A model generated the notes under the pieces. It was given only the letters and a program-made list of their open reading frames with translations, had not been told where the DNA came from and did not search any database. The translations under genes and the position numbers were made by a program. From positions 1 to 64,000 of IMG/VR virus record IMGVR_UViG_3300046787_000408: DNA of 64,000 nucleotides. The stretch is one strand, 5' to 3'. How positions within the stretch are numbered: the stretch's first letter is position 1; the number at the start of each line of letters is the position of its first letter. Below are positions 1 through 64,000 of this stretch, one piece after another.

Positions 1-2
1 AC

Positions 3-3000
3 TGCAAACGGGTAAGCACTAGAATTCCACCACGATGCTTCAACAGGGCCACCATCGCCTGCGACCCATGACTTTTGGAAACTGGTGTCGTCATAACCGC
101 CCACTACGCTAACAAATGGACTTACCAAGTTACCTTCACTGTCTACTGGCAGTACAGTGGTCAACTCTGGACGAGCATATGCTGGTAATATATACGCACC
201 GTCGGGGTCAGCAACACGACCTGCTTCAAGGTCGTCCCATAGCACCAAGTTGTCGCTAGTATAAGGTCCTGGACCATACACAGTGTTCCACCAGGTGGGT
301 TTGATTGCAAAGCCCAGCATCTCCCATGGAGTCAACGCAGGGTTTTCTGTGTCGTAGAAGTATCGGTTAATGCCGCGCCAAGCACCCAACAAGTTGGTGT
401 TGTTGAGACGGTCAAAGCTTAGTTTGTTCTGACTACTGCTGTAGTTCCAAGAAAACTCATTACTTGGCAAATAGTTTTGCGAAGTGTAATCCAGTTTGTT
501 CCAGCCTACATAACTTAGGAAATCTGTACTCAACAAACTGTTGATGTCTGAATATGAATATCCTGTTTCACGGAAGTTGCCAGGCAACACATCTGTAATT
601 AACAACGGTACAGGATTTCCGTCCAGTTTCAAGTTGTTGTAGATGCGAGTTTCAAATTCCAGTAGCACCTGATCTCTTATGTCGTCAAACGCAGGAGTTT
701 GGCTACCATCGTGACCCACAATTACAACTGCGGTGCCTGTGGTAGTTTTGGTTTCTACAATTTCTGGACGGTATGCAGGATACAGACCTAGTTTGGTAGG
801 AGTGTTAGGCACAAAGTTGCCGTAGGTAACAGTGTATTCTTGAATGGTAACAACATCGCCCACGGCCAACGGTGTTAGTATGGTCACACGAGGACCGTCT
901 ACAGCCACAGTGTAATCAAAACCACGAGTCAACAACTGACTGTTTTTGTATACCAACAGGCCAAGATAGTTGGCAGAAGTATAGTTATAGATCTGCACAG
1001 TGTCAAACACATTGGTAGTGATTAGACCCACTGTGTAGGAGTTCTCAATGAACACCGATCCAGTTGGCAGCATGTCGCTCCAGTAAAACGGATTGATCTC
1101 AATTCTACCAGCTGTGAGGTTTTCCATGGCCTGTGTTAGAATTTGGCCAGGGGTTTCAAATCCAATGGTGAGTCTAGTAACTTCTTCCAGCATCAAATTC
1201 TTGAACTTTTGATATTCTCTAGAATTGTATTGCAGGCTGGCAAAAATGTTGTACTCTTGCGAGCGGTTAAAATAACCGGGCAATACCAGCGGTGCGCTTT
1301 GTTGCAAAATTACTTGACCATATGGGCCAATGTTGCCAAGATCTCGTGTGTTGTTGGCACCGTTGATTGGACCAGTTAATGTGGTCAAGTTCTCGCAAAT
1401 TGACTCATAGTGAGTACGAACAGTACCCAAGGTAAAGCTGTCACTGTTGCCGTTGATTGGGTTCTTTTCTAGGTTGATAGGAATCTGGTAAAACGCTACC
1501 TGACTAATTTGATCACTCAGTACCAACACTTCTACAATATCACCAATTGCATATGTGTTGTCCAATGCAATAGTGGTTGAGTTATCAAACACTTCAACTG
1601 TGTATGTTCCTGGATCTCGAAATGCTGATCCCACATACACTTGTACCGCAGGTATATTCACATTTGATGATTGTGCCTGCACGTCTAGTTTTAGTAGCTC
1701 GCCAGAGTAGGTAAATTTAAATTGTTGTCTTATTAATGTATCTGTGGCCGCAGTGTTCCATCCAATTTGTCGTTGGAATACTGCTCTGGAGTCATACTCT
1801 CTAACAAAGCCAATGCTGATGGACTCTGTAGTACTAACGTTGTCACGCACATACAAGAAGGTGTCTTTGTAGAGATTGTTCTCAAAAACAATGTCGCCCA
1901 CGTTGTTGAGGTTGAGATACTGCAACGGGAATTGCAACACAGGATCTAGTACACCAGTGTCACCTACAGCATAGCTGAACAATTTGCTGCCTGCAAATGT
2001 TGTACTTGGATATTTTGCAAGATTAGCAAAACTCACTCCATCAGCATCGTAGATGTTGAACAACGGTGCTTGTTGAACACCAGTTTTGAGTTGTGCTTCA
2101 GCCCATACAACACCGTCATACCAAAAAGATATTCCTTTGAGTGTGGTACCGTCAAGACAAACTGTGCTTTGATCAACTAGGACTTCACCGTCAGTGGCCA
2201 ATGTCAAATGAATCAAAGGTTGTTCCACATACGGAGCAATAGAATCTGGTGTAATAAAGTTTACTACCCAGATCTTGTTTCGTACGTTGACGTCAAGGTC
2301 AGCTGCAAAAATAACTCGAGAACCTTCAGTAAAGGTGTAGCCCCCGGTTGAATATCCAGTAGAGCCTTCAATGTTACTGAATGCATCTGTTTCTGTAAAG
2401 TCAATGATGTTAACTGGTTGCTTGCCTTCAGTTCCCATGTTGAACATACGCAGGCCAGGACGGAACTCAATGATTGGTCGTTTGGCGCGGTACGCATTGT
2501 CAATCACTGCTTCTGTATTGTTGTAAACTGCTGTGGCGTTGATAACATCAATGTGGAACCAGCGGTTGCTACGGCTCCAGGCATTAAGGTCCAAGGCAGC
2601 ACGATCAATGGTCAAGTAATCTAGTTCACCAGGTTCAGTAGCTTCAGTGCTACCATCCCCGTCAACTACGTAGGTTTCAGGAGTGATGTAGTTGGTAACT
2701 GGCAACAACTCTATAGCAGTGCCTACTCCACTTATGTAATATTCTTTGTTGATGTATTCAGCTGGCTCTACTTGGCCACGAAACACTACCTTGAGTCCGT
2801 TGGTAAACACTACTCCGTTAGGGCTTGTGTATGCTGGCTTGCCCAGCAGCTCGTCAATAAACAAAGTGTCACTTTGTGTTTGTTCAATCAGTCGAATACG
2901 ACCAAATATTTCTGGATCTGTACCGTCTTGGTAATACAGCGTATCTTGCGCTGCTGTCAACAAAGGTATTTCTCTAAAGAAACCTGCGTCATTTTTGTAC

Positions 3001-4490
3001 CATTGTGTGCTAGCATAGGTATTGCCATAACGCACAGTGAATTTTTCAAGATTGTTGATCAACTGAATGCTGTTCAGCGTCATGTACACATAGCCATCGT
3101 CGTTGACGTATTCAATTTGCCAAATACCAGAGCGTTGATCTAGCGGTACTTCGGTGGTTTCAGAATACAACAAGCTGTCATAACTGCCTGGTTGTCCGTT
3201 GAGAGAGTTGTCTCGATCCAAGGGATCATATACAGTTGTCTTGAACCAGCCGCCTAGGTCAGCGTCTAATGCAGGCTGAGTAAACACTATGGTACGGCCA
3301 TTGAGTTCAGTAATACCGTCAATACCACCGTAGGCTGCAATAAAATCAGCCACTGACACATTGTCCAACTGATCAAACTTGAGCTCAGTAAGCAGATCTA
3401 CTGTGCCAATACTAGGCAAACCGTAGTAAAAATCTTGTGCTGTCTTGGTTGGCACGTTGAATGTAATTGTGCCAAGGTCTTCACCGTTGTTGGTGACGCC
3501 ATATACATCTCTGCTGCTGATGTTGGGAGTGATTGGAACTTTACCGTTTACACCTGGGGCAGACTGAATCCAAAAGCCTGGGCCAGTACCAGCAGTGGCG
3601 TTGGCCACTGCGATGGTGCCTTGCATGTTGCTTTGTGTAGAACTAGCATAGAACAAAGTATCAGGAGCGTCTTGTGGTACTACAAATGTTACCTGTCCAA
3701 CAACTGCTCCGTTGTTGGTTACACCTGAGTTGTAAACGTTGCTCAAGCCTGTGGTTGGAGCTGTTTTGATATAGAATGGGTATGCACCATCTAGGTTCAT
3801 GGTAAACACGTAGGTATTACCGCGAACCAGCGTCAGCGTAGGATTGCTTTGTGAATCAATTACATAGCTACTGATGCCAGAATTGCTTACTCTGTAGTTG
3901 ACAGTTTCTTTGTTGTTTTGTGCAACTTCAAAAGTATAACTACCACCACGCACCAGGTCAATAGTGGGATTAGTTCCAGCCAGACCTGAGAATGAGTACA
4001 CGCCGTTTGCACGATCTACAACAAAGTCATCAGTGGCTGGAACTCCAGTTGCTGCTACATCTACTGATGCAGGGCCGCCGGGAATCCAAAAGTACTGACT
4101 AAAGTTGATGAAGGTATCCCAGTTGATAAAAGGATCCCAGGTGTAGTATTGACTCTCAAACAGTCGATCAGGACGGCTAGCATTGCCTCCCTGATAGGCT
4201 ATTGCATCCAGGATGCCTGGATATGTCATTACGTCGCGAACCTTGTTTGTATCAGGTTCCAGACTTACAACTCCAGCTTCTAACTGATAGTCAGCACGAG
4301 TTTTGTTGGGTTCTACCACATAACGGTCATTGGGGTTTACGCCGGGCCCTACACTGCGACCAATAAAGCCCTGAGTCTTTTTGAACTTGGGCTCCTGAAT
4401 CAGTTGATCCAACGTTGCAGCCAAAAACTGCTTGTTTACATCAGTCTGAAAGATTTCAGGTAAAAATTCTACACTACGTACTCTTGCCAT
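3..4490 (-). CDS. Very large baseplate/virion structural protein (gp7-like wedge position), 3' end beyond the left edge, >1496 aa
   Basis: Absent from the ORF track, consistent with no stop inside the window. ATG at 4490 overlaps the upstream TAA (TAATG) and reads MARVRSVEFLPEIFQTDVNKQFLAATLDQLIQEPKFKKTQGFIGR; the same frame reads ...EASWWNSSAYPFA at the edge. Follows the gp6-like gene. Confidence 0.8.
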   Translation of the reverse strand, partial: MARVRSVEFLPEIFQTDVNKQFLAATLDQLIQEPKFKKTQGFIGRSVGPGVNPNDRYVVEPNKTRADYQLEAGVVSLEPDTNKVRDVMTYPGILDAIAYQGGNASRPDRLFESQYYTWDPFINWDTFINFSQYFWIPGGPASVDVAATGVPATDDFVVDRANGVYSFSGLAGTNPTIDLVRGGSYTFEVAQNNKETVNYRVSNSGISSYVIDSQSNPTLTLVRGNTYVFTMNLDGAYPFYIKTAPTTGLSNVYNSGVTNNGAVVGQVTFVVPQDAPDTLFYASSTQSNMQGTIAVANATAGTGPGFWIQSAPGVNGKVPITPNISSRDVYGVTNNGEDLGTITFNVPTKTAQDFYYGLPSIGTVDLLTELKFDQLDNVSVADFIAAYGGIDGITELNGRTIVFTQPALDADLGGWFKTTVYDPLDRDNSLNGQPGSYDSLLYSETTEVPLDQRSGIWQIEYVNDDGYVYMTLNSIQLINNLEKFTVRYGNTYASTQWYKNDAGFFREIPLLTAAQDTLYYQDGTDPEIFGRIRLIEQTQSDTLFIDELLGKPAYTSPNGVVFTNGLKVVFRGQVEPAEYINKEYYISGVGTAIELLPVTNYITPETYVVDGDGSTEATEPGELDYLTIDRAALDLNAWSRSNRWFHIDVINATAVYNNTEAVIDNAYRAKRPIIEFRPGLRMFNMGTEGKQPVNIIDFTETDAFSNIEGSTGYSTGGYTFTEGSRVIFAADLDVNVRNKIWVVNFITPDSIAPYVEQPLIHLTLATDGEVLVDQSTVCLDGTTLKGISFWYDGVVWAEAQLKTGVQQAPLFNIYDADGVSFANLAKYPSTTFAGSKLFSYAVGDTGVLDPVLQFPLQYLNLNNVGDIVFENNLYKDTFLYVRDNVSTTESISIGFVREYDSRAVFQRQIGWNTAATDTLIRQQFKFTYSGELLKLDVQAQSSNVNIPAVQVYVGSAFRDPGTYTVEVFDNSTTIALDNTYAIGDIVEVLVLSDQISQVAFYQIPINLEKNPINGNSDSFTLGTVRTHYESICENLTTLTGPINGANNTRDLGNIGPYGQVILQQSAPLVLPGYFNRSQEYNIFASLQYNSREYQKFKNLMLEEVTRLTIGFETPGQILTQAMENLTAGRIEINPFYWSDMLPTGSVFIENSYTVGLITTNVFDTVQIYNYTSANYLGLLVYKNSQLLTRGFDYTVAVDGPRVTILTPLAVGDVVTIQEYTVTYGNFVPNTPTKLGLYPAYRPEIVETKTTTGTAVVIVGHDGSQTPAFDDIRDQVLLEFETRIYNNLKLDGNPVPLLITDVLPGNFRETGYSYSDINSLLSTDFLSYVGWNKLDYTSQNYLPSNEFSWNYSSSQNKLSFDRLNNTNLLGAWRGINRYFYDTENPALTPWEMLGFAIKPTWWNTVYGPGPYTSDNLVLWDDLEAGRVADPDGAYILPAYARPELTTVLPVDSEGNLVSPFVSVVGGYDDTSFQKSWVAGDGGPVEASWWNSSAYPFA

Positions 4491-7400
4491 TAAATTACTC
4501 CGCTACCAGGGGCTGTTCGGAGATTGGTGCTGGTCAAAGCCTCAATCACATCTATATTAGTTATGTCTGCTGCATTCACGAATATTTCGTTGGGAGTTGA
4601 ACGAATCTCGTACAAGTCGCCAAAACTCTTTTGTGGGTCCAGTGGTACTAGTACTACCGAACTGATAATGGTTCCCAACTGGCGGTGCAGGTACGCTGCC
4701 AATTCTGAGAAGTAAAAGGTGTCACCAAAGTTCCACTTGTCAATACTGAAGTAGGTGTTCATTTCTGCAATCACAGAGCTTTTGATTTCACTGGTACTGG
4801 CAGTAGACCCTTGAGCACGAATCACCTTGATGGTAGCTCGCAACTGTGGTGCTGCTTTGGCTCCAAACAAGGGCTTGAAGTTTACAGAATTCAACACCAC
4901 GTTGTCAGAGATCATTTTGTAATCCTGCAAGCCTTGGTATGCTGTGCTCAGTTCATCAATAGTAGGAACGCTAGGCTCAGTCACTGTGCCAGTAGTATCA
5001 CGAATCCAGTTTTGATATGCAGTATAGTAGGCTTGTGTGACCACATACAAATCAATAATGTTTGTAGTACCTGGATCAATACGAGTGGTCAGTGGTGAGT
5101 TGTGGCGATACTGAAAGTATAAATCTTGACGTCCAGTGCGTGCAATCCAGCCTGATTGTTCTACCAGCGTGCGAACACCAGCAACGTTGATGCTCAACAA
5201 GTAGAATGCGTCATCAGTGTATGCATAGAAAATTTGTCCAGGGCTCCATTCGCTCTTGACCAATTCAATGTCATCCAGAGTAGCGTAGTCACTGTTTACA
5301 ATACCTTCTTCAACCAAGAGATATCTTTGCAAGTTGTCAAAGTCCACAGTTTGTTGCAAGAACACCAGTTTCTGGTTGGAATTTACACCAGGGGCAACAA
5401 TTTCTTTAAAGAAGTCTGGGTTGTCTGGTACACCGTCGTTGTCGCTGTCACGGAAGCTGACCAAGACTTGGAAGTCGTCAACATAACCGTCTGACTCAAC
5501 TGGCTGACCAATAATGTCCATGACCACATCGCCTTCTAAAGGAGCTGAGTCGTCAGGTTGAGTATTCATGGCCAACACATTGATAAAGTCTTTGATAATC
5601 GTGCCAGTTCTGCTGTCATAGATCAACTGATCGCCGTAGAAGAAAAAGCGAGTCTGCAACACACTACCAAAGTAGTAGGCTAGGCCACGGAATGTCACAG
5701 TGTAGTTTTGATTTTCCACTACAAATTGTATCAGCCAACTTGCGTCACTGTTTGTGCCTGCTGTTGACCCTGCATTGGCATCGCTCCAGGCAGCATCTTG
5801 ATCCAAATTGGTACTGGTAATAATATACCAAGTGCCTGTTAGGTTGTTGTAGCCTAGACCAAAGTCACGGAACAACTCAATTTGGTCGCCCATTTGTTGT
5901 TCTAGCGACACTGGCAGGTCAGTTACAAATAGCGGAATAATTTCGCTGACCACTGCGCCTGTGGGCACAAAGTTGTTGACTGTGACTGGGCCTGCGCCTG
6001 AACTTAAATTGCCTAGGCCATTGTTGTATCCATCGCCTACAATGGCTTGTGGACTAGCCCAAATTTCTGTGCGTTCGTCAGGTCGGGTAGGTACGCCAGC
6101 TTGCAGTCGATTGTTACGATCAAAGTAATAAGGCTGTCCGTTAATAACTGGAGCCACAAACTTGATCAAGCTGCCAACTTGCACATACTTAAAATCAGTA
6201 CCGCTGCTGGGACCAACAGGAACAGCAGTGCCTGCAGAATTCTTGAAATAACCAGTAGTTTCGTTGGCCAAGGTAGTGGACTGTTGCCATGTACTTCCAG
6301 CAATGCTAACAAATGCAGTACCGGTTCCTGCTCCTACTCCTGTGGCCACAAATTCTGTGCCCACGGTGTTGTTTGCCGCACCAATAGCAGTAAAGTTGGT
6401 AGTGCCCACAGTGGCAATTACATACGGTTGCCCAATTACAAAGCTGCCTGCTGGTGCTGCATTGGTGTACACACGAGGGAAATTGTCGTAGTAGAACTGC
6501 TTCATTGTGGCTTCAGTCAATTGCGGTTGTACTGAGTTGGTCACAAAGTCTGCGATTTCGTTACGGTTGGTCCACCCAAACAAGATAGTGGGCAGTATGT
6601 TGTTTTCCCACAATGCGCCGTCGCTAGAGAAACTGTTGGTACTAGAATACTTGCCAGTGTTGTCCACTAGATCCAAATAACGGCTGGTACCAATCGATGC
6701 ACGGTTAAGCGCCTTGCTCTTGATAATACTGTTGTACTGAGTAAACGGAAACAAGTTGTAGTCTTCGCCGTTGACCATACGGTTTTGTGTATAGTATCTA
6801 GCAGGAGCACGTTGTTTGATTGCATCAATAGGTTCACGAGCCTGTGCATTAGTCACTGGTTGTGTAATACCACAAGTGAATGTAATTGTTTCAAGATTAC
6901 CGCTACGGCTGGTATAACTGATAGGGATACTCACGCTCTGCATTTCAGCAGGATTGATAATGTATTCCAAACCGTTTGAAGCACGAGTGTAGCATCGGAA
7001 AATACCCACTGGGATTTCGCTAAACACACCGTCACCAAATACCAAGGTAATTTGGTCATTGGTTCTACTGGTTGTGCTGTAGATTGGACGAAGTTCTACT
7101 TGTTGTTCTGCTGCGGCAGTGTAAACACTTTCCACATACTGCCACTCACGAGTGATGTTACCAACGTTGTCCAACTGGAATAGCCAACGATCTTCATTGT
7201 TAACACCTTCCACGTTGATGTTTACAGTGCGGTTGCTAATACGTTCACTCAAGTTGAAGTCCGTGTTGATCAAAGTTCCTTGTTTGAACGCAAAGAAATA
7301 GCCAGTGTTGGCGCTTTGAAAGCCCAGTTGATCATTGCGGAACAAGATGTTAAAGGGCGAATTTGCTGTTGGAGCAGGTTCGTACACATAGTCACGACCC

Positions 7401-8059
7401 ACGCTGGTTGATGTTACTGCTTCAAACGGCATTGATACACCGTCAATTGTGGCAGTATACGGCACCACTGGCAAAAAGCCTGGCAACAGATTGATAGCAT
7501 ATTCTTCTGTGCGTACACCTAGAATTGTTTGGCGATTACCAGGACGTCCCACACGCTGACTGTCTACTAGAGCTGCATTGATAATTGTGGTAAACTGTTC
7601 TTGCCAATCAGGGTTTGTGGGGTCAGCCCAGTCCACAGTAACATTGCTTAGGTTAATACCGTTGTAGTCCGTGACGTTTTCTGTAGTGGTTACGTTGAAT
7701 ACTTTGAGAAAGCCACTAGATGCAGTATTTCGTTTGGGATCGTAGCTGACCAAGTTGGCCAAGCGTACCACACTGTCACGACGTTCAGCAGTGTCTAAAT
7801 AGTTTTCACGAGTGTTAAGGTCAGTACGGAACGCAAGACTTTGTCCCATGAATGCAATAATATCCAACAGTGCAATAAATTCTGAACTTTCAATATAGTC
7901 GTTGAAAGTTTCTGGATAGTACAATCTCAAATAATCTACAAAACTCTTGCGCAGAGTTTCAAAGTCGTAGCTTTGGAAGTCAGCTTCCCTGTAGGTCTGA
8001 TATATTTGTTTCCAGTCTTCTACACCGAAAATTGCTGTTTGTCTAGTGGTTTTTGCCAT
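4490..8059 (-). CDS. Baseplate wedge protein, T4 gp6-like (1189 aa)
   Basis: N-terminal YDFETLRKSFVDYL...LDIIAFMG...ENYLDTAERRDSVVRLANLVSYDPKR and EPIDAIKQRAPARYYTQNRMVNGEDY match gp6/gpJ motifs; next to a gp25-like gene. Confidence 0.85.
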   Translation of the reverse strand: MAKTTRQTAIFGVEDWKQIYQTYREADFQSYDFETLRKSFVDYLRLYYPETFNDYIESSEFIALLDIIAFMGQSLAFRTDLNTRENYLDTAERRDSVVRLANLVSYDPKRNTASSGFLKVFNVTTTENVTDYNGINLSNVTVDWADPTNPDWQEQFTTIINAALVDSQRVGRPGNRQTILGVRTEEYAINLLPGFLPVVPYTATIDGVSMPFEAVTSTSVGRDYVYEPAPTANSPFNILFRNDQLGFQSANTGYFFAFKQGTLINTDFNLSERISNRTVNINVEGVNNEDRWLFQLDNVGNITREWQYVESVYTAAAEQQVELRPIYSTTSRTNDQITLVFGDGVFSEIPVGIFRCYTRASNGLEYIINPAEMQSVSIPISYTSRSGNLETITFTCGITQPVTNAQAREPIDAIKQRAPARYYTQNRMVNGEDYNLFPFTQYNSIIKSKALNRASIGTSRYLDLVDNTGKYSSTNSFSSDGALWENNILPTILFGWTNRNEIADFVTNSVQPQLTEATMKQFYYDNFPRVYTNAAPAGSFVIGQPYVIATVGTTNFTAIGAANNTVGTEFVATGVGAGTGTAFVSIAGSTWQQSTTLANETTGYFKNSAGTAVPVGPSSGTDFKYVQVGSLIKFVAPVINGQPYYFDRNNRLQAGVPTRPDERTEIWASPQAIVGDGYNNGLGNLSSGAGPVTVNNFVPTGAVVSEIIPLFVTDLPVSLEQQMGDQIELFRDFGLGYNNLTGTWYIITSTNLDQDAAWSDANAGSTAGTNSDASWLIQFVVENQNYTVTFRGLAYYFGSVLQTRFFFYGDQLIYDSRTGTIIKDFINVLAMNTQPDDSAPLEGDVVMDIIGQPVESDGYVDDFQVLVSFRDSDNDGVPDNPDFFKEIVAPGVNSNQKLVFLQQTVDFDNLQRYLLVEEGIVNSDYATLDDIELVKSEWSPGQIFYAYTDDAFYLLSINVAGVRTLVEQSGWIARTGRQDLYFQYRHNSPLTTRIDPGTTNIIDLYVVTQAYYTAYQNWIRDTTGTVTEPSVPTIDELSTAYQGLQDYKMISDNVVLNSVNFKPLFGAKAAPQLRATIKVIRAQGSTASTSEIKSSVIAEMNTYFSIDKWNFGDTFYFSELAAYLHRQLGTIISSVVLVPLDPQKSFGDLYEIRSTPNEIFVNAADITNIDVIEALTSTNLRTAPGSGVI

Positions 8060-8088
8060 GCTCGTTGAACCTTTTTGTCACCTTGAAG

Positions 8089-8094
8089 TATTTA
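8089..8094 (-). promoter_or_regulatory. T4-type late promoter (TAAATA) for the gp6-like gene
   Basis: ATAAATA on the minus strand about 30 nt upstream of ATG 8059; a gp55-like sigma factor is in the window. Confidence 0.7.
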
Positions 8095-8115
8095 TGGAGA
8101 CTAAAAACGGCGCAG

Positions 8116-8490
8116 TTATACGTAGCTGGCTGTGCGTTGTTGTTGGTCGAAGAAGATGCTCAGTCTCTTGGCATCTGTTGTGGGCACTACAGTAAGTTGT
8201 ATCTGTAACAAGATACCGTTTTCCTGGGGGAATGCCTGCACCTGGCTTACAAATATTCTAGGATCGCCCCCAGCTACTCGTTGCACTTCTTGCTGGATTG
8301 ATGTTTGTGTTTCCTGTGTTTGTGGTTCAAACACAAAACTCCACAGTGTGGTACCATAGGCAGGGCGGCCAGGCAGTTGTCCTGGTCGAATGTTGAATGC
8401 ATTCAACAGATCTCGTTTGATCAGCTCAAAATCTGTTAGAGTAAACTTTTTGAATTGATTGATTGTGTTAAAGCCGATGAATGTAGACAT
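8116..8490 (-). CDS. Baseplate wedge subunit, gp25/GPW-like
   Basis: 124 aa; LIKRDLLNAFNIRPGQLPGRPAYGTTLWSFVFEP...DPRI is the gp25 pattern. Confidence 0.85.
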   Translation of the reverse strand: MSTFIGFNTINQFKKFTLTDFELIKRDLLNAFNIRPGQLPGRPAYGTTLWSFVFEPQTQETQTSIQQEVQRVAGGDPRIFVSQVQAFPQENGILLQIQLTVVPTTDAKRLSIFFDQQQRTASYV

Positions 8491-8495
8491 AACAA

Positions 8496-8501
8496 TATTT
8501 A
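8496..8501 (-). promoter_or_regulatory. Late promoter TAAATA, 5 nt before the ATG
   Basis: cgaTAAATAttgttATG; overlaps the stop codon of the upstream gene. Confidence 0.65.
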
Positions 8502-9899
8502 TCGGCGTTGCAATTGAGCTCTAGCTTGTTCAACAAACTGAATACTGTTGTTGATCTTGATTATCAAATTGTCAATTTGTTGTAGCAATAGATCTAGCTG
8601 TGCTACCAGTGCAGGAGAGATAGGAGCCGCAGTTGATGCTTGCTGGCGTATTGTAGATACTTGGGTTCGCAAAGTACCTAATGTTGCTCGGTAGTTTTCC
8701 AACTTGGTTCTACGCAACACTGCGTTTTGCACCGTTGTAGATTGTGCTACCACTGAGGCTACTGCATCTTGAGTATTAGTCAATTCCAGTTGTAAACGTG
8801 TATATTCTGTAACCAGCACTGGATTAACTGGCTCTGGACCATAAATCAATTGAGGGACTTTTGGGTTGCCCACAATTCTATTGGTGGCAGCGTCTAGTCT
8901 AGCACGGTCAGTGGTATTAACTACTCCCACAGGGTCTGCTTCGTTGGCCATAGAATTGTTAACTTTGTTGTCAACAAAGTCTACAGCATATGCACCGTCT
9001 CTAACATACTGACTAAACAAAACAGAGTCTGCAGCGCTTACTGACTGTCCACGCAACCATGCTTCGGTTGCTGCTGGAGATTTTGCAGCACTGAGCACAA
9101 CACCAGCTTGATTGCGTGGCGGAAATTGATCTACTGCTATGCCCACTTGAGCAAGGTAGTTTAGACCCAAATTCATCAAGCTTACTTGTGTTTGCTGTTG
9201 CAATGTTTCGTTAGATAACATTTGTTGTAGAGATTCAACCCCGTTGAGACCGGTCCAAACCGCAGGACTTTTTAACACATTAGGAAGCGAGTTTTGTCCT
9301 GTTTGCATCAGTTGCACTGCTATTGTTTTTACATATCCTGCTGCTGCAAGTTGTGATGCAGTGAGTGCATAAGATCCAAGTCCCACTGTGGTAACTACCC
9401 CAGCTGGTTGTGCCGCTAGTTTACGTGCTTGTGCCAACACTCCAGTAAATTGAGTATCTGTCATGTTACCAAGTCCAGTAGTTTCTGCTGGTTGTGTTGC
9501 ATAGTCTGATATGGTAATCCCGTTTGTAACCGGAAACTTTGCCAATACTTCAGTTATGACCTTGACTGGAGTTACTTGCTCTGCTTGACTGGGTGTTTGA
9601 GCTAGTTGTTGCAACAATTGAGATTCAGCTGTGATCAATCCATTGGCAGCTTGAGTGGCCGGACTGATTACATCGCCAACCGCAAGTCCTATCAAAGAAC
9701 CACTGGCCAACTGTTGATTAAAAATCCTCTGAGCTGCATCTCTATCCAAGCTTTCAGGTCCAGACACCACAATAGTTTGATTGGTGCTTGCTGTAAGAGT
9801 TACACCAGCAGGAACTGCTGGAGCGCCAGGTGGTGTTTGTGTACCAGTATTTGTGGTACTGGACTGTGGCGATGGATTGATAAAACTAAAAGATGCCAT
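8499..9899 (-). CDS. Baseplate-associated protein with a possibly degenerate lysozyme-like central domain and a C-terminal coiled coil
   Basis: 466 aa between the gp5-like and gp25-like genes; GLGSYALTASQLAAAGYVK...WTGLNG...LQQ resembles muramidase-like folds, catalytic residues not evident. Confidence 0.5.
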   Translation of the reverse strand: MASFSFINPSPQSSTTNTGTQTPPGAPAVPAGVTLTASTNQTIVVSGPESLDRDAAQRIFNQQLASGSLIGLAVGDVISPATQAANGLITAESQLLQQLAQTPSQAEQVTPVKVITEVLAKFPVTNGITISDYATQPAETTGLGNMTDTQFTGVLAQARKLAAQPAGVVTTVGLGSYALTASQLAAAGYVKTIAVQLMQTGQNSLPNVLKSPAVWTGLNGVESLQQMLSNETLQQQTQVSLMNLGLNYLAQVGIAVDQFPPRNQAGVVLSAAKSPAATEAWLRGQSVSAADSVLFSQYVRDGAYAVDFVDNKVNNSMANEADPVGVVNTTDRARLDAATNRIVGNPKVPQLIYGPEPVNPVLVTEYTRLQLELTNTQDAVASVVAQSTTVQNAVLRRTKLENYRATLGTLRTQVSTIRQQASTAAPISPALVAQLDLLLQQIDNLIIKINNSIQFVEQARAQLQRR

Positions 9900-9902
9900 A
9901 AC

Positions 9903-11324
9903 TTAGACCTTGACACCTGTGTTGTGGAACGGATATGGCTCATGTGTGGGCGCTCGATTAACCACACTGGCTATTCCTTTGTCCACTGGCTTCCACCCGG
10001 TGCTAGCGTTAAATGTCACGTCAGGCATAAGGTTCATGGGAATTACAGGTGGCGTCGGAATCTTGGATGCTGCTGGTCCATTAAGATCAATAGTACCAGC
10101 ACTGGCCACAATAGAACTGCCACCGTTGATACTGGTGTTTTTGCCTTGCAAGCCCAAGGTACCGTCTGCCTTGAGTGCTAGCGTGGCGCGAGAATATACA
10201 GTCATACTTTTACGAGCCATCATGATTAAATCAGTCTCAGTTTCGACCTGCATGGCCTCTTTGCTTTTTACCTTGATGTTTTTGCCAGCGTACATGTTGA
10301 TACTGCCGTCAGCATGCAGATTCAAGTCACCTTGTGTGCGCACATTTACAGAATTACTGCTGTAAAGATCTATTGTGCCTTCACTGCCAAACTCCAGCCA
10401 GCTTTGTCCGTTGGCATGAATGATATAGAAAAAGTCTCCAGAATCACTCATGGTAATCTGATGACCTTTAGCAGTGCGTAGTCTGATCATTTGATCCTTG
10501 CCGTCTACAGACCCATCATCCATGACCAGAGTGTGACCACCTAGACGTCCAATTACTTTGGTATCAACAGGTGATATTGCTCCTTGATCAATACGACTTG
10601 GGATCTCTTCTTGCTTGAATCCACCTTGATAAATTGGTCGTCCTGGTGTGCTAATTCCAAACACTTGGCTAGGACTTTCGCGTTGACTACTGCTGGCCAC
10701 TGGTCCACGGGCAGTGTCAGTTATCAGTCCCTGTTGAAACATTGTGGCTGCTGCCACAGCATGTACCGGCTTAGGTTGGTCAAAGAATCTTGGATTGTTG
10801 ATAATACCGGCGTTGGCTGCATTGATCTCAGTTACCGGCAATTGTGCTGCATCAGCAAAATAGGCTTTTTGACTGGGATTGGCAGTATCTGCTGCTGTAC
10901 TTGCACCTATTGCTGGCACCATGTGCCCAAGGCCTTGCTCAGGCAATACGCCAATGTAGTAACCCTTGTCTCGCTCACCGTTGACAAAGATGCACATGAC
11001 TTTGACTCCAATGTCAGGCGGAGTAAACCACATGCCATATGTGTTACGGTTACCTGGGTATGTACCAACACCAGTGGTAGTACCTGCGTTTGCTGGAGTA
11101 GATCCAAAAAAGCTTGGCAAATATTCTACAGTGGTCCATTTGGTATCGTCGTCTTCTGCACCGTCTGAGAATGTTTCAATGTACACACGTAGTCTACCTG
11201 ATCTAGTGTTATCAACATTGCTCTTGACTTTGCCAATAAACGGACCTGGTTGAGCAGGTACTCCGCCTCGATCCGGTTTGTAGTTCTGTGGTGTGCCTTT
11301 ACTGCGTGCTATATTTTCTGACAT
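9903..11324 (-). CDS. Baseplate hub/central spike, gp5/VgrG-like (OB fold plus beta-helix)
   Basis: GKVKSNVDNTRSGRLRVYI...GMWFTPPDIGVKVMCIFVNG OB-fold motif; GHTLVMDD, GHQITMSD and short beta repeats; TIDLNG end. Confidence 0.85.
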   Translation of the reverse strand: MSENIARSKGTPQNYKPDRGGVPAQPGPFIGKVKSNVDNTRSGRLRVYIETFSDGAEDDDTKWTTVEYLPSFFGSTPANAGTTTGVGTYPGNRNTYGMWFTPPDIGVKVMCIFVNGERDKGYYIGVLPEQGLGHMVPAIGASTAADTANPSQKAYFADAAQLPVTEINAANAGIINNPRFFDQPKPVHAVAAATMFQQGLITDTARGPVASSSQRESPSQVFGISTPGRPIYQGGFKQEEIPSRIDQGAISPVDTKVIGRLGGHTLVMDDGSVDGKDQMIRLRTAKGHQITMSDSGDFFYIIHANGQSWLEFGSEGTIDLYSSNSVNVRTQGDLNLHADGSINMYAGKNIKVKSKEAMQVETETDLIMMARKSMTVYSRATLALKADGTLGLQGKNTSINGGSSIVASAGTIDLNGPAASKIPTPPVIPMNLMPDVTFNASTGWKPVDKGIASVVNRAPTHEPYPFHNTGVKV

Positions 11325-11332
11325 GAGCGTCC

Positions 11333-14300
11333 TTATGCCTCACCAGACATTTGCTGGCTAGGAGTATTTGTTATTTGATTTTGCGCATTCAGTACCCCAG
11401 GTGCTGGTAAGTTAACTGACTGCACTTCTGAACCGTTGCTGGTGGTTGGAGTTGTTGACTGGCGAATCAAATCCACTGCTGCGGTGGCACTAGCGGTGGC
11501 ACTACTGCCAGCAAGATTTACTACATCTAGCACAGGAGGGGCAGGCAATGCTCCTGCTCCTGGAATTACATTCTGAGCCATGCTGGTTAGTACCGAGCTA
11601 CGTTCTGCTAATCCACTGTCATTTGCTGCTACACTGGCTGTTTTGGCAGTAGCGGTGTTTTGTTGTGCTGGAACTGGGAACATGTATAATGATCCTTCAA
11701 CTGTTTGCTCAAATTTACCTTGACGGAATTCACTCACACATTTTTTTGCCAAATAAACATTGCTTTGTATTGCTTGTCGTGCCAAGTTTGCGTTTCCTGA
11801 ATATGCACCTGAGTACGGATCTGCTAGTCCTGTGTTGATGTTGTAGTCTTCAGGGCGCTGCCAGGCAATTTCAAACATCACTTGACTACTGTCAAAGTTG
11901 ATTGTACCATCTGGTAAAAATCCCTTGTAGTCAAAGTTGGTGGGATTGACTCCTGCTGCCACACTGCCTTGTTGTATCCAGGCTGGATCGCCCACAATAC
12001 GAACCTTGGTTGTTCCTTGTTCGCTAGGTGCGTACAAATATTCAGCTGCGTTTGCGGATGTTTCATTACCTTTGCCATCAGCACCAAAGTTGCTTTCTGA
12101 ACTTCGAGCTTGATACACATAGGTAGAAATATCTCGCATGCTAGAAGTAAACTTTCTTCTGATAGCTTCAGTACCTGAGTCTTTGCTGTCACTGCCAGTC
12201 ATGGTCATGTTGTAAAGATGATTGAAATTGGCCTGGTAATCCAGTACGTCTTTGTTTTCACCAGTGAACCAATACTTGTAGCTCTTGTGCAAGCCATTAA
12301 ACTTAGGTATAGGGAAATATTTGCTGTCAAGATTTACAACCACATACGGACTAATAATATAACGAATATCATATGCATAATCGTTGCGTTTGTAATCATA
12401 TTCGCTCACACGGGGCACAGCTTCCATGGTAATATTGAACCAGTTGATTTTGGCTGTTGGAGGTGAGGCTGTGGGAGTTTCTCCTGCCACATCGCCGCTG
12501 GTTGTTGTTTCTTCTTCTTCTTGATTGACCACTCTAGCTTGTTGCGTAATAAACGTGCTATTACGAATAGTCAAGTCAATAACTTGCAACAATTGCTGTC
12601 CTGCAGTCACGGCTGAATTTCTCAAGGTATTGTCAACTTGATTTTTTCGAGGATCAAGGCCACTAGGATCAGTAGTGGCCGGTTTGCCCATTGGAGTTGC
12701 TGCTAGATTTTTAATCTTGTTTTCTGGTTTGATGATAGACGAGTCTCTAATGCTTTCTGCACCGTTAACAAAGACTATTTCATATTGATCTGCATATTCG
12801 TACACACCGTCTTGAACTAATTTTTTCTGAAAATCGTTCATTGCACCCATGAGGCCTTGACGGATAGTAGGTTTGTTTGACGGAGCTGCATTGGCCTTTT
12901 GTGGAGCTGTAGGATTGGTTGTTGGTGTTTCACTAGGTGACGCTGTTCCATACTGAGTGTCACCAGTTAACAATCCGCCCACAGTGCTGTCAGTTAATTC
13001 TATATCATAAGGAATGGTGCCACGGCTTTGTCCACCAGCTATCAACTGACCCACAGGCTTACATACAAAATCGTATGTGACCAGTTTGTTGTGAACGCCC
13101 CAGTTAATTGTTTGTATTTTAAAAGGAATAAATTTTTCAATTGCAGCGTTGGGATCAGTTAGACCTTGAGTTTGACCAACTCCACGTATGAGCTGTCCGT
13201 CAAGATCCCATCCATACCAACGAATGGCCAACAAGTACTGCACTGCGGTGTAGTTTACTTTGCCTGCTCCGTCCTTGGGCACAAAATCTTGCACTGCTGC
13301 ATACATCCTATCCAGCAAGGTAATACCATTGGGCTCAACCACTGTGAATTTTAATTCACTAGCCATGTGAGCCGCACCAGTTTGTTTGCCAGGAAATGCA
13401 TTTTCCAAAGTCAAACTGTCAATATAAAAATCTACATCAAAATAAGGATTGCGTCCTGCATCTCCTGGCTCAAGAGAAGTCATGCCACCAGGGGATTGAG
13501 ACCCACCAACCGGAGCTCCGCCACTTTGAAACAACAGATTACTGCCGTTGAGAGTGCGCTTTTTACTAGTTATCATGGATTTGTATGCTTCTGGAGTCAT
13601 CAAGTACACAGATATACCATATGTGTAGCTAGCAAACTGATCTAGCACATTGTCTTGTGGTTTGATCTGTTGCGGTTCATTGGCTGCATTGTTTGTGGCA
13701 GCGCTGGTGGACTGTGATGTTTCAAATGGATTATCGTCCTGAGCGCCGTTACCAACTGTAACAGCCGGAGCAGCGCCGCCGGCAGTGCCCTGTTGCGATG
13801 GATCAGTAACTTTGCCTTCGCCATTGGGCTGTTCAGTACCTGGTGGATATTCTGGTTGTTTTGGCGCTGATATTGTACCGGCGCCAGTTTGCTCTTGCTC
13901 GTTAGACGATGACTGAGTAGTTGAAAAAGTTTTTTGCGGCCCGTTGGTGTTGATGTCTGCATCGCCAGCGGCAGTGGTTGGTACCTGATCAGCATTAGAC
14001 GGTACAGTCTCAGGCACAAAGTTTTGTATGCGTCCTGTATCAGGGTTGGTTTCTAACGGTTGCTGCTTGATCGGGTTTGGAACTGCGTCATCGCCAACAG
14101 TTTGTCCCGCTGTTTTTGGTGGAGGTGGCACGACCCCACCTTCACTAGCAACTTTTTGTTGTGCTTGAACCAGCTCTTGTCTTAGAGCTGCCAGACGTGC
14201 TTCAGCACGTTGAAGATTGGTTTGAGCCGTGGCACGCTGAATTGGGCGTAAGTTAGGATCTTCAAGTCGTTCTCGAAAAGCAGCAATATCTGCAAGGGTG

Positions 14301-14353
14301 ACATTGATATCAACTTGTATGCGAACAACTTCGCTTTGGGCTGTGGTACTCAT
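11333..14353 (-). CDS. Large baseplate hub protein (gp27/gpD-like by position), with a disordered N-terminal region
   Basis: 1006 aa between the gp53-like and gp5-like genes; KVRIVGDPAWI and YLAKKCVSEFRQGKFEQTVEG resemble hub C-terminal motifs. Confidence 0.55.
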   Translation of the reverse strand: MSTTAQSEVVRIQVDINVTLADIAAFRERLEDPNLRPIQRATAQTNLQRAEARLAALRQELVQAQQKVASEGGVVPPPPKTAGQTVGDDAVPNPIKQQPLETNPDTGRIQNFVPETVPSNADQVPTTAAGDADINTNGPQKTFSTTQSSSNEQEQTGAGTISAPKQPEYPPGTEQPNGEGKVTDPSQQGTAGGAAPAVTVGNGAQDDNPFETSQSTSAATNNAANEPQQIKPQDNVLDQFASYTYGISVYLMTPEAYKSMITSKKRTLNGSNLLFQSGGAPVGGSQSPGGMTSLEPGDAGRNPYFDVDFYIDSLTLENAFPGKQTGAAHMASELKFTVVEPNGITLLDRMYAAVQDFVPKDGAGKVNYTAVQYLLAIRWYGWDLDGQLIRGVGQTQGLTDPNAAIEKFIPFKIQTINWGVHNKLVTYDFVCKPVGQLIAGGQSRGTIPYDIELTDSTVGGLLTGDTQYGTASPSETPTTNPTAPQKANAAPSNKPTIRQGLMGAMNDFQKKLVQDGVYEYADQYEIVFVNGAESIRDSSIIKPENKIKNLAATPMGKPATTDPSGLDPRKNQVDNTLRNSAVTAGQQLLQVIDLTIRNSTFITQQARVVNQEEEETTTSGDVAGETPTASPPTAKINWFNITMEAVPRVSEYDYKRNDYAYDIRYIISPYVVVNLDSKYFPIPKFNGLHKSYKYWFTGENKDVLDYQANFNHLYNMTMTGSDSKDSGTEAIRRKFTSSMRDISTYVYQARSSESNFGADGKGNETSANAAEYLYAPSEQGTTKVRIVGDPAWIQQGSVAAGVNPTNFDYKGFLPDGTINFDSSQVMFEIAWQRPEDYNINTGLADPYSGAYSGNANLARQAIQSNVYLAKKCVSEFRQGKFEQTVEGSLYMFPVPAQQNTATAKTASVAANDSGLAERSSVLTSMAQNVIPGAGALPAPPVLDVVNLAGSSATASATAAVDLIRQSTTPTTSNGSEVQSVNLPAPGVLNAQNQITNTPSQQMSGEA

Positions 14354-14356
14354 TTA

Positions 14357-14656
14357 TTAGAATCCCAGTGTTTCTTGCAGAGTTGATAACTTGGGCAAAT
14401 ATATTTTCTTTCCTGCCACAAAGTCCAAAGGTGGGGCAGTCAAAGTGTTGGGATTACGTTGATAAAACACCCACCATAAATTAGAATTTTGATAAAGGTC
14501 AAATGCCAACAGATCAGGACGATACTGATAAGTTTGATTGATCACAAATGACAAGTCGTCTGTGAGTCTAGGTATAGGTCTATCCACCATGACATCCAAA
14601 AAGAACTGACTGTAGCCAGTTGCATAGTATGGACTGGTTGCTCCGTATGTGGCCAT
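14357..14656 (-). CDS. Baseplate wedge gp53-like (LysM-like) protein
   Basis: YRPDLLAFDLYQNSNLWWVF...N...GKKIYLP. Confidence 0.85.
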   Translation of the reverse strand: MATYGATSPYYATGYSQFFLDVMVDRPIPRLTDDLSFVINQTYQYRPDLLAFDLYQNSNLWWVFYQRNPNTLTAPPLDFVAGKKIYLPKLSTLQETLGF

Positions 14657-17529
14657 TACCAGAACCCTCCTTTGAGCAAGCTGCCGTTAGCAAACTCTTT
14701 GACACTGAACTGTTGACTAACTTGACTGCGTGTGTTGGTAGGCAACAGTGTGATGCTGATTTCTATCTTGGTTGGCACGTAAGTGGCTCCTGTTAGATTG
14801 TCGACGTTTTGAGTTATAGAACCAGGTGTTGGGGAACTAGGCTCAGCGCCTTTGGGCACTCCGGCTGCGGTCAACCGACTCAATGCAGCACTTAACGGAT
14901 TGGTACTGATACCACCTGTTTTGGCTCGTTGGCTAAACAGGTTCCCGTAGTTGTTCGGACCCCATGCTCGTATATAGTCAACTTCGTTGGGCAAGCTGTA
15001 ACTAAAGTTGGATACCAAGCAAGGATGTTCGTTAAATTGGTATTCGCCAAACCCGCTGAGATATACCAAAGGAGGTGGTGCACCACGCAAGGCATCTTGG
15101 CCATAGAACATGCGTGTTACAGATCTAAAAAAGTGTATCACGGCCAGCATGTATTCTGCTTCAGCAGTGTCTTGAGCAGTAAAGGTGCCACGAATATTGA
15201 TGTCGTTGACCACACTGTTCTTGTAGAAATATCCACGATAGTTGCTGTGAACTAAATCGTACTTGTCATAGTTGGCAGCATAGGATGTTTCAATAGTTGG
15301 AGTGTAGGGAAACACTACCCCGTCTGTTTGAAACAGTGGTGCCAGTATACCTGGCTCAGGATCTTTGTAGAGATACTGTGCGCCAGGTGCCAGTTGCAAT
15401 CGTACACGCCAGTCTGGTGCAGCAGCTTCATTGTTTCGCGCCTCCAGTGTTGCTTGTTCTTTGGCTTTTTGTATAGTGGCATTTTGCCTTGACAGCAAGT
15501 CTGTTACTGCACCCAAGCCGCTGGCCTGTACCAAACTGTCTACAGTATCAGTTACAAATCCTGTTAGATTGTCAGGAATTCTTTCAGGTAAACTTCTAAT
15601 ACCGGCCACTAACGAATTGGCAGTGTCTTCAGCTTGTTGTGCCAGTCCAGCAACCTGAGCCGCAGTAAGTTGCAATGCACCAGTAACAGACGGAAGTGCT
15701 GGCAATGCAGCAGTAAATCCGGCTGCAAAGCCTGTAGCAATACCTGCTAGGTCAGTGGGCACAGATGGAACAGACGATAATACATTGTTGACTGCACCAG
15801 TTACTACACCAGTTGCTCCTGCTAGGTTAGTAGGTACTCCAGCGTTTGATGCAACTGATGAAAAAGACGCATTAGCAAATCCTGCTGAGTTAACAAGACC
15901 TGTTACTGCAACCACAGTGGCGCCGTTGGCAGATAACCCTGTTGAGCCACTTGAACCTGGACCAGCTACTAGACCAGCAGCGGCATCATTGATAGCAGCT
16001 TGTCTAGCTGCTTCGGTAGGATTGGTGGCGTTTAACGCCCAGCTTTGAAAAGTGGCTTCGTCCCAACCGTTTTCAGCTTTGAGTTGATTTTTAACATTAA
16101 CATCGGTAAGAGCTGCACTGGCAATACCATATGCTTCCTTGTTGCTGCCTTGATATGCTGGCCAATTTGGATCGTTCCAAGGTGCAATGGTGCTGCCCGG
16201 AGGTGTTACTCCATTTTGACTAAACAGTGCTGTTCGATCGTCTGCGCGATTAATTTGATTTTGTGCCTGCGCAACCAGTTTTGGATCAGCATAAGGGTCG
16301 GAGATACCTTGCCGAGCCCAGGTTTCTCTAACTAATCCCCCGTTATTGGGATCGTACTGTGATCCTTGCCACTGAATAAATCTAGCTGTTTCAGAGTTAG
16401 CATCAACTACTATGCTGCCTTCAGAAGTAGATACAGTTCTAGCCACTTCAGGCAGCGCTGTTATTGTCACAGTTCTAAACGGAGTGTCTACAGTAGTAGT
16501 ACCGTACGTGGGCACACTGATATCTATAGCTACTGGTGGTTTTGAGTTGCCTTCAAAGTAAGCGGTGATGTCAATATTTCTACCATTTTCTAGTGTAATA
16601 TAAACTTGGCCAGTGTTTGGATCACTAACAGTAGGAATTGCAGCATCTGGCGGAAATCCATTGGCGATAGCTGCTCTTCGAATATCATCGCGAGCCTCTT
16701 GTCTTGAAAGTTGTTCGGCCCGAATAAATTCAGTAGTGCCTCGATAAAACTGAGGATTTCCGCTGGCATTCAGTGTTCCTGGTTCTACTTGCGAAGGTGA
16801 ATTCGTAATACGATTTAACTGAGCAATTTCTTGAACAGCTTCTGGAGGGAGAAAATACGTACCGTCGGAGGCCCGGCTGTAGCGACCAACTGCACCAGTA
16901 GCACCTTCAATTCTAGCAATGTCCTCAACGGTCATGTTTTTGCCGCCATACAATTCAACTGCTAGTTTTTCCCAGGCTTGGTTTCCGTTCTTGACATTGC
17001 TTAGATCAACATTTCGAATTTCAGGATCTAGTGCAACTTCACGCCGGGTCGCAAAAGGATCACGAGCAGCATCTGCATATGAAAACTGGACTGGCGAATA
17101 ATAATCAGGTGCTGTTGGAAGGGGAGTGGGATTAAACCCGTACTCTTCTTTCCAGACTGCTCCAACTTCAGGAATAATGTTTGCAATTTCATTAAGATTG
17201 CTGTTGGAGCGAATGGTATAATCTTTTCTATCAGTACCAGAAATAAAATTTGCTTTATCTTCGCTGTAGCGATATATTACGCCGCCTGCAAAGTCGGTAT
17301 AAGAACCCACTGGAGCGTTTTTCCAGTAACTATCGTAGTCAGCTGCAATGCTCACCTGTGGCGGAGAAGCAACTACACCAGTATTGGTTACTGTTGGCAA
17401 CGGTGCTGGCACTGGAGCAGGTGCAGCAGATTCTACCCGAGGTGGGGGTGGTGGTGGCGGAGCGGGTACAGGATCGTCTTCCCAGACTGTAAATGAGTTT
17501 TCTCCAGTTCCTACGGTGATGTATGCCAT
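14656..17529 (-). CDS. Tail-tube initiator/baseplate cap (gp48/gp54-like) C-terminal domain with a ~700 aa N-terminal extension
   Basis: C-terminal VFPYTPTI...INIRGTFTAQ...HFFRS...GAPPPLVYLSGFG...PCLVSNFSYSLP...PTKIEISITL tube-like fold; immediately upstream of the gp53-like gene. Confidence 0.65.
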   Translation of the reverse strand: MAYITVGTGENSFTVWEDDPVPAPPPPPPPRVESAAPAPVPAPLPTVTNTGVVASPPQVSIAADYDSYWKNAPVGSYTDFAGGVIYRYSEDKANFISGTDRKDYTIRSNSNLNEIANIIPEVGAVWKEEYGFNPTPLPTAPDYYSPVQFSYADAARDPFATRREVALDPEIRNVDLSNVKNGNQAWEKLAVELYGGKNMTVEDIARIEGATGAVGRYSRASDGTYFLPPEAVQEIAQLNRITNSPSQVEPGTLNASGNPQFYRGTTEFIRAEQLSRQEARDDIRRAAIANGFPPDAAIPTVSDPNTGQVYITLENGRNIDITAYFEGNSKPPVAIDISVPTYGTTTVDTPFRTVTITALPEVARTVSTSEGSIVVDANSETARFIQWQGSQYDPNNGGLVRETWARQGISDPYADPKLVAQAQNQINRADDRTALFSQNGVTPPGSTIAPWNDPNWPAYQGSNKEAYGIASAALTDVNVKNQLKAENGWDEATFQSWALNATNPTEAARQAAINDAAAGLVAGPGSSGSTGLSANGATVVAVTGLVNSAGFANASFSSVASNAGVPTNLAGATGVVTGAVNNVLSSVPSVPTDLAGIATGFAAGFTAALPALPSVTGALQLTAAQVAGLAQQAEDTANSLVAGIRSLPERIPDNLTGFVTDTVDSLVQASGLGAVTDLLSRQNATIQKAKEQATLEARNNEAAAPDWRVRLQLAPGAQYLYKDPEPGILAPLFQTDGVVFPYTPTIETSYAANYDKYDLVHSNYRGYFYKNSVVNDINIRGTFTAQDTAEAEYMLAVIHFFRSVTRMFYGQDALRGAPPPLVYLSGFGEYQFNEHPCLVSNFSYSLPNEVDYIRAWGPNNYGNLFSQRAKTGGISTNPLSAALSRLTAAGVPKGAEPSSPTPGSITQNVDNLTGATYVPTKIEISITLLPTNTRSQVSQQFSVKEFANGSLLKGGFW

Positions 17530-17553
17530 TGGTTTGCTTGCCTTCTTATGGCT

Positions 17554-17559
17554 TATTTA
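17554..17559 (-). promoter_or_regulatory. Late promoter TAAATA for the baseplate operon
   Basis: ccggTAAATAagcc, 24 nt upstream of ATG 17529. Confidence 0.7.
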
Positions 17560-17590
17560 CCGGTATAAAAAACTGCGCCGTTTACTCTGA

Positions 17591-18436
17591 TTACACTGGA
17601 GGTTGTACAGGTATGCCAACAAATGGCTGATTGTCAAGCTGCTGTATAGCCAGCTGAAGATCTACTGCTGGACTCACTGTGTAGTTTACTGTGGGGTTGA
17701 CTGTGGTAGTTGCAACAGTTGTGGGTACACCAGGATCTGATTGAGTAGACGTTGGTGCAATTCTTACTGAAACTGGACGAGTTGCTGTGTACTGAGGACT
17801 AGAATAGTACACTGGTACTTCTGCCGCAGCAGCCGCTAGTGCAGCTGATTCAGCGTCAATTATGGTTATTGTTCTGCCTGCTGCTGCTACTGTTGCAGTT
17901 GTTTGAGCCTGTGCTTGTGACTCTGCTTGCGTTATTATCTGCACTGTTTGTATATCTTGCGCCAGCTGTTGCTGGTACAACTGCTGTTGAATTTCTGCAG
18001 CCTGTTGTGCAGCTTGTGCAGCAGCGGCTTGTTGTGCAGCCAGTTGTGCTTGAATAGCTGCCTGTCGAGCTGCTTCTTCATAGGCAACTTGTTGCGAAGC
18101 CTGAGCTTGAGCTGCTAGTTGTGCTTGGGCAGCAGCTTCTTGTGCAGCTTGGTAAGCGGCTTGTTGTGCTGCCGCTTGCTCGGCAGCAGCCTGGGCTTGT
18201 GCGGCTGCTTGTTGTGCGGCTGCTTGTGCAGCCTGCTGGGCTTGCTGTTGGGCTTGATACTGTTGTTGAGCAAGATACTGTGCATAGGCCTGTTGCTGTG
18301 CAATCTGTTGTTGTTGGGCCTGATATTGCTCATAAGCTCGCTGTTGAGCAAGTTGTTGTTGATACTGATAGTACGCCTGTTGTTGTGCTTGGTACTGATA
18401 ATATTGTTGTTGTGCTATGTATTGTGCGTAGTCCAT
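17591..18436 (-). CDS. Gln/Ala/Tyr-rich low-complexity protein (prion-like N-terminus, Q/A helix, Thr/Val/Pro-rich tail)
   Basis: 281 aa ORF with its own TAAATA (18455-18460) and AGGAG RBS; fills the space between the operon and gp55. Confidence 0.75.
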   Translation of the reverse strand: MDYAQYIAQQQYYQYQAQQQAYYQYQQQLAQQRAYEQYQAQQQQIAQQQAYAQYLAQQQYQAQQQAQQAAQAAAQQAAAQAQAAAEQAAAQQAAYQAAQEAAAQAQLAAQAQASQQVAYEEAARQAAIQAQLAAQQAAAAQAAQQAAEIQQQLYQQQLAQDIQTVQIITQAESQAQAQTTATVAAAGRTITIIDAESAALAAAAAEVPVYYSSPQYTATRPVSVRIAPTSTQSDPGVPTTVATTTVNPTVNYTVSPAVDLQLAIQQLDNQPFVGIPVQPPV

Positions 18437-18454
18437 GGTGGCTCCTGTTTACCA

Positions 18455-18460
18455 TATTTA
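18455..18460 (-). promoter_or_regulatory. Late promoter for the Q-rich gene
   Basis: gggTAAATAtggtaaacAGGAGccaccATG. Confidence 0.7.
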
Positions 18461-18471
18461 CCCAATTCTGG

Positions 18472-18499
18472 TTGACATCTGTGGCGTTTATGCTACAAT
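18472..18499 (+). promoter_or_regulatory. Sigma70-type promoter for the gp55-like gene
   Basis: TTGACA-16 nt-TACAAT with an extended -10 TG; ATG 9 nt downstream. Confidence 0.75.
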
Positions 18500-18508
18500 A
18501 AGTACTAT

Positions 18509-19408
18509 ATGTCCTTAATCCCTAAACCTCCTGCCAAAGTAAACTATCTCAACAACCGAGATATCCTCAAAGAAATTCATCTCAGCAAAAATACCTACTG
18601 CTGGTATCGTGACAGAGACCTTGATCATCAATTTGATTTGATTCTGCCGTCAGTGGACAAGATCAATCAGCGCACTGTGGTAGAAGCACGTAAAAATCGT
18701 GCTGACCGTATCAAACGCGAAACAGGTGAAGTAATTGATCAAAAGAAAATTGCCAACACTGATCTAGTGTTTCGAATCACTGCTTGGGATCATATTCCCA
18801 AGGCACCCAAGAAAATAACCAAAGCCGAAGCCAAACGCAAAAAACTAGAAGACATCTTTGAACTAGAAGATGCTGTAACTGATGATCCATTGGCTGATCT
18901 TGTGGACGAACCTGTGCTGAACATGAACTATGTGCGACTGAATTTTCCGCCGTTTGAGCACTACAGACTAGACGAAGACAAGGTTCCTTTTATTGTGGGC
19001 CGCAGTCACTGGAAAGGCGATTTGGCCACAGGCGAGTTTTGTCGTGAACACGGTACTATGACTCGCAAGTTGGCCACTATGTTTATGAAACTGTGTGAGC
19101 GTTATGCCACACGCTCTAACTGGAGAGGATACACCTACAATGAAGAAATGCGTGGACAAGCCCTACTTCAACTATCACAGATTGGTCTTCAATTCGATGA
19201 GTCTAAGAGTCAGAATCCGTTTGCATACTATACGGCGGCTATTACAAACAGTTTTACACGTATCCTAAACATCGAAAAGAAAAATCAAAACATTCGCGAT
19301 GACATTTTGGAGATCAACGGTCTCAACCCATCATGGACACGCCAAAACTCCGGCAGCAAAAGCATGGCAGCTATGTCTGGTCCGGTTATTTCCAGCCTAG
19401 ATGAATAA
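18509..19408 (+). CDS. gp55: Late-transcription sigma factor, T4 gp55-like
   Basis: YLNNRDILKEI N-terminus; RSNWRGYTYNEEMRGQAL...FDESKSQNPFAYYTAAITNSFTRILNIEKK; directly upstream of gp47/gp46 as in T4-like phages. Confidence 0.9.
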   Translation: MSLIPKPPAKVNYLNNRDILKEIHLSKNTYCWYRDRDLDHQFDLILPSVDKINQRTVVEARKNRADRIKRETGEVIDQKKIANTDLVFRITAWDHIPKAPKKITKAEAKRKKLEDIFELEDAVTDDPLADLVDEPVLNMNYVRLNFPPFEHYRLDEDKVPFIVGRSHWKGDLATGEFCREHGTMTRKLATMFMKLCERYATRSNWRGYTYNEEMRGQALLQLSQIGLQFDESKSQNPFAYYTAAITNSFTRILNIEKKNQNIRDDILEINGLNPSWTRQNSGSKSMAAMSGPVISSLDE

Positions 19409-20291
19409 AACTCTACATCTAACTCACCCTGAATTTGATGTATCCTTGGTGCTTCCTGGGAGTGTGTTGTTGAATGATAGTACTCAACTGCTTTCGGGAC
19501 AGTGCTATCATACTTCCTTGGGAGATTTATCTGTACAAGAAGTGTTGTGCATCAGCAAGCAATTTGATGTTATAAATTTTATACCCGACAAGTTTGATGC
19601 TGACAGTTCCATCTACCACGAAACTGTTGTCATACTCAATTATTTGTCTCATAAAAAACCAGTAACTGGATACACACCTGTTGGTCAACAGGAATTTTTA
19701 TCACTGGATGTTCATGATCGATCTGATGGCCCAACAGTGTGGGTTTTTGGTTGCAGTCACAGCTATGGCGTAGGGCTAACGGCCGATCAAGAGAATTTTG
19801 GGCAACACATAAGTCAGCACACCAAGTTGCCATTGAAATTGGTAGCACAATCAGGTTCTAGTGTTCAATGGAGTTTGCGACATTTGATGCATGCCAACTT
19901 CCAAGAAGGAGATTTTGTAATCTGGCAACTTACATCTCCGGAACGCATCAGTTACGGGTACCCACCGTCAGAGCTTAGATTCTCTCAAGCAGTGAGTCGA
20001 CATTTGCTTGAAACGTACAATGATCAACAGCTATTGTTCAATCAGTTATCGTTGTTCAATCAAGGTGTACAACATTTAAGATGTCAGCCAGTCAAATTTG
20101 CAGTTATATCCATTAGTGGATCATCGCCGCTGTTTTATCCTTGTTTGACCGAATACAGCAAGCACCCAGAATTTTGTCATGTGCCAAATTACCTATTGGA
20201 TTTAGGAACAGATGGAGAACACATGGGTCCTTTGAGTCACAAGGCTCTTGCGCAATCCATACTGAATCATGTAAACTACAGCAATGAGTAA
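19401..20291 (+). CDS. SGNH/GDSL hydrolase-like accessory protein
   Basis: VFGCSHSYGVG (block I) and DGEHMG (DxxH) motifs. Confidence 0.6.
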   Translation: MNKTLHLTHPEFDVSLVLPGSVLLNDSTQLLSGQCYHTSLGDLSVQEVLCISKQFDVINFIPDKFDADSSIYHETVVILNYLSHKKPVTGYTPVGQQEFLSLDVHDRSDGPTVWVFGCSHSYGVGLTADQENFGQHISQHTKLPLKLVAQSGSSVQWSLRHLMHANFQEGDFVIWQLTSPERISYGYPPSELRFSQAVSRHLLETYNDQQLLFNQLSLFNQGVQHLRCQPVKFAVISISGSSPLFYPCLTEYSKHPEFCHVPNYLLDLGTDGEHMGPLSHKALAQSILNHVNYSNE

Positions 20292-21300
20292 TCTATTTAA
20301 AAAAGCCGCAATCTTTACCGACATCCACTTTGGCTTGAAGTCAAACTCAGTTCTTCACAACGAGGACTGTTTGGCGTTTGTCAAGTGGGCAACTGCCAAA
20401 GCAAAAGAGGAAGGTTGTGAAACCTGTTTGTTCTTGGGCGATTGGCACAACAATCGATCAACTATTAACATTGTCACACTCAACTACAGCTTACAATCCC
20501 TGGAGCACCTAAATGAGCATTTTGAACGTGTTTATTTTATTCCTGGTAACCATGATCTATATTATCGCGATAAACGTGACATTCAAAGCGTGGAGTTTGC
20601 AAAGCACCTCCCTAATGTTCAAATCTGTAATGATTGGTTCAGCGACGGTAATGTCACTATTGCCCCTTGGCTATGTGGAGACGATCATAAACGCCTGGCC
20701 AAACTAAAAGGCGATTACTTGTTTGGGCACTTTGAGCTGCCCGGTTATTTGATGAACGCAATGGTGGAGATGCCAGATCATGGGGAACTGCAACGAGATA
20801 GTCTTGGGGGATTTGGTCATGTGTTCACTGGGCACTTCCACAAGCGACAGACTAAAAAGAACATTACCTATATCGGTAATGCGTTCCCTCACAATTATGC
20901 AGACGCTGGTGACGACGAAAGAGGTCTCACTGTGTTGGAGTGGGGAAGAGCGCCTGAATTTCATGCTTGGCCTGCTCAACCAACATATCGTGTATATGGA
21001 CTCGCCAACCTTATTGACAACGCTGCAACACTTCTTAAGCCCAAAATGCATGTTAGAGTGAACCTAGATATTGAGATCAGTTACGAAGAAGCTAACTTTA
21101 TCAAGGAAACGTTTGTGCGGGACTACAATCTACGTGAGATGGCCCTGATTCCCAACAAGTCTGCAGGAGTAGATGAAGACATGGCACCTGGTGAAGTCAA
21201 GTTTGAATCAGTAGATCAGATTGTTACAGACCAGCTCACAAACATCGAATCTGAATTTTACGACAATAAACTCTTGCTCAAGATTTATCAAACATTATGA
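20284..21300 (+). CDS. gp47: Recombination endonuclease subunit (gp47/SbcD/Mre11)
   Basis: Metallophosphoesterase motifs TDIHFG, LGDWH, GNHD, GHF, GHFHK. Confidence 0.95.
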   Translation: MSNLFKKAAIFTDIHFGLKSNSVLHNEDCLAFVKWATAKAKEEGCETCLFLGDWHNNRSTINIVTLNYSLQSLEHLNEHFERVYFIPGNHDLYYRDKRDIQSVEFAKHLPNVQICNDWFSDGNVTIAPWLCGDDHKRLAKLKGDYLFGHFELPGYLMNAMVEMPDHGELQRDSLGGFGHVFTGHFHKRQTKKNITYIGNAFPHNYADAGDDERGLTVLEWGRAPEFHAWPAQPTYRVYGLANLIDNAATLLKPKMHVRVNLDIEISYEEANFIKETFVRDYNLREMALIPNKSAGVDEDMAPGEVKFESVDQIVTDQLTNIESEFYDNKLLLKIYQTL

Positions 21301-22694
21301 TTGTTTCATTGAATGCAATTTCTAAAAATTTTAGACTCTTCAATAATGATGAGTGGCTTTCACGCGATCTACTAACTGAATTTGTTGATCATTGGAAACT
21401 GATTTTTGTTGAAAAAAATCAGTTAAAAGCTGGAGATAAAATAGGTCTAGGATTTGCACTCACTGACATATATTATTTCGGCGCACTTATTGCTGCTGCA
21501 GAACTTGGACTCAAGTTGGTTGTGCTCGATGTGTCGTCAACAAAAAACGCAACCTCTGAATATTTTTTCCCCCTTGATCTTTTTGTGTCTGGTCCCATGT
21601 TGTCACCTGACAAACATCAGTATTACAGTACAGTCAGTTTACAAACTGAATTTTGGCATGTATGGGACAATTACACTACTACGTCTGACGGTTGGTGGGA
21701 TCATTCAACTAGATCTAGTATAGACCAGGATCTTGCGCTATTGTCATGCACTAGCTCAGGAACTACCAATCGTCCAAAAAAAGTTGAGCATAGTCACAAA
21801 TTTATATTCAACATATCTAAAAGAAATTGTAATCTGTTGAAATTCCGGGGCAATGTAATGCATATTAGAAATTTGCATCATGGCAGCAGTATTGCAACGT
21901 ACTTCCTTCCTTCACTAATGTCTGATGAGTGCACCGGACACTATGTTTTCAATGTAGAATCCCAATATCAAACAGCAGACCTGGTTCGGTACTGTGCTGA
22001 TCACGATATCAATCATATACAATTTCCATATGTAAATTTTGCTGAACAATTTTTAAAACAGGCAGTTTTACAAAATATCAAGTTCAATGATCTTACAATA
22101 TATGTACTATCATACATCAATCCGGCCTGGCAATCATTGATCCGACAGTGCGGCTTGGTAAAAATTGTCAGTATATTTGGTTGCAACGAAACTAGTGGGC
22201 CTTTGTTTACTAACAGTCTACAATCGAATCAGGTAGAGTTTGATTGCAAAATTTTTGTGGCCCTTGATGACTTTTATCAATTTGATTTTAATCAGCAAGA
22301 TCAACTAGTAGTGCATATCAATGACTACAACACATCTATTGTGATGCAGGATTCTTTCAGTCGGAACAATAATGTTTTTACCCACCATGGCCGCAATGAT
22401 CTTGTACGAATCAATGATGTTGAGGTTGATCTGTTTTGGATTTTGGATCTAGCAAAGAACGAACAGATCAATGCACAAATTGTACTAGACCGAGATCGGG
22501 AAAAACTATATCTAGCTGTTTGGGATCAAACTGACTTACAGTCAGTAACTGATCAGCTAAACGATAAGATTATTGATCGTTACAGCAACAAAGTAGTTAT
22601 TAGTTCTGCTATGCACTTAACCATGGACGAGTGTAGCTACGGAATCAAATTAGACCATGAAATCATACGAAATATTTTTCGAAAAAACATATGA
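21297..22694 (+). CDS. Adenylate-forming (ANL/AMP-binding) enzyme-like protein
   Basis: CTSSGTTNRPKKV P-loop, IFGCNETSG, D...HHGRNDLVRIND and C-terminal GIKLD; AT-richer than its neighbours. Confidence 0.75.
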   Translation: MIVSLNAISKNFRLFNNDEWLSRDLLTEFVDHWKLIFVEKNQLKAGDKIGLGFALTDIYYFGALIAAAELGLKLVVLDVSSTKNATSEYFFPLDLFVSGPMLSPDKHQYYSTVSLQTEFWHVWDNYTTTSDGWWDHSTRSSIDQDLALLSCTSSGTTNRPKKVEHSHKFIFNISKRNCNLLKFRGNVMHIRNLHHGSSIATYFLPSLMSDECTGHYVFNVESQYQTADLVRYCADHDINHIQFPYVNFAEQFLKQAVLQNIKFNDLTIYVLSYINPAWQSLIRQCGLVKIVSIFGCNETSGPLFTNSLQSNQVEFDCKIFVALDDFYQFDFNQQDQLVVHINDYNTSIVMQDSFSRNNNVFTHHGRNDLVRINDVEVDLFWILDLAKNEQINAQIVLDRDREKLYLAVWDQTDLQSVTDQLNDKIIDRYSNKVVISSAMHLTMDECSYGIKLDHEIIRNIFRKNI

Positions 22695-22939
22695 AAAAAC
22701 ATCAACACTTGTATAACAGCAACGAAAGCTACAAATCACATTTGGTATGGGCAATAACTTCAGGTGTCCAGCTGATATGGGCTGGCATCATGAGTCTGCT
22801 TCATGCAATTTATCCTGGCTGGTTCCCGTTTGGCGCTGCAAAAACAGTCATTGACTTATATTACAAAAGACTGCATAATCATGTTAATGACGATTATCAA
22901 CGCTATATCCAACAAGTTAAAAATCAAAAGAAATCATGA
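22691..22939 (+). CDS. Small hydrophobic protein (resembles DUF6356 as recalled)
   Basis: HL...NESYKSHL..A...G......LLHAIYP pattern; ATGA-coupled on both sides. Confidence 0.6.
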   Translation: MKKHQHLYNSNESYKSHLVWAITSGVQLIWAGIMSLLHAIYPGWFPFGAAKTVIDLYYKRLHNHVNDDYQRYIQQVKNQKKS

Positions 22940-25017
22940 TCCAAATTAAAAAACTCACTGTCAAGAACTTTATGAGCGTGGGCAATGCCACGCAAGGTAT
23001 TGACTTTGATCGCAGAGACTTAACACTGGTACTAGGGGAAAATTTAGATCTTGGTGGCGACGGTAGTCGCAACGGCACCGGCAAAACCACTATCATCAAT
23101 GCTCTCAGCTATGCTTTGTATGGTAATGCCCTGTCAAACATTCGCAAAGACAATCTTGTGAACAAAACCAACGGCAAGAACATGTTGGTAAGTCTGGATT
23201 TCAGCGTAGGCGGACAGGACTACAGAATTGAACGTGGACGCAAACCCAACGTTCTAAAGTTCTATGTGAATCACGAAGCACAAGCTGCTACAGACGAAGC
23301 ACAAGGCGAAAACAAAGAAACACAAGAAGCCATTGAACGTGTGATGGGCATGAGTCACGACATGTTCAAACATGTGTTGGCTCTAAATACCTATACCGAA
23401 CCGTTCCTGAGTTTGAAAGCCAACGACCAACGTGCTATCATTGAACAGTTGTTGGGTATCACACTGTTGAGCGAACGTGCTGATCGTATCAAAGAACTCA
23501 ACCGGCAAACCAAAGATGCTATCTCGCAAGAAGAATTTAGAATACGAGCTGAACAAGAAGCAAACAAACGTATCGAAGAACAGATCGAAAGTTTGCGTCG
23601 TCGCCAAGTGATGTGGCAGAAAAAATACGACAGTGATCTACAGAGCCTGGTTGTGCAATACGATGACTTGTCAAAGATCAACATCGAAGTAGAATTACAA
23701 GCACACCGAGACCTAGCAGTTTGGAGTGATCAAAAGAAACAACAGGAAACCTACAACTCGTTGGTGGCCCGTAGTACCGCTTGGAAACAAAAGCAACAAG
23801 CTGAATGGCAAGCTGCTGGCAGTGCGTACTTGGACAAAAATCGCATCAACATTGATATTGAACTTGAAGCCTGGGCACAGTTGTCTGCTTACAATCAAAA
23901 GTCCAAAGACATTGCTGAATTACAAAAGCTAATTGAACGCTGTGTTCAAGACGAGAAGAAAGAAACCAAGCTAGTAGAAAAACTACGAGCCGAAATCCAA
24001 GAACTCAAGAATCACAAATGTTATGCTTGTGGTCAAGACTTTCATGACGCCAATCACGAAAGTGTGTTGGTCTCCAAGGAAAAAGCCCTTCAAGAAGCTG
24101 CACTACAGGCCCTGGCCACTAACACTCAATGGGTCGAACATACTGATGCTTTGCTAAAGCTAGGGGAGTTGGGCACAAAGCCAGTTACTCATTACAAAAC
24201 TGAAGCAGAAGCAATTCGCCATGCTGGCGAGTTAGCCAGCTTGAAACAGGCCATGGATGCTAAAGAAGCGGAAGTCAACCCGTTTGCTGAACAGTTGGCC
24301 GAGCTGGAAGAAGTTGTGCCTGGACCACAACCAGTCACACACTACGACACCGAAGCTGAAGCTATCAAACATTCTAGTCAAGTGGCCAGTTTGTTAGCAC
24401 AGATTACCAACAAGCATGCTGAAACTGATCCTTACACTGAACAGATTGATGAAATGACTGGGCAAGCTTTGCAACCGGTCAGTTACAGTCATCTTAATGA
24501 ACTTACACGAGTTCAAGACCATCAAGACTTTTTGCTCAAACTGCTGACTTCTAAAGACTCATTTGTTCGCAAAAAGATTATTGATCAAAACTTGAGCTAT
24601 CTCAACAGCCGACTCACACATTACTTGGATCGCATGGGCCTCCCGCACACAGTTAAATTCATGAATGACTTGTCAGTCAACATTGAAGAACTGGGTCGAG
24701 AACTGGACTTTGACAATCTTTCAAGAGGTGAACGTACCAGATTGATTCTCAGCATGAGCTGGGCGTTTCGTGATGTGTGGGAAAGTTTGTATTACCCCAT
24801 TAACTTGATGTTTATTGATGAACTGATCGACAACGGACTAGACACAGCCGGAGTGGAGAATGCACTGGGCTTGTTGAAACGCATGAGTCGCGAACGCAAC
24901 AAGAGCGTGTGGCTTGTGAGTCACCGAGACGAACTAGCCGGACGAGTTGAAAACATACTCAAGGTAGTCAAAGAGAACGGCTTCACAAATTACAATACAG
25001 ACGTAGATGTTGCTTGA
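22936..25017 (+). CDS. gp46: Recombination ATPase subunit (gp46/SbcC/Rad50)
   Basis: KNFMSVG, Walker A NGTGKTT, zinc hook CYAC, signature LSRGE, Walker B FIDE, VSH. Confidence 0.95.
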   Translation: MIQIKKLTVKNFMSVGNATQGIDFDRRDLTLVLGENLDLGGDGSRNGTGKTTIINALSYALYGNALSNIRKDNLVNKTNGKNMLVSLDFSVGGQDYRIERGRKPNVLKFYVNHEAQAATDEAQGENKETQEAIERVMGMSHDMFKHVLALNTYTEPFLSLKANDQRAIIEQLLGITLLSERADRIKELNRQTKDAISQEEFRIRAEQEANKRIEEQIESLRRRQVMWQKKYDSDLQSLVVQYDDLSKINIEVELQAHRDLAVWSDQKKQQETYNSLVARSTAWKQKQQAEWQAAGSAYLDKNRINIDIELEAWAQLSAYNQKSKDIAELQKLIERCVQDEKKETKLVEKLRAEIQELKNHKCYACGQDFHDANHESVLVSKEKALQEAALQALATNTQWVEHTDALLKLGELGTKPVTHYKTEAEAIRHAGELASLKQAMDAKEAEVNPFAEQLAELEEVVPGPQPVTHYDTEAEAIKHSSQVASLLAQITNKHAETDPYTEQIDEMTGQALQPVSYSHLNELTRVQDHQDFLLKLLTSKDSFVRKKIIDQNLSYLNSRLTHYLDRMGLPHTVKFMNDLSVNIEELGRELDFDNLSRGERTRLILSMSWAFRDVWESLYYPINLMFIDELIDNGLDTAGVENALGLLKRMSRERNKSVWLVSHRDELAGRVENILKVVKENGFTNYNTDVDVA

Positions 25018-25126
25018 TACAAACATCTACGTTTTGACAAATCACTGGCAGCAAAAATACCACTAAAATAACAGGCAACACTTTGATCATGCTAACTAAT
25101 ACATAAGGCAGCAACGCAAAACAAAC

Positions 25127-25555
25127 ATGACTTGGTTATATCAAAACACCCCAGTTGAGACATTACCCGAAGAGTGTATTGGATTTGTATACTTAATCAC
25201 CAATAATCTATCTGGACGCAAGTACATAGGCAAAAAACTAGCAAAATTTAGCAAGACCACTTACAAAACAGTCAAGCAAAAAAACGGCATCAAAAAGAAA
25301 AAGAAGGTTAGATCAAAAGTCGATTCAGACTGGCGCGACTACTATGGTAGCAGCGAGCATCTAACCGCAGACATCGCACAATTAGGCACCGAAAACTTTA
25401 CCAGAGAAATACTTTACTATTGCACATCAAAAGCGCAGTGTTCGTACATTGAAGCTCGCGAGCAGTTTGATCGTAAAGTATTAGAATCAACAGATTATTA
25501 CAACGGCCATATCTCGGTTAGAGTACATGGCTCACATATCATAAACAAAATTTAA
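25127..25555 (+). CDS. Single-domain GIY-YIG endonuclease (EndoII/Seg-like catalytic domain only)
   Basis: GFVYLITN...YIGKK, YYGSS, FTREIL, E, YYN; Lys-rich insertion; no C-terminal DNA-binding repeats. Confidence 0.85.
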   Translation: MTWLYQNTPVETLPEECIGFVYLITNNLSGRKYIGKKLAKFSKTTYKTVKQKNGIKKKKKVRSKVDSDWRDYYGSSEHLTADIAQLGTENFTREILYYCTSKAQCSYIEAREQFDRKVLESTDYYNGHISVRVHGSHIINKI

Positions 25556-25559
25556 GTCA

Positions 25560-25995
25560 GGCAGTTTCGGCCCGCACAAGCCAATATCGTGTGCCCTAGA
25601 CCTGGATCACGGATCACAGGGATGGAAGTCTTGCCGCGCCAGCAAGCACTCAATCAGTATCCTTGACAGGACCACGATCGCTAATTGCTGCGGTTTGATT
25701 GTTTGAAGATGAATAAAAGCTAAAAAGACGCTACCGTGGGGTAGCAGGTTGGCACAGTATGTTAGCGTATGTTGTGTCAATTGCCGTTGTGATAAAGACA
25801 ACACTCGAGGTACCGGACAACCGCCTCTGTAATGTGTTAACGCTAAGTGACTTGCCCGACTCGGATGAAGTTTCTTTGCCCTGTGCGGGCAAAGTGTGAC
25901 CATAAGATCTGGATGAATACTTAGTCGCTTCGCTCTTGAGCTAACAGTATGTGTGAGCGATAGCGAAACACTGATGTGCGTAGCACATCAAAACA
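25560..25995 (+). ncRNA. Candidate large structured non-coding RNA (strand inferred)
   Basis: About 440 bp gap in a gene-dense genome containing at least nine stem-loops, e.g. GCTACC/GGTAGC 25730-25745, CTTTGCCC/GGGCAAAG 25874-25894, TGATGTGC/GCACATCA 25972-25990. Confidence 0.55.
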
Positions 25996-25998
25996 CAG

Positions 25999-26373
25999 TT
26001 AATATATTTTCTCTTCTACTATATCACTGTTTGTGATTTGATTGATTTGGCGTTTGATTGCAGCTCTTTGATCGTTCTTGATATACACAGCCCTTGCCAA
26101 AGCAATGAAATCACTGTCAAATTGTTGACGTTGTTCGTGTTGCCTTTTGGCATCTTCAATATTCCACAGTTCTTGGTTTATTGCGTGTAGCTGTATGGTT
26201 TGTTGTGAGATGTCTTGGCTCAATGCCAACTGATTGAGAGTGCTGTTGAGCTGGGTTAACTCAACAGAAACATTGTGTGTTTGTGTGGGTGTGCGGGCAT
26301 GAGCCAATTTTATCTGCAAGATTGTTATCTTGTCAATCAACTCGCCTACACTAACCGGGACATGCACTATCAT
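25999..26373 (-). CDS. Conserved small helical protein (resembles DUF6165 as recalled)
   Basis: VPVSVGELIDKITILQIK...INQELWNIED...FIALARAVYIKNDQRAAIKRQIN...SDIVEEK. Confidence 0.7.
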   Translation of the reverse strand: MIVHVPVSVGELIDKITILQIKLAHARTPTQTHNVSVELTQLNSTLNQLALSQDISQQTIQLHAINQELWNIEDAKRQHEQRQQFDSDFIALARAVYIKNDQRAAIKRQINQITNSDIVEEKIY

Positions 26374-26711
26374 AGATTTTGATCAGGCCAGTCTCTAAAC
26401 AGTGCATGTTGAATAGTTGAGCAATCCACGAACTGATTAAAGCTCTTGTGTTTGTCTTCTAGTTCACCTTCAAGTGGTGCTACTCGTTTGAATGCCGAAT
26501 CCATCTGAGCCATTCCTGTAAACTCCATGAGTATCATCCATTCTGGCATGTCTGCGATTGAACGAAAGCCCATTTTACAGCGTGTGATTCTGTAGCTTTC
26601 CATTTTGCCTTCTGATATCAAGTGATCAAAAAAGCTTTTCATGTTTGTGACCCATTCAAGGTCTGAAATGTCGCCGGCCTTGTTGGCCCAAATTGTATAT
26701 ACGTCTGCCAT
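26370..26711 (-). CDS. Small alpha/beta protein (resembles DUF6614 as recalled)
   Basis: 113 aa, coupled in the operon; SYRITRCKMGF...PEWMILMEF...QMDSAF. Confidence 0.6.
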   Translation of the reverse strand: MADVYTIWANKAGDISDLEWVTNMKSFFDHLISEGKMESYRITRCKMGFRSIADMPEWMILMEFTGMAQMDSAFKRVAPLEGELEDKHKSFNQFVDCSTIQHALFRDWPDQNL

Positions 26712-26714
26712 GTT

Positions 26715-27149
26715 TTACTCCAGTGGTCCCAGTAGTTCAAAGCCATCCATGCTTTGTTTGTACAGGTGTGCTTGTTCAAGATACAGGTATTGGAACCCGC
26801 GAGCCTTGTAGATAGCACACTCTGTTTGTAGTGTCTCTATCCCTAGCCGTAGCCGGGGATTGTTGTAGTTCCATGCGAATTGATCACACAGTGCATTCTT
26901 TTCGTCGTAGCGTCGGATCAAGCTGAACGCTGCTAGTTTGTCCCCGTCGTAATACCCTATTACGTCAGTCATTGGGTCTGTATAACGACTGTCAAATATA
27001 GGCATCACACTGGCAAAATGTTTGTATTTGCAGTAGTCTCTGTAGATGCTGTTCAGCTGAGTGATATTGGGTTCACGCAAGTACTCCCATTTTACCGTGG
27101 GTTTGTAGTTGGTTTTTGACAAATCAATACGTGCGAACTGGTAAGTCAT
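26715..27149 (-). CDS. Arginyl/leucyl-tRNA-protein transferase (ATE1/Bpt) C-terminal-domain-like GNAT protein
   Basis: IYRDYCKYKH...YYDGDKLAAFS...RLGIETLQTE...KARGFQYLYL...YK follows the ATE_C pattern (LY.RY...H; LG...L; G..YLYL; YK). Confidence 0.65.
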   Translation of the reverse strand: MTYQFARIDLSKTNYKPTVKWEYLREPNITQLNSIYRDYCKYKHFASVMPIFDSRYTDPMTDVIGYYDGDKLAAFSLIRRYDEKNALCDQFAWNYNNPRLRLGIETLQTECAIYKARGFQYLYLEQAHLYKQSMDGFELLGPLE

Positions 27150-27646
27150 CTAGGATCCTTTCTGTGGTGAAACAGCACTTTTAAGTAATCTTCTGGCCAA
27201 GTATCGTAGAATCCTTTGCGTGCCATACCTGCTGCTCGTTGATTAAGATCCTCAAGTGGCTGCACCAGAGCCAGTGCATATTTGCCTTGGTTCATTACAA
27301 TGCCATTGACTATTTCAGGATCTGCAGGATGATCTTCCAGCGCAATCAAGTCGTTGTGGTGCAAGAACTCTTGATTGGCTTGTTCAAGACTGCTAGAGAA
27401 CAATTCGTAATTCCATTCTGCAGGATCGTAGGCATATATTATTACTTCGTGCGAGCCCATGCCATGCTGACTGCGATGCTTTAGATCATAGTAAGGATCG
27501 GACCCTACAAAGATACCTATGGTGTTCTTGAGTCTTGCTGATCTTGCAAACGGGCATGGTGGCCATCCGCCTAGCGCAGGATGCGGCTTTTCCACAAAGT
27601 TTTCGCTCCATTCCAGGATGTCTCGGCGTAGTTGTTCTAGTTCCAT
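27146..27646 (-). CDS. DUF1415-like protein (CPFA motif)
   Basis: W..NFVE.P......PCPFAR and DHP motif; TAATG and ATGA coupling to its neighbours. Confidence 0.55.
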   Translation of the reverse strand: MELEQLRRDILEWSENFVEKPHPALGGWPPCPFARSARLKNTIGIFVGSDPYYDLKHRSQHGMGSHEVIIYAYDPAEWNYELFSSSLEQANQEFLHHNDLIALEDHPADPEIVNGIVMNQGKYALALVQPLEDLNQRAAGMARKGFYDTWPEDYLKVLFHHRKDPR

Positions 27647-27882
27647 TAAAAGAAAGGCAATTTGCTTGATTTAGTTGTTTCTAAGTTTTCCTTGATCAAT
27701 TCACTGATCAAGGTTCGTTCAGACGGACTCATTTGCATAACATCGTCATAGGTGGCGCCGCCTCGCATGTACCATGACATTTTCAAACTCTGCCTACGCA
27801 TTTCGTTGGCCTCCTGGTCCATCTGATCGATTAGTGCTGAAATTTCGTCAGCAGACGCTGTCAGGAGGCGGCTTCGAAAAAA
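27646..27882 (-). CDS. gp51-like assembly chaperone domain, probably expressed as a -1 frameshift extension of the upstream gene
   Basis: WYMRGGATYDDVMQMSPSERTLISELIKEN; frame open through the upstream gene's end; no clear RBS before the first ATG; slippery T TTT TTC at 27882-27876. Confidence 0.6.
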   Translation of the reverse strand, partial: FFRSRLLTASADEISALIDQMDQEANEMRRQSLKMSWYMRGGATYDDVMQMSPSERTLISELIKENLETTKSSKLPFF

Positions 27883-28703
27883 CTTGCTTGGTCCAGAGTC
27901 AAGGGTTGATCGTACTCGTGTTCGCAATTGTTGCATTTTAAGTGCAAGGGCTTGAGTTCACTAGCAGTGCGCAGTTCAATCACGTGATCGCGAATTACGT
28001 TGAACAGCTTACGATCACAGTTGTTCAAAAACTCTTGAATAAATTCAGGTTCAACCACAACAGTGTTGGGAGTTCTAATGCCAGCAATACTGTGCTTGAG
28101 TGCTTGTACAGTAAGCTCAGTAATTTTACGCAGAGCTTGATTCAACTTGGTTAGTTTTTCTTCGTCGGACAGATCGCTACCGGGAATCTGTTGAATGATT
28201 CGTTGTTCTTCAAATTGAGTTTGATTGGTGTCTGTTTGATTTTTGTAGGTAATGGGTCTGAAAAAGATCTCCATGTCCCCATGACGAATAGTTTTGCTAA
28301 AGTCAGGACTGTCCAGCTGTGCCAGTACAGTGCGCAGATCCAGTTGATATTCTTCATCAGTTTTACATGCAGGACACTGAGTGCTAAAACCCATTTCGTG
28401 CCCATAACTGGCAATACGAATGGCTACCAAAATAGCATTGATGTCCACAGCAGGAGCAGCCCAGGCATTGAGCACGTTGGGCAAACAGCTTTGGATCACA
28501 TTGATCACAGCTTGTCCGTTGAACAGTGCGTCTGGAGTACGGTACGTGATCTCGTCAATGGCTGTCATGGGCAGCACAGGTAGTTCTTTATTTTCAGGCA
28601 TGCTGATAGCATCCTGATGCCAGAATTCTCCACGAGTGGGCAGGGTCAAATAGATTGCCGGTTGTCTAAAGAATTGTCGCAATGGGTTAGCTAATTGGGT
28701 CAT
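27861..28703 (-). CDS. Baseplate hub/tail assembly chaperone, T4 gp26-like
   Basis: P.IYLTLP, LPMTAIDE, DINAILVAIRIASYG, two CxxC pairs (CPAC, CNNC), C-terminal SFF. Confidence 0.75.
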   Translation of the reverse strand: MTQLANPLRQFFRQPAIYLTLPTRGEFWHQDAISMPENKELPVLPMTAIDEITYRTPDALFNGQAVINVIQSCLPNVLNAWAAPAVDINAILVAIRIASYGHEMGFSTQCPACKTDEEYQLDLRTVLAQLDSPDFSKTIRHGDMEIFFRPITYKNQTDTNQTQFEEQRIIQQIPGSDLSDEEKLTKLNQALRKITELTVQALKHSIAGIRTPNTVVVEPEFIQEFLNNCDRKLFNVIRDHVIELRTASELKPLHLKCNNCEHEYDQPLTLDQASFFEAAS

Positions 28704-28709
28704 GAATCA

Positions 28710-28735
28710 CCTATAAATATATGTCTACTTATAGG
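28710..28735. promoter_or_regulatory. Overlapping divergent late promoters
   Basis: TATAAATA (+, 28712-28719) toward the tape measure gene and TATAAGTA (-, 28733-28726) toward gp26-like, within the inverted repeat CCTATAA...TTATAGG. Confidence 0.65.
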
Positions 28736-28744
28736 CGATAGACC

Positions 28745-31696
28745 ATGGCAGACATAAATCAGCAAACAGAAGAACTAGCAAGAATAATGGAACAGGTCAA
28801 CCGGGAAATGGCGTTATACGGCCAAATTACCAAGACCACCGCTGATCAAAAGCGTGATGCTGAGATTGAAGCAGCCACAGGCATGAAAAACTTCACCAAA
28901 GCTTCTGGATCAGCAGCTGATGCAGTGGGTCACTTGGCCAATGCTGGTATGGCTGCTGGTAAAGCCATGCTGGATGGCAAAAAAGGCGCAGCAGTATTCA
29001 ACGACAGTATTGACGGTATGGCCAAAGCTGCTCAGGCAGCAGGCGTTGCCTTGGCTCTGTTGATACCTGGCGGCCCTGCAATCAAGCTACTGATAGCTGG
29101 TATAACTGCGTTAACTGGTGCAGTAGCCGGCATGGTCAAGGCATCCAACGAGATGGCCGACAAGTTGTACAAGAGCTATTCAGGTCTATCCAAGTCAGGT
29201 GCAGCAGCAAGTGACGGCATGACCGGCGTGTACAATGACGCTAAAAAGCTGGGTCTCAGCATGAACGACCTGGACAGCTTGGTGGGGTTAGTAGGCGAAA
29301 ATGCCAAAGATCTTGCACTGTTTTCTGGGTCTGTGTTTGAAGGGCGCAAACAGTTTGCTGACATTGGTCAAGCAATGGAGCCTTACCGCAAGAGCTTGAT
29401 TGCTGCTGGTATGACTCAAGAGCAGATCAACGAAGGCACAATGCAGTACATTAGACTGCAAACTCGTGTGGGTCTAGCACAAAACAAAACAACTCAAGAA
29501 CTAGCAGACGGTGCCAAAAAGTACTTGCAAGAACAAGATGCGCTGACCAAGCTAACTGGGCAAACACGACAAGAGCAAGAAGCAGCACTAGAAGAAGCAC
29601 GAAGCCAAATGCGCTTTCGTGCCAAACTGGAAGAAATGCGCGGATCAGGCGATGAGAAACAAATTGCCGCAGCAGCTCAACTGGAAAAAACATATGTGTT
29701 GTTGAGAAGTCAGAGTAAAGAAGCAGCGCAAGGCTTCGGTGACATGACCACTGGCATGATAGGTACTGAAGCTTCGCAAAAGTTACTGATGAGTACCAAT
29801 GGAGAAGCACTACAAACTGCTAACCAAATGGTTGCTGGGCAAAAAGATGCTATAGCAGGAACACAGGCTATTGCAGCCGCAGCTGGTCAAACCACCAAAG
29901 ACATGAATATGCTGTACCAAACAGGTGCAGCAGAAAACTTTTTGCTCAGTATTGACGAGGGCGCTAAACTAGGCTTGTTGGCACAAAAAGATCTATCAGA
30001 ACAGTACGACAAGATTACAGCAGACCAGAAAAAGCAAGGTCAAGAAGGCGGTAAAGCAGCAGACGGCATCACAGACCAGTACGCTAAAAACATCAAGCAA
30101 CAGCAAGATCTCAACAAGAAAATGGAAGATGTTGTGTTCAAAGGTATTGACAATGCTCTTGTGATCACTAACAAATTGGGCAATGCTACTGACACGTTGG
30201 CCACAGGTTTTGAAACTCTAGGAAAAGCAGTAAACAAGCTTTTGAATATCTTTGGGTTAGGTACTAAAGAACCCAAGGTCCCAGCACCACCTACTAAAGA
30301 ACAAGAAGCTGCTGGTGCAGCAGTTACCGCAGCAAGAACTCAGTCAGAGCAAGCAGACAAAAAGTTAGCTGATCAAATGGCTGCAACTGAAGCGCTAAAA
30401 AAGGATTTAGAGAGTATCACTAAGTCCAGCAACAAATCAGCAGAAACCACAGCCAAAATTGCTGAACTCAAGAAGCAGATTGCAGAGTCAGAAAGCAAAG
30501 AACTGACTCTAAACAAAGAAGCAAAAATTGCTTCGTCGAAAAAATTAGAAGCAGCAGCAGCGCAAACCAATGCTAATCGTGCATCGCGAGGGCAAGCGTC
30601 AACAGCTACAGCAACTCCAACTGCTCCTGCTAGCGCAGGGGGTGGCGGAGCACCAGCAGGTGAAGCAACATCACGATCAATGGCGCCACGTTCTGGATCA
30701 CCGTCACCATCAGCTGGTGCCCCAGACGGCCAGCCAGGAAAAGGCGCGGCCGCAGGACAAGCACAAGGCGGAGGTAGTCTCAAAATAGGTCCAGCAGCAG
30801 ACATGTCTGGTCTTGACAATGAAATGATTTCAAGATTGGAAAAATTTGCACTATCAACTGGAAAATCCGTAGATGTAAACAGTGCTTTTAGATCTGATCA
30901 GAAACAGGCAGAACTCTGGGTAAGAGGCCACATACTTAATGAGCCAGGTGTACACATGCCTGCTGCTCCTAAAGATGATCAAGAAATAACCTACAAAGGT
31001 AAAACTTATCAAGTCAAGGGCTCAGGCAAAGGCAGTTTACATGGAGTTGGTAATGCAGTAGACATTAGTGTAGCAGGTATGGGAAAAAGCAAAGGCCCCA
31101 TTGACGAGCTATTGGCCAATGCTGGTTTGTTCCGTCCTTTCATTGCCAATGATCCTCCTCATGTGCAAATGATGGCAGAAGGCGGTATTGTACAGCCTAC
31201 TCCGGGAGGAACACCGGCTATTATTGGCGAAGGTGGCAATGCTGAAGCAGTTATTCCTCTCAAAGGCAACAGAATTCCTGTAGACTTCCCCGAAGAAGTC
31301 AAAAGATTTTTTCAATTTCAAGCTCAGGCTGACAATCTCAAATTCCTTAAAGGGGGCGACGAAAAATCCACCTATGAAGATGTTGATGCTGTGGTAGCTG
31401 CTAGTCAAGTCAAGATGTTTGCTAAACTAGAAGAAATAAAATTGGATTTAATAACCAAGGGTTTTGATCGGGAAATTTTAGAAAACTACGGAGAAGAAGG
31501 CAAATCAGCAGGAAACAAAACTGAAGCAGATGTAGCTGATCTACAGAGCAGATACAACGATGATGTAGTAGCAGAATCAATAAAAGAAAACGTAGTACAG
31601 ACCAAAACATTGATTGACATGATTTCAGAACTTGTGCGTGAGCAACGCAATGCCAATGACATCAGTACAAGGATCCTGCAAGTCAGTAGCAATTAA
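28745..31696 (+). CDS. Tape measure protein with a C-terminal M15/VanY-type peptidoglycan peptidase domain
   Basis: Long Ala/Gln/Lys helical region; NSAFRSDQKQAELW...SLHGVGNAVDI...DPPHVQ zinc-peptidase motifs; MAEGGIV...IIGEGGNAEAVIPL tape-measure motif. Confidence 0.8.
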   Translation: MADINQQTEELARIMEQVNREMALYGQITKTTADQKRDAEIEAATGMKNFTKASGSAADAVGHLANAGMAAGKAMLDGKKGAAVFNDSIDGMAKAAQAAGVALALLIPGGPAIKLLIAGITALTGAVAGMVKASNEMADKLYKSYSGLSKSGAAASDGMTGVYNDAKKLGLSMNDLDSLVGLVGENAKDLALFSGSVFEGRKQFADIGQAMEPYRKSLIAAGMTQEQINEGTMQYIRLQTRVGLAQNKTTQELADGAKKYLQEQDALTKLTGQTRQEQEAALEEARSQMRFRAKLEEMRGSGDEKQIAAAAQLEKTYVLLRSQSKEAAQGFGDMTTGMIGTEASQKLLMSTNGEALQTANQMVAGQKDAIAGTQAIAAAAGQTTKDMNMLYQTGAAENFLLSIDEGAKLGLLAQKDLSEQYDKITADQKKQGQEGGKAADGITDQYAKNIKQQQDLNKKMEDVVFKGIDNALVITNKLGNATDTLATGFETLGKAVNKLLNIFGLGTKEPKVPAPPTKEQEAAGAAVTAARTQSEQADKKLADQMAATEALKKDLESITKSSNKSAETTAKIAELKKQIAESESKELTLNKEAKIASSKKLEAAAAQTNANRASRGQASTATATPTAPASAGGGGAPAGEATSRSMAPRSGSPSPSAGAPDGQPGKGAAAGQAQGGGSLKIGPAADMSGLDNEMISRLEKFALSTGKSVDVNSAFRSDQKQAELWVRGHILNEPGVHMPAAPKDDQEITYKGKTYQVKGSGKGSLHGVGNAVDISVAGMGKSKGPIDELLANAGLFRPFIANDPPHVQMMAEGGIVQPTPGGTPAIIGEGGNAEAVIPLKGNRIPVDFPEEVKRFFQFQAQADNLKFLKGGDEKSTYEDVDAVVAASQVKMFAKLEEIKLDLITKGFDREILENYGEEGKSAGNKTEADVADLQSRYNDDVVAESIKENVVQTKTLIDMISELVREQRNANDISTRILQVSSN

Positions 31697-31699
31697 CGG

Positions 31700-31705
31700 T
31701 AAATA
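31700..31705 (+). promoter_or_regulatory. Late promoter, 5 nt before the portal ATG
   Basis: ggTAAATAataacATG. Confidence 0.7.
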
Positions 31706-31710
31706 ATAAC

Positions 31711-33477
31711 ATGGCAGAACAAAACAAACCCGGTTGGAAAAAGTACTTTAAAGTAGCTGATACGTCAGGTCAGCTCGGTCCCATCTCTGGTAGACACGCT
31801 GACGGTTACCCCAACTACGGCAGAAATTCCGGCACAGAAACACAAACAGACATGGTGTTTAGAAACTATGCTAGCCGTCTGCCTGAAGTGTACTCGGGCC
31901 ACCCCAACCGTATCGAGCGATACAATCAGTACGAAAACATGGACATGGATTCAGAAATCAATGCATGTTTAGACATCATTGCTGAGTTCTCAACACAGAT
32001 GAACGAACAAAACGGCACGCCGTTTGACGTCAAGTACAATGACAAACCTACTGATCACGAAATTGACATTGTGCGCAAGCAATTGCAACAGTGGGTCAAG
32101 CTGAACAAACTAGATCAACGCATCTTCAAACTGTTTCGCAACACTATCAAGTATGGCGACCAAATTTTTGTGCGTGACCCAGAAACATTTGAAATGATGT
32201 GGGTGGACATGAGCAAATTGGCTCGTGTGATTGTAAACGAATCTGAAGGCAAGCGCCCAGAACAGTATGTGATTCGTGACATCAACCCTAACTTTCAAAA
32301 CATGACTGTGGCAGCAAAAACCACTACAGATTACATGACCAATCCTACCACAGGATCAGTAGCTGGCAACAGCAACTACACCATGCCCAACGGCGGCACA
32401 GGTGGCGGTGTGGGCAACAGTCGCTTTATGCAGGCCATGAACGAAGTTTGCTTGGATTCCAAGCACGTGGTGCACCTGAGTCTTAACGAAGGTTTGGATG
32501 TGTTTTGGCCGTTTGGCAAAAGCATCTTGGAAAACATTTTCAAAGTGTTCAAACAAAAAGAATTGCTTGAAGATGCTATCTTGATCTATCGTGTACAACG
32601 TGCTCCGGAACGCAGAATCTTCAAGATTGACGTGGGTAATATGCCAAGCCACTTGGCTATGGCATTTGTGGAACGTGTGAAAAACGAAATGCATCAGCGC
32701 AGAATTCCCACTACCAATGGCGGTGGTGGCAACATGATGGATGCCAGTTACAATCCACTCAGTATCAACGAAGACTATTTCTTTCCACAAACAGCAGACG
32801 GTCGCGGCAGCAGTGTTGAAACATTGCCTGGAGGCCAGAACCTAGGCGAGATTGACGACTTGAAGTACTTCAACAACAAGATGGCTCGCGGCTTGCGTGT
32901 GCCCTCAAGCTACTTGCCTACAGGCCCTGATGACTCAGGTGCTACCATGAACGACGGCAAAGTAGGCACAGCATTGATTCAAGAATATCGTTTCAACCAG
33001 TACTGTGAGCGCTTGCAGGCCTTAATTGCACAGAAACTAGACGACGAATTCAAGATGTTCTTGAAGTGGCGCGGTTTCAACATTGATTCTGGCTTGTTCT
33101 CAATTGGATTCAATGCACCGCAAAACTTTGCTAGTTATCGCCAAAGTGAACTGGACAACACTCGTATTACTGCTTTCCAGGGTCTAGAACAGTTGCCTTA
33201 CATGAGCAAGCGATTCTTGCTTGAGCGTTTCCTAGGCCTAACTGAAGAAGAAATCAAGAAAAACGAAGAGATGTGGCGTGAAGAACGCGACCAGCCTGAT
33301 GCACCTGCTACAACTGGTCAAGACCTACGTGGTGTGGGTATCACTCCTGGCGGATTGGAAAGTGATGTAACAGCAGGCGAAGAAGTAGCTGGCATGGATC
33401 CTGCTATGGCAGGCGGCCCAGCAGATGCTGGAGTAGCACCAGCAGGTCCAGGTGCAGCAGCACCACCACCAGTATAA
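31711..33477 (+). CDS. gp20: Portal vertex protein
   Basis: LEDAILIYRVQRAPERRIFKIDVGNMP, EDYFFP...GRGSSVETLPGGQNLGEIDDLKYF...LRVPSS. Confidence 0.97.
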   Translation: MAEQNKPGWKKYFKVADTSGQLGPISGRHADGYPNYGRNSGTETQTDMVFRNYASRLPEVYSGHPNRIERYNQYENMDMDSEINACLDIIAEFSTQMNEQNGTPFDVKYNDKPTDHEIDIVRKQLQQWVKLNKLDQRIFKLFRNTIKYGDQIFVRDPETFEMMWVDMSKLARVIVNESEGKRPEQYVIRDINPNFQNMTVAAKTTTDYMTNPTTGSVAGNSNYTMPNGGTGGGVGNSRFMQAMNEVCLDSKHVVHLSLNEGLDVFWPFGKSILENIFKVFKQKELLEDAILIYRVQRAPERRIFKIDVGNMPSHLAMAFVERVKNEMHQRRIPTTNGGGGNMMDASYNPLSINEDYFFPQTADGRGSSVETLPGGQNLGEIDDLKYFNNKMARGLRVPSSYLPTGPDDSGATMNDGKVGTALIQEYRFNQYCERLQALIAQKLDDEFKMFLKWRGFNIDSGLFSIGFNAPQNFASYRQSELDNTRITAFQGLEQLPYMSKRFLLERFLGLTEEEIKKNEEMWREERDQPDAPATTGQDLRGVGITPGGLESDVTAGEEVAGMDPAMAGGPADAGVAPAGPGAAAPPPV

Positions 33478-33480
33478 ATA
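33473..33480 (+). promoter_or_regulatory. Late promoter TATAAATA
   Basis: Exact T4 consensus, 5 nt before ATG 33486. Confidence 0.75.
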
Positions 33481-33485
33481 CCAGT

Positions 33486-33704
33486 ATGATTCTCAACGAA
33501 TTTTTCAATAAAGAACCTGAAGCATATCAGGACCTGTCACAGGACAACAGCCAACCCAAGTTGGGAGACTTGCGCAAGACTCGCTTGACCTTGAGACAAA
33601 TCAACAAGCTTCGCAAAATGAACGATGTCCGCACATATGAGTACAAAGAAAAACTCAAGCTGGTGAGACAACAATATGCACCACCACCTGCACCAATTGC
33701 ATAA
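33486..33704 (+). CDS. Small head-module protein
   Basis: 72 aa, own late promoter, between the portal and prohead core genes. Confidence 0.7.
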   Translation: MILNEFFNKEPEAYQDLSQDNSQPKLGDLRKTRLTLRQINKLRKMNDVRTYEYKEKLKLVRQQYAPPPAPIA

Positions 33705-33761
33705 CTTTGGCAATTTAGCATAGTTTTTACCCCATAAACCACAGAGTTTTTACATGTTGTG

Positions 33762-33767
33762 TAAATA
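33762..33767 (+). promoter_or_regulatory. Late promoter for the core/protease/scaffold/capsid operon
   Basis: gtgTAAATAac followed by AGGAG RBS and ATG 33800. Confidence 0.7.
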
Positions 33768-33799
33768 ACAACATACTTTACCTAACAGGAGTTTACCTT

Positions 33800-34636
33800 A
33801 TGAACAAATTTGAACAATTGATCGAATACGTGATCAATGATGACACACAAAAAGCACAAGAATTGTTCCACGAAATTGTAGTGGAAAAAAGCCGTCAAAT
33901 CTACGAAGACATCATGTCTGAAGAAGAAATTGACGAAGCTGACGAAGGCGAAGACCTAGAAGAAGGCGACATGGGCGGCGATGCTGCTGATGACCTAATC
34001 GACGATGTTGAAGCTGAAGAACAAGACGACATGAACATGGAAGCTGAAGGCGACGACGACATGGAAATGGACGTTGAAGTTGGCGGCGACGAAGACATGG
34101 GCGGCGATGATTTTGGCGGTGACGACATGGGTGGTAGCGATGAAGCAGCCACCAAAGACGACATCCTTAACTTGGAAGACAAGCTAGACCAATTGATGGC
34201 AGAATTTGAAGACCTTATGGGTGGTGATAATGATGAAGTTGGTGATGGCGACGGATTTGGTCCAGACGAAGGCGGCGACGCTATTGAAATGGACGACACT
34301 GAAGAAATGGAACCAGGCATGATGGAATCCTTGGATCTCAAGGCAGCTCCAAAGCCAGTTACCAGTGAAGAAGGTGGCGTAAACAAGAAGTCTACAGTAG
34401 CTGCAAATGCAGGCGCAAAAGGCCCAATCGGCAATAGCGTTAAGCCAGTACACACAGGTGCTGATGGCGGCGGTCACCATGATGCTAGCCCATACAAGAA
34501 CACTGTAAAAGAAATTGGTACACCTAGTACACAAGAAGCTGGTAAGAAAGCATTTAAAACTGCTGCTCCTAAGCCAGTAACTGGTCAAGCTGCTGGTGTT
34601 AACAACCGTAGCATTACCCCAGGTGGACGTGGTTAA
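33800..34636 (+). CDS. Highly acidic prohead core protein (gp67/gp68-like position)
   Basis: Asp/Glu/Gly-rich 278 aa between portal and protease; strong RBS. Confidence 0.65.
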   Translation: MNKFEQLIEYVINDDTQKAQELFHEIVVEKSRQIYEDIMSEEEIDEADEGEDLEEGDMGGDAADDLIDDVEAEEQDDMNMEAEGDDDMEMDVEVGGDEDMGGDDFGGDDMGGSDEAATKDDILNLEDKLDQLMAEFEDLMGGDNDEVGDGDGFGPDEGGDAIEMDDTEEMEPGMMESLDLKAAPKPVTSEEGGVNKKSTVAANAGAKGPIGNSVKPVHTGADGGGHHDASPYKNTVKEIGTPSTQEAGKKAFKTAAPKPVTGQAAGVNNRSITPGGRG

Positions 34637-34639
34637 TTA

Positions 34640-35272
34640 ATGAAAACTCTAAGAGAACAACTTACTTTTAGCCAGGCCAACATTCAGGTTCTTGAAGAAT
34701 CTGACATGGCTGGTGGTAAGCATCTCTATCTCAAAGGTATCTGCATCGAAGGCGATAAACAAAACGCTAACGGACGCACATACCCTTTGAGAGAAATTGC
34801 TAAAGCAGTTAACACTATTAATCAACAGATTAGAGAAGGTAACTCCGTTTTAGGTGAAGTGGATCACCCAGATGATTTGAAGATTAACTTGGATCGTGTG
34901 TGCCATAGCGTGGAAAACATGTGGATGGACGGTGATGCTGGTTGCGGTAAACTTAAAATTTTACCAACACCTATGGGAGAATTGATCAAGACGTTGTTGC
35001 AATCGGGAGTGAAACTTGGAGTTTCAAGCCGTGGTTCCGGTAACGTTGACGACAGAACAGGACATGTGAGTGACTTTGAAATAGTCACAATCGATGTGGT
35101 TGCCCAACCCAGTGCGCCAAATGCGTATCCTAAAGCAATTTATGAAAGTATGATGAACATGAAATATGGTCATAGACTTCTTGAAATTGCCAAAGAAGCT
35201 GGTCAAGACAACAAAGTGCAAAAGTATCTCAAGAGTGAAGTTGTAAAACTCATTCGAGAACTTAAAATCTAA
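34640..35272 (+). CDS. gp21: Prohead protease
   Basis: NANGRTYP, LGEVDHP, ILPTPMG, LGVSSRGSG, DVVAQPSAPNAY. Confidence 0.97.
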   Translation: MKTLREQLTFSQANIQVLEESDMAGGKHLYLKGICIEGDKQNANGRTYPLREIAKAVNTINQQIREGNSVLGEVDHPDDLKINLDRVCHSVENMWMDGDAGCGKLKILPTPMGELIKTLLQSGVKLGVSSRGSGNVDDRTGHVSDFEIVTIDVVAQPSAPNAYPKAIYESMMNMKYGHRLLEIAKEAGQDNKVQKYLKSEVVKLIRELKI

Positions 35273-35285
35273 GGAGAATCTACTA

Positions 35286-36380
35286 ATGTTAGATGCAATC
35301 AAACCATTGCTAGATAGCAACTTGATCACCGAGGAAACTCGTACAGAGATCAACGAAGCTTGGGAAGCCAAGCTAAGTGAAGCTCGTGAACAAGCTCGCA
35401 CCGAACTTCGTGAAGAATTCGCGCAACGCTATGAGCACGACAAAACAGTCATGGTAGAAGCCCTAGATAGAATGGTAACAGAAGGTTTGGCCGCAGAGAT
35501 CCAAGCAGTAGCCGCTGAAAAGCGTTCACTGGCTGAAGACCGCGTCAAGTTCCAACGCAAGATGGGCGAAAGCGCCACAAAGTTTAACAGCTTCATGGTA
35601 ACAAAACTTGCAGAAGAAATTGGCGAATTGCGCAAAGACCGACAAATGCACAGCGAAGGACTTGAGAAACTTGAGTCATTTATGGTGCATGCTCTAGCTC
35701 GTGAAATTCAAGAATTTGCCGCAGACAAGCGTGATGTAGTGGAAACAAAAGTCCGCTTGGTCCGTGAAGCTCGTAGCAAACTTGAAACTCTCAAGTCACG
35801 TTTCGTTAAAGAAAGTGCTGAGAAAATGAGCCGTGCTGTTAGCAGTCATCTAAAGGCTGAACTAAACCAACTACAAGAAGACATCAAAATTGCTCGTGAG
35901 AACAGTTTCGGTCGTCGTATCTTTGAAGCATACGCAGCAGAATTTGGTGCTACTCACTTAAATGAGAAAGCAGAAGTTCGTACACTGCATGCATTGCTGG
36001 TCAATAAAGACAAGCAACTGGCGGAAGCCATCAAACTCACCGAGAAGGCTAAGGTCGTCGTTGAGTCTAAAGAACGCGAAATACGCATGATTCGCGAATC
36101 CAATGAGCGTCAAAGCACAATGGAAATGTTGCTAGCTCCTTTGAACAAGGAAAAAGCAGAAGTAATGCGTAATTTGCTCGAAAGCGTACAAACAGCTCGT
36201 CTGAAAAACGCATTCGAAAAGTATCTACCAGCAGTGTTGGAAGACCGCTCCGTGAAAGCTTCTAAAGTGATCACAGAATCGGTTACCGCAGTTACCGGTG
36301 ATAAGACTGTTCCTAACCGTGACGTCGAACAGGAAGATCGCAGCAATGTGATTGACCTCAAGCGCTTGGCTGGACTGTAA
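35286..36380 (+). CDS. gp22: Prohead scaffolding protein
   Basis: Glu/Lys-rich coiled coil between protease and major capsid; AAGGAG RBS. Confidence 0.85.
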   Translation: MLDAIKPLLDSNLITEETRTEINEAWEAKLSEAREQARTELREEFAQRYEHDKTVMVEALDRMVTEGLAAEIQAVAAEKRSLAEDRVKFQRKMGESATKFNSFMVTKLAEEIGELRKDRQMHSEGLEKLESFMVHALAREIQEFAADKRDVVETKVRLVREARSKLETLKSRFVKESAEKMSRAVSSHLKAELNQLQEDIKIARENSFGRRIFEAYAAEFGATHLNEKAEVRTLHALLVNKDKQLAEAIKLTEKAKVVVESKEREIRMIRESNERQSTMEMLLAPLNKEKAEVMRNLLESVQTARLKNAFEKYLPAVLEDRSVKASKVITESVTAVTGDKTVPNRDVEQEDRSNVIDLKRLAGL

Positions 36381-36401
36381 TTTAAACTATAGGAGACTTA
36401 A

Positions 36402-37598
36402 ATGTCAGAACAACTATTAGAAAGCCGCTGGGGCGAGACCAAAGAAGCATTGCTTGAAGGTCTGAACGGTACCAAGCGCAATAGCATGGGTGTTATCCTC
36501 GAAAACACTCGCAAGTACTTGAAGGAAAACGCTTCCGCAGGTTCCACCGCTGCCGGTAACATCGCTACACTTAACCGTGTGATTTTGCCTGTTATCCGTC
36601 GTGTAATGCCAACAGTTATCGCTAACGAGTTGGTAGGCGTTCAGCCCATGACTGGTCCAGTTGGTCAGATCCACACTCTACGTGTGCGTTATGCCCAAAG
36701 CTTGACAGACTCTTCTGCTGCTGCAACTAGCGTTACTGCTGGTCAAGAAGCATTGAGCCCGTTCACTATCGCTACTGCATATTCTACTGTGCCTAAAGAC
36801 ACAGCTACTGCTACTGGTTACACTGGTAACAACACAGCAGTTATGGAAGGTAACGGCGGTAAGCAAATTTCCGTGCAAATCTTGAAGCAGGCTGTTGAAG
36901 CCAAGACTCGCAAGTTGCAAGCACGTTGGACTTTTGAATCTGCACAAGATGCACAAGCTATGCATGGTATCGACGTTGAAGCCGAAATCATGGCAGCATT
37001 GGCTCAAGAAATTACAGCTGAAATTGACCAAGAGATTCTCTTGAGTCTACGCAGCTTGGCTTCTACTGAGTTCACATACAACCAAGCTACCGTATCTGGT
37101 ACTGCTACATTCGTTGGTGACGAACACGCTGCTTTGGCCGTGTTGATCAACCGTGTTGCTAACTTGATCGCCCAACGTACTCGTCGTGGCGCAGGTAACT
37201 ACGCTGTTGTTTCTAGCGCTGCATTGACAGTGTTGCAATCTGCAACTACTTCTGCATTTGCTCGTACTACAGAAGGTACATTTGAAGCTCCCACAAACAC
37301 CAAGTTTGTTGGTACACTGAACGGCGCAATGCGTGTGTTTGTTGATAGCTATGCTAGCGACACAACACCTGTGTTGGTTGGTTACAAAGGTTCGTCTGAA
37401 GCTGATGCTCCAGCGTTCTATTGCCCATACATCCCGTTGATGAGTTCTGGTGTTGTTCTTGACCCAACAACATTCGAACCAGTCGTGAGCTTCATGACAC
37501 GTTACGGGTACATAGAACTCACCAACACTGCATCAAGCTTCGGCAATGCGGGCGATTATGTCGGAGAAATTGCCGTGAGCAATTTGTCCTTCAGCTAA
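36402..37598 (+). CDS. gp23: Major capsid protein
   Basis: LVGVQPMTGPVGQI, VEAKTRKLQARWTFESAQD, EITAEIDQEI, FYCPYIPL, FMTRYG. Confidence 0.98.
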   Translation: MSEQLLESRWGETKEALLEGLNGTKRNSMGVILENTRKYLKENASAGSTAAGNIATLNRVILPVIRRVMPTVIANELVGVQPMTGPVGQIHTLRVRYAQSLTDSSAAATSVTAGQEALSPFTIATAYSTVPKDTATATGYTGNNTAVMEGNGGKQISVQILKQAVEAKTRKLQARWTFESAQDAQAMHGIDVEAEIMAALAQEITAEIDQEILLSLRSLASTEFTYNQATVSGTATFVGDEHAALAVLINRVANLIAQRTRRGAGNYAVVSSAALTVLQSATTSAFARTTEGTFEAPTNTKFVGTLNGAMRVFVDSYASDTTPVLVGYKGSSEADAPAFYCPYIPLMSSGVVLDPTTFEPVVSFMTRYGYIELTNTASSFGNAGDYVGEIAVSNLSFS

Positions 37599-37623
37599 TC
37601 GAAAACGTTTGTTTATCAAACTC

Positions 37624-37647
37624 AAAAAGGGCCGCAAGGCCCTTTTT
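37624..37647 (+). terminator. Rho-independent terminator after gp23 (potentially bidirectional)
   Basis: AAAAAGGGCC-GCAA-GGCCCTTTTT. Confidence 0.9.
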
Positions 37648-37649
37648 CA

Positions 37650-37687
37650 TTGACTAAAACTTTATTTCGTGCTAACATACATAAATA
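37650..37687 (+). promoter_or_regulatory. Tandem sigma70 and late promoters for the HNH gene
   Basis: TTGACT-17 nt-TAACAT (with extended TG), then ATAAATA 5 nt before ATG 37693. Confidence 0.65.
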
Positions 37688-37692
37688 ACATT

Positions 37693-38439
37693 ATGAACAA
37701 ATACACTCGTTGGTACAACCAAATAGTCAAAAACGCTCAAACTCGTGTAACAGAAGGGTATGTTGAACGTCATCATATACAACCACGTAGTCTTGGCGGA
37801 GCAGATACACCAGACAATCTTGTTGAACTGACTGCACGTGAACATTTTGTTTGCCATTGGTTGTTGACCAAAATGACCACAGGTGAAGATAGATACAAAA
37901 TGCTAAATGCACTGCGAATGATGCGAGCAGAAAAAGAAGGTCAGCAACGTTATAACACTTCAATAACTAGCAGAGTATATGAAAGCATCAAACAAGAATA
38001 TGCAGAGCTACAGTCAATCTTGCGTTCTGGCGAAGGCAACGGATTCTACGGTAAAACACATACTGATGAAGCTAGGCGTAAGATAAGTGAAGCCAATAAA
38101 GGCCGTATCCAACCGCCTGAAGAAAAAGCAAAACAGATAACGGCTATCACTGGTCGAAAACGTGCTCCGTTTTCAGACGAGTGGCGTGCTAAAATGTCTG
38201 CTTCTAAATTAGGCGAAAACAACAATAGATATGGCGTTGAGCTCAGTGATAAAACCAAACAAAAAATACGAGAGAAAGCAACAGGCCGCAAACAGTCAGC
38301 AGAAACAATCCAAAAGAAAGCAGATGCTATTCGTGGAATCAAAAGAGAGAAAAAGCTGTGCCCTCACTGCGGCCAAATGATTGCTGTGAACACATTCTCC
38401 CGTTGGCACGGTACCAACTGTGTTGCCGTCAAAGTTTGA
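37693..38439 (+). CDS. Free-standing HNH homing endonuclease with NUMOD3-type repeats
   Basis: ERHHIQPRSLGGAD...NLVELTAREHFVCHWLL; FYGKTHTDEARRKISEA-type repeats; terminal CPHC. Start moved to ATG 37693, after the promoter. Confidence 0.9.
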   Translation: MNKYTRWYNQIVKNAQTRVTEGYVERHHIQPRSLGGADTPDNLVELTAREHFVCHWLLTKMTTGEDRYKMLNALRMMRAEKEGQQRYNTSITSRVYESIKQEYAELQSILRSGEGNGFYGKTHTDEARRKISEANKGRIQPPEEKAKQITAITGRKRAPFSDEWRAKMSASKLGENNNRYGVELSDKTKQKIREKATGRKQSAETIQKKADAIRGIKREKKLCPHCGQMIAVNTFSRWHGTNCVAVKV

Positions 38440-38959
38440 ATCTTGACCGGGGACCTAGAACTCTGGTGTCATTTGATCCGGGGTTGGGTACTGGTCGTCC
38501 CTGCTGATTCACATAAAAACTCACGATGTCCCCGGTGGCAATACTGTCCCAGAGTCGTGACGCACCTTGAGTGTGTTCATCTGTTACAAACACCCAAGGC
38601 CCGCCACGCAGGAATGTGGTGTATGCCCGTGTGCTGATGCCTTGTCGCTGTGCTTCAGGGGCCAGGGCCATGTGTGGAGTCACTGCTCGTATTCCGGGCT
38701 GGAGAACTTTTATGCGATCACCAGTGTCTTCTATGGTAAACAGTCCCACGCACCGTCCAGTTTGCTTGTGGTATAGATAGTAGTCATGATAGTTTTCAGC
38801 TTGTTCGTAGCGCACATCAAAGTCAGCTAGAGGAGTTTTGACCGGTTTCAGCTGAGACTTTTTGCGATCACCACGCTGAACTGACGTCATGGGATCATAA
38901 CTTCTAAGCAGTCTGTATTCGTCCACTATTTGTTCGGGTATAACATCTTCAATCAGCAT
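38429..38959 (-). CDS. GNAT-fold protein
   Basis: LAPEAQRQGISTRAY acetyl-CoA-binding-like motif; HTQGASRLW; TAAATA 4 nt before the ATG. Confidence 0.55.
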   Translation of the reverse strand: MLIEDVIPEQIVDEYRLLRSYDPMTSVQRGDRKKSQLKPVKTPLADFDVRYEQAENYHDYYLYHKQTGRCVGLFTIEDTGDRIKVLQPGIRAVTPHMALAPEAQRQGISTRAYTTFLRGGPWVFVTDEHTQGASRLWDSIATGDIVSFYVNQQGRPVPNPGSNDTRVLGPRSRFKL

Positions 38960-38977
38960 GTGTTATTTAGTGGCCGT

Positions 38978-39024
38978 AAAAAATCCGCACATCCTGACGG
39001 GTCAATTCAGGAGTGGTGCGGATT
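38978..39024 (-). terminator. Long hairpin plus U-tract (terminator, possibly of a small RNA)
   Basis: AATCCGCAC/GTGCGGATT with inner TCCTGA/TCAGGA, followed by a T run on the minus strand. Confidence 0.65.
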
Positions 39025-39071
39025 GAGTAATATAGTTTAACGACCTTGCTATTAGCGTTTATTGTAACATA

Positions 39072-40220
39072 TTAGACCTTGAACCACGAGAGATATTGGG
39101 AAACACGATCAGTCACACTGTTCCAGTCTCCCATGGCAGGTTGTCTAAACAATCTAGCAGTAGCATACCAAGGTGAATCATCTCGATTCAACAACCAACG
39201 CCAGTCAGTGCTGAACCAATTGAGCATGATCCAGACTGGTCTTCCTAAACTACCGGCCAAATGCGCTACTGCGGTATCTACACTAATAATCACATCCATG
39301 TGCATCATTTGTGCAGCAGTGTCGGCCCATTGATATTGACTAGGCGGCAAACAGTGTACTCCTGCTGCTTTTAATTCATCTTCTTCTTCAGCGGTACAAT
39401 CAGCCTGCAAGTTGATCCACTCGTGCTGAGGATTTTTACGTATCAACTCTAACATTTGTTCAAAGGGCATACCTTTGTGACGATTTAACCAGTTATCTCT
39501 ACGTCCACTCCAGCTAAACCCCACACGCATACGATGCTTGGGCCCAAAGTAGTCTAGCCATCTACGTTGCAGTCCTGCATCAGCATTAAGATAATTTACT
39601 GGACGAGGCATGTTGTCCAATGTGACTCCTAGTATACCCGGGATGCTCATGATCGGAGTCCAGTAATCAAAGTCGTTCACAGTGTAGTCATAACCGCTGA
39701 CTCTTTTAATAATTGGGCTGGCACTAAGCATAGGAACCAAACCATCTGTAACTTGCAAAATAATTTCAGCGCCCATCACATGCAGATTGTATACAAAACG
39801 CACAAACTGAATGTTGTCTCCGTGTCCTTGTTCGCCTACCACAAGAATAGTTTTGCCCTGAAGATCCTCACCGCGCCATCTTGGCTGTGTAAATGGTGGC
39901 ATTGTATTGGCTAGATGTTCATAGTCCCATCGAGTTTCGTATGCTGGCCATCCTTGGGCATAGTCTCCAGACAACAAATGAGCCACTGCAAGATTGAATT
40001 TTGCAGTTACATTGGAGGGTTCCAATTGAATAGCCCTTTGCAAAAACGGTATAGCTGCTTGGGGTTCTCCAACTTCTCGTAGCACATTACCGTAGTTGTT
40101 GAATGCAGCCGACGAATTGCGATCCTGTGCAAATGCCAAGGCGTAGCATTGCAAAGCCTGTTCGGGCTGATCATCGGACCGGTGTTGATTGCCTTGATCT
40201 ATAAGTTGATTTGTGTTCAC
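39072..40220 (-). CDS. TPR-repeat glycosyltransferase (GT-B, GT9-like C-terminus)
   Basis: TPRs (AFNNYGNVLREVG...), EQGHGDNIQFVRF, DVIISVDTAVAHLAGSLGRPVW, DWRW. Probable start is GTG 40220, 4 nt after TAAATA (40230-40225). Confidence 0.85.
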   Translation of the reverse strand: MNTNQLIDQGNQHRSDDQPEQALQCYALAFAQDRNSSAAFNNYGNVLREVGEPQAAIPFLQRAIQLEPSNVTAKFNLAVAHLLSGDYAQGWPAYETRWDYEHLANTMPPFTQPRWRGEDLQGKTILVVGEQGHGDNIQFVRFVYNLHVMGAEIILQVTDGLVPMLSASPIIKRVSGYDYTVNDFDYWTPIMSIPGILGVTLDNMPRPVNYLNADAGLQRRWLDYFGPKHRMRVGFSWSGRRDNWLNRHKGMPFEQMLELIRKNPQHEWINLQADCTAEEEDELKAAGVHCLPPSQYQWADTAAQMMHMDVIISVDTAVAHLAGSLGRPVWIMLNWFSTDWRWLLNRDDSPWYATARLFRQPAMGDWNSVTDRVSQYLSWFKV

Positions 40221-40260
40221 TGAATATTTAATGCTGCGGTAGTTGTAGTGTAGATTTTCA

Positions 40261-40358
40261 TAAATACTTGTCAACACAATCAGGTGTTTTATGCTGGGAC
40301 TAACTACCCACAGCGTAGCGGCTAGAACCCGCATCGGACTTCTTTAAGGAGAAAACAA
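40261..40358 (+). promoter_or_regulatory. Late promoter and ~90 nt structured 5' leader
   Basis: TAAATA 40261-40266; stems AACAC/GTGTT, TGGG/CCCA, GCGG/CCGC; TAAGGAG RBS. Confidence 0.55.
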
Positions 40359-41060
40359 ATGGGTCGTCCTCTAAAAATTAAAAAATCTACCACTAGCGAT
40401 ATTGGTTTCAATCCGTTCAGCGCACTAACAAACCCAGTATATCCATCAACTCCTACTGTGTTTGATGGTACTGAGTATTTGGGTGTTGTTGGTGGTGCCA
40501 ATGCCAACGTAGCATCTACTGCATTTCCAGTAGTCAAGTGCCGTGCGTTTATCGCAGGTACAAGCGCAGAAGATGATGCATACATCATCACACAAAAAGG
40601 CACAACCAAGTATCAAGTGGCTACAGTAAGTGCTATCAATGACGAAGACATTGTGGCCGGACGTGCATACAGAATCTTGGCAGTGGGAACTACCAACTGG
40701 GCAGCCATTGGAGCCAGCGGTTCCGCTGCGGTAGGCGATGTGTTTACAGCCACAGGTGCTGGTGCAGGTACAGGTACTGTGCAAGCAGTGGGCACATGTA
40801 TTCTAGCCAACCAAGCTGATACTGCATTGACTTCGGGCAACATGAACATCACATTCAGCACTGGCGACAGTACTGCTCAATTGATCAGCAAGCTGACCAA
40901 CAAGTTTGCTTTGGATTACAGCACACCGCCAGTTCGTTATTTGACCAACTTCTTCAGTGACGAAGGTTACGAAATCAAGTCAGGTACCACTGGTGCCGCC
41001 AACGTAACCGGACAACAAAACCAAGTTAGCTTGGCAATTGTAGAGAACTTTACTTCGTAA
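40359..41060 (+). CDS. Putative virion structural protein
   Basis: 233 aa, Thr/Gly/Ala-rich, own late promoter, strong RBS and terminator. Confidence 0.65.
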   Translation: MGRPLKIKKSTTSDIGFNPFSALTNPVYPSTPTVFDGTEYLGVVGGANANVASTAFPVVKCRAFIAGTSAEDDAYIITQKGTTKYQVATVSAINDEDIVAGRAYRILAVGTTNWAAIGASGSAAVGDVFTATGAGAGTGTVQAVGTCILANQADTALTSGNMNITFSTGDSTAQLISKLTNKFALDYSTPPVRYLTNFFSDEGYEIKSGTTGAANVTGQQNQVSLAIVENFTS

Positions 41061-41075
41061 TATCTCCCAACTCCA

Positions 41076-41109
41076 AATCCTCTCAGCTACATACTGGGAG
41101 GATTTTTTT
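41076..41109 (+). terminator. Rho-independent terminator
   Basis: AATCCTCTCAG-ctacata-CTGGGAGGATT followed by a T run. Confidence 0.75.
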
Positions 41110-41694
41110 ATGAGCAGAGCATTTGTATTGGGTAATGGCGTAAGCCGACAACAGATTGATCTAAACAATCTACGACATTTGGGCAAGATTTATGGGTGCA
41201 ACGCCCTGTACAGAGATTTTGTTCCTGATGTGTTGGTCAGCACAGATAAACCTATCAGCACTAGAATACAAGATTCGGGATACGCTCATAACAACAGATT
41301 TTACACTCGACGCCCTGAACCTGGGAATGGTGCTCATCCTGTTCCACAAAAGTACTATGGCTACAGTTCAGGGCCCATTGCTGCTAGCATTGCAGCAATA
41401 GATGGCGCTGTAATAATTTATCTTGTGGGTTTTGACATGGGCCCAGTCAATAGCCATTTCAACAATGTGTATGCTGATACTGAATTTTACAAAAAAAGCT
41501 CAGCTCCGCCTACTTTTACTGGTAATTGGGCCAGACAACTAACACAAATCATGCGTGATTTCCCCAACACGGCTTTTGTAAGGGTAATGGGAGATACCAC
41601 AGCACCCGTTGATGATTTTTCTAGCTCACGAAACTTCAGAACCATGCCCATGGTGGACTTTCAAAACCGTATAAATAACACAAAGGATCTTTAA
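41110..41694 (+). CDS. Maf/DUF115-like (sialyltransferase-like fold) protein
   Basis: AFVLGNGVSR, IYGCNALY, PDVLVSTD, SSGPIA, IYLVGFDM. Confidence 0.6.
   Translation: MSRAFVLGNGVSRQQIDLNNLRHLGKIYGCNALYRDFVPDVLVSTDKPISTRIQDSGYAHNNRFYTRRPEPGNGAHPVPQKYYGYSSGPIAASIAAIDGAVIIYLVGFDMGPVNSHFNNVYADTEFYKKSSAPPTFTGNWARQLTQIMRDFPNTAFVRVMGDTTAPVDDFSSSRNFRTMPMVDFQNRINNTKDL
41670..41677 (+). promoter_or_regulatory. Late promoter TATAAATA for the first fibre gene
   Basis: Exact consensus, followed by AAAGGA RBS and ATG 41695. Confidence 0.75.
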
Positions 41695-44499
41695 ATGTCT
41701 ACCTACAAGCGTGTTAACGGCGATTATACAATTCAAACACTTGGTGCAAACACCATCACCTTTGCAGGTAACGTTGCTAACGCAGTCACAGTTGTGGTGG
41801 ACGGTAATTTCACAGTAACTGGCAACGCTACTTTGACTGGTAATATTTCCGGCGACAAACTGTTTAACGGAACAACGTCAATTGAAATCCCCGCAGCCAA
41901 CGGCAACGCTAATGTAACAGTAGGTGGCACATCTAACGTAGCAGTGTTTACCACAACAGGCCTTAACATCAGTGGGGTAGCCAGCGTAAGTGGCAACATT
42001 GTTGGCGGCAATCTTAACACAGCTGGCCTGGTGTCAGCTACTGGTAACATCAATGGTGGGAACGTTAACACCGCAGGTAATGTAACTATCACACGTGATG
42101 CTAGTGTGAGTCAACCAACAATACGATTTGCAGACACAGACACTACTGGTACCGCAGGCACAGTGCTAGGCGCAGTTGAATGGTTTACTAGTGATGTTAC
42201 CGCTGCAGGCGTGACCGCAGCAATTAGAGCAACACTGGTTGACACTGGCGGAAACAGTAACGTACAAATTTTAACAGGAACTCCGGGTAGTCTTGCAGCC
42301 AGAGTTACTGTATTGCATACAGGAAATGTGGGTGTTGCTAACGCAGCCCCAGACACCACAATAGGAGTTACTGGTACAGCGTACATAAGTGGTAACACCA
42401 CAGTTGCAGCCAATATTTCAGGTGGCAACATTTCCACAGCTGGATTAATCGCAGCAACAGGCAATATCACTGGTGGTAATATCAACACTGCTGGCCTGGT
42501 AACAGCTACTGGTAACATTACTGGTGGCAACATTATTACAGCAGGCACAATTTCTGCTGGTGCAGCTGGAATAACAGCCACTGGCAATATTCGTGGCGGC
42601 AACTTGGTAAGTGACGCTGCAATTACTGCTACAGGTAGCATTGCGTCAGGCGCTAGTATAACAGCCCAAGATCAAATCAGCGCACAAGGCAACGTGATTG
42701 CTAACAACATCAGTGCTGGTAACATTATCAATACTGGTATTCTAAATGCCACCAGTAACGTTAGCGCAACTGGCAACGTTACTGGATCAAATTTGGTAAC
42801 TGGTGGCGCAGTTACAGCAGTAGGTGCAGTCACAGGCGGAAGTATCACTACAGGCGGATTGATAACTGCTACAGGCAACATTACAACCAGCGCATTTTTT
42901 GTAGGCGATGGTGGATTTTTATCCAACGTTACGGCTATCTCAAACGTTACCACAAGCCAGATTACTAACGGTACCACAGTAATGGCCGTTGCAGGCCCCA
43001 ATGGCAATATTTTTGCTACAGTCAATGCTGTGGGAAATATTTTGGTATTGTCTGACACTGGTGCTTTTGTTACTGGCACATTGTCAGCAACTGGAAACGT
43101 AACTGGTGCCAATGTTAATACTGCAGGATTGGTCAGCGCAACAGGAAACGTCAATGGTGGAAACGTTAATGGTGGCATTGGTAACTTTACCACTGTGATT
43201 GGTGCAGCAAATGCATCCAGTTTGACATCAGGTACTGTGTCAGCTGACCGACTAAGTGGCAGTTATGTGATCAACGTTACTGGTAACGTGAGTGGTACAG
43301 CCGCTACAGTAACCAATGGTGCTCAAGCCAACATTACTTCAGTAGGCACATTGACTTCTTTGAGTGTGAGTGGCAACATCAACACTGGAGGGGTATTCAG
43401 CGCAACTGGTAATATCACTGGTGGAAACGTCAGCACTGGCGCATTGAGTTTGAGCGGCAATGTACTAAGTGCAATCAACACTACTAGTGCAATTACTACC
43501 ACAGCCAATATCACTGGTGGCAACATCTTGGGCGGTGCCAATGTAAACGCTACCACTCATACAGGTACTACAGTAAGTGTTACTGGAAATATCACTGGTG
43601 GCAACTTGATTACCGCTGGGCTTGTGAGTGCAGGTACAACAATTAGTGCTACTGGCAACATTACCGGTGGTAACTTGATTACTGCAGGATTGATTACGGC
43701 AACTGGTAACATCAGTGCAACTGCTAACATATCAGGCGGCAATATTAGAACAACAGGTACAACTAATACTGTTGGCTTGATTGCTAGTGGTACAATTAGC
43801 GCTAGTGGTTCAATTAGTGGAGCTGACCTACTTTTGGTTGACGGTGTTGCAAACATTGGCGGTTTCATAATTGATAGTAGTGCAACACCTACTGGGCCAA
43901 CCTTTATGTCTGGGCCTGGTGGTAACCTTGAGATTGTTGGGAATGTTTCTGCTGATCGACTTACTTCTGCGGGTAACATCACTGGCGGCAATTTAATCAC
44001 CAGTGGTACTACAGGCATTTTGAGTGTTAACAGTATCACTCACACTGGCACAAATGCAGTGGGTAATATTGGTAGTGCCAGCAGTTATTTCAACCAGGTG
44101 TTTGCCACAGCTACCACTGCACTTTATGCTGACTTGGCAGAAAAATATGCAGCAGACGCTGATTATGAACCAGGTACTGTGGTAAGTTTTGGCGGCACAG
44201 CAGAAGTCACCGCCAGCGTAGTCAGTGCTGATCGAAAAATTGCTGGTGTAGTATCTGCTAACCCTAGCTATTTGATGAACGCTGGACTTGAGTCAGCACA
44301 TACTGTTGTGGTTGCACTGCAAGGTCGTGTGCCATGCAAGGTGGTTGGTACAGTTCAAAAAGGCGATATGATGATATCAGCTGGCAACGGCCGAGCACAA
44401 GCCTGTGAAAACCCACTAGTGGGATCTGTGATTGGTAAAGCCCTGGAAAACTTTGATGGTGTTGAAGGCACAATTGAAGTTGTAGTAGGCAGAATCTAA
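41695..44499 (+). CDS. Tail fibre-like protein with TGNITGGN repeats and a C-terminal intramolecular-chaperone-like domain
   Basis: Many ATGNITGGNI repeats; C-terminal ADLAEKY...YEPGTVV...GVVS..P...VALQGRVPCKV...IGKALE. Confidence 0.8.
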   Translation: MSTYKRVNGDYTIQTLGANTITFAGNVANAVTVVVDGNFTVTGNATLTGNISGDKLFNGTTSIEIPAANGNANVTVGGTSNVAVFTTTGLNISGVASVSGNIVGGNLNTAGLVSATGNINGGNVNTAGNVTITRDASVSQPTIRFADTDTTGTAGTVLGAVEWFTSDVTAAGVTAAIRATLVDTGGNSNVQILTGTPGSLAARVTVLHTGNVGVANAAPDTTIGVTGTAYISGNTTVAANISGGNISTAGLIAATGNITGGNINTAGLVTATGNITGGNIITAGTISAGAAGITATGNIRGGNLVSDAAITATGSIASGASITAQDQISAQGNVIANNISAGNIINTGILNATSNVSATGNVTGSNLVTGGAVTAVGAVTGGSITTGGLITATGNITTSAFFVGDGGFLSNVTAISNVTTSQITNGTTVMAVAGPNGNIFATVNAVGNILVLSDTGAFVTGTLSATGNVTGANVNTAGLVSATGNVNGGNVNGGIGNFTTVIGAANASSLTSGTVSADRLSGSYVINVTGNVSGTAATVTNGAQANITSVGTLTSLSVSGNINTGGVFSATGNITGGNVSTGALSLSGNVLSAINTTSAITTTANITGGNILGGANVNATTHTGTTVSVTGNITGGNLITAGLVSAGTTISATGNITGGNLITAGLITATGNISATANISGGNIRTTGTTNTVGLIASGTISASGSISGADLLLVDGVANIGGFIIDSSATPTGPTFMSGPGGNLEIVGNVSADRLTSAGNITGGNLITSGTTGILSVNSITHTGTNAVGNIGSASSYFNQVFATATTALYADLAEKYAADADYEPGTVVSFGGTAEVTASVVSADRKIAGVVSANPSYLMNAGLESAHTVVVALQGRVPCKVVGTVQKGDMMISAGNGRAQACENPLVGSVIGKALENFDGVEGTIEVVVGRI

Positions 44500-44553
44500 T
44501 CTTTTGACACCGTAAGCGCAGTTTTTGCTGAATTAGTAGATAAAGTCTTTTGG

Positions 44554-44559
44554 TAAATA
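44554..44559 (+). promoter_or_regulatory. Late promoter
   Basis: ggTAAATAc followed by GAGGA RBS. Confidence 0.65.
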
Positions 44560-44581
44560 CAACCAGAGGACTTGAATCTAC

Positions 44582-45199
44582 ATGACACAACAGATCATTG
44601 ATGTTGGCGCTGCGGCCAACGACGGCACAGGTGAACCGTTACGTACCGCATTTGAAGCTGTAAATTCTAATTTTACAGAAATTTACACGGCTGGTCCAGT
44701 TGGTAGCAATATCCAAATTGCCAACAACACTATCACCACCACAGTTACAAACACCAACCTGGTACTAAAACCCAATGGTATTGGCGTTATACAAGCCAAC
44801 GCCGCAGTGCTGCCCAGTATCGACAACGTGTACGACATTGGTAGCCCGACTCTGAGATTTGACACTATCTATGCTGGTTACTTTGTGGGTAACGGTGCAT
44901 TGCTTACTGGTATCTCAGGAGGCTCAGGAAACGGCCAGGCAATCGTCAATGGCAACTCCAATGTAGCAATCTCCACATCCGGCGGCAATGTAACCATTGG
45001 TATCAACGGCACCGGCAACGTAGTTACAGTAAGCCAAACGTCACTGTTTGTCAATGGCGTAATAGCAACTCCTCGCACACTTTCTGCCAACATTGCAGTT
45101 CAAGCAAACGTATCTGCAATGATGGTAAGCCCATTAACAATCCCTAGTGGATTGCAAATTACCGTACCCAGCTCATCAACATTCAATGTGGTACCATAA
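44582..45199 (+). CDS. Fibre connector with a gp9/gp10-like N-terminal motif
   Basis: QIIDVGAAANDGTGEPLRTAFEAVNSNFTEIY matches the T4 gp9/gp10 N-terminal DGTG.LR....N.NF.E.Y motif. Confidence 0.75.
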   Translation: MTQQIIDVGAAANDGTGEPLRTAFEAVNSNFTEIYTAGPVGSNIQIANNTITTTVTNTNLVLKPNGIGVIQANAAVLPSIDNVYDIGSPTLRFDTIYAGYFVGNGALLTGISGGSGNGQAIVNGNSNVAISTSGGNVTIGINGTGNVVTVSQTSLFVNGVIATPRTLSANIAVQANVSAMMVSPLTIPSGLQITVPSSSTFNVVP

Positions 45200-45202
45200 A
45201 TA
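45197..45202 (+). promoter_or_regulatory. Late promoter
   Basis: caTAAATAt overlapping the stop codon, then AAGGA RBS. Confidence 0.6.
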
Positions 45203-45223
45203 TAAGATTAAAGGACTGAATAA

Positions 45224-48200
45224 ATGGCAATCGAACTCGACGGCACCACAGGCATAAGCGCATCAGGTAATATCCAGGCGGCAAACATAACCGCGAGTGG
45301 TAACGTCACTGCTACATATTTTGTCGGTAACGGTGCTGCACTAACAGGGATTGTGGCCTCAGCAGGCGCTGCTATCACCAACGGAACATCCAACGTCAGT
45401 ATTGGCGGCTCAGGAGCCAATGTAACTGTCAGTGTTGACGGTATTGGCAACGTGGCAGTTTTCTCTAAAACAGACCTAACAATTTCAGGAAACTTGTTGC
45501 CCACTGGCAACGTATCCAAGAACATTGGTAGCGCAACCAATGCATTCAATGACTTGTTTCTGGCCAATGGTACAATTTACCTTGGTAATGCTACAATCAG
45601 TGCCAATGCAACTTCTATTATCCTGACCAACGAGTCTGGGCAAACCACTGTACTCACAGGGTCAGGCACAGTGACTCCTTACGGCAACTCCAACGTGGCT
45701 ACACTGTTGGCTGGGTTTGGGTCAAACACAATTTCAACAACTGGCAACGTTACAGCAGGCTTCTTTTTGGGTGACGGTAGCCAACTAACAAACTTGCCAA
45801 GTGGCAATTATTCAAATGCCAACGTAGCTGCTTACTTGCCAACATATACAGGCAACTTGGTAGCATTGCAGGGCAACGTTACTACAACAGCCAACATTAG
45901 TGCTAGCTATGTTCTTGGTAACGGTGCTTTCCTAACAGGTATTTCAGGTGGCGGAACACCAACATCAATTGTTAATGGTACATCAAACGTAGTAGCAGCC
46001 TCAAGTGGCAACGTTACTGTGGGTGTAGCTGGTACAGGTGTTGCTACATTTGCTACCACAGGTGAGTATGTAACAGGCGTAATTAGTGCATCAGGTAACA
46101 TCACCAGTGGTGCTAACGTCAGCGGTAATTACATCTTAGGTAACGGCGCTTTCTTGACAGGTGTTGCTTCAAGTTATGGCAATGCAGATGTTTCGAGTTA
46201 TCTAGCATCTGGTACAGATACTGCTAACATTGTAACAACTGGCAATGTAACTGGAGGCAATGTTACAACTGCAGGATTGATCTCAGCTACAGGTAATATC
46301 ACTGGCGGCAACTTAAATGCTACAGGCCTGAGCCTGAGTGGTAACGTTGTAAGTGCAATCAATACCACAGCCAATATCACAACCACTGCCAACATTGCTG
46401 GTGGCAACATCCAGGGAACAACAGGGGATATACTCAATGTTACTAGTACAAACCTAACAGTTACAAATATCTCTGCACCAAGTTCCGGCAATATTGTAAA
46501 CATCGGTGCTGGCGGAAACAACAATCTTGTGGTAAGCAACGTGCTGGTGCAGGTGCAAAACGTTCCCTTGAGCGTAAATGGTAACGTAGTTGGTGGTAAC
46601 TTAACCACAGCTGGCCAAGTATCTGCAACTGGTAATATTAGTGCTGCTAATGTGGTAGTAACTCCTGGTGTTGGAACATTGGTACTTGGTCGAGCCACTG
46701 CCACTGGATCTCCAGGATTAAGTTCAACTACGTCTTTAACTTTTACAGCTAACCGAGCTGGCACCGCCAGCTCAATGGAATTGAGTGACAATGGCGTCTT
46801 GTCAGTTCCTGGTAACATTTACACTGCTGCCAACGTCAGTGGTGGCAACTTGATTACCACTGGTAATGTTAATGCAGCTTGGGCAAGTTTAGGCAACGTT
46901 GGTAACATCGCTGTATTGGCAGCAAACGCCCTTTTCCAAATTACCGCAAACGCAGCCAGCAACACTGCACCATATTGGACATTTAATACTGACGGCACTA
47001 TGTATGTGCCTGGAAATATTTCTGGTGACAATGGTGGTGCGTTGATCATTGATGGTAATGGCTTAGGGGAAGGCATCATCAGTTTGCCGGCTACAGCATT
47101 TGGTGGTGAGCAGATAGCTATTATCAACCAGTTTAGTCTAGGCAACGGTATTCGTTTGCAAACTAATGGCGGTAACTGGCACTTTAGCGACGCTGGTTCG
47201 CTAACTACCCCTGGGAACGTTACTGCTACTGGTATCTTAAGTGCAACAGGTAACATCATTACCACTGCTAATATTTCAGGTGGTAATTTGTCAGTAACCG
47301 GTGCATTTGCTCCTGCTAGTGTTGCTGCTACAGGAAACGTAGCTGGCGGCAACTTGACCACACAAGGCATTGTGAGTGCAGTAGGTAACATTGTAACTGA
47401 CGGATATTTTGTTGGTAACTTTGCTGGCAACATCACTGGTAACATTGTTGTGCCTGGCGCTAACACACAAATTCTCTTCAACACCAATGGTAATGCAGAT
47501 GCAGTTGGCGGATTAACTTACAACAAAGATTCTAATGTATTTGCTGTACTTGGAAACGTCAGTGCTCAAGGCAATGTAATTGCTGGTAACGTAAGCACTG
47601 TTGGCAATATCAGCGCTGGTAATATTTCAGTTACTAGCGCAGTTGCAGGAGCAACTGTTAGTGCAAGTGGCAACGTAACCGGCGGTAACATTAACACAGC
47701 TGGCCTGATCAGTGCTACTGGTAACATCATTGGCGGCAACCTAAGCGGCACAAATATTGTTGGTACGCTAACTACCGCAGCTCAAACAAACATTACGTCT
47801 GTTGGCACGCTGGGATCATTGGCAGTAACTGGTAACATTAGTGGTGGTAACTTGAGTGGTACTAGCATTGTTGGTACGCTGACTACTGCTGCTCAAACAA
47901 ACATCACATCAGTTGGTACCCTTGGTAGTCTAGCGGTCACTGGCAACATCGGTGGTGGCAACCTAAACGCCACAGGGTTGAGTCTGAGTGGTAACGTTGT
48001 AAGCGCAATCAACACCACAGCTAACATTACAACCACAGCCAATATCAGCGGTAACTTTATATTAGGTAACGGTAGTCAACTAACTGGCTTGCCAGCAACA
48101 TATGGCAATGCTAACGTAGCAGCTAACTTGGCAGCATTTGGATCTAATCCAATATTGACCACTGGCAACATCACAGGCGGCAACCTAAATGCTACAGGTT

Positions 48201-51200
48201 TGAGTCTGAGTGGTAACGTTGTAAGTGCATTGGTTTCAGCAGCCAATATTACAACCACAGCCAATATCTCAGGTGGATACATTTTAGGTAACGGCGCTTT
48301 CTTGACAGGTGTTGCTGCAAGTTACGGTAACTCAAATGTTGCTGCATACTTGCCTACATACACAGGTAACTTGGTTGCATTGCAAGGCAACGTAACAACC
48401 ACAGCCAACGTCCAGGCCAATTACTTTATTGGTAATGGTGCTGCACTTACAGGAATTGTTGCATCAGCTGGCGCTGCTATCACTAACGGAACATCTAATG
48501 TAACAGTGGCAGCAAGCGGCAACACCACAGTTGGTGTAGCTGGTACCACAATTGGTACATTCCATCCAGGCGGCGCAACTGTTGCTGGTAACTTGTTGGC
48601 AGGTAACCTAACAGGTACGTTTGTAACTGGTACATTGACCACTGCAAGTCAGCCAAATATCACCACAATTGGTACTCTAGGTAGTTTGGCAGTAACTGGC
48701 AACGTTGCCGGTGGCAACATCAGCACAGGTGGATTGATCACAGCAACCGGTAATATTAATGGTGCTAACATCACAACTGGTGGAGTAGTAACTGCAACTG
48801 GTAACGTTCGTGGTGGTAATATCAATACCGATGGAGTGCTTAGTTCAACTGGTGGAGTAAACACCATTGGTAACATCACTGGTGGCAACTTAATTACATC
48901 AGGCACAGTAAGCGCAACTGGCAATATCTCTGGTGGCAACGTCAATACTGGTGCATTGAGCTTGAGTGGCAACGTACTGAGTGCAATCAATACTACCAGC
49001 GCAATTACTACTACAGCCAATATCACTGGTGGTAACATCAATACCACTGGGCTTGCAGCGTCTGGCAACGTAAGTGCAACTGGCACTGTTACTGCGGCAG
49101 ACCTCAGCGCAACTGGAAATGTACAAGCCACCTACTTTAATGGCACAGGAATTAGTTTAAGTGGAAATGTAATATCTCCATTGAATGTAACTGGTAACGT
49201 AACAGCATCCTACTACTTTGGTAATGGTAGCCAGCTTACAGGTGTTGTTGCAACTGGAATTGGCACACTGGCTTCATTGAGTGTAACTGGTAACACTGTA
49301 TCTGGAAACTTGATCACTGGTGGATTGATCACTGCAACTGGCGGGATCACAACCAATGCAGCAGTAGTTGCGGCTAGTCTGAGCACAACTGGTAACGTGG
49401 TTATTGGTGGCGACTTAGCAGTTAATGGCAACATCAGTTACATAAACGTCTCTACTCTAGCAATTGAAGATCCAATTATTGAAATGGGCCGTGGCCCTAA
49501 CAATGCACCATTGGTAGCCAACGACGGCAAGGATCGAGGTCTTGATCTTTGGTATTATGACTCAACAGAAAAACAAGCCTTTGTTGGATTGGACACTCTA
49601 AACGACAAGCTGTTTGCGGCTGTTGACGTTAGTGTTGCTAACGAAGTGGTCACTGTTAATTCATACGGAACATTTGTAGTTGGTGACCTAGAAAGCACTT
49701 CAGTTGCGACCGCAACAATTTCAGCTACAGGCAACGTTACTGGTGGTAACTTGTTTACAGGTGGCTATATTGACGCTACTGGTAACATCAGTACCACTGC
49801 CAATATTGCAGGCGGTAACTTGATTGTGGGACCAGTGTACTCTAGTGGAAATGTAAACGCTGCAAACGTTAATGCGTCTGGTACAATTTCTGCGGCAAGT
49901 GCAACACTGACTGGTACAGTAACTGGTGGCAACATTGCTACAGGTGGTACTGTAAGTGCAAGCGGAAACATCACTGGCGGCAATGTTAATACTGCAACTG
50001 TGGCAGCTACCACAGTTAGTGCAACAGGTAACGTTACAGGTGGTAACGTTAATACCACTGTATTGTACACCACTACAATTTCTGCTGCTGGCAACATCAT
50101 TGGCGGCAACGTAAATGCAACTGGCCTAAGCCTAAGCGGAAATGTGGTAAGTGCTTTAAACGTAACTGGCACTGTAACTGGCGGCACTGTAAATTCAGCA
50201 GGCGCCGTAAGCGCTGTTGGTAACGTCACTGGTGGTAACATCAACACCACTGGCATAGTGTCTGCACAAGGCAGCATTGTTAGCGCAGCAAACGTTACCG
50301 GCGCAAACATTACTACATTGGGATTGATCAGTGCATTTGGTAACATTACAGGTGGAAACCTAAGTGGTGTCAGCATTGAAGGTACTTTGCTGACAGCAAG
50401 CCAAACCAATATTACCGCAGTTGGTACACTAGCATCACTTGCAGTAACCGGTAACGTTGGTGCTGGCAATGTAAACGCAACTGGCCTAAGCCTAAGCGGA
50501 AATGTATTGAGTGCAATCAATACCACCAGCGCAATTACTACCACAGCCAATATCACTAGTGGTAACCTTGCTACTACCGCAATACAAGCAGCTACTGTAA
50601 GCCTAAGTGGTAACATTGTTTCTGCATTGAATGTAACTGGCAATGTAACAGCACCGTTCTTTATTGGTAACGGAAGTCAATTAACTGGCGTAGTAGCAAC
50701 TGGTATTGGTACTCTGGCTTCGTTGAGTGTAACTGGTAACACTGTATCTGGTAATCTTGAAACAGGTGGCGTAGTCACAGCAACCGGCAACATCATTGGT
50801 GGCAATTTGATCACTGGTGGATTTGTAACTGCGGTTGGCAACGTAAACGGTGCCAATATTGGCACAGCAGGCCTAATTACTGCCACAGGAAACATCACAA
50901 GCTCTGCTAACATTGCTGGTGGCAATATTGGCGCTACAGGCATAATCAGCGCAGTAGGTACTATAACAGGCGGCAACGTGTCCACAGGCGGTTTTGTGTT
51001 TGCTCTTGGTAACGTTGAAGGTGGTAACGTTAATACTGGAGGAGTAAACGCAGCCACAGTTAGTGCTACTGGTACAATAACAGGTGGCAACTTGGCCACA
51101 GGCGGAACAGTTAGTGCTACAGGCAACATCACTGGTGGCAATGTTAGTACAGGGCTGATTACAGCTACTGGCAACATCACAAGCTCTGCTAACATTGCTG

Positions 51201-52615
51201 GTGGAAACATCAGTACAGCAGGTCGACTAACAGTAACTGGCAACATTGCAGGCAACAACATTTCAGCAATTGGACTGGTTTCTACCAAAGACATTAGTGC
51301 AAGTGGTAACATCAACGTTGATGGCACCGTTGACATTGTTGGTAATACCACAGTAACTGCTGACTTTACGGCTGGCAACTTGAACTCTGGTGGCATTGCA
51401 CTTGTAACTGGCAACGTAATTGGTGGCAACTTGATCACTGGTGGGTTTGTTTTTGCAAGCGGCAACGTTAGCGGTAGCAACATCAATGGTACAAATGTAT
51501 ATTCAACTGGTGTTGTAAGCTCTACTGGTAACATTACTGGTGGCAACTTGATTACCGCAGGACTAATTAGTGCTGCTGGCAACATCATTGCCAACAATAT
51601 TGTTGGTACATTGGTAATGTCAACTGCTAACACCCAAGTGGCATTCAATGACAATGGTATTGTTGGTGGCACCGCAGGATTTGTATTTGATAAAGTGGGC
51701 AATGTGTTCACAGTTGGCGGCCCAATCAGCACAGCCAATGGTGGCAATATTACTGCTGCTGGGGCACTGAGTGCAACTGGTAATATCACAACCAATACTG
51801 GCAACATCACTGGTGGTAACATCGCTACTGCTGGTACAGTTACTGCTACAGGCAACATTACTGGTGGCAACATTGACACCAGTGGCGAACTCACAGTTGG
51901 TGGCAACATTGTAGCAAGTCAAGACATTACTGGCTTGAATTTGAACGCTAGCGGATATGCTCTGGTTACAGGCAACATCATTGGTGGCAATTTGATCACT
52001 GGTGGATACGTGTTGTCAACAGGATCTGTAACTGGTGGTAATTTGTTAACTGGTGGCAGAGTTAGTGCAACAGGTAACATTACCGGCGGTAACTTGATCA
52101 GTTCAACACTAAGCTTGTCTGGTAACGTACTAGGTAACCTCAATATTGACGGTGGTGCTACAGGCGCATTCTTCAACAGTACTGGTGCAGTAAGTGCTGT
52201 GGGTAATGTCAACAGCGGCAACTTGCAAGTGACTGGAACAGGTACCGTAGCTACCTTGGTAGTGACATCAACTCACAGTGTGACTGGCAACATCACTGGT
52301 GGTAACGTCAACACTGGTGGATTGGTATCTGCTACTGGCAACGTTAACGGTGGTAACGTCAACGCAGGCGGCATAGTTAGTTCAGTTGGCAACGTAATAG
52401 CTACTGGTAATGTTACTGGTGGCAACGTCACAACCGGAGGCATAGTAACTTCTACAGGTAATGTTCGCGGTGGTAACATCACAACAGGTGGTCAGGTAAG
52501 CGCAACTGGTAACATTACCGGCGCTAACTTGGCAGTTTCGGGAGTGATAAATATCAATAACCAGAGAGCTGCAACAGTAGATGACGCAATTGCGTTGTCA
52601 ATAGCATTAGGATAA
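45224..52615 (+). CDS. Giant fibre protein (2463 aa), G/N/T/A/V/I/S repeats
   Basis: Dense SATGNITGGN repeats punctuated by GNG(A/S)xLTG; several internally duplicated modules. Confidence 0.85.
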   Translation: MAIELDGTTGISASGNIQAANITASGNVTATYFVGNGAALTGIVASAGAAITNGTSNVSIGGSGANVTVSVDGIGNVAVFSKTDLTISGNLLPTGNVSKNIGSATNAFNDLFLANGTIYLGNATISANATSIILTNESGQTTVLTGSGTVTPYGNSNVATLLAGFGSNTISTTGNVTAGFFLGDGSQLTNLPSGNYSNANVAAYLPTYTGNLVALQGNVTTTANISASYVLGNGAFLTGISGGGTPTSIVNGTSNVVAASSGNVTVGVAGTGVATFATTGEYVTGVISASGNITSGANVSGNYILGNGAFLTGVASSYGNADVSSYLASGTDTANIVTTGNVTGGNVTTAGLISATGNITGGNLNATGLSLSGNVVSAINTTANITTTANIAGGNIQGTTGDILNVTSTNLTVTNISAPSSGNIVNIGAGGNNNLVVSNVLVQVQNVPLSVNGNVVGGNLTTAGQVSATGNISAANVVVTPGVGTLVLGRATATGSPGLSSTTSLTFTANRAGTASSMELSDNGVLSVPGNIYTAANVSGGNLITTGNVNAAWASLGNVGNIAVLAANALFQITANAASNTAPYWTFNTDGTMYVPGNISGDNGGALIIDGNGLGEGIISLPATAFGGEQIAIINQFSLGNGIRLQTNGGNWHFSDAGSLTTPGNVTATGILSATGNIITTANISGGNLSVTGAFAPASVAATGNVAGGNLTTQGIVSAVGNIVTDGYFVGNFAGNITGNIVVPGANTQILFNTNGNADAVGGLTYNKDSNVFAVLGNVSAQGNVIAGNVSTVGNISAGNISVTSAVAGATVSASGNVTGGNINTAGLISATGNIIGGNLSGTNIVGTLTTAAQTNITSVGTLGSLAVTGNISGGNLSGTSIVGTLTTAAQTNITSVGTLGSLAVTGNIGGGNLNATGLSLSGNVVSAINTTANITTTANISGNFILGNGSQLTGLPATYGNANVAANLAAFGSNPILTTGNITGGNLNATGLSLSGNVVSALVSAANITTTANISGGYILGNGAFLTGVAASYGNSNVAAYLPTYTGNLVALQGNVTTTANVQANYFIGNGAALTGIVASAGAAITNGTSNVTVAASGNTTVGVAGTTIGTFHPGGATVAGNLLAGNLTGTFVTGTLTTASQPNITTIGTLGSLAVTGNVAGGNISTGGLITATGNINGANITTGGVVTATGNVRGGNINTDGVLSSTGGVNTIGNITGGNLITSGTVSATGNISGGNVNTGALSLSGNVLSAINTTSAITTTANITGGNINTTGLAASGNVSATGTVTAADLSATGNVQATYFNGTGISLSGNVISPLNVTGNVTASYYFGNGSQLTGVVATGIGTLASLSVTGNTVSGNLITGGLITATGGITTNAAVVAASLSTTGNVVIGGDLAVNGNISYINVSTLAIEDPIIEMGRGPNNAPLVANDGKDRGLDLWYYDSTEKQAFVGLDTLNDKLFAAVDVSVANEVVTVNSYGTFVVGDLESTSVATATISATGNVTGGNLFTGGYIDATGNISTTANIAGGNLIVGPVYSSGNVNAANVNASGTISAASATLTGTVTGGNIATGGTVSASGNITGGNVNTATVAATTVSATGNVTGGNVNTTVLYTTTISAAGNIIGGNVNATGLSLSGNVVSALNVTGTVTGGTVNSAGAVSAVGNVTGGNINTTGIVSAQGSIVSAANVTGANITTLGLISAFGNITGGNLSGVSIEGTLLTASQTNITAVGTLASLAVTGNVGAGNVNATGLSLSGNVLSAINTTSAITTTANITSGNLATTAIQAATVSLSGNIVSALNVTGNVTAPFFIGNGSQLTGVVATGIGTLASLSVTGNTVSGNLETGGVVTATGNIIGGNLITGGFVTAVGNVNGANIGTAGLITATGNITSSANIAGGNIGATGIISAVGTITGGNVSTGGFVFALGNVEGGNVNTGGVNAATVSATGTITGGNLATGGTVSATGNITGGNVSTGLITATGNITSSANIAGGNISTAGRLTVTGNIAGNNISAIGLVSTKDISASGNINVDGTVDIVGNTTVTADFTAGNLNSGGIALVTGNVIGGNLITGGFVFASGNVSGSNINGTNVYSTGVVSSTGNITGGNLITAGLISAAGNIIANNIVGTLVMSTANTQVAFNDNGIVGGTAGFVFDKVGNVFTVGGPISTANGGNITAAGALSATGNITTNTGNITGGNIATAGTVTATGNITGGNIDTSGELTVGGNIVASQDITGLNLNASGYALVTGNIIGGNLITGGYVLSTGSVTGGNLLTGGRVSATGNITGGNLISSTLSLSGNVLGNLNIDGGATGAFFNSTGAVSAVGNVNSGNLQVTGTGTVATLVVTSTHSVTGNITGGNVNTGGLVSATGNVNGGNVNAGGIVSSVGNVIATGNVTGGNVTTGGIVTSTGNVRGGNITTGGQVSATGNITGANLAVSGVININNQRAATVDDAIALSIALG

Positions 52616-52621
52616 AACGAA

Positions 52622-52954
52622 ATGGCAAACACTTTTACAAGAAAACTGAGTCAAAACATCGGAACTTCGGCAATTGATGTTGGAGGCTACACAGTAGCAG
52701 CCAACACCACAGTTGTGGTTGTGGGATTGACTATCACAAACAAAACCGGAAGCTCTATAGCAGCCAACGTTTTTATCAGCGATGGAGCAGCTAACACTTA
52801 TGTCACTGCAAACGCTCCAATTTCTTCAGGATCAAGCTTGGTTGCAGTAGGTGGCGATCAAAAGGTTGTGCTATTAACTGGAGACAAAATCTACGTTCAA
52901 AGCAGTGCAGCCAGCTCGTTGGATGCAGTCCTAAGTATTCTGGAAATTACATAA
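52622..52954 (+). CDS. Small beta-rich fibre-associated protein
   Basis: 110 aa between fibre genes; MANTF...KVVLLTGDKIYV...LSILEIT. Confidence 0.7.
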   Translation: MANTFTRKLSQNIGTSAIDVGGYTVAANTTVVVVGLTITNKTGSSIAANVFISDGAANTYVTANAPISSGSSLVAVGGDQKVVLLTGDKIYVQSSAASSLDAVLSILEIT

Positions 52955-52955
52955 T

Positions 52956-55900
52956 ATGAGTTATATCGGTCTCAACCCAAATGTACCACTACTGAACGCT
53001 AGCACTGAGCAGTTTAGTGGCAATGGTTCGTCACAACAGTTTACGCTAAGTCGTAACGTTGCTTCGGCTAGTGATCTGGATGTGTTGATCAACAACACAG
53101 CCCAACGTCCCGGGACCGATTACGATGCAGAAGGTACTACACTATTATTCACAGTTGCACCCGGTGCTGGTGTCAACAATATCACTGTTACTTTCCGTGG
53201 CGGCGCATTAAACACATTAGACCTGCAAGCAACTGCATTTCCTGCAGGAACTGAAGGTGCACCAGGAGTGTACAGTTTAGCAGCCAACAACTCAGGTTTG
53301 TATTGGGGTAATGCAACATCAATGGCAGTGACCATTGCTGGAGTAGACAAAGCTACATTCAATTCCAATTCTGCTAGTACCAGTAACGTTACTGGCGCAT
53401 TAACACTCAACGGTGGCCTAGGTGTAAGTGGCAACATTAACTCTAGTGGACAACTTCGAGTAACAGATACCACACAAAGTGGCAATATCAGTACTGGTGC
53501 TGTGACTATTGCTGGCGGACTTGGCGTTACAGCCAACGTCAACGTAGGTGGCAACATTGTGGTAGTAGGGGACTTTACTGTAAATGGAACATTTACAACC
53601 ACTGGTACTGACAGCCTGGACGTTACAGATCCTTTTATCTTTTTGGCCAACAACAATCCTGGCGACACATTTGATACTGGTATTGTTGCTCAATATTTTG
53701 ACGGTGCTAACACACGTTACACTGGTTATTTTCGAGACGTAACTGATGGGCAATACAAGTTTTTTGGAAACTTGTTAACAGAGCCTACTACCACAGTAGA
53801 TACTAACGCTGCAAGTTTTGCATATGCCAACGTGGTAGGCGGAAACTTGCAAGCTATTGGCAATGTAACTGGAACTTATTTTATTGGTAATGGAAGTCAG
53901 TTAACTGGTATTTCAGTTGACACAACTCAAATTGCCAACAGCAATTCCAAAGTGGTTATTGCTAGTCCTAACGGCAGCATTGTATCCAACGTCAACAACA
54001 TCACAGTTGGTGTTGTTAGCTCTACTGGTCTAGCAGTTACTGGAGTAGTAACTGCGTCAGCTAATATCAGCGCAACTGGAAACGTCTTGGGTGCAAATGT
54101 GCAAACTGGAGGTTTGATAACAGCAACTGGTAATATCACCAGCGCTGCTAATATCGCTGGCGGCAACATCAGCTCGGGCGCACAAGTCAGCGCAGTAGGC
54201 AACATCACTGGTGGTAATGTTATCACTGGAGGATTGGTTACAGCAACTGGAAACATTCAAGGTGCTAACCTTCGTAGCGGTGGATCAGTTATTGCAGCTG
54301 GAGACATTCAAGCCGGTGGAGACCTAAGCGGCGATAACATCTTAACTGGCGGAACTATCAGTGCAACCGGCAACATTACCGGTGGCAACATTGATACAGC
54401 TAGATTGGTAGCTAATTCAACTATATCGGCTACAGGAACCATTACTGGTGGCAACATTGCTACAGGTGGCACAGTTAGTGCTGTGGGCAATATCACTGGT
54501 AACTACATTTTAGGTAATGGATCATTGCTGTCTGGTTTAAGCACCAGCAGTATCAGCAATGGAACATCCAACGTTAGAGTTATTGCCAACGCCAACGTTA
54601 CTATTCAAGTCAATAGCACAGCCAACGTTTTGGTTGCTGCTACCGACGGTGTTTATGTAACTGGTGATGTTAGTGCTACAGGTAACGTAACTGGTGGCAA
54701 CATTATTACATCAGGCTCAGGCGGAAACATTACTGGTGCCAACGTTATTACAGCCAGCACATTGAGTGCTACTAGTGGTGTTAACGCAACTGGCAACATC
54801 ACCGGTGGTAATTTGATTACTGGTGGCCTAGTTACTGCTACAGGAAATATCCGAGGTGGTAACATAGTTACAGGCGGATTGGTTAGTGCAGTTGGTGCAG
54901 TTAATGCAGCTAGCTTGGCTCTAACTGGTGCTATTACAGGAGCAACCACAATCAGTGCCAGCGGCACAGTTACAGGTGGTAATCTAGCAACTACTGGATC
55001 AATCACTGGTGGTGGTATAATCAGCACCACAGGCAACGTCACAGGCGGTAATTTTATCACAGCTGGACTGATTACAGCAACTGGCAATATTTCTGCAACT
55101 GCCAACGTCAGTGGCGGAAATATTTTATCTGGTGCAGCAATCAATGGTGCAAGTCTAAGTGTAAGCGGCAACATCTCTGCAAACAATGCATCGTTTACCA
55201 ATATTGTCACAGCAGCCAATGCCGCAGCAGACACCAATACAAATCAAGTTGCTACTACAGCATATGTAATTGGACAAGCCAGTGCAACGACTCCAACTTC
55301 AATTGGCACCAATACTGTTGGTACTAGTACTAGATATGCTCGTGCAGACCACACTCATACAGGCGTTGGTAGTTTAACCACATCTGGTACTGGTATCAGT
55401 GTTAATGCCACAACAGGTGCTATTACTCTGACTAGTAATGCAAACACTGCTAACTCAGCCAGTACATTAGTAGCACGTGACTCTGCTGGTAACTTTGCAG
55501 CCAACACAATTACAGCTACTTTGAGCGGCGCAGCCACTAGTGCTGGTACCGCTACCACAGCAGGTACTGTTACAGGTAACGCTCAGGCCAATATTACTAG
55601 TGTTGGTACACTGACCAGTTTGGCAGTTACTGGCAATATTACATCAGGTAATTTGAGTGGTACTAGCATTGTAGGTACATTAACCACAGCGTCACAGACC
55701 AATATTACAGCGGTAGGTACGTTGGGCAGTTTGGCGGTAACCGGCAATATCACATCAGGTAATTTGAGTGGTACTAGTATTGTAGGTACACTGACTACTG
55801 CGTCACAGACCAACATCACAGCAGTGGGTACATTAGGTAGCCTGGCAGTAACCGGCAATGCAAGTTCTGCAACAGCCGCAGCAGACACAAACACAACACA

Positions 55901-56777
55901 GTTAGCTACCACAGCGTTTGTGATAGGCCAAGCAAGTTCAACAACTCCTTCAGTAATTGGCGCTGCTGGTGTAGTAGGCACAAGTTTGCGTTATGCTAGA
56001 GCTGATCACACACACGAAGGTGTAACAAGTGTTGCAACTGGAACAGGTATCAGCACAAGTGCAGCAGACGGTGCAATCACATTAACTAACACAGGTGTTA
56101 CTAGTGTTGTGGCAGGTACCAACATTGCAGTCAGCGCCGCAACAGGTGCAGTTACAGTTAGCGTTACAGGTACTGTACCAACAGCAACATCGGCAACCAC
56201 AGCAGGTACTGTAACTACAGCGGCACAAGGCAACATTACATCAGTTGGTACGTTGACTAGCTTGGCTGTTAGCGGTGCAATCACAGTAAACTCAGGTGGG
56301 GCAGCAACTGCTATCGTCAACGGCACCTCAAGTGGTGTGGGCAACATTGGTAGTGCAGCCACTACGTTCAACACTGTTTTTGCCAAAGCAACTACAGCAC
56401 AGTATGCTGACTTGGCAGAAAATTATGCAGCAGATGCTGAATACGAACCAGGCACAGTGGTTGACTTTGGCGGTGCAGCCGAAGTTACTATGAGTCATGA
56501 ATCAGGAAGCACTAGAATTGCTGGTGTGGTTTCTACACAACCAGCTTACTTGATGAACAGTCACATGGAAGCTGAATATGTTGCAGCAGTGGCCTTGATG
56601 GGAAGAGTTCCAGTCAAAGTTACAGGACCAGTTCGCAAGGGCGACATGATGATATCAGACGGACACGGACGTGCAAAATCAGCTGTTCGACCAGAAATGG
56701 GCTCTGTAATTGGCAAAGCTCTAGAAAACTTTGATGGCGCTTATGGCGTGATCGAAGTTGTTATAGGTAAAATGTAA
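52956..56777 (+). CDS. Tail fibre-like protein (1273 aa) with a C-terminal chaperone-like domain
   Basis: MSYIG..P N-terminus, FSGNGSSQQFTL beta module, GNITGGN repeats, two YARADHTH motifs, ADLAENY... C-terminus paralogous to that of 41695-44499. Confidence 0.8.
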   Translation: MSYIGLNPNVPLLNASTEQFSGNGSSQQFTLSRNVASASDLDVLINNTAQRPGTDYDAEGTTLLFTVAPGAGVNNITVTFRGGALNTLDLQATAFPAGTEGAPGVYSLAANNSGLYWGNATSMAVTIAGVDKATFNSNSASTSNVTGALTLNGGLGVSGNINSSGQLRVTDTTQSGNISTGAVTIAGGLGVTANVNVGGNIVVVGDFTVNGTFTTTGTDSLDVTDPFIFLANNNPGDTFDTGIVAQYFDGANTRYTGYFRDVTDGQYKFFGNLLTEPTTTVDTNAASFAYANVVGGNLQAIGNVTGTYFIGNGSQLTGISVDTTQIANSNSKVVIASPNGSIVSNVNNITVGVVSSTGLAVTGVVTASANISATGNVLGANVQTGGLITATGNITSAANIAGGNISSGAQVSAVGNITGGNVITGGLVTATGNIQGANLRSGGSVIAAGDIQAGGDLSGDNILTGGTISATGNITGGNIDTARLVANSTISATGTITGGNIATGGTVSAVGNITGNYILGNGSLLSGLSTSSISNGTSNVRVIANANVTIQVNSTANVLVAATDGVYVTGDVSATGNVTGGNIITSGSGGNITGANVITASTLSATSGVNATGNITGGNLITGGLVTATGNIRGGNIVTGGLVSAVGAVNAASLALTGAITGATTISASGTVTGGNLATTGSITGGGIISTTGNVTGGNFITAGLITATGNISATANVSGGNILSGAAINGASLSVSGNISANNASFTNIVTAANAAADTNTNQVATTAYVIGQASATTPTSIGTNTVGTSTRYARADHTHTGVGSLTTSGTGISVNATTGAITLTSNANTANSASTLVARDSAGNFAANTITATLSGAATSAGTATTAGTVTGNAQANITSVGTLTSLAVTGNITSGNLSGTSIVGTLTTASQTNITAVGTLGSLAVTGNITSGNLSGTSIVGTLTTASQTNITAVGTLGSLAVTGNASSATAAADTNTTQLATTAFVIGQASSTTPSVIGAAGVVGTSLRYARADHTHEGVTSVATGTGISTSAADGAITLTNTGVTSVVAGTNIAVSAATGAVTVSVTGTVPTATSATTAGTVTTAAQGNITSVGTLTSLAVSGAITVNSGGAATAIVNGTSSGVGNIGSAATTFNTVFAKATTAQYADLAENYAADAEYEPGTVVDFGGAAEVTMSHESGSTRIAGVVSTQPAYLMNSHMEAEYVAAVALMGRVPVKVTGPVRKGDMMISDGHGRAKSAVRPEMGSVIGKALENFDGAYGVIEVVIGKM
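55632..55853 (+). repeat. Tandem 111 bp (37 aa) coding repeat
   Basis: GNITSGNLSGTSIVGTLTTASQTNITAVGTLGSLAVT occurs twice with synonymous differences; a near-identical unit occurs twice at about 47730-47950. Confidence 0.8.
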
Positions 56778-56786
56778 GGATACAAA

Positions 56787-57179
56787 ATGGCCTACTTAGG
56801 TAATACGCCACAGATTGGACAATATAGAAAAATGGACTCCCTGACGTTTGACGGGAGTACTACAAGTTTTCCGATTGAAGTCAGTGGCACAGCATTTACG
56901 CCGCCCACAGTTTTTGCGATGATGGTAAGTCTCAATAATGTTGTACTGAATCCAGGAGTGGATTTTAGTATCAGTGGTCCTACAATTAGTTTTGTAACGC
57001 CACCAGCAGCATTTACCCCATTTTTTGCTTTGCTTTTTGGGGATACGCTATATACTGGCACGCCCAGCGACGGCACAGTTACTGATAGCAAAATTGCTGA
57101 TGGTACAATTAGTTACAACAAGTTCTCAACGAATACACAAGCAACGTTGACAGCTAATCAAATTATTTTTGGAGTTTAA
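56787..57179 (+). CDS. Small fibre-associated structural protein
   Basis: MAYLGNTP...FDGSTTSF...LNPGVDFSISG..ISFVTPP, the same module as the N-terminus of 52956-56777. Confidence 0.7.
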   Translation: MAYLGNTPQIGQYRKMDSLTFDGSTTSFPIEVSGTAFTPPTVFAMMVSLNNVVLNPGVDFSISGPTISFVTPPAAFTPFFALLFGDTLYTGTPSDGTVTDSKIADGTISYNKFSTNTQATLTANQIIFGV

Positions 57180-57182
57180 GAA

Positions 57183-60100
57183 ATGGCAAGACAAAGAATT
57201 AGTGAATATGTGTTCACCCCAGGAGTTTCTGGCAGTGGTACCATCAAAGTTCCTGGCAGAATAAACCTAGAAGACTTTTTGGCCATTTATAACACAACTG
57301 ACCAGATTTCAATCTACAATTTTGGTGATACTGCACAAGGCGGATCTGTAGCCTGGGTAGCAGGAGTAACTGCGGACTTCCCTACAGCTTATGCAGGGGT
57401 AACTACTCTGAGCCTAGACTGGGATACTAGTTCTATGAATGCTAACGATAAGTTGGCTATCTATGTAGAGTCTCAAGCATTAACAGTGCAACCCTGGGCG
57501 TTTGGCATGGATGCGATTGGTCGCGAGCGAGTTTCAAATCCGCAAGCCCTAATTGACGCTGACTTTGAATATGGTTTACAAAATACCAAATGGCAAAACG
57601 TCAGTACCATCAATAACATTCCAGCGTTCTACGAAGACATTGGCGCAGATATTACGATCAACACCAATGGATACGTTAGCATGATTGCTGGTGACGATCA
57701 AATCACCAGCAACTCAGACACTGCGGTTAGATTAGAAAATCAAGGTACACCAGAATGGCATACAGCTGATTTTGCATTGATGATTAGCCAAACTCAAGGC
57801 AACGTTACTCCGTTCACCAGCAACTATCTTACTGCAAACATCAACAGTTCAGCTGAACGAACATTCACAGTAGCTAGCACCACAGGATTCACAGCTGACG
57901 ACAATATCATAATCATTGGCAATCCAGGTACAGGTGGTACCACAGTGGCTACAGCCAACATTACCAGTGTGGCTACTACCACAGTTAACGTGGCCAACGT
58001 AGCAGCCGCTGGTATCAGTGACGGCAGTTATATTATTGTAGAAACAGACACTGCAAACGTGTTTGAAGTAATGTCAGTAACCAACGTGACTGGTAATGCA
58101 CTTACTGTGGTACGACAAAGCAACCGCTCTAACGGCAGTTCGGCCAACATCACCATTGGCAACGATGTATTTGCAGTGAACAATATTGAGATTGCTAAAG
58201 TATTTGAAGTGACAGACGGTACAACCCTGCAACTCACTCGTGGTTGGTACAATATTCCAGCTGCTAACAGTTTTGTTACTGGCAGTGTAATACAAAAACT
58301 CAGTGGTAACGTTGAACTAGTTAACATGAGTGCAATCAACACAGCAGTAAACGGTACACAAACTATTGTTCGTGGCCAATTTGGAACCACAGCATTAACT
58401 GCTGCTGGTGTAGGTTCTCCTGTAATTCGCATGACTGGTATCTTTAACGCTACTGGCAACTCTGACATTCCGCAAGTGGCCGTGAATGCTACCAGTCACG
58501 GGCTAGTAGCTGGCGACTATGTCAGCGCACAAAACCAAGCCAGTACCAATGCTAGCGGAGTTAGCTATGTGTATTACTCCAACGATGACAACTTTGCGTT
58601 CTATCCTCCACGTTCAACTGGGTTAGCAGTAGGATATCCATTGAATCGTATTGACTCTATTATACGTCAGGCGTTCCAGTATACTGGTGCCGATCTTGAC
58701 GTTGTTAGTATCGCTAGCAATGGCTCTACTCCTAGTACAATTACAGTTACAACTCAGTATGCACATGGCCTAGTACCTGGTACCCCAATCATTGTGGCAC
58801 TAACATCAGGAACCAACCAAGCATATGCTACAGGTAGCTTTTTTGTTACAGAAGTGCCCAGTACTACAACATTCACTTACACTGCCAAAGCAGGTGCAGC
58901 AGTAAGCGGTAGTCTTGGTGGTACAGTGAACGTTCGTAGTAATGCGGTGTTCTTGCCAAGACCGTTTGATGGTGGTGTTATTCTTGGACCTGGTACTCCA
59001 ACTCGTGGTGCTAGTGCTGTACGTCAAACCAAGAAGTACTTTCGTTATCAATCAGGTAAGGGTATCTTGTTTACATCAGGTACCATGCTCAAGCCAACAT
59101 TTGATATTGCTAGCATCATTGCAGCTGGCACCAGTGTGGGCAGCAACATTACAGTAACTACCGATATTGAACACGGTCTCAATGCAGGTGCTGTGATTGA
59201 TCTAGCAGGTATTGTGACTTCGGGATACAATGATACCGGTTACACAGTGACCAGCATTGGAAGTGATACTGCTTTTGTAGTTGAAGCACAAAACAGTCTA
59301 GGTTCAGTAAGTCCTGAATTGGGACAACAACCACGTGTGAACGTTACCGGCTGGCACGGCTCTAGCATTCGTGCTGGTATGATGGACGATCAAAACGGTT
59401 TGTTCTGGGAACATAACGGACAAACACTCAATGTGGTGCAACGTTCTAGCACATTACAATTGGCTGGCTTTGTATCAGTCGGTGTTGGCAGTAACTTGGT
59501 TACAGGTGACGGAACATGTAGATTCCAGGATCAACTCAACAACGGTGATACTGTGGTTATTCAGGGTATGACTCACACTGTGGCCAGTGTGCTAGACAAC
59601 AACCGAATTACTGTGGTGCCTACTTTCCGTGGTGTACAGAATCAGACCAGGGTAAAAATGGCTCTGCGCAACGAGATTCGCGTGGTGCAGGAAGATTTTA
59701 ACGTGGACCAACTTGATGGTACTGGCTATAGTGGATACACTATTGATGCAAGTAAAATGCAGATGTTGGGAGTAGAATACTCATGGTACGGTGCTGGTTA
59801 TGTACAATGGATGGTTCGTGGACAAGACGGCAAGTTTGTTATGGCACATCGTTTGCCCAACAACAACCGCAACAACGAAGCATACATGCGTTCAGGTAAC
59901 TTGCCAGGACGTTATGAAGCTATCAACGATACACCAGTATCAAGCTTGGACGGTGCAATTGATGGCAGTCAAACAACTATTTCCTTGCGAGATGCTAGCC
60001 AGTATCCTGCAGCCAGCGTCACATATCCTGTGTTTGTAATGATTGACAGCGAAGTGATCAAGTACTCAGGCAAGAGTGGTAATGACCTAACTGGTTGCAC

Positions 60101-61148
60101 AAGAGCTGCTACGTTTACACAGTGGGTTGAAGGTGCTAGCCGTAGTTTTACATCTAGTTCAGCAACAAGTCACGCAGATAATACTGGCGTGATATTGATC
60201 TCAAACACTTGTACTCCACTAGTTAACCACTGGGGTAGTTCAGTTATCATGGACGGTAGCTTTGATGGCGACGAAGGTTATCAGTTTACATTCAACCGTA
60301 CCAGTTATGGTATGCCAGCTACAGTGGGTGAAAAACAAACTGTGTTTGCTATGCGTCTAAGCCCTAGCGTTAGTAATGGTATCATTGGTGACCTTGGTCA
60401 ACGCGAACTGATCAACCGTGCTCAGTTGACCTTGAGTAACATGACTGTTAACTTAACTGGTGGTCGTTTCTTGGTAGAAGGTATTTTGAACCCCAGCAAT
60501 ATTGACAGTGCTAACACAGTATGGGCAGGACTCAACAACGTCGGAGGTGGCTTCCAGCCTAGCTTTAGTCAGTTCACTACTGCACCTCGATACACTGGTG
60601 AAACCACAGGTGGTGTAACTAGTTCTTTGTTTGGCTCTGAAGGTGGTTTCTCTAAGTCAGGAACAAAAGTTACCTTCTCAGGAACCAAGAACCGTACATT
60701 CTCTGGATTGAGTTTAACCAACGTATCTAGTTCAGGTAGTTCAGCTAACGTAACAATTACACTGACTCCTACCAGCACTTTGTACAACAACAACACAGTG
60801 GCGATCAGTGTACAGAACCCAGGTACTGGTTATGCAATCGGTGACACAGTCAAGATTCTAGGAACAAGTTTGGGCGGAGCAACTCCGTTGAACGACTTGA
60901 ACATGACTGTGCAAGCGATTACTACTGAACTTACAGGTGGTGAAAGACTGTTTGCGATTCCAATCTCAACTACTAACTCAGGTGTGTTGGATTTGAGTTC
61001 AGTTAAACAGATTGGAACCAGTGCTGTACCCGGTACAGGCACATATCCTAACGGTCCAGAAGTATTGGCTATTCAGGTAACTGCGTTGAGCACAGTAACA
61101 ACACCAACTGCTGACGTGCAGTTGCAGTTCCAAGAATCTCAAGCTTGA
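57183..61148 (+). CDS. Large beta-rich virion structural/receptor-binding protein (1321 aa)
   Basis: RVSNPQALIDADFEYGLQ, RQTKKYFRYQSGKG, EYSWYGAG, YMRSGNLPGRYE; ITVTT..HGL repeats. Confidence 0.7.
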   Translation: MARQRISEYVFTPGVSGSGTIKVPGRINLEDFLAIYNTTDQISIYNFGDTAQGGSVAWVAGVTADFPTAYAGVTTLSLDWDTSSMNANDKLAIYVESQALTVQPWAFGMDAIGRERVSNPQALIDADFEYGLQNTKWQNVSTINNIPAFYEDIGADITINTNGYVSMIAGDDQITSNSDTAVRLENQGTPEWHTADFALMISQTQGNVTPFTSNYLTANINSSAERTFTVASTTGFTADDNIIIIGNPGTGGTTVATANITSVATTTVNVANVAAAGISDGSYIIVETDTANVFEVMSVTNVTGNALTVVRQSNRSNGSSANITIGNDVFAVNNIEIAKVFEVTDGTTLQLTRGWYNIPAANSFVTGSVIQKLSGNVELVNMSAINTAVNGTQTIVRGQFGTTALTAAGVGSPVIRMTGIFNATGNSDIPQVAVNATSHGLVAGDYVSAQNQASTNASGVSYVYYSNDDNFAFYPPRSTGLAVGYPLNRIDSIIRQAFQYTGADLDVVSIASNGSTPSTITVTTQYAHGLVPGTPIIVALTSGTNQAYATGSFFVTEVPSTTTFTYTAKAGAAVSGSLGGTVNVRSNAVFLPRPFDGGVILGPGTPTRGASAVRQTKKYFRYQSGKGILFTSGTMLKPTFDIASIIAAGTSVGSNITVTTDIEHGLNAGAVIDLAGIVTSGYNDTGYTVTSIGSDTAFVVEAQNSLGSVSPELGQQPRVNVTGWHGSSIRAGMMDDQNGLFWEHNGQTLNVVQRSSTLQLAGFVSVGVGSNLVTGDGTCRFQDQLNNGDTVVIQGMTHTVASVLDNNRITVVPTFRGVQNQTRVKMALRNEIRVVQEDFNVDQLDGTGYSGYTIDASKMQMLGVEYSWYGAGYVQWMVRGQDGKFVMAHRLPNNNRNNEAYMRSGNLPGRYEAINDTPVSSLDGAIDGSQTTISLRDASQYPAASVTYPVFVMIDSEVIKYSGKSGNDLTGCTRAATFTQWVEGASRSFTSSSATSHADNTGVILISNTCTPLVNHWGSSVIMDGSFDGDEGYQFTFNRTSYGMPATVGEKQTVFAMRLSPSVSNGIIGDLGQRELINRAQLTLSNMTVNLTGGRFLVEGILNPSNIDSANTVWAGLNNVGGGFQPSFSQFTTAPRYTGETTGGVTSSLFGSEGGFSKSGTKVTFSGTKNRTFSGLSLTNVSSSGSSANVTITLTPTSTLYNNNTVAISVQNPGTGYAIGDTVKILGTSLGGATPLNDLNMTVQAITTELTGGERLFAIPISTTNSGVLDLSSVKQIGTSAVPGTGTYPNGPEVLAIQVTALSTVTTPTADVQLQFQESQA

Positions 61149-61586
61149 TCAATTGCGAACAAGATCCTGTTGCACACGCAGGATCTTGTTTTGCACTGCA
61201 TCGATATTCACAGTACTCCACAACCCTGGGTGCATAGGTCTAGGCCATGTACCTTCGTCTATCCAAGCGTACCCTAGATGTTCATCGTTGAGCACAGGAG
61301 TAAATTCATCTTCTACTACACAAACAAATGTGTGATACACAAATTCGTTGTCTGACGATGTAAATTTCTCAATGGGAATTAGTCGTTGATAAACAGGAAA
61401 GCTGCCTAGTTCTTCTTGGCATTCTCGCTCCATGCCACCTAGCAAAGTCTCGCCATCTTCAATTTTTCCACCAGGTAGTCCCCAAGCTCCAGGGTGCTTG
61501 GGATCGTTGCGTAACAGATAAAGATAACGACCAGTTTGGTTGCTGCGGAACCAAACACCTACTGCTTTTACAGTACTAGATTCCAT
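61149..61586 (-). CDS. NUDIX hydrolase
   Basis: WGLPGGKIEDGETLLGGMERECQEELG Nudix box; start moved to ATG 61586, which overlaps the end of the gp15-like gene. Confidence 0.9.
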   Translation of the reverse strand: MESSTVKAVGVWFRSNQTGRYLYLLRNDPKHPGAWGLPGGKIEDGETLLGGMERECQEELGSFPVYQRLIPIEKFTSSDNEFVYHTFVCVVEDEFTPVLNDEHLGYAWIDEGTWPRPMHPGLWSTVNIDAVQNKILRVQQDLVRN

Positions 61587-62968
61587 TGCCCGCCGGGGTA
61601 AATTCCTTGATAGCTTTTTATCCATTGCTGACCTGTCCATTGATATTGTAGTGAGGTAGTTAAGTTTGTAACGTACTGATCTCCAGGTTGGGTACTGGCA
61701 ATAAACGCCACATCCCAACGTGATCCATTGAATTCGATAATGTCGTTGTAGTTAGCAACCAGTGGACGTCCGCTGGGTCCTACCCAAGCAGTTGCTGGCC
61801 CAACGTTGCCATCAGCACCAGTGGACTCAGTTAACAAATAACGCTGACCTACCACCGCAGCCGGTAAACCTTGACCAGGCCCACTTACTAGTGGATTGAT
61901 CACAGCGTCAACTGGTAACAATGTATTTTGGGGCACAGTGTCTTGATCCACACTGAGCAACAAAAAACGTTCATCATTAGGGTCAACCACAATGGTTCCA
62001 ATCACTTGTGTTCCGTCGTCTTGATCAAGCCTCAGCTGACTGATACCTGGTCTCAACACACCATACATACCTATTATAGCAGGCCACATCACGTTACTGC
62101 TAGACACAATGGAAGGAGGCACAAGACTTTGGTTGGTTTGATCCACAATAGTGCGTTCTTGTAGGGCTTGTACTTGATTTCCAATTAACACAATTTTGTA
62201 GTTGTAAGGAGTAATCACTTGACGAGTGCCCAGTAACAAGTCACTGTTAGTAATAGCGTTCACAGCATCGCCTTGTGCATCGTAGATGGATGCAATCACA
62301 CGCTCAATGACTCCTAGCTTCTTGACTTTGGCAGGACTTGAAATCCAGATAGGCAAATTGAATCGTAAGGTAGCAATGTCAATAGGGTTTTCTGTTCCCA
62401 TGGGAATAGTACGACTGCTCCACTGCACACTTTCTAGTTCTACCACACTCAAACTGGTCCAGTCAATGTAGTTGTCAGTGCTTTGTATTTCCAAACTGGG
62501 ATTGAACAAGGTTAAAATTTGTTCTAGCAACTGCATTTTTTGATTGGTGTTTGTGGTCCAAATATCCAGATTCAGAGTCAACTTGTAAGGCACAGGCATC
62601 AAACGCTCAATGCTGAATGCATTGCCTTGTGTGCGTTCAAATGTGTCTGTGGTTTCATCATATGTGCGTTGGCGTACTGCAATTTTGCTCACGTGATATG
62701 GCTCTTGCATTCTGGGACGATCATAGTCCATGGCAGCAACATAAAAAGTCATGAGTGGTGCAGCCGGCAAGCTGTTGGCAGAGTTTTCTTGAATTATGGT
62801 TTGAGCATTACGGGTAGCATCGCCATATCGCACAGGTACTCGCAACAGGGCAGCAGCATCTCCTTCTTCTTCGCGACCGTATTCAATTTGAAAATTGCTA
62901 AAGATACGAGTAAATTGCAAAAGGAATCTGCGTATTTGAGCATCGTAAAAAAATTGGGACATACTCAT
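61568..62968 (-). CDS. Tail sheath stabiliser/terminator, gp15-like, with a C-terminal extension
   Basis: FFYDAQIRRFLLQFTRIFS, VPVRYG, YDRPR, MPVPYKLTLNLDIW, LEQILTLFNP. Confidence 0.85.
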   Translation of the reverse strand: MSMSQFFYDAQIRRFLLQFTRIFSNFQIEYGREEEGDAAALLRVPVRYGDATRNAQTIIQENSANSLPAAPLMTFYVAAMDYDRPRMQEPYHVSKIAVRQRTYDETTDTFERTQGNAFSIERLMPVPYKLTLNLDIWTTNTNQKMQLLEQILTLFNPSLEIQSTDNYIDWTSLSVVELESVQWSSRTIPMGTENPIDIATLRFNLPIWISSPAKVKKLGVIERVIASIYDAQGDAVNAITNSDLLLGTRQVITPYNYKIVLIGNQVQALQERTIVDQTNQSLVPPSIVSSSNVMWPAIIGMYGVLRPGISQLRLDQDDGTQVIGTIVVDPNDERFLLLSVDQDTVPQNTLLPVDAVINPLVSGPGQGLPAAVVGQRYLLTESTGADGNVGPATAWVGPSGRPLVANYNDIIEFNGSRWDVAFIASTQPGDQYVTNLTTSLQYQWTGQQWIKSYQGIYPGGQWNLVL

Positions 62969-63525
62969 TGTTGTTTCTCCGTGTATACTCTTTTGCCATC
63001 AACTAGTTGCCAAGTTTTTCCTTTGGTCCCACTTCTTTCTAACTGCACTTGCCTTAGGCGTTCTTTTGCACTATTGGGCATATGCCACAATCCTGACACC
63101 CCTTTTCTAGGATGCGTCTTGCCTTTCATTGCGCCACCATCTCGACGAGTCCATGTATCTGTGCCACTGGCACGTCGTCGGGCATGAGCTTGTCTTTGAG
63201 ATTCTTTCATCTTTTCTTTTGATTGATCACTGTGTATCTTGTTGTTTCCGGCTTCTCTGAGATTGTAAACCTCGTTTGTTTTTCTGTATTCATCTAACCA
63301 CTGCTGTTCTTTGTTATTAAGATCGTCCAAGCAATGAGCAGAATCAATCACTTCCCATAGGAATTGGTCAATTCCGTATTTTCTCATACTGTTATAAAGA
63401 TGAGTATTTTTGCCTCCCCGAGCATCAGCCTGATGACTGTACCATCGCATCTTTGGATTTTTTTGTATGGTTTGTCCAATGTAAATCTTGTTGTTTACAA
63501 GGTTGGTTATTTTGTATATGTGCAT
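62965..63525 (-). CDS. Free-standing Seg-like GIY-YIG homing endonuclease with NUMOD3-type motif
   Basis: IYKITNLVNNKIYIGQT...RW..H, RKYGIDQF, E, YNL, HSDQSKEKMKES. Confidence 0.9.
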   Translation of the reverse strand: MHIYKITNLVNNKIYIGQTIQKNPKMRWYSHQADARGGKNTHLYNSMRKYGIDQFLWEVIDSAHCLDDLNNKEQQWLDEYRKTNEVYNLREAGNNKIHSDQSKEKMKESQRQAHARRRASGTDTWTRRDGGAMKGKTHPRKGVSGLWHMPNSAKERLRQVQLERSGTKGKTWQLVDGKRVYTEKQQ

Positions 63526-63530
63526 AAGTT

Positions 63531-63536
63531 TATTTA
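63531..63536 (-). promoter_or_regulatory. Late promoter of the Seg-like gene, inside a hairpin covering the ATG
   Basis: GCATAA-ataaac-TTATGC contains both TAAATA and the start codon. Confidence 0.65.
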
Positions 63537-63563
63537 TGCGTCATCATAAAAGAATTGCTGCAT
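63534..63563 (-). pseudogene. Orphaned original 5' end of the gp15-like gene (MQQFFYDDA*)
   Basis: ATG CAG CAA TTC TTT TAT GAT GAC GCA TAA begins 2 nt after the upstream stop and matches MSQFFYD at the current gene start. Confidence 0.8.
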
Positions 63564-63565
63564 TG

Positions 63566-64000
63566 TTAGTATCCTGGTGGGCGTGGGTTAGGCGGTAAGT
63601 TGCCACCATCATCGCCGTTGTCTGCTTGGGGGCGCAGTATTTCTGACAAGCTTTGGCGGCTGGGAATATTGCCCATGTCTGTGGTGGGCACTGTGTATGT
63701 ATTGTTTACAAAGCCCGAGCGTAATGTTTTGTTCTCTGGACCATTGTTGAGATTGGTGCGTACACGATCTTCAATCTTGATCCAACGACGACCGTCATAT
63801 CTAAACAGCCTATTGGGCTGATAGTCCAAGCGCAATGCATAATCGCCGCTGACAGGATTGGGCGGAAAACTCACACCTGGGGTTACAGGAAAGGCGTTGG
63901 GAGCCAATCCGTCACCAGTCAAATAGCCCATGGTATAACCGTCAGTTCTAGGAGTAACATTCATGCCACCCTCGGTGCCATCGGCGGTAGCAGTACCTAC
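63566..64000 (-). CDS. Neck protein (gp14-like by position), C-terminal part; 5' end beyond the right edge
   Basis: Frame open to the window edge; GVSFPPNPVSGDYALRLDYQPNRLFRYDGRRW; upstream of gp15-like. Confidence 0.6.
   Translation of the reverse strand, partial: VGTATADGTEGGMNVTPRTDGYTMGYLTGDGLAPNAFPVTPGVSFPPNPVSGDYALRLDYQPNRLFRYDGRRWIKIEDRVRTNLNNGPENKTLRSGFVNNTYTVPTTDMGNIPSRQSLSEILRPQADNGDDGGNLPPNPRPPGY

Follow-up and report, generated by a model that had tools for sequence, protein, structure and literature searches.

A gp26-type gene of a giant T4-like phage very probably yields a gp51-like long form by programmed -1 frameshifting

Genes and features at the locus

We examined a gp26-type gene and its neighbors in a window of 64,000 nucleotides (positions 1 to 64,000 of the IMG/VR virus record IMGVR_UViG_3300046787_000408). 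The features of the locus are listed in table 1. Sequence, ORF list and translations confirmed the description given in an earlier note, which had claimed a -1 frameshift signal at the end of this gene, with one correction: the note saw no clear ribosome-binding site and ATG in the -1 frame, whereas two ATG codons are present, one of which is preceded by AGGAGG. However, neither of them is conserved in relatives. A DNA-level search of the phage collection with the locus found no match.

Table 1. Features of the gp26-type locus and other genes in the window.
Position	Strand	Feature	Description
27861..28703	-	Zero-frame ORF	280 aa plus the TGA stop; gp26-type baseplate-hub assembly protein, the short product; ends AGT TTT TTC GAA GCC GCC TCC TGA
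27876..27882	-	Slippery heptamer	T TTT TTC in X XXY YYZ register; Phe275 and Phe276 are the P- and A-site codons
27861..27863	-	Zero-frame stop	TGA, four codons after the heptamer, inside the 5' arm of the downstream helix
27646..27876	-	-1 frame extension	Reads FFRSRLLTASADEI... for 78 codons counted from the slip, 76 of them new residues (RSRLL...KLPFF), up to TAA at 27648-27646; long product 352 aa, junction TLDQASFF/RSRLL; gp51-like
27809..27869	-	Candidate frameshift-stimulating RNA fold	Closing helix GCCTCCTG (27869-27862) / CAGGAGGC (27816-27809), starting 7 nt after the heptamer and enclosing the hairpin TGCTGA (27853-27848) / TCAGCA (27840-27835)
27936	-	ATG in the -1 frame	Gives a mechanical 96-aa ORF
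27801-27799	-	Internal ATG in the -1 frame	Preceded by AGGAGG at a spacing of 8 nt (AGGAGG-N8-ATG at 27815-27799)
27146..27646	-	Next ORF	166 aa, function unknown (phrog_28122); its ATG overlaps the TAA of the -1 extension (TAATG)
28704..28744		Divergent intergenic region	41 nt; T4-late-promoter-like octamers TATAAATA on the + strand (28712-28719) and TATAAGTA on the - strand (28733-26)
28745..31696	+	Divergent ORF	983 aa; probable tape measure protein with a VanY/M15-like peptidase segment
31711-33477		Portal gene	PF07230, E 1e-103
18509-19405		gp55-type late sigma factor

The zero-frame protein belongs to the T4_baseplate family (PF12322; 52 bits against a cut-off of 24.5, E 1e-13), and is the only copy of this family in the 300-kb record. 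It also matched phrog_150 ("baseplate hub", E 1e-15). The AF2 model of the 280-aa protein (pLDDT 87, pTM 0.81) resembled BFVD entries named "baseplate hub assembly protein, T4-like", with TM reaching 0.9. On the other hand, a Foldseek search of PDB with this model gave no meaningful match (none at E<=0.001), and no PDB sequence relatives of gp26 or gp51 were found.

Conservation of the heptamer and the -1 frame

To investigate whether the heptamer is more than a chance match, we first analyzed a set of relatives from IMG/VR and GenBank. All 53 of them have T TTT TTY in register, 1–10 codons before the stop, followed by a -1 extension of 78–81 aa, and in several the -1 frame is closed 0–3 codons upstream of the slip. 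The same arrangement was observed in PA5oct, 121Q and XacN1, in 86 cyanophage or Aeh1-like loci, and in the isolates S-WAM1, S-RIM8 and Aeh1. We then scored 110 distinct homologous genes with a downstream -1 extension, which come from jumbo phages, cyanophages and Aeh1-like phages and are 17–94% identical. All 110 read NNT TTT TTY in the same register and carry a -1 extension of 60–81 aa, whereas only 3 other T TTT TTY occur in the 27,198 codons of these genes.

The conservation exceeds what the amino acids require. The codon before the two Phe codons is AGT, GCT, TCT, AAT, GAT or CAT, which encode five different amino acids but always end in T, although T represents 33% of third positions elsewhere. 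Similarly, the first Phe codon is TTT in 110 of 110 genes, against 55% elsewhere. The possibility that a homopolymer error in the metagenome assembly split a single gp51-like ORF, or that the heptamer and the open -1 frame are there by chance in a decayed gene, is effectively refuted: The same run of six or seven T, frame offset and nearby zero-frame stop occur in the 110 distinct sequences, including finished isolate genomes, and an independent assembly (a Logan contig) and a second lake sample reproduce the run of the window without any indel.

The T run also raises the question of whether RNA polymerase, rather than the ribosome, slips at this site, because a run of 6–7 T is present in every lineage. 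We consider this very unlikely, although no RNA data could be used to exclude it, as the one metatranscriptome run did not contain the locus. Efficient transcriptional slippage in bacteria probably needs runs of about 8–9 or more, and selection for a longer run would favor TTT as the second Phe codon, yet 106 of 110 genes keep TTC. In addition, a helix placed 5–7 nt downstream is the hallmark of ribosomal -1 frameshifting.

Such a helix starts at +5 to +7 in most lineages, with different and compensating sequences. It is strong in Atu_ph07, Phosso, XacN1, PA5oct, S-WAM1 and lineage L052, modest in the window and absent in a few lineages (L039, L091 and L145). MFE folding showed that the TGCTGA/TCAGCA hairpin, which had been pointed out in the earlier note, is the inner part of a larger fold. 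In the window itself, the helix of 8 bp at +7 is not significant on its own (P 0.11 against other positions and 0.065 against shuffles, MFE z = -2.0). In a further pairing test, 76% of cells pair, a value reached by 0 of 500 shuffles, whereas slid controls give 32–57%. RNAalifold found no consensus across clades, because the 3' arm sits at different columns in different clades, and no upstream element was identified.

An alternative explanation is that the downstream ORF is a separate gene, translated by internal initiation or by termination-reinitiation at the gp26 stop as a short "gp51" peptide, and that the heptamer is incidental. Some observations agree with this view. Cyanophage records annotate a short "baseplate hub assembly catalyst" ORF (Sullivan et al. 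2010, PMC3037559), an ATG overlaps the stop in Atu_ph07, Phosso and 121Q, where coupled initiation is possible, many cyanophages have ATG or TTG at extension codon 7, and the window has the AGGAGG-preceded ATG. However, 61 of 110 genes, including the clade of the window, have no ATG, GTG or TTG in the first 14 codons of the -1 frame, and the internal ATG of the window is I, L or V in relatives. Amino-acid conservation and codon periodicity start at the slip site, upstream of any Met, and codon periodicity and a synonymous excess in the -1 frame are already present in extension codons 8–22. S-RIM8 has CTT at codon 7, and its annotated ORF, which covers only the last 45 codons, starts 21 codons into the conserved region. 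Separate translation would also leave the synonymous constraint on NNT TTT TTY unexplained. Thus, we regard this explanation as unlikely.

Relationship between the extension and gp51

The extension is conserved in all jumbo relatives, with W37, R40, G41, G42 and R56 invariant, and its predicted structure is all-helical. Within phrog_150 (282 positions), T4 gp26 covers positions 14–235, T4 gp51 13–280, the ORF of the window 7–233 and its extension 256–280. Direct BLASTP of the extension against T4 gp51 was not significant, and single-sequence Pfam and PHROG scans gave only a weak hit to the phrog_150 tail. A fold search with the 78-aa extension model returned nothing significant except the Atu_ph07 fragment of the same ORF. 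The extension of the window matches gp51 only moderately (hhalign probabilities of 61% and 77.5%, HMM E 0.007–0.02).

The link becomes stronger, although indirect, through the cyanophages. An HMM of the cyanophage/Aeh1 extensions hit 77 of 92 gp51 proteins at E<1e-3, and an HMM of the gp51 C-terminus hit the -1 ORFs of all 88 cyanophage/Aeh1 loci in the test set. When virtual fusions were aligned, the cyanophage fusion was colinear with gp51 at a probability of 98.9%, the jumbo fusion with the cyanophage fusion at 98.3%, and the jumbo fusion with gp51 at 70%.

Gene copy number provides a natural control. Phages with two PF12322 genes (T4, KARL-1, KFS-EC and Aeromonas phage 25) have no heptamer at the gp26 end, where T4 reads GAG TTC TTT GAG. 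By contrast, six of seven single-copy phages checked (the window, PA5oct, 121Q, S-WAM1, S-RIM8 and Aeh1) have it. The exception is Pseudomonas phage Cygsa01, which has a TAATG-coupled short gp51 ORF and no heptamer, suggesting that the C-terminal module can probably work as a separate peptide. The earlier note was right that T4 genes 26 and 51 are annotated separately: In T4, gene 51 is a full-length paralog of gene 26 on the opposite strand, with 26 located before 25 and 51 before 27-28-29.

The -1 ORF downstream of gp26 was previously recognized in cyanophages and marine vibriophages as similar to the C-terminus of T4 gp51, but it was described as a reduced, independent gene of about 20% of normal length that is missing in Aeh1 (Sullivan et al. 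2010, PMC3037559), and no frameshift was proposed. We found that it is present, unannotated, in Aeh1. No report of a frameshift in gene 26 or 51 was found, although many subscription journals were not covered and novelty is therefore not proven. Reading this ORF as an extension of gp26 explains both oddities, and gives a corrected annotation for a core gene of some of the most abundant viruses in the ocean and of many jumbo phages. It also adds a large, deeply conserved family to the small set of bacterial and phage -1 frameshift sites, with natural variants such as different downstream helices, the TAATG-coupled version in Cygsa01 and the duplicated genes of T4.

Proposed frameshifting and the neighboring large gene

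Considering this comparative evidence, it is very probable, although no experiment shows the slip, that the gene makes two proteins by a programmed -1 ribosomal slip, as the earlier note had suggested. Most ribosomes would terminate at TGA and make the short form, whereas a fraction would pause with two tRNA-Phe on U UUU UUC, probably held by the downstream RNA fold. Both tRNAs would slip back one base onto UUU UUU, and translation would continue in the -1 frame. The short form corresponds to T4 gp26 and the long form probably to T4 gp51, which consists of a gp26-like body and a C-terminal helical module. One gene may thus supply both hub or tail assembly chaperones in a fixed ratio. [quoted passage not shown] The PA5oct homolog is not flagged as MS-detected, whereas its neighbor is.

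The earlier note inferred that the two forms act as a pair like lambda G/GT, which remains an inference. In G/GT-type systems, including those of HK97, Mu and P2 (E/E+E'), a -1 frameshift at a slippery heptamer near the 3' end of a short ORF appears to yield a short and a C-terminally extended product sharing the N-terminal body (Xu, Hendrix & Duda 2004; Christie 2002). The inference is strengthened by gene order: In S-WAM1, S-RIM8, Aeh1 and 86 IMG/VR loci, the extension ends at or just before the start of a large ORF on the same strand, which is tape-measure-like only by size, position and composition. However, the pair in the window is divergent from, although adjacent to, the candidate tape measure gene. 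The protein family (PF12322, 210–280 aa, with Cys pairs) is unrelated to the G/GT-type chaperones, and no TAC Pfam family matched the protein.

The location beside the tape measure gene claimed in the note is probable but not proven. The 983-aa ORF resembles tape measure proteins only by language-model features (its atlas neighbors are tape measure and VanY clusters, score 0.91), composition and synteny. It has weak colinear similarity to the syntenic proteins of PA5oct (found in the virion by MS) and Phosso. No PHROG matched, Pfam gave only two sub-threshold hits, including a weak VanY hit at aa 695–778, and pairwise similarities to T4 gp29 and to the cyanophage or Aeh1 large ORFs were insignificant. 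No T4_Tape_measure, PhageMin_Tail, TMP_3 or gp19 tube Pfam match was found in the genome.

A broader hypothesis, which we consider somewhat more likely than not, is that the frameshift in gene 26 is the ancestral and still dominant way of making "gp51" in the T4 superfamily, covering cyanophages, schizo-T-evens such as Aeh1 and Rak2/121Q/PA5oct/Atu_ph07-type jumbo phages, and that T4 and its close relatives replaced it by duplicating the gene and hard-wiring the long form. In this case, gp26 and gp51 would be the long-sought G/GT-equivalent tape-measure or hub chaperones of T4-type contractile tails, built on a fold unrelated to the lambda, P2 or Mu chaperones, which would represent a convergent use of recoding to set a chaperone ratio.

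In addition, the short region between the gp26-type gene and the divergent ORF carries octamers resembling T4 late promoters on both strands, and a gp55-type late sigma factor is encoded elsewhere in the window.

The probable frameshift locus and its genome

Examination of the minus strand of the locus confirmed the description in the earlier note, in which a gp26-like ORF ends with an in-register heptamer and is followed by an open -1 frame (see table of features). The 280-aa ORF ends AGT TTT TTC GAA GCC GCC TCC TGA, and T TTT TTC lies within it in X XXY YYZ register. Tandem slippage would give a 352-aa protein with junction TLDQASFF|RSRLL. The hairpin proposed in the note is also real, but it is the inner part of a larger predicted fold which begins 7 nt after the heptamer. 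On the other hand, the note's statement that the -1 frame has no clear RBS-ATG needs correction, because this frame does contain ATGs, one of which gives a mechanical 96-aa ORF, whereas another lies 8 nt after AGGAGG and is a possible internal start for a 51-aa peptide. Neither is conserved, and the codon at the latter position is I, L or V in most relatives.

Coordinates of features in the window and in the loci of related phages (handles beginning with L denote individual loci)
Sequence	Feature	Position	Strand	Remarks
Window	Whole locus	27646-28703	-	
Window	gp26-like ORF	ATG 28703 to TGA 27863-27861	-	280 aa
Window	Heptamer T TTT TTC	27882-27876	-	
Window	-1 frame, reading FFRSRLLTASADEISALIDQ...	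open to TAA 27648-27646	-	
Window	ATG in the -1 frame	27936	-	96-aa ORF
Window	Closing helix of the predicted fold	GCCTCCTG 27869-27862 / CAGGAGGC 27816-27809	-	
Window	Inner hairpin	TGCTGA 27853-27848 / TCAGCA 27840-27835	-	
Window	AGGAGG and following ATG	27799-27815 (ATG 27801-27799)	-	AGGAGG is part of the 3' arm of the predicted helix
Window	TAATG overlap of the -1 extension and the next ORF	27644-27648		
Window	Next ORF	27146-27646		166 aa; phrog_28122, function unknown
Window	Divergent intergenic region	28704-28744		41 nt
Window	Late-promoter-like octamer TATAAATA	28712-28719	+	25 nt before the ATG of the 983-aa ORF
Window	Late-promoter-like octamer TATAAGTA	28733-28726	-	22 nt before the gp26-like ATG
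Window	Divergent ORF, probable tape measure protein	28745-31696		983 aa
Window	Weak VanY / M15 peptidase match	30827-31078		Residues 695-778 of the 983-aa ORF
Window	gp55-type late sigma gene	18509-19405		
Window	Major head protein gene	36402-37595		
Window	Homing-endonuclease-like ORFs	37669-38436 and 25127-25552		phrog_655, phrog_7363/314
L057 (PA5oct)	-1 extension of the gp26 gene	4337-4567		No annotated gene
L061 (Aeh1)	-1 extension of the gp26 gene	3199-3381		No annotated gene
L149 (S-RIM8)	-1 ORF	1869-2069		Begins at AGT TTT TTC GGA TAG
L153 (Pseudomonas phage Cygsa01)	Short gp51-like ORF	995-1182		Starts at TAATG
L056 (T4)	26'	2803-3090		C-terminal 95 aa of gp26

The 280-aa protein matches Pfam PF12322 (T4_baseplate, E 1e-13) and phrog_150, which is annotated as baseplate hub. 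The window belongs to a roughly 300-kb IMG/VR viral record from a freshwater metagenome and carries several T4-type genes, including those for a gp55-like late sigma factor, gp46/47-like nuclease subunits, a gp5-like hub and lysozyme, a gp20 portal, a prohead protease, and a gp23-like major head protein. Two homing-endonuclease-like ORFs were also noted, the first of which lies directly after the major head protein gene, whereas the second also matches phrog_447. Using tblastn, we found that the closest cultured relatives are jumbo myoviruses at 28-33% identity: Atu_ph07, Phosso, PA5oct, the 121Q/PBECO4 group, XacN1, and Xoo-sp13.

The predicted downstream RNA fold and conservation of the heptamer

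To investigate whether the arrangement is conserved, we first searched with the 78-aa -1 peptide by tblastn. Atu_ph07, Phosso, and Xoo-sp13 were hit from the first residue of the peptide, in the -1 frame relative to their gp26-like genes. Their sequences read CAT TTT TTC GCA TGA, CAT TTT TTC GAA TGA, and GCT TTT TTT ATT..., respectively, all in register. Fifty IMG/VR loci with a complete gene end, whose gp26-like proteins are 36-94% identical to that of the window, all have T TTT TTC in register 1-4 codons before the stop, and all carry a 78-79-aa extension. In several of them the -1 frame is closed 0-3 codons upstream of the slip. The same is true of PA5oct (AGT TTT TTC AGA..., with the extension unannotated), 121Q, XacN1, the cyanophages S-WAM1 and S-RIM8, Aeromonas phage Aeh1, and 86 further IMG/VR loci. 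This conservation, together with independent contigs that show no indels, excludes an assembly error.

Comparative analysis of 110 distinct genes revealed that the conservation is at the nucleotide level. The codon before the two Phe codons is AGT, GCT, TCT, AAT, GAT, or CAT, which represents five different amino acids but always ends in T, whereas T accounts for 33% of third positions elsewhere in these genes. The first Phe codon is TTT in 110 of 110 genes, against 55% elsewhere, and the second is TTC in 106 and TTT in 4. Only 3 other T TTT TTY occur in 27,198 codons. Slippage of the RNA polymerase on the T run is an unlikely alternative, because the run is only 6 T and TTC is kept in 106 of the 110 genes, although this possibility has not been tested.

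Sixty-one of the 110 genes, including the whole clade of the window, have no ATG, GTG, or TTG in the first 14 codons of the -1 frame. In addition, in 39 distinct sequences of the window's group, column entropy by -1 codon position is 1.11 / 0.71 / 1.58 in extension codons 8-22, a stretch which lies directly after the zero-frame stop and before any common Met. Synonymous differences in this stretch number 2387 in the -1 frame, against 697 and 384 in the other two frames. The stretch is therefore very probably translated in the -1 frame, and in the window that would require shifting from the gp26 frame, although the occurrence and efficiency of slippage are inferred from sequence comparison alone. 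Thus, independent or coupled initiation is very unlikely for the window's clade on this comparative evidence, although it remains possible as an additional route where an ATG overlaps the stop.

Folding of the 95 nt after the heptamer places the first base of a long closing helix at +7 in most lineages. The arms differ between lineages and compensate.

Arms of the predicted closing helix by lineage (L-numbers are lineages designated only by their locus handle)
Lineage	5' arm	3' arm
Window	GCCTCCTG	CAGGAGGC
Atu_ph07	GGCTCTTTG	CAAAGAGCC
Phosso	GGCTCTTG	CAAGAGCC
L050	AGCTCTTAAC	GTTAAGAGCT
L052/L054	AGGCTTCTA	TAGAAGCCT
L035 (3' arm relocated)	CGCCTCT	AGAGGCG
S-WAM1	GCGTTAATGCA	TGCATTAATGC

We then tested each lineage separately against other positions and against dinucleotide shuffles. 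The helix is strong in some lineages (P<=0.02 in Atu_ph07, Phosso, Xoo-sp13, XacN1, PA5oct, L052, and S-WAM1), modest in the window (8 bp, P 0.11 and 0.065, MFE z = -2.0), and absent in a few (L039, L091, and L145). The fold is a plausible stimulator of frameshifting, but it is not established as such. On the codon alignment, the window's stem pairs in 76% of cells, a value which none of 500 shuffles reach, and slid controls give 32-57%. However, RNAalifold finds no alignment-wide consensus, because the 3' arm moves between clades.

Relationship of the long product to T4 gp51

In T4, genes 26 and 51 are separate and divergent, gene 26 preceding 25 and gene 51 preceding 27-28-29, and both proteins match PF12322 over their first ~200 residues. 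T4 also annotates 26', an in-frame internal start within gene 26, which is a third way in which this family produces nested products.

Coverage of phrog_150 (282 positions)
Protein	Positions covered
T4 gp26	14-235
T4 gp51	13-280
Window ORF	7-233
Window extension	256-280 (weak)

The cyanophage and Aeh1 extensions are clearly gp51-like. Their HMM hits 77 of 92 gp51 proteins at E<1e-3 (best 6e-9), and a gp51 C-terminal HMM hits the -1 ORFs of all 88 cyanophage/Aeh1 loci in the test set. For the window's clade the direct signal is moderate (hhalign 61% and 77.5%). Virtual fusion products align end to end through the junction: cyanophage fusion against gp51 at 98.9% (E 1e-17), jumbo fusion against cyanophage fusion at 98.3% (E 3e-14), and jumbo fusion against gp51 at 70%, with residues 50-341 on 32-248 of 249. 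The shared motif is M-x-P-x-E-R-x-h-h-x-x-L-I, close to the C-terminus.

The distribution of the heptamer provides a natural control. Genomes with two PF12322 genes (T4, Acinetobacter phage KARL-1, KFS-EC, and Aeromonas phage 25) have no in-register heptamer at the end of gene 26, and T4 reads GAG TTC TTT GAG TTA CTA TAA. Genomes with one PF12322 gene (the window's genome, PA5oct, 121Q, S-WAM1, S-RIM8, and Aeh1) have the heptamer. However, there is one exception, Pseudomonas phage Cygsa01, which has one copy and no heptamer (...AGC ATT TTC ACC TAA). Its short gp51-like ORF starts in the -1 frame and is apparently a translationally coupled, unfused version of the same module. The module can therefore apparently be delivered in three ways: by frameshift, by a coupled small ORF, or by a duplicated full-length gene. 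Where no start codon is available, the heptamer is always there.

It has been noted that gp51 of cyanophages and marine vibriophages is only about 20% of normal length and similar to the C-terminus of T4 gp51, and that gp51 is missing only in Aeh1 among T4-like phages; a frameshift was not proposed (Sullivan et al. 2010, PMC3037559). We found that Aeh1 has the extension, unannotated, and that the 45-aa protein annotated in S-RIM8 as baseplate hub assembly catalyst is the internal-Met portion of the -1 ORF, starting 21 codons into the conserved region. No report of frameshifting in gene 26 or 51 was found in full-text searches, although an earlier one cannot be excluded because many subscription journals were not covered. 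Both gp26 and gp51 are listed as hub assembly chaperones in a review of the T4 tail (PMC3004832), and a chaperone function of the two products is an inference here.

The divergent neighbor and known tail assembly chaperones

The divergent 983-aa ORF is followed by the portal gene. This synteny is shared with Phosso, PA5oct, and 121Q, where the counterpart is annotated as a virion structural protein and, in PA5oct, was detected by MS. Evidence that the ORF encodes a tape measure protein is limited. It contains a weak VanY/M15 segment (E 0.002), whose structural neighbors are M15/VanY domains, so a cell-wall hydrolase module may sit inside the protein. Its language-model neighbors are tape measure or VanY clusters (score 0.91), which is a lead only, and it has no Cys and a tape-measure-like composition. 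On the other hand, it does not match any tape measure Pfam family. We consider it a probable tape measure protein.

In cyanophages and Aeh1, the extension ends at (TAATG) or just before the start of a 600-1000-aa ORF on the same strand, which is the lambda G-GT-H order. In cyanophages this TAATG overlap joins the extension to the large tape-measure-like gene, whereas in the window the same overlap joins it to the 166-aa ORF. Interestingly, the intergenic region between the gp26-like gene and the 983-aa ORF carries back-to-back T4-late-promoter-like octamers, and the window also contains a gp55-type late sigma gene.

The AF2 model of the 280-aa protein is confident (pLDDT 87), and it matches only gp26-type viral models and no solved structure. 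The protein is therefore not a member of the known tail assembly chaperone families, but it resembles them in gene organization and inferred recoding logic. The extension is predicted to be all-helical.

What the first reader, a model, noticed from the sequence alone, without database searches (positions are those of the whole stretch)
39072..56777. Possible virion glycosylation system: TPR-glycosyltransferase and Maf-like gene beside sequon-dense fibres
Seen: a late-promoter TPR-GT and a Maf/DUF115-like gene lie immediately upstream of about 4700 aa of fibre protein whose repeat unit (GNIT, GNVT, GNIS, ANIT) places an N-x-T/S sequon in most repeats, with abundant Ser/Thr and very few charged residues. 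Established: TPR-GTs often act on proteins; Maf proteins glycosylate flagellin; cytoplasmic HMW1C-type enzymes glycosylate N-x-S/T in repetitive adhesins. Inference: the phage glycosylates its fibres for solubility, shielding or host recognition. Caveat: N-x-T may simply reflect beta-fibre geometry, and the GT looks GT9-like rather than HMW1C-like.
Basis: partly seen in the sequence, partly recalled or inferred. Interest (0 to 1): 0.6.

Follow-up and report, generated by a model that had tools for sequence, protein, structure and literature searches.

The report
Phage sugar-transferase genes beside uncharged fibres
An uncultured aquatic T4-like jumbo phage encodes two real sugar-transferase-like enzymes next to three giant, almost uncharged tail fibres; they may O-glycosylate the virion, but the N-x-S/T "sequon" argument fails and no glycan has been shown.

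Summary
39072-40334(-) is a TPR plus GT9-fold glycosyltransferase. 41110-41694(+) is a 194-aa minimal Maf/GT42-type enzyme: the best fold match is Maf 5mu5, and its family profile hits Cst-II at 5e-8. They precede 4670 aa of fibre built from a 17-residue G-N-[IV]-x-G-G-N repeat with 3-6% charged residues.

Three claims need correcting:
- **Sequon:** N-x-S/T is only 1.6-fold above shuffled sequence. Only 39% of Asn have S/T at +2, and other spaced residue pairs of the same repeat are more enriched.
- **Enzyme type:** no N-glycosylating enzyme (GT41/HMW1C) is present. As protein modifiers, both families found are known only for O-linked modification.
- **Timing:** the GT has a conserved sigma-70-type promoter and no late motif. 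The Maf-like gene lies in a late operon.

Comparison of about 150 related contigs shows two patterns. The Maf-like family (at least 1315 clusters, almost all viral) always sits in the late head/fibre cluster, whatever the fibre type. The GT occurs only in the lineage with the uncharged repeat fibres.

No sugar-nucleotide synthesis genes were found, so donors would come from the host. O-glycosylation of virion proteins is my best reading (confidence 0.4) and is unproven.

The parts
39072..40334 (-). TPR + GT9-fold glycosyltransferase (420-aa ORF). The real start is probably the GTG at 40220, giving 382 aa as in most homologues.
   Evidence: TPR Pfam hits at residues 50-135. The GT domain 155-420 matches GT9 3tov Z 17.9, WaaF 17.0, WaaC 16.1 and TibC 15.7. 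hhalign to E. coli WaaC gives E 7e-6 over the VDT..HLA donor motif. Homologues are mostly 382 aa. GTG at 40218-40220.
40247..40274 (-). sigma-70-type promoter-like site for the GT (TTGACA-16-TACACT)
   Evidence: The same type of site (TTGAC.-N-TA...T) is present in 33 of 58 distinct related intergenic regions.
40259..40266 (+). late-promoter motif CATAAATA, 100 nt upstream of p233; it lies inside the spacer of the GT promoter on the other strand
   Evidence: 19 of 24 genome copies lie 8-80 nt upstream of an ORF. Conserved in 39 of 58 relatives.
40359..41060 (+). p233: conserved but fast-evolving protein with no known family; a possible abundant virion protein
   Evidence: No Pfam, PHROG, NCBIfam or PDB match. 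Always upstream of the Maf-like gene in the window lineage, at 35-90% identity while the MCP stays at 94-100%. Followed by a hairpin.
41075..41105 (+). terminator-like hairpin (12-bp stem, T run) between p233 and the Maf-like gene
41110..41694 (+). minimal Maf/GT42 (DUF115-superfamily) enzyme, 194 aa
   Evidence: Model pLDDT 84. Best of 48,161 chains is Maf 5mu5, Z 11.5 over 165 residues; then Cst-I 9.3 and MptE kinase 9.0. The family profile hits Cst-II at 4.7e-8. 7 of 81 relatives hit PF01973 and 5 hit PF06002. phrog_4603 sialyltransferase 5e-5.
41670..41677 (+). late-promoter motif TATAAATA inside the end of the Maf-like gene, 25 nt before the fibre start
41695..44499 (+). fibre 1 (934 aa): 17-residue G-N repeats plus a C-terminal domain shared with fibre 3 and with a PA5oct virion protein
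   Evidence: phrog_22593 and phrog_19602 tail fibre at residues 783-918. 37% identity to PA5oct gp359.
44582..45199 (+). 205-aa fibre connector with a T4 gp9/gp10-like N-terminus
   Evidence: phrog_677 baseplate wedge tail fibre connector 1.7e-12. PF07880 weak.
45224..52615 (+). fibre 2 (2463 aa): 146 G-N-[IVL] motifs, 3% charged residues, late motif at 45195
   Evidence: Weak FapA beta-solenoid match.
52622..52954 (+). 110-aa small fibre-module protein
   Evidence: phrog_26609 and phrog_1276, function unknown.
52956..56777 (+). fibre 3 (1273 aa) with the same repeat and C-terminal domain

Best explanation
The locus joins two cytoplasmic sugar-transferase-type enzymes to the tail-fibre module of an uncultured T4-like jumbo phage.

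**The Maf/GT42-like enzyme (41110-41694).** It is made late, by read-through from the p233 late promoter. It is a stripped-down relative of Maf and Cst-I/II that keeps their nucleotide-binding motifs (GNGxS, GCN, SSG, GFD). I infer that it transfers a CMP-activated ulosonic acid taken from the host, CMP-Kdo being the obvious candidate. The acceptor would be Ser/Thr, or a first sugar, on a virion protein made at the same time: the fibres and/or p233.

**The TPR-GT9 enzyme.** It is made from a host-type promoter. It has the build of FlmG, OGT and SPY (a TPR acceptor-binding arm plus a GT-B catalytic domain), but its catalytic domain is of the heptosyltransferase type, as in TibC/Aah. I infer that it O-glycosylates the uncharged, Ser/Thr-rich repeat fibres, with which it co-occurs, and so gives them a hydrophilic coat.

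**Shown:** the folds, motifs, promoter motifs, synteny and co-occurrence.

**Inferred:** catalysis, donors, acceptors, and that any glycan exists. The N-x-S/T motif is a by-product of the repeat, not a recognition site.
For: **Enzyme identity**
- GT9 fold with the donor motif aligned to WaaC.
- Conserved GEQGHGD, K287, D353-T354 and H358.
- The P0003 fold is closest to Maf. Its family profile hits only GT42 sialyltransferases in the PDB. Only PF01973 and PF06002 are found among 81 relatives. The ESM Atlas's nearest named cluster is MptE-like.

**Context**
- The order MCP-GT-p233-P0003-fibre-connector holds in about 70 of 80 related contigs.
- In 76 more distant loci the P0003 family stays inside the late head/fibre cluster, in three different arrangements.
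- In another T4-like lineage it lies between the major capsid gene and a cluster of hexapeptide acyltransferases, methyltransferases and a Capsule_synth gene.
- The GT is found only in the lineage with the repeat fibres. GT-less lineages have fibres with 12-19% charge, 0-4 GN[IVL][TS] motifs and almost no sequon excess. PA5oct, which lacks both genes, has no such fibres.
- Distant GT homologues in three other phages sit among fibre or capsid genes, next to other modifying enzymes.
- Cellular homologues sit beside pilin-type genes, not LPS core genes.

**Precedents**
- FlmG's TPR arm binds flagellin and its GT-B domain sets the donor (PMC7591256; 10.1101/2022.03.25.485807).
- Maf can use CMP-Kdo in E. 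coli (PMC11339370).
- Mycobacteriophage virions are glycosylated (as cited in PMC12619734).

**Timing:** late motifs precede p233 and the fibres.
Against: - There is no direct evidence of a glycan.
- The GT appears to be an early, host-promoter gene and has no late motif in 58 relatives. That fits a host target as well as a virion one.
- The GT has been lost (L054) or replaced by a homing endonuclease (L071) in relatives. In L071 the fibre is still the uncharged repeat type.
- The link between the GT and the repeat fibre rests essentially on one lineage.
- The Maf-like gene is not tied to fibres. In many lineages it lies between the portal and prohead-core genes. Pelagiphage paralogues lie among replication genes and 2OG-oxygenase genes.
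- P0003 itself has no Pfam hit.
- P0003 lacks Maf's acceptor-binding domains. No conserved His matches the Cst-II catalytic His188.
- An MptE-type kinase fold scores nearly as well (Z 9.0).
- No NeuB, CMP-sugar synthetase or GmhA was found in 300 kb of an estimated 81%-complete genome.
Confidence: 0.4

Rival explanations
1. The TPR-GT9 enzyme acts on the host, not the virion. It would be made early from a host-type promoter and would alter LPS core or a host surface protein such as a pilin. The effect would be to block superinfection, or to stop progeny phage from sticking to infected cells and debris. Its position next to the fibre genes would then be incidental, or would reflect the receptor that those fibres recognise.
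For: - A sigma-70-type promoter is conserved in 33 of 58 relatives, with no late motif on the GT strand.
- Most characterised GT9 enzymes are LPS heptosyltransferases, which are the best fold matches.
- The GT is dispensable in some relatives.
- Cellular homologues lie next to pilin or usher genes.
Against: - TPR arms fused to GT-B domains are the hallmark of protein-directed enzymes.
- The gene is found only in the lineage with the unusual fibres.
- Distant phage homologues sit in structural modules.
- An early enzyme can persist until fibres are made.
Confidence: 0.22
2. The 194-aa protein is not a glycosyltransferase. It could be an MptE- or thiamine-pyrophosphokinase-type small-molecule kinase, or a non-catalytic head/fibre assembly factor that has kept a Rossmann-like core.
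For: - MptE kinase (Z 9.0), SteA (9.3) and thiamine pyrophosphokinases (Z 6-8) follow Maf closely in the fold search.
- 7 of 81 relatives hit the MptE-like Pfam model.
- There is no conserved His at the Cst-II catalytic position.
- In many lineages the gene sits among prohead-core genes.
Against: - In the PDB the family profile hits only GT42 sialyltransferases, at 5e-8 to 1e-6, with the GNGxS, GCN, SSG and GxD motifs aligned.
- The top fold match is Maf.
- The strictly conserved polar residues (N9, R13, N31, D46, D109, N118-N119, Y121, Y127) point to an enzyme.
Confidence: 0.13
3. One reading: cytoplasmic N-glycosylation of the N-x-S/T sequons in the fibre repeats, as HMW1C does.
For: Sequons are 1.6-fold above shuffled expectation. 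TPR + GT-B enzymes (OGT, SPY) appear in the Foldseek list.
Against: - No GT41 match in the genome.
- OGT-type matches rest on the TPR arm. The catalytic domains superpose at rmsd 14-16 A, against 3.1-3.3 A for GT9.
- Only 39% of Asn carry S/T at +2, and stronger couplings (G-x-I/L/V) show that the repeat drives the signal.
- The G-N pairs recur at fixed positions of a 17-residue unit. This looks like beta-solenoid turn or ladder positions (inference).
Confidence: 0.03
4. One or both enzymes modify phage DNA, or make a free glycan, rather than modifying protein.
For: Phage glycosyltransferases often act on DNA (reviewed in PMC12619734). Pelagiphage paralogues of the 194-aa protein lie among replication genes, 2OG-oxygenase genes and a carbamoyltransferase gene.
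Against: In the window lineage and about 150 related loci the gene is embedded in the late structural cluster. The TPR arm suggests a protein partner. No known DNA glycosyltransferase appeared among the fold matches.
Confidence: 0.06

Closest known systems
Maf flagellin glycosyltransferases (DUF115/MptE-like; structure 5mu5)
   Same: The catalytic core fold is the best structural match (Z 11.5 over 165 of 194 residues). Relatives hit PF01973. Maf enzymes O-glycosylate Ser/Thr on a repetitive surface filament using CMP-ulosonic acids, including Kdo (PMC11339370).
   Different: Only the central domain is present: 194 aa against more than 600. Maf's N- and C-terminal domains, TPR arm and GlfM-like adaptor are missing. 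P0003 itself does not reach any Pfam model. There are no nonulosonic-acid synthesis genes in the genome. The context is phage head/fibre genes, not flagellar genes.
GT42 sialyltransferases Cst-I/Cst-II (Campylobacter) and the Pasteurella LOS sialyltransferase
   Same: These are the only significant PDB sequence matches of the family profile (4.7e-8 to 1.3e-6). The GNGxS, (R/G)CN, (T/S)SG and G(I/F)D motifs align. PHROG sialyltransferase hit.
   Different: The insertion between the CN and SSG motifs (about 100 residues in Cst-II, about 55 here) is much shorter. No conserved His lies at the Cst-II His188 position. Known GT42 acceptors are lipooligosaccharides.
GT9 heptosyltransferases, including the protein O-heptosyltransferases TibC/Aah
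   Same: GT-B fold at Z 15.7-17.9. The donor-site motif aligns to WaaC residues 256-276. TibC/Aah modify Ser in repetitive beta-helical adhesins, which is a close functional analogy to repeat fibres (my own knowledge; structures 4rap and 4rb4 are among the matches).
   Different: The Pfam score is just under threshold (19.9 against 22 bits). It has an N-terminal TPR arm that GT9 enzymes lack. TibC's iron-finger and dodecamer features were not examined. There are no ADP-heptose genes in the phage.
FlmG (Caulobacter) and OGT/SPY: TPR-plus-GT-B protein glycosyltransferases
   Same: The same two-part build. In FlmG the TPR arm binds the filament protein and the GT-B domain sets the donor (PMC7591256; 10.1101/2022.03.25.485807).
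   Different: The catalytic domain here is GT9-like, not GT41-like. Direct comparison with the FlmG sequence was not possible with the tools.
Mycobacteriophage virion glycosylation (Freeman et al. 2023, as cited in PMC12619734)
   Same: Phage-encoded glycosyltransferases decorate virion proteins.
   Different: The enzyme families, the hosts (Actinobacteria) and the targets (C-termini of capsid and tail-tube subunits) all differ. In that case the glycan was demonstrated; here it was not.

Membership tests
CAZy GT9 / Pfam PF01075 heptosyltransferase family | GT-B fold superposable on WaaC/WaaF | tested here: met
   3tov Z 17.9 (251 aa, 3.1 A), WaaF 17.0, WaaC 16.1.
CAZy GT9 / Pfam PF01075 heptosyltransferase family | Score above the Pfam gathering threshold | tested here: not met
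   19.9 bits against a cut-off of 22; 20.2 bits in the genome scan. Many homologues do carry a precomputed PF01075 hit.
CAZy GT9 / Pfam PF01075 heptosyltransferase family | C-terminal donor-binding motif (V-D-T/S-G..H-L-A..G-x-P) | tested here: met
   hhalign aligns VVSVDTAIAHLAGALGRP to WaaC 256-276 (E 7e-6, 84% probability). These residues are invariant in 35 homologues. TIGR02193 partial hit at 288-378.
CAZy GT9 / Pfam PF01075 heptosyltransferase family | N-terminal G-D catalytic Asp after strand 1 | tested here: inconclusive
   An invariant GEQGHGD173 follows strand 162-166, but no alignment to WaaC covered this region.
CAZy GT9 / Pfam PF01075 heptosyltransferase family | Uses ADP-heptose | not testable with these tools
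   No GmhA-type gene in the phage; any donor would come from the host.
BAHT protein heptosyltransferases (TibC/Aah) | Fold match to TibC | tested here: met
   4rb4/4rap Z 15.7 over 244 aa, no better than the LPS enzymes.
BAHT protein heptosyltransferases (TibC/Aah) | Iron-finger Cys motif and dodecameric ring | not tested
   No residue-level comparison was made.
GT41 (OGT, SPY, HMW1C N-glycosyltransferase) | GT41 catalytic domain | tested here: not met
   No PF13844 match in the genome. OGT-type chains superpose only at rmsd 14-16 A.
GT41 (OGT, SPY, HMW1C N-glycosyltransferase) | N-terminal TPR arm fused to a GT-B domain | tested here: met
   TPR at 50-135 followed by GT-B at 155-420.
Maf / DUF115 (Pfam PF01973 MptE-like) | Core fold of the Maf central domain | tested here: met
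   5mu5 residues 272-517, Z 11.5, 165 aa aligned; first of 48,161 chains.
Maf / DUF115 (Pfam PF01973 MptE-like) | Direct Pfam match | tested here: not met
   No hit for P0003 or in the genome scan at E<=1. Of 81 relatives, 7 match (best 4e-13), so the link is transitive only.
Maf / DUF115 (Pfam PF01973 MptE-like) | Flanking acceptor-binding domains, or a GlfM-type adaptor | tested here: not met
   The protein is 194 aa, all of it core domain.
Maf / DUF115 (Pfam PF01973 MptE-like) | Linked nonulosonic-acid synthesis genes | tested here: not met
   No NeuB and no CMP-sugar synthetase in 300 kb. The genome is an estimated 81% complete.
CAZy GT42 (Cst-I/Cst-II) | Sequence-profile similarity with nucleotide-binding motifs | tested here: met
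   The A4 profile hits Cst-II at 4.7e-8 and Cst-I at 1e-6, with GNGxS, CN, SSG and GxD aligned. 5 of 81 relatives hit PF06002.
CAZy GT42 (Cst-I/Cst-II) | Catalytic His (Cst-II His188) | tested here: inconclusive
   There is no invariant His in 38 or 81 sequences. The aligned region is a low-confidence loop (pLDDT below 60 at residues 112-136).
Phage virion glycosylation systems | A glycan demonstrated on a virion protein | not testable with these tools
   Needs mass spectrometry or glycan staining of virions.

The most novel reading that the evidence does not exclude
Abundant aquatic T4-like jumbo phages O-glycosylate their own virions with sugars taken from the host's LPS-precursor pools. In this reading a phage-specific minimal Maf/GT42 enzyme family (at least 1315 clusters), built into the late head/fibre cluster, adds a CMP-activated ulosonic acid such as Kdo. 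In one lineage a TPR-armed GT9 protein heptosyltransferase was then recruited. This allowed the evolution of kilobase-long, almost charge-free 17-residue solenoid fibres that depend on a glycan coat for solubility or shielding.
Probability: 0.18. Interest if true: 0.8.

Novelty: new variant of a known kind. Interest (0 to 1): 0.55.

Why it matters
Protein glycosylation of phage particles has so far been shown only for mycobacteriophages, which use different enzymes.

If the system is real, it would extend virion glycosylation to widespread Gram-negative-type aquatic jumbo phages. It would also give a function to a large viral family that is currently 'unknown' (phrog_30607 and relatives). And it would offer compact enzymes, a 194-aa Maf-type core and a TPR-guided GT9, for studying how cytoplasmic O-glycosyltransferases choose repetitive acceptors.

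Even if it is not real, two results stand. The sequon argument is an artefact of the repeat. The Maf-like family is a conserved late structural-module gene.

Tried and rejected
**Searches that found nothing useful**
- A megablast of the locus against cultured phages found nothing. The phage is known only from metagenomes.
- P0003 alone and its close-homologue profile (A1) gave no PDB sequence hit. Only the broader family profile did.
- p233 has no match in Pfam, PHROGs, NCBIfam, PDB profiles or, convincingly, the ESM Atlas.
- The fibre repeat region finds no relatives among cultured phages; only the C-terminal domain does. BLAST's low-complexity filter may contribute to this.
- Four of the seven context look-ups for distant P0003 relatives landed on contigs too short to be informative.

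No read or expression evidence was obtained, and read laying was not used.

**Weak or incomplete comparisons**
- hhalign against WaaF aligned only the donor motif, weakly.
- A direct comparison with FlmG was not possible, because no FlmG sequence was available through the tools.

**Rejected ideas**
- N-linked glycosylation at the sequons.
- A late promoter for the GT.
- The Maf-like gene as a fibre-specific gene.

**Operator-note items:** no contig was taken for human, no alternative genetic code was needed, and no spliced model was involved.


Full report
**What the window is**

The window is the first 64 kb of a 300-kb IMG/VR virus record, estimated 81% complete. It carries T4-type genes: late sigma factor gp55, gp46/47, portal, prohead protease, scaffold, major capsid protein and baseplate wedge/hub. 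The major capsid protein is 65% identical to those of Pseudomonas phage PA5oct and a 349-kb Vibrio phage. No cultured phage matches the locus at DNA level. This is therefore an uncultured T4-like jumbo phage.

**The observation**

- **39072-40334(-):** TPR repeats at residues 50-135 and a weak GT9 match. Most of its thousands of metagenomic homologues are 382 aa. A GTG at 40220 fits their consensus start.
- **40359-41060(+):**
- **41110-41694(+):** the 194-aa 'Maf-like' candidate.
- **41695-44499, 45224-52615 and 52956-56777:** three fibres of 934, 2463 and 1273 aa. They are separated by small connector genes, one with a T4 gp9/gp10-like N-terminus.

The fibres are 50-54% G/N/T/S and only 3-6% D/E/K/R.

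**The sequon test**

- The three fibres hold 37, 119 and 46 N-x-S/T motifs. Residue shuffles give 23, 73 and 29 (z 3.4, 6.5, 3.7), so there is enrichment of about 1.6-fold.
- Only 203 of 523 Asn have S/T at +2. The rest have A, N, I, V or G.
- N-x-T and N-x-S rank 7th and 10th among spaced residue pairs, behind G-x-I, G-x-L and G-x-V.
- The repeat has a 17-residue period with two G-N-[IVL] motifs spaced 5 and 12 apart.
- In 62 clean units, the residue after the first G-N-[IV] is T or S in 56% of cases. The residue after the second is mostly N or I. Other positions of the unit (-3, -1, +9) are 74-79% S/T.

The sequon is thus one consequence of a G-N-[IV]-x-G-G-N solenoid-type repeat. It is not an independent signal. 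The fibres offer far more Ser/Thr than Asn-sequons.

**The TPR enzyme**

- An AlphaFold model built on 35 homologues has mean pLDDT 80.
- Foldseek lists SPY, OGT and bacterial OGT-like proteins first, but at rmsd 12-23 A; these matches rest on the TPR arm.
- Re-alignment puts GT9 enzymes first for residues 155-420: Veillonella GT9 Z 17.9, WaaF 17.0, WaaC 16.1. The protein heptosyltransferase TibC scores 15.7.
- A profile comparison with E. coli WaaC aligns the donor motif VVSVDTAIAHLAGALGRP to WaaC 256-276 (E 7e-6).
- GEQGHGD173, K287, D353-T354 and H358 are invariant in homologues.
- The Pfam GT9 score is just under threshold (19.9 against 22 bits). No GT41 domain is present in the genome.

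The protein has the build of FlmG, OGT and SPY, with a heptosyltransferase-type catalytic domain. In FlmG the TPR arm binds flagellin and the GT-B domain sets donor choice (PMC7591256; 10.1101/2022.03.25.485807).

**The 194-aa enzyme**

- It has no Pfam or NCBIfam hit. It gives a weak PHROG sialyltransferase hit (5e-5).
- Its model has pLDDT 84.
- In a search of 48,161 representative chains that does not depend on Foldseek, the best match is the central domain of Maf from Magnetospirillum (5mu5, Z 11.5, 165 residues). Next come Cst-I (9.3), SteA (9.3) and the MptE pterin kinase (9.0).
- A profile search of 1.8 billion proteins finds 1315 cluster representatives, most about 190-200 aa.
- Of 81 diverse members, 7 hit PF01973 (MptE-like/DUF115, best 4e-13) and 5 hit PF06002 (CST-I). 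No other family is hit.
- The family profile hits only GT42 sialyltransferases in the PDB: Cst-II 4.7e-8, Cst-I 1e-6, and the Pasteurella LOS sialyltransferase 1.3e-6. The GNGxS, CN, SSG and GxD motifs are aligned.
- No conserved His corresponds to the Cst-II catalytic His188. That region is a low-confidence loop.

The protein is only the catalytic core, without Maf's acceptor-binding domains.

**Timing**

- The motif [CT]ATAAATA marks late genes in this genome: 19 of 24 copies lie 8-80 nt upstream of an ORF.
- It precedes p233 (40259), the 934-aa fibre (41670, inside the end of the 194-aa gene) and the 2463-aa fibre (45195).
- It is absent from the GT strand in the window and in 58 distinct related intergenic regions.
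- The GT instead has TTGACA-16-TACACT. A TTGACA-N17-TAAAAT type site is conserved in 33 of 58 relatives. Its spacer contains the reverse complement of p233's late motif, so the two promoters overlap back to back.
- A hairpin with a T run follows p233. This suggests high p233 expression and lower read-through into the 194-aa gene.

The 'late-promoter GT' claim is therefore not supported. The Maf-like gene is late.

**Co-occurrence**

- In 80 close IMG/VR loci the order MCP-(homing endonuclease)-GT-p233-194aa-fibre-connector is nearly universal.
- Across these loci the MCP is 94-100% identical, the GT 57-91%, p233 35-90% and the fibres 29-73%.
- The GT is missing in L054. In L071 it has been replaced by a homing endonuclease, and there the fibre is still the uncharged repeat type.

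In 76 more distant loci (MCP 70-80% identical) the 194-aa family is always inside the late structural cluster, in three arrangements:

| Type | Gene order | GT |
|---|---|---|
| A | portal-194aa-core protein-protease-scaffold-MCP | absent |
| B | MCP-small p233-like-194aa-connectors-fibres | absent |
| C (window lineage) | MCP-GT-p233-194aa-fibres | present |

- Fibres of the GT-less types A and B have 12-19% charged residues and 0-4 GN[IVL][TS] motifs. Their sequon z-scores are about 0-1.8, with one at 3.3.
- PA5oct, which lacks both genes, has no such fibres.

So the GT tracks the uncharged repeat fibre, while the Maf-like gene is a general late-module gene. The GT correlation rests on essentially one lineage, with L054 as a consistent second point and L071 as a counter-example.

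**Wider context**

- Distant GT homologues (24-26% identity) in three other phages sit in structural modules:
  - between fibre genes in Synechococcus phage BUCT-ZZ01;
  - among fibre, 2OG-oxygenase, sulfotransferase and glycosyltransferase genes in S-SRM01;
  - after the capsid gene, next to FkbM-methyltransferase, GalT-like and acyltransferase genes, in a spring-water podovirus.
- Cellular homologues (28-35% identity) lie next to a GspH/FimT-type pilin gene in Dechloromonas, and inside a chaperone-usher/SCPU cluster in a Caulobacteraceae MAG. Neither is in an LPS-core operon.
- A 216-aa member of the Maf-like family in another T4-like lineage lies just upstream of gp23. It follows a cluster of hexapeptide acyltransferases, methyltransferases and a Capsule_synth gene.
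- Against a strict virion link, Pelagibacter phage HTVC008M has three paralogues. They lie among replication genes, 2OG-oxygenase genes and a carbamoyltransferase gene.

**Donors**

The 300-kb record has no NeuB, CMP-sugar synthetase or GmhA, and only one doubtful GT2-like match. Any donor must come from the host. ADP-heptose and CMP-Kdo are the obvious pools in Gram-negative hosts, and Maf enzymes can use CMP-Kdo (PMC11339370). This step is inference.

**Verdict**

The gene identifications are sound, and the setting is suggestive. The most economical reading is O-glycosylation of virion proteins, with the fibres and/or p233 as acceptors. The GT would be linked to the unusual fibres, and the Maf-like enzyme would be a general late-module enzyme.

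The N-x-S/T argument, the late-promoter claim and the idea of a fibre-specific Maf gene do not hold. Serious rivals remain: a host-directed early GT, and a non-glycosyltransferase role for the 194-aa protein. Nothing here shows that a glycan exists.

The complex prediction and the read-based checks could not be run.

Noticed in passing
window 37669-38439 (+); L071:1963-2769: A homing endonuclease gene (phrog_655, 2.5e-55) sits between the major capsid gene and the GT. In related contig L071 an endonuclease gene occupies the GT's place, and only 24 codons of the GT remain.
   Followed up: partly
window 40247-40274: Back-to-back overlapping promoters. The spacer of the sigma-70-type GT promoter contains the reverse complement of p233's late CATAAATA motif. 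The arrangement is conserved in many relatives and could act as an early-to-late switch.
   Followed up: partly
L003-L082 against window 36402-37598 and 40359-41060: There is an extreme contrast in divergence within a few kb. The capsid protein is 94-100% identical across contigs, while the adjacent p233 is 35-50% and the fibres 29-73%. This suggests diversifying selection or module exchange on exposed proteins.
   Followed up: partly
L090, L099 (MAG Haliscomenobacter sp. EUL_031, contigs of 148 and 183 kb): Two contigs binned into a Haliscomenobacter (Bacteroidota) genome are phages of this lineage, with the same MCP-GT-p233-194aa-fibre order (MCP 96% and 90% identical). This is a weak host lead.
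   Followed up: partly
own genome G000:C1:197458-200073 (outside the window): A fourth fibre-like ORF of 871 aa has the same composition (G/N/T/S 53%, 4.7 sequons per 100 aa), far from the GT and the Maf-like gene.
   Followed up: no
L002/L116 (Pelagibacter phage HTVC008M 752-1309, 4180-4983, 77489-78319): There are three paralogues of the 194-aa family in one pelagiphage. Two have an insertion between the halves of the domain. One lies next to a Nol-like carbamoyltransferase and several 2OG-Fe(II) oxygenases.
   Followed up: partly
L121:1-8651: In another T4-like lineage, a cluster of three hexapeptide acyltransferases, three methyltransferases, a Capsule_synth (KpsC/S-like) gene and a phosphodiesterase-like gene leads up to a Maf-like gene and then gp23. 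This looks like a sugar-tailoring cluster attached to the head module.
   Followed up: no
window 44040-44499 and 56340-56680 (fibre C-termini): The 934-aa and 1273-aa fibres share a charged C-terminal domain of about 150 aa (phrog_22593). It is 37% identical to the end of PA5oct virion protein gp359 and to a protein of Sinorhizobium phage Phosso. It could be a receptor-binding or chaperone-like module.
   Followed up: partly
L093:3145-8215; L104:3186-10320: Bacterial TPR-GT9 homologues occur in pairs with other TPR proteins and a GT8-like gene next to a GspH/FimT-type pilin (Dechloromonas), or between an SCPU subunit and a chaperone-usher pair (Caulobacteraceae). These may be uncharacterised pilus-glycosylation loci.
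   Followed up: no

What the first reader, a model, noticed from the sequence alone, without database searches (positions are those of the whole stretch)
62940..63565. Homing endonuclease inserted into the start of gp15-like, supplying a replacement N-terminus
Seen: 2 nt after the gp14-like stop is a mini-ORF MQQFFYDDA* (63563-63534). The Seg-like gene follows, and its stop overlaps (ATGA) a new start MSMSQFFYDAQIRR with a GGAG RBS inside the endonuclease's last codons. The duplicated QFFYD uses different codons (CAA TTC TTT TAT GAT versus CAA TTT TTT TAC GAT). Inference: the element invaded about codon 8 of an essential gene without an intron or intein and repaired it with a recoded, cleavage-resistant 5' end. 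The insertion site can be read directly from the sequence.
Basis: partly seen in the sequence, partly recalled or inferred. Interest (0 to 1): 0.62.

Follow-up and report, generated by a model that had tools for sequence, protein, structure and literature searches.

The report
Homing endonuclease carrying replacement gene start
A selfish endonuclease gene sits inside the first ten codons of an essential phage tail gene and keeps that gene whole by bringing its own ribosome site, start codon and a second copy of the first codons; about 190 related phage sequences show it being gained, moved and lost at this one site.

Summary
Three endonuclease-free relatives, 94-95% identical in the tail protein, read straight through as MQQFFYDEQIRR, starting 2 nt after the upstream stop.

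The inserted gene is an intact free-standing GIY-YIG homing endonuclease with an I-TevI-like catalytic domain. All 32 homologues found in IMG/VR lie at this same junction. In 20 of 34 unique endonuclease-bearing alleles the displaced start of the tail gene survives as a short remnant.

Endonuclease and tail-gene trees conflict (AU p 1e-4 to 5e-7), so the cassette moves between alleles. Some endonuclease-free alleles still carry its last codons as deletion scars. Many of these appear to start the tail gene at AUU or AUC.

Two parts of the reading are not supported. The synonymous "recoding" is ordinary polymorphism. The MSMSQFFYDAQ start also occurs without the endonuclease. Only an Ala codon after YD tracks one endonuclease type. 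Cleavage resistance and the cut site are untested.

The closest precedent is the fungal mitochondrial mobile ORF that carries a replacement gene end, here mirrored to the 5' end in a phage. I rate it a new variant of a known kind, of moderate interest.

The parts
63566..64000 (-). 3' end of the upstream virion structural gene (458 aa in the full record). Its stop is TAA at 63568-63566. Its last codons hold the AGGA that serves the native start of the tail gene.
   Evidence: It matches PHROG 11591 (6e-82) and no Pfam family. Homology to T4 gp14 was not shown.
63534..63563 (-). Remnant of the native 5' end of the tail gene. It is a 9-codon mini-ORF, MQQFFYDDA*, at the native start position.
   Evidence: Endonuclease-free relatives carry ATG CAG CAA TTT TTT TAT GAC GAG CAG at the same place. 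The same remnant is seen in 20 of 34 unique endonuclease-bearing alleles.
63543..63557 (-). Left copy of the direct repeat (codons 3-7 of the native gene).
   Evidence: only two matches in the window, with 0.01 expected.
63526..63533 (-). 8-nt spacer between the remnant's stop and the endonuclease ATG. It has no Shine-Dalgarno sequence. The block CATAAATAAACnT is conserved among remnant-bearing loci.
62965..63525 (-). Free-standing GIY-YIG homing endonuclease gene, 186 aa, intact.
   Evidence: Pfam PF01541 at 5e-9 and PHROG 314 at 1e-25. I-TevI catalytic domain by sequence, with the R27, E75 and N90 equivalents kept, and by fold, TM 0.70. dN/dS is about 0.12.
62977..62980 (-). GGAG ribosome-binding site for the tail gene, lying inside the endonuclease's last codons.
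   Evidence: A GGAG or AGAG sits at the same place in most endonuclease-bearing relatives.
62942..62956 (-). Right copy of the direct repeat, inside the functional tail gene.
61568..62968 (-). Tail sheath stabiliser / completion gene (T4 gp15 type), 466 aa. Its ATG overlaps the endonuclease TGA as ATGA.
   Evidence: Pfam PF16724 at 2.6e-28, residues 7-235 matching profile positions 2-213. PHROG 11196 at 1.6e-88. The homologue in phage PA5oct is a virion protein by mass spectrometry according to that record's annotation.

Best explanation
A free-standing GIY-YIG homing endonuclease gene occupies the 5' end of the essential tail sheath-stabiliser gene.

The mobile unit has four parts:
- a decayed piece of codons 7-10 that ends in a stop;
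- the endonuclease ORF;
- a Shine-Dalgarno sequence inside the ORF's last codons;
- a start codon plus a fresh copy of the first codons of the tail gene.

On insertion, the resident ribosome site, ATG and first six or more codons are left behind as a dead mini-ORF. The tail gene is then read from the cassette's start, so no intron, intein or gene splitting is needed.

Inferred steps: the enzyme cuts endonuclease-free alleles in the very conserved TTT TTT TAY GAY ... CAR ATA CGN stretch. Repair then copies the cassette from an occupied genome during co-infection. The remnant serves as the left homology arm right up to the break, and the tail gene serves as the right arm.

The endonuclease itself is probably translated at a low level. 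This would happen by coupling to the upstream gene, or by re-initiation 8 nt after the mini-ORF's stop.

The element is later lost by deletion. The scars it leaves keep its last codons and often an AUU or AUC start for the tail gene. Such alleles can be invaded again.
For: Shown directly.

- The native contiguous start is present in endonuclease-free relatives at 94-95% protein identity. It is also present in about 100 further native alleles.
- All 32 endonuclease homologues found in IMG/VR lie between the same two genes.
- Remnants occur in 20 of 34 unique occupied alleles. The other 14 have the endonuclease ATG at or beside the upstream stop.
- The catalytic residues are intact, the fold is I-TevI-like, and dN/dS is 0.12.
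- Presence of the endonuclease needs at least 23 changes on a 143-row gp15 tree. Closely related gp15 backgrounds (branch lengths 0.02-0.07) differ in state, for example L156 / L093 / L068 and L130 / L038 / L132.
- The endonuclease and flanking genes have decoupled histories. Identity correlates at r = 0.33, against 0.74 between the two flanks. L087 and L094 are 95% identical in the endonuclease but 67% in gp15.
- AU tests reject each gene's clades on the other gene's data, with p from 5e-7 to 1.7e-4.
- Between occupied pairs, nucleotide identity jumps from 55-75% to 83-100%. The jump starts inside the remnant.
- The same cassette left end, GGTGAGCCATAAATAAACG, is joined to two different kinds of resident start: the ATG type in L023 and L096, and the ATT type in L087-89 and L183.
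- Scars exist. L068 keeps the remnant start plus the endonuclease tail. L070 keeps 21 of 22 nt of the 3' end of the L072 endonuclease, including its stop. L145, L177 and L078 are further scars.
- The proposed target is the most conserved nucleotide block of native alleles.
Against: - No cleavage, expression or homing experiment exists, so the cut site and the immunity mechanism are inferred.
- The window's endonuclease is saturated at synonymous sites against nearly all sampled homologues. Its nearest endonuclease-free relative is only 86% identical in DNA, with no distinct co-conversion tract. Gain in this lineage therefore cannot be told from loss in the sister lineage.
- The AU-test groups were chosen after the trees had been seen.
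- Five remnants lack a start codon, so the mini-ORF is not required for endonuclease expression.
- No reads could be examined.
Confidence: 0.8

Rival explanations
1. The endonuclease sits in a group I intron, or is an intein. The mini-ORF would be a short first exon that is joined to the body of the gene.
For: Short unannotated first exons next to endonuclease genes are known. One example is the ICP1 terminase (PMC10448857). The mini-ORF sits exactly at the native start.
Against: - No Rfam intron model matches, even at E up to 10.
- Only 8 nt before the endonuclease ORF are non-coding and none after it, which leaves no room for a ribozyme core.
- The mini-ORF ends in a stop and lies in a different frame from the endonuclease.
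- The downstream ORF repeats codons 3-8 and has its own GGAG and ATG.
- Fourteen occupied alleles have no remnant, and five remnants have no start codon, yet the gene is complete in all of them.
- There is no Hint domain.
Confidence: 0.03
2. The arrangement is an old vertical inheritance. The cassette entered once, no longer moves, and its patchy distribution comes only from repeated deletion.
For: - Deletion scars are real.
- The window's endonuclease is very diverged from the others at synonymous sites.
- The left cassette end is homologous in all remnant-bearing loci, which fits a single origin.
Against: - The endonuclease and gp15 trees are incongruent under AU tests.
- Endonuclease identity far exceeds flank identity in many pairs and falls far below it in others.
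- The same cassette end is joined to ATG-type and to ATT-type resident starts.
- Strong purifying selection on the endonuclease is hard to explain for an immobile selfish gene.
Confidence: 0.1
3. The repeat is a chance similarity, or a local tandem duplication unrelated to the endonuclease, which later landed between the two copies.
For: The repeat is short, 15-16 nt with two mismatches.
Against: - The pattern occurs twice in 64 kb against 0.01 expected.
- The left copy sits at the native start with the native spacer.
- Among about 119 unique endonuclease-free alleles, only L068 has the duplication, and it also keeps the endonuclease's last codons.
Confidence: 0.02
4. The remnant mini-ORF is kept by selection as a leader ORF that delivers ribosomes to the endonuclease start. 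It would not be a neutral leftover that is refreshed at each homing event.
For: - In 12 loci the peptide begins MQQFFY (MTQQFFY in L098), and the changes seen in those codons are synonymous.
- The stop lies 7-8 nt before the endonuclease ATG.
- No Shine-Dalgarno sequence precedes that ATG.
- Coupling of free-standing endonucleases to upstream ORFs is described for T4 (PMC2988022).
Against: - Five remnants have lost the start.
- Three remnants are of the ATT type.
- Synonymous-only change is equally expected if each remnant is the recipient's own, recently functional, sequence.
- A candidate hairpin over the endonuclease AUG is not significant, z = -1.2.
Confidence: 0.3

Closest known systems
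Fungal mitochondrial mobile endonuclease ORFs that carry a replacement gene end (Allomyces macrogynus atp6; Glomus atp6, atp9, cox2, nad3; Rhizopus atp9; Mortierella cox2), as described in PMC3630166
   Same: - An endonuclease ORF is inserted within a coding sequence near one end.
- The element carries its own copy of that end, which becomes the expressed one.
- The displaced native end persists beside it as a duplicate.
- That duplicate resembles the endonuclease-free relatives.
- The element moves between lineages.
   Different: - There it is the 3' end of the gene; here it is the 5' end, so the element must also supply a ribosome site and start codon.
- Those are organelle genomes with mostly LAGLIDADG enzymes, often fused in frame to the host gene. 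Here the host is a phage, the enzyme is GIY-YIG, and the ORF is separate.
- The duplicated stretch is far shorter here, about 6-10 codons.
Free-standing Seg (GIY-YIG) and Mob (HNH) homing endonucleases of T4-like phages (PMC2988022)
   Same: - A free-standing ORF lies between or next to essential genes.
- It is present or absent among relatives at a fixed site.
- Its start overlaps or is coupled to the upstream ORF.
- Expression signals for the downstream essential gene are embedded in the endonuclease ORF, which favours its retention.
   Different: The T4 examples are intergenic, with the cut at a distance inside a neighbouring gene. That review mentions no duplicated gene end (the word stem 'duplicat' does not occur in it). 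Direct homology to any named Seg protein was not tested here.
Genes split by endonuclease insertion: Aeh1 nrdA/mobE, T4 genes 39/60 with mobA, phage 25 gene 43 (PMC2988022)
   Same: An endonuclease gene lies inside a coding region without an intron or intein.
   Different: There the two halves are complementary polypeptides that reassemble. Here the downstream ORF is complete, and the upstream piece is a redundant 9-codon remnant.
I-TevI (td intron endonuclease of T4)
   Same: The catalytic domain matches by sequence (E 7e-4) and by fold (TM 0.70). The R27, E75 and N90 equivalents are kept, and the catalytic domain is followed by a separate C-terminal region.
   Different: The window's gene is not intron-encoded. 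Its C-terminal region matches no known DNA-binding domain. Identity is about 28%.

Membership tests
Free-standing GIY-YIG homing endonuclease | GIY-YIG catalytic domain with the catalytic Arg, Glu and Asn | tested here: met
   PF01541 at 5e-9. Alignment to I-TevI 1mk0/1ln0 keeps the R27, E75 and N90 equivalents. Foldseek gives TM 0.70 to 1ln0.
Free-standing GIY-YIG homing endonuclease | Own ORF, not embedded in an intron or intein | tested here: met
   The ORF has its own ATG and TGA and lies in a different frame from both neighbours. No intron model matches. No Hint domain is present.
Free-standing GIY-YIG homing endonuclease | Present or absent at one fixed site among otherwise collinear relatives | tested here: met
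   All 32 of 32 homologues lie at the same junction. In the two gp15-based samples the endonuclease is present in 5 of 80 and in 9 of about 75 alleles.
Free-standing GIY-YIG homing endonuclease | History independent of the flanking genes (horizontal spread) | tested here: met
   One caveat applies: the AU-test groups were named after the trees had been seen.
Free-standing GIY-YIG homing endonuclease | Site-specific cleavage of the endonuclease-free allele, and immunity of the occupied allele | not testable with these tools
   This needs enzyme assays.
Free-standing GIY-YIG homing endonuclease | Separate DNA-binding domain | tested here: inconclusive
   Residues 100-186 are conserved and basic. 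They are predicted as helices plus a beta hairpin, with pLDDT 45-83. No Pfam or PDB match was found. The C-termini are modular across the family.
Group I intron-encoded endonuclease | Ribozyme core flanking the ORF, and exons that join to give the full protein | tested here: not met
   One search gave no match. Only 8 nt are non-coding. The downstream ORF is complete in itself.
Endonuclease-split gene (genes in pieces) | Two complementary, non-redundant coding pieces | tested here: not met
   The pieces overlap (codons 3-8 are duplicated). The downstream ORF covers Pfam profile positions 2-213 starting at its residue 7.
Endonuclease element with terminal gene replacement (mitochondrial mORF type) | The element carries a copy of the gene end that becomes the functional one. 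The native end stays as a displaced duplicate resembling endonuclease-free relatives. | tested here: met
   The arrangement is mirrored to the 5' end. Expression of the new end was not tested.
T4 gp15-type tail sheath stabiliser | Match to the family profile over its curated threshold | tested here: met
   PF16724 scores 99.3 bits against a cut-off of 25.

The most novel reading that the evidence does not exclude
This would be a distinct insertion strategy for phage homing endonucleases: terminal replacement at the 5' end. The cassette would be a self-contained unit that can live inside the most conserved codons of an essential gene. The displaced start would double as a homology arm reaching the break, and as a leader ORF for the endonuclease. 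Repeated gain and loss would then drive variation in the N-terminus and start codon (AUG, AUU, AUC) of an essential tail protein. An Ala-for-Glu change at the codon after YD would be the immunity mutation carried by one endonuclease type.
Probability: 0.3. Interest if true: 0.7.

Novelty: new variant of a known kind. Interest (0 to 1): 0.55.

Why it matters
Homing endonucleases are usually said to survive inside genes only by hiding in introns or inteins, or by splitting the gene. This locus shows a third route in a phage: the element brings a replacement start for the host gene.

Because about 150 distinct natural alleles are available, every stage of the homing cycle is visible as sequence:
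- empty site;
- occupied with remnant;
- occupied without remnant;
- truncated endonuclease;
- deletion scar;
- re-invaded scar.

This gives a ready natural data set for mapping a GIY-YIG target, its immunity changes and its co-conversion tracts. It also shows how a selfish gene can leave lasting marks on an essential structural gene, namely new N-termini and probable AUU or AUC starts.

For annotation there are two practical warnings. The 9-codon ORF is a pseudogene fragment. Tail-gene starts in this phage group should not be forced to ATG.

Tried and rejected
- blastn of the region against 50,697 phage records found nothing. Only distant protein relatives exist among isolates: Atu_ph07, Phosso and PA5oct at about 35%.
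- A hairpin (GCATAA / TTATGC) that could hide the endonuclease AUG is not better than shuffles, z = -1.2. It is not kept in relatives.
- Promoter-like and terminator-like sites are at chance level.
- I looked for a divergent co-conversion tract next to the endonuclease by comparing the window with L007. Identity is about 86% on both sides, with no local drop.
- Synonymous 'recoding' as immunity was rejected, because the same variants are common in native alleles.
- Foldseek found no match for the C-terminal half of the endonuclease.
- 'gp14-like' for the upstream gene could not be confirmed.
- Automatic calling of the gp15 start in occupied loci was unreliable, because the gp15 frame stays open into the endonuclease's 3' end. 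Start types were therefore read from the junction sequences themselves.
Full report
**Observation.** All features are on the minus strand.
- The upstream gene ends with TAA at 63568-63566.
- Two bases later a 9-codon ORF, MQQFFYDDA*, runs 63563-63534.
- Eight bases after its stop a 186-aa ORF runs 63525-62965.
- Its TGA overlaps the ATG (62968) of a 466-aa ORF that starts MSMSQFFYDAQIRR.
- GGAG lies 8 nt upstream of that ATG, inside the last codons of the 186-aa ORF.

The degenerate pattern for Q-F-F-Y-D occurs only at these two places in the 64-kb window. The expected number is 0.01, and no shuffle in 100 reached two.

**The genes.**
- The 186-aa protein has a GIY-YIG domain (PF01541, 5e-9) and matches phage homing-endonuclease PHROGs.
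- Its first 92 residues align to the I-TevI catalytic domain, with the Arg27, Glu75 and Asn90 equivalents kept.
- An AlphaFold model (pLDDT 74) has that domain as its best PDB match, with TM 0.70 normalised by the target.
- The 466-aa protein is a T4 gp15-type tail sheath stabiliser (PF16724, 2.6e-28). The profile match begins at residue 7, so the FFYD motif lies at the conserved N-terminus.
- The upstream gene is a virion structural protein of PHROG 11591. Its likeness to gp14 was not confirmed.
- The record is a 300-kb phage contig. The nearest isolates are jumbo phages Atu_ph07, Phosso and PA5oct, at about 35% identity.

- Scans of IMG/VR and JGI metagenomes gave 160 loci encoding relatives of the tail protein.
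- The closest relatives, L006, L007, L008 and L118, are 94-95% identical in protein and lack the endonuclease.
- In them the upstream stop is followed by the same CA spacer and then ATG CAG CAA TTT TTT TAT GAC GAG CAG ATA CGC. This reads MQQFFYDEQIRR, running straight into the body of the gene.
- About 100 further unique alleles have the same native layout. The start lies from 1 nt of overlap to about 11 nt after the upstream stop, and the N-terminus is M(x)QFFYD[E/A]QIRRF.
- The mini-ORF in the window is therefore the displaced native start of the tail gene.

**A site-specific family.**
- Searching with the endonuclease gave 32 loci, and every one lies between the same two genes.
- After removing duplicates there are 154 unique junctions:
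  - 104 native;
  - 20 occupied with a remnant;
  - 14 occupied without a remnant, where the endonuclease ATG overlaps or abuts the upstream stop;
  - 9 endonuclease-free with an odd start region;
  - 5 clear scars;
  - 1 endonuclease fragment;
  - 1 with an unrelated 1.2-kb insert.
- Remnant-bearing loci share a homologous left end: the resident start, TTY TTT TAY, a variable triplet, then GAS SCA TAA ATAAAC and the endonuclease ATG 7-8 nt on.
- That conserved end resembles native codons 7-10. GAC GCA TAA ATA matches GAC GAA CAA ATA at 10 of 12 positions.
- The remnant may therefore reach codon 10, and its stop may be a mutated Gln codon. This is my reading and was not tested statistically.

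**Mobility.**
- Endonuclease presence needs at least 23 changes on a 143-row gp15 tree.
- Closely related gp15 backgrounds (branch lengths 0.02-0.07 on that tree) differ in state. Examples are L156 native, L093 occupied and L068 scar, and L130 native, L038 occupied and L132 odd start.
- Endonuclease identity is decoupled from flank identity. The correlation is r = 0.33, against 0.74 between the two flanking genes. L087 and L094 are 95% identical in the endonuclease and 67% in gp15. L150 and L161 are 51% and 84%.
- AU tests reject each gene's well-supported clades on the other gene's data, with p from 5e-7 to 1.7e-4. The groups were chosen after the trees had been seen.
- Between occupied pairs, DNA identity rises from 55-75% in the upstream gene to 83-100%. 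The rise starts inside the remnant and extends through the first 450 nt or so of the endonuclease.
- One cassette left end is joined to ATG-type resident starts in L023 and L096. It is joined to ATT-type resident starts in L087-89 and L183, with the switch right after TAT.
- The endonuclease is under purifying selection, with median dN/dS 0.12 over 28 pairs.

**Loss and re-invasion.**
- L068 keeps the first 12 nt of the remnant, then the last codons and stop of an endonuclease, then the cassette-type start. The body of the endonuclease is gone.
- L070 has no endonuclease, yet the 22 nt before its start match the 3' end of the L072 endonuclease at 21 positions, stop codon included.
- L145, L177 and L078 keep other endonuclease tails.
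- L117 and L178 keep only 27-45 codons.
- Nine endonuclease-free alleles have GGAGAA, five bases, then ATT, with no in-frame ATG, GTG or TTG before FFYD.
- The same GGAGAA..TAAAATT is the tail of the endonuclease in 13 occupied alleles.
- These alleles are scattered on the gp15 tree. They occur as remnants to the left of endonucleases in L087-89 and L183. So they were formed by loss and then invaded again.

**What is not supported.**
- The synonymous differences between the two copies (TTC/TTT, TAT/TAC) are polymorphisms seen in 28-33% of native alleles.
- The MSMSQFFYDAQ start occurs without an endonuclease in L123 and with other endonucleases in L023 and L092.
- One difference does track the cassette. 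Of 12 remnant-bearing loci with the 186-aa-type endonuclease, 11 have Ala after YD in the functional copy. Among native alleles the figure is 16 of 104 (Fisher p 1.7e-7, not corrected for relatedness). This could be hitch-hiking or immunity.
- The window differs from its nearest empty-site relative by 14% in DNA on both sides, with no local tract. Recent gain cannot be told from loss in the sister lineage.

**Excluded readings.**
- No intron model matches, and there is no room for one.
- The endonuclease is in another frame and has its own stop, so it is not an intein.
- The downstream ORF is complete, so this is not a split gene.

**Proposed mechanism.** Every step here is inferred.
- The enzyme cuts empty alleles in the TTT TTT TAY GAY..CAR ATA CGN block, which is the most conserved stretch of native alleles even at third positions.
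- Repair copies the cassette from an occupied co-infecting genome.
- The remnant supplies homology up to the break on the left, and the gene body supplies it on the right.
- The resident start is left as a dead mini-ORF, and the tail gene is read from the cassette's ribosome site and start.
- The endonuclease is probably made at a low level, by coupling to the upstream ORF or by re-initiation after the mini-ORF. T4 Mob and Seg genes are discussed in these terms in PMC2988022.

**Comparison with known systems.**
- The nearest described system is the fungal mitochondrial mobile ORF. It carries a foreign C-terminal gene end and leaves the native one as a displaced duplicate (PMC3630166, citing the Allomyces atp6 case).
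- The phage locus is its mirror image at the 5' end, which additionally requires a ribosome site and start codon.
- The T4 review lists intergenic Seg and Mob genes and three split genes, but no duplicated gene end.
- Four literature searches found no description of this arrangement in phages. That is not proof of absence.

**Limits.** There are no reads, no RNA and no biochemistry. The loci come from metagenome contigs of unknown hosts. The samples were partly selected with the endonuclease as the query, so frequencies should be taken only from the gp15-based scans: 5 of 80 and 9 of about 75.

Noticed in passing
L014, L020, L022, L032, L033, L036, L070, L132, L133 (endonuclease-free); L038, L072, L087, L088, L093, L098, L099, L101, L102, L103, L161 (occupied); ATC in L150, L152, L058, L160: The essential tail gene has no in-frame ATG, GTG or TTG before the conserved FFYD motif. 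A conserved ATT (or ATC) sits 7 nt after GGAG, usually 1 nt after the endonuclease's TAA. These are probably AUU or AUC starts, which are rare in bacteria and phages.
   Followed up: partly
L082:1825-3007 (same as L167): At the same junction, in place of the endonuclease, there is a 1.2-kb insert. It encodes a heme oxygenase (PF01126, 1e-15) and a ferredoxin-dependent bilin reductase (PF05996, 1.6e-13). The junction is therefore a general insertion hot spot for accessory genes.
   Followed up: partly
L023-L183 endonuclease ORFs: The endonuclease family keeps one catalytic domain but has at least five different C-terminal ends (186, 172, 156, 165 and about 189 aa types, one of them Cys-rich). 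L092 combines a window-like N-terminus with an L023-like C-terminus. This suggests domain shuffling within the family.
   Followed up: partly
window 61149-61718 (-): A NUDIX hydrolase ORF lies downstream of the tail gene. As listed, it overlaps the tail gene's 3' end by about 150 nt, so its true start is probably a later codon. The same gene order (tail sheath stabiliser, then MutT/NUDIX) is annotated in Pseudomonas phage PA5oct.
   Followed up: no
window 57183-61148 (+): A 1321-aa ORF lies on the opposite strand, convergent with the NUDIX and tail genes. Its composition is Thr/Ser/Gly-rich and fibre-like. It was not analysed.
   Followed up: no
native alleles, e.g. L049, L053, L056, L057, L059: The stretch before FFYD varies from 2 to about 12 residues among native alleles (MQQ.. 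up to MATEPSNTNPF..). The extreme N-terminus evidently tolerates replacement, which may be what allows the cassette's own start to work.
   Followed up: no
G000:C1:274629-274892 (+), locus L199: This is the only other GIY-YIG-like match in the 300-kb record. It is weak (14.9 bits, below the cut-off). The endonuclease studied here is thus the only clear GIY-YIG gene in the genome.
   Followed up: no
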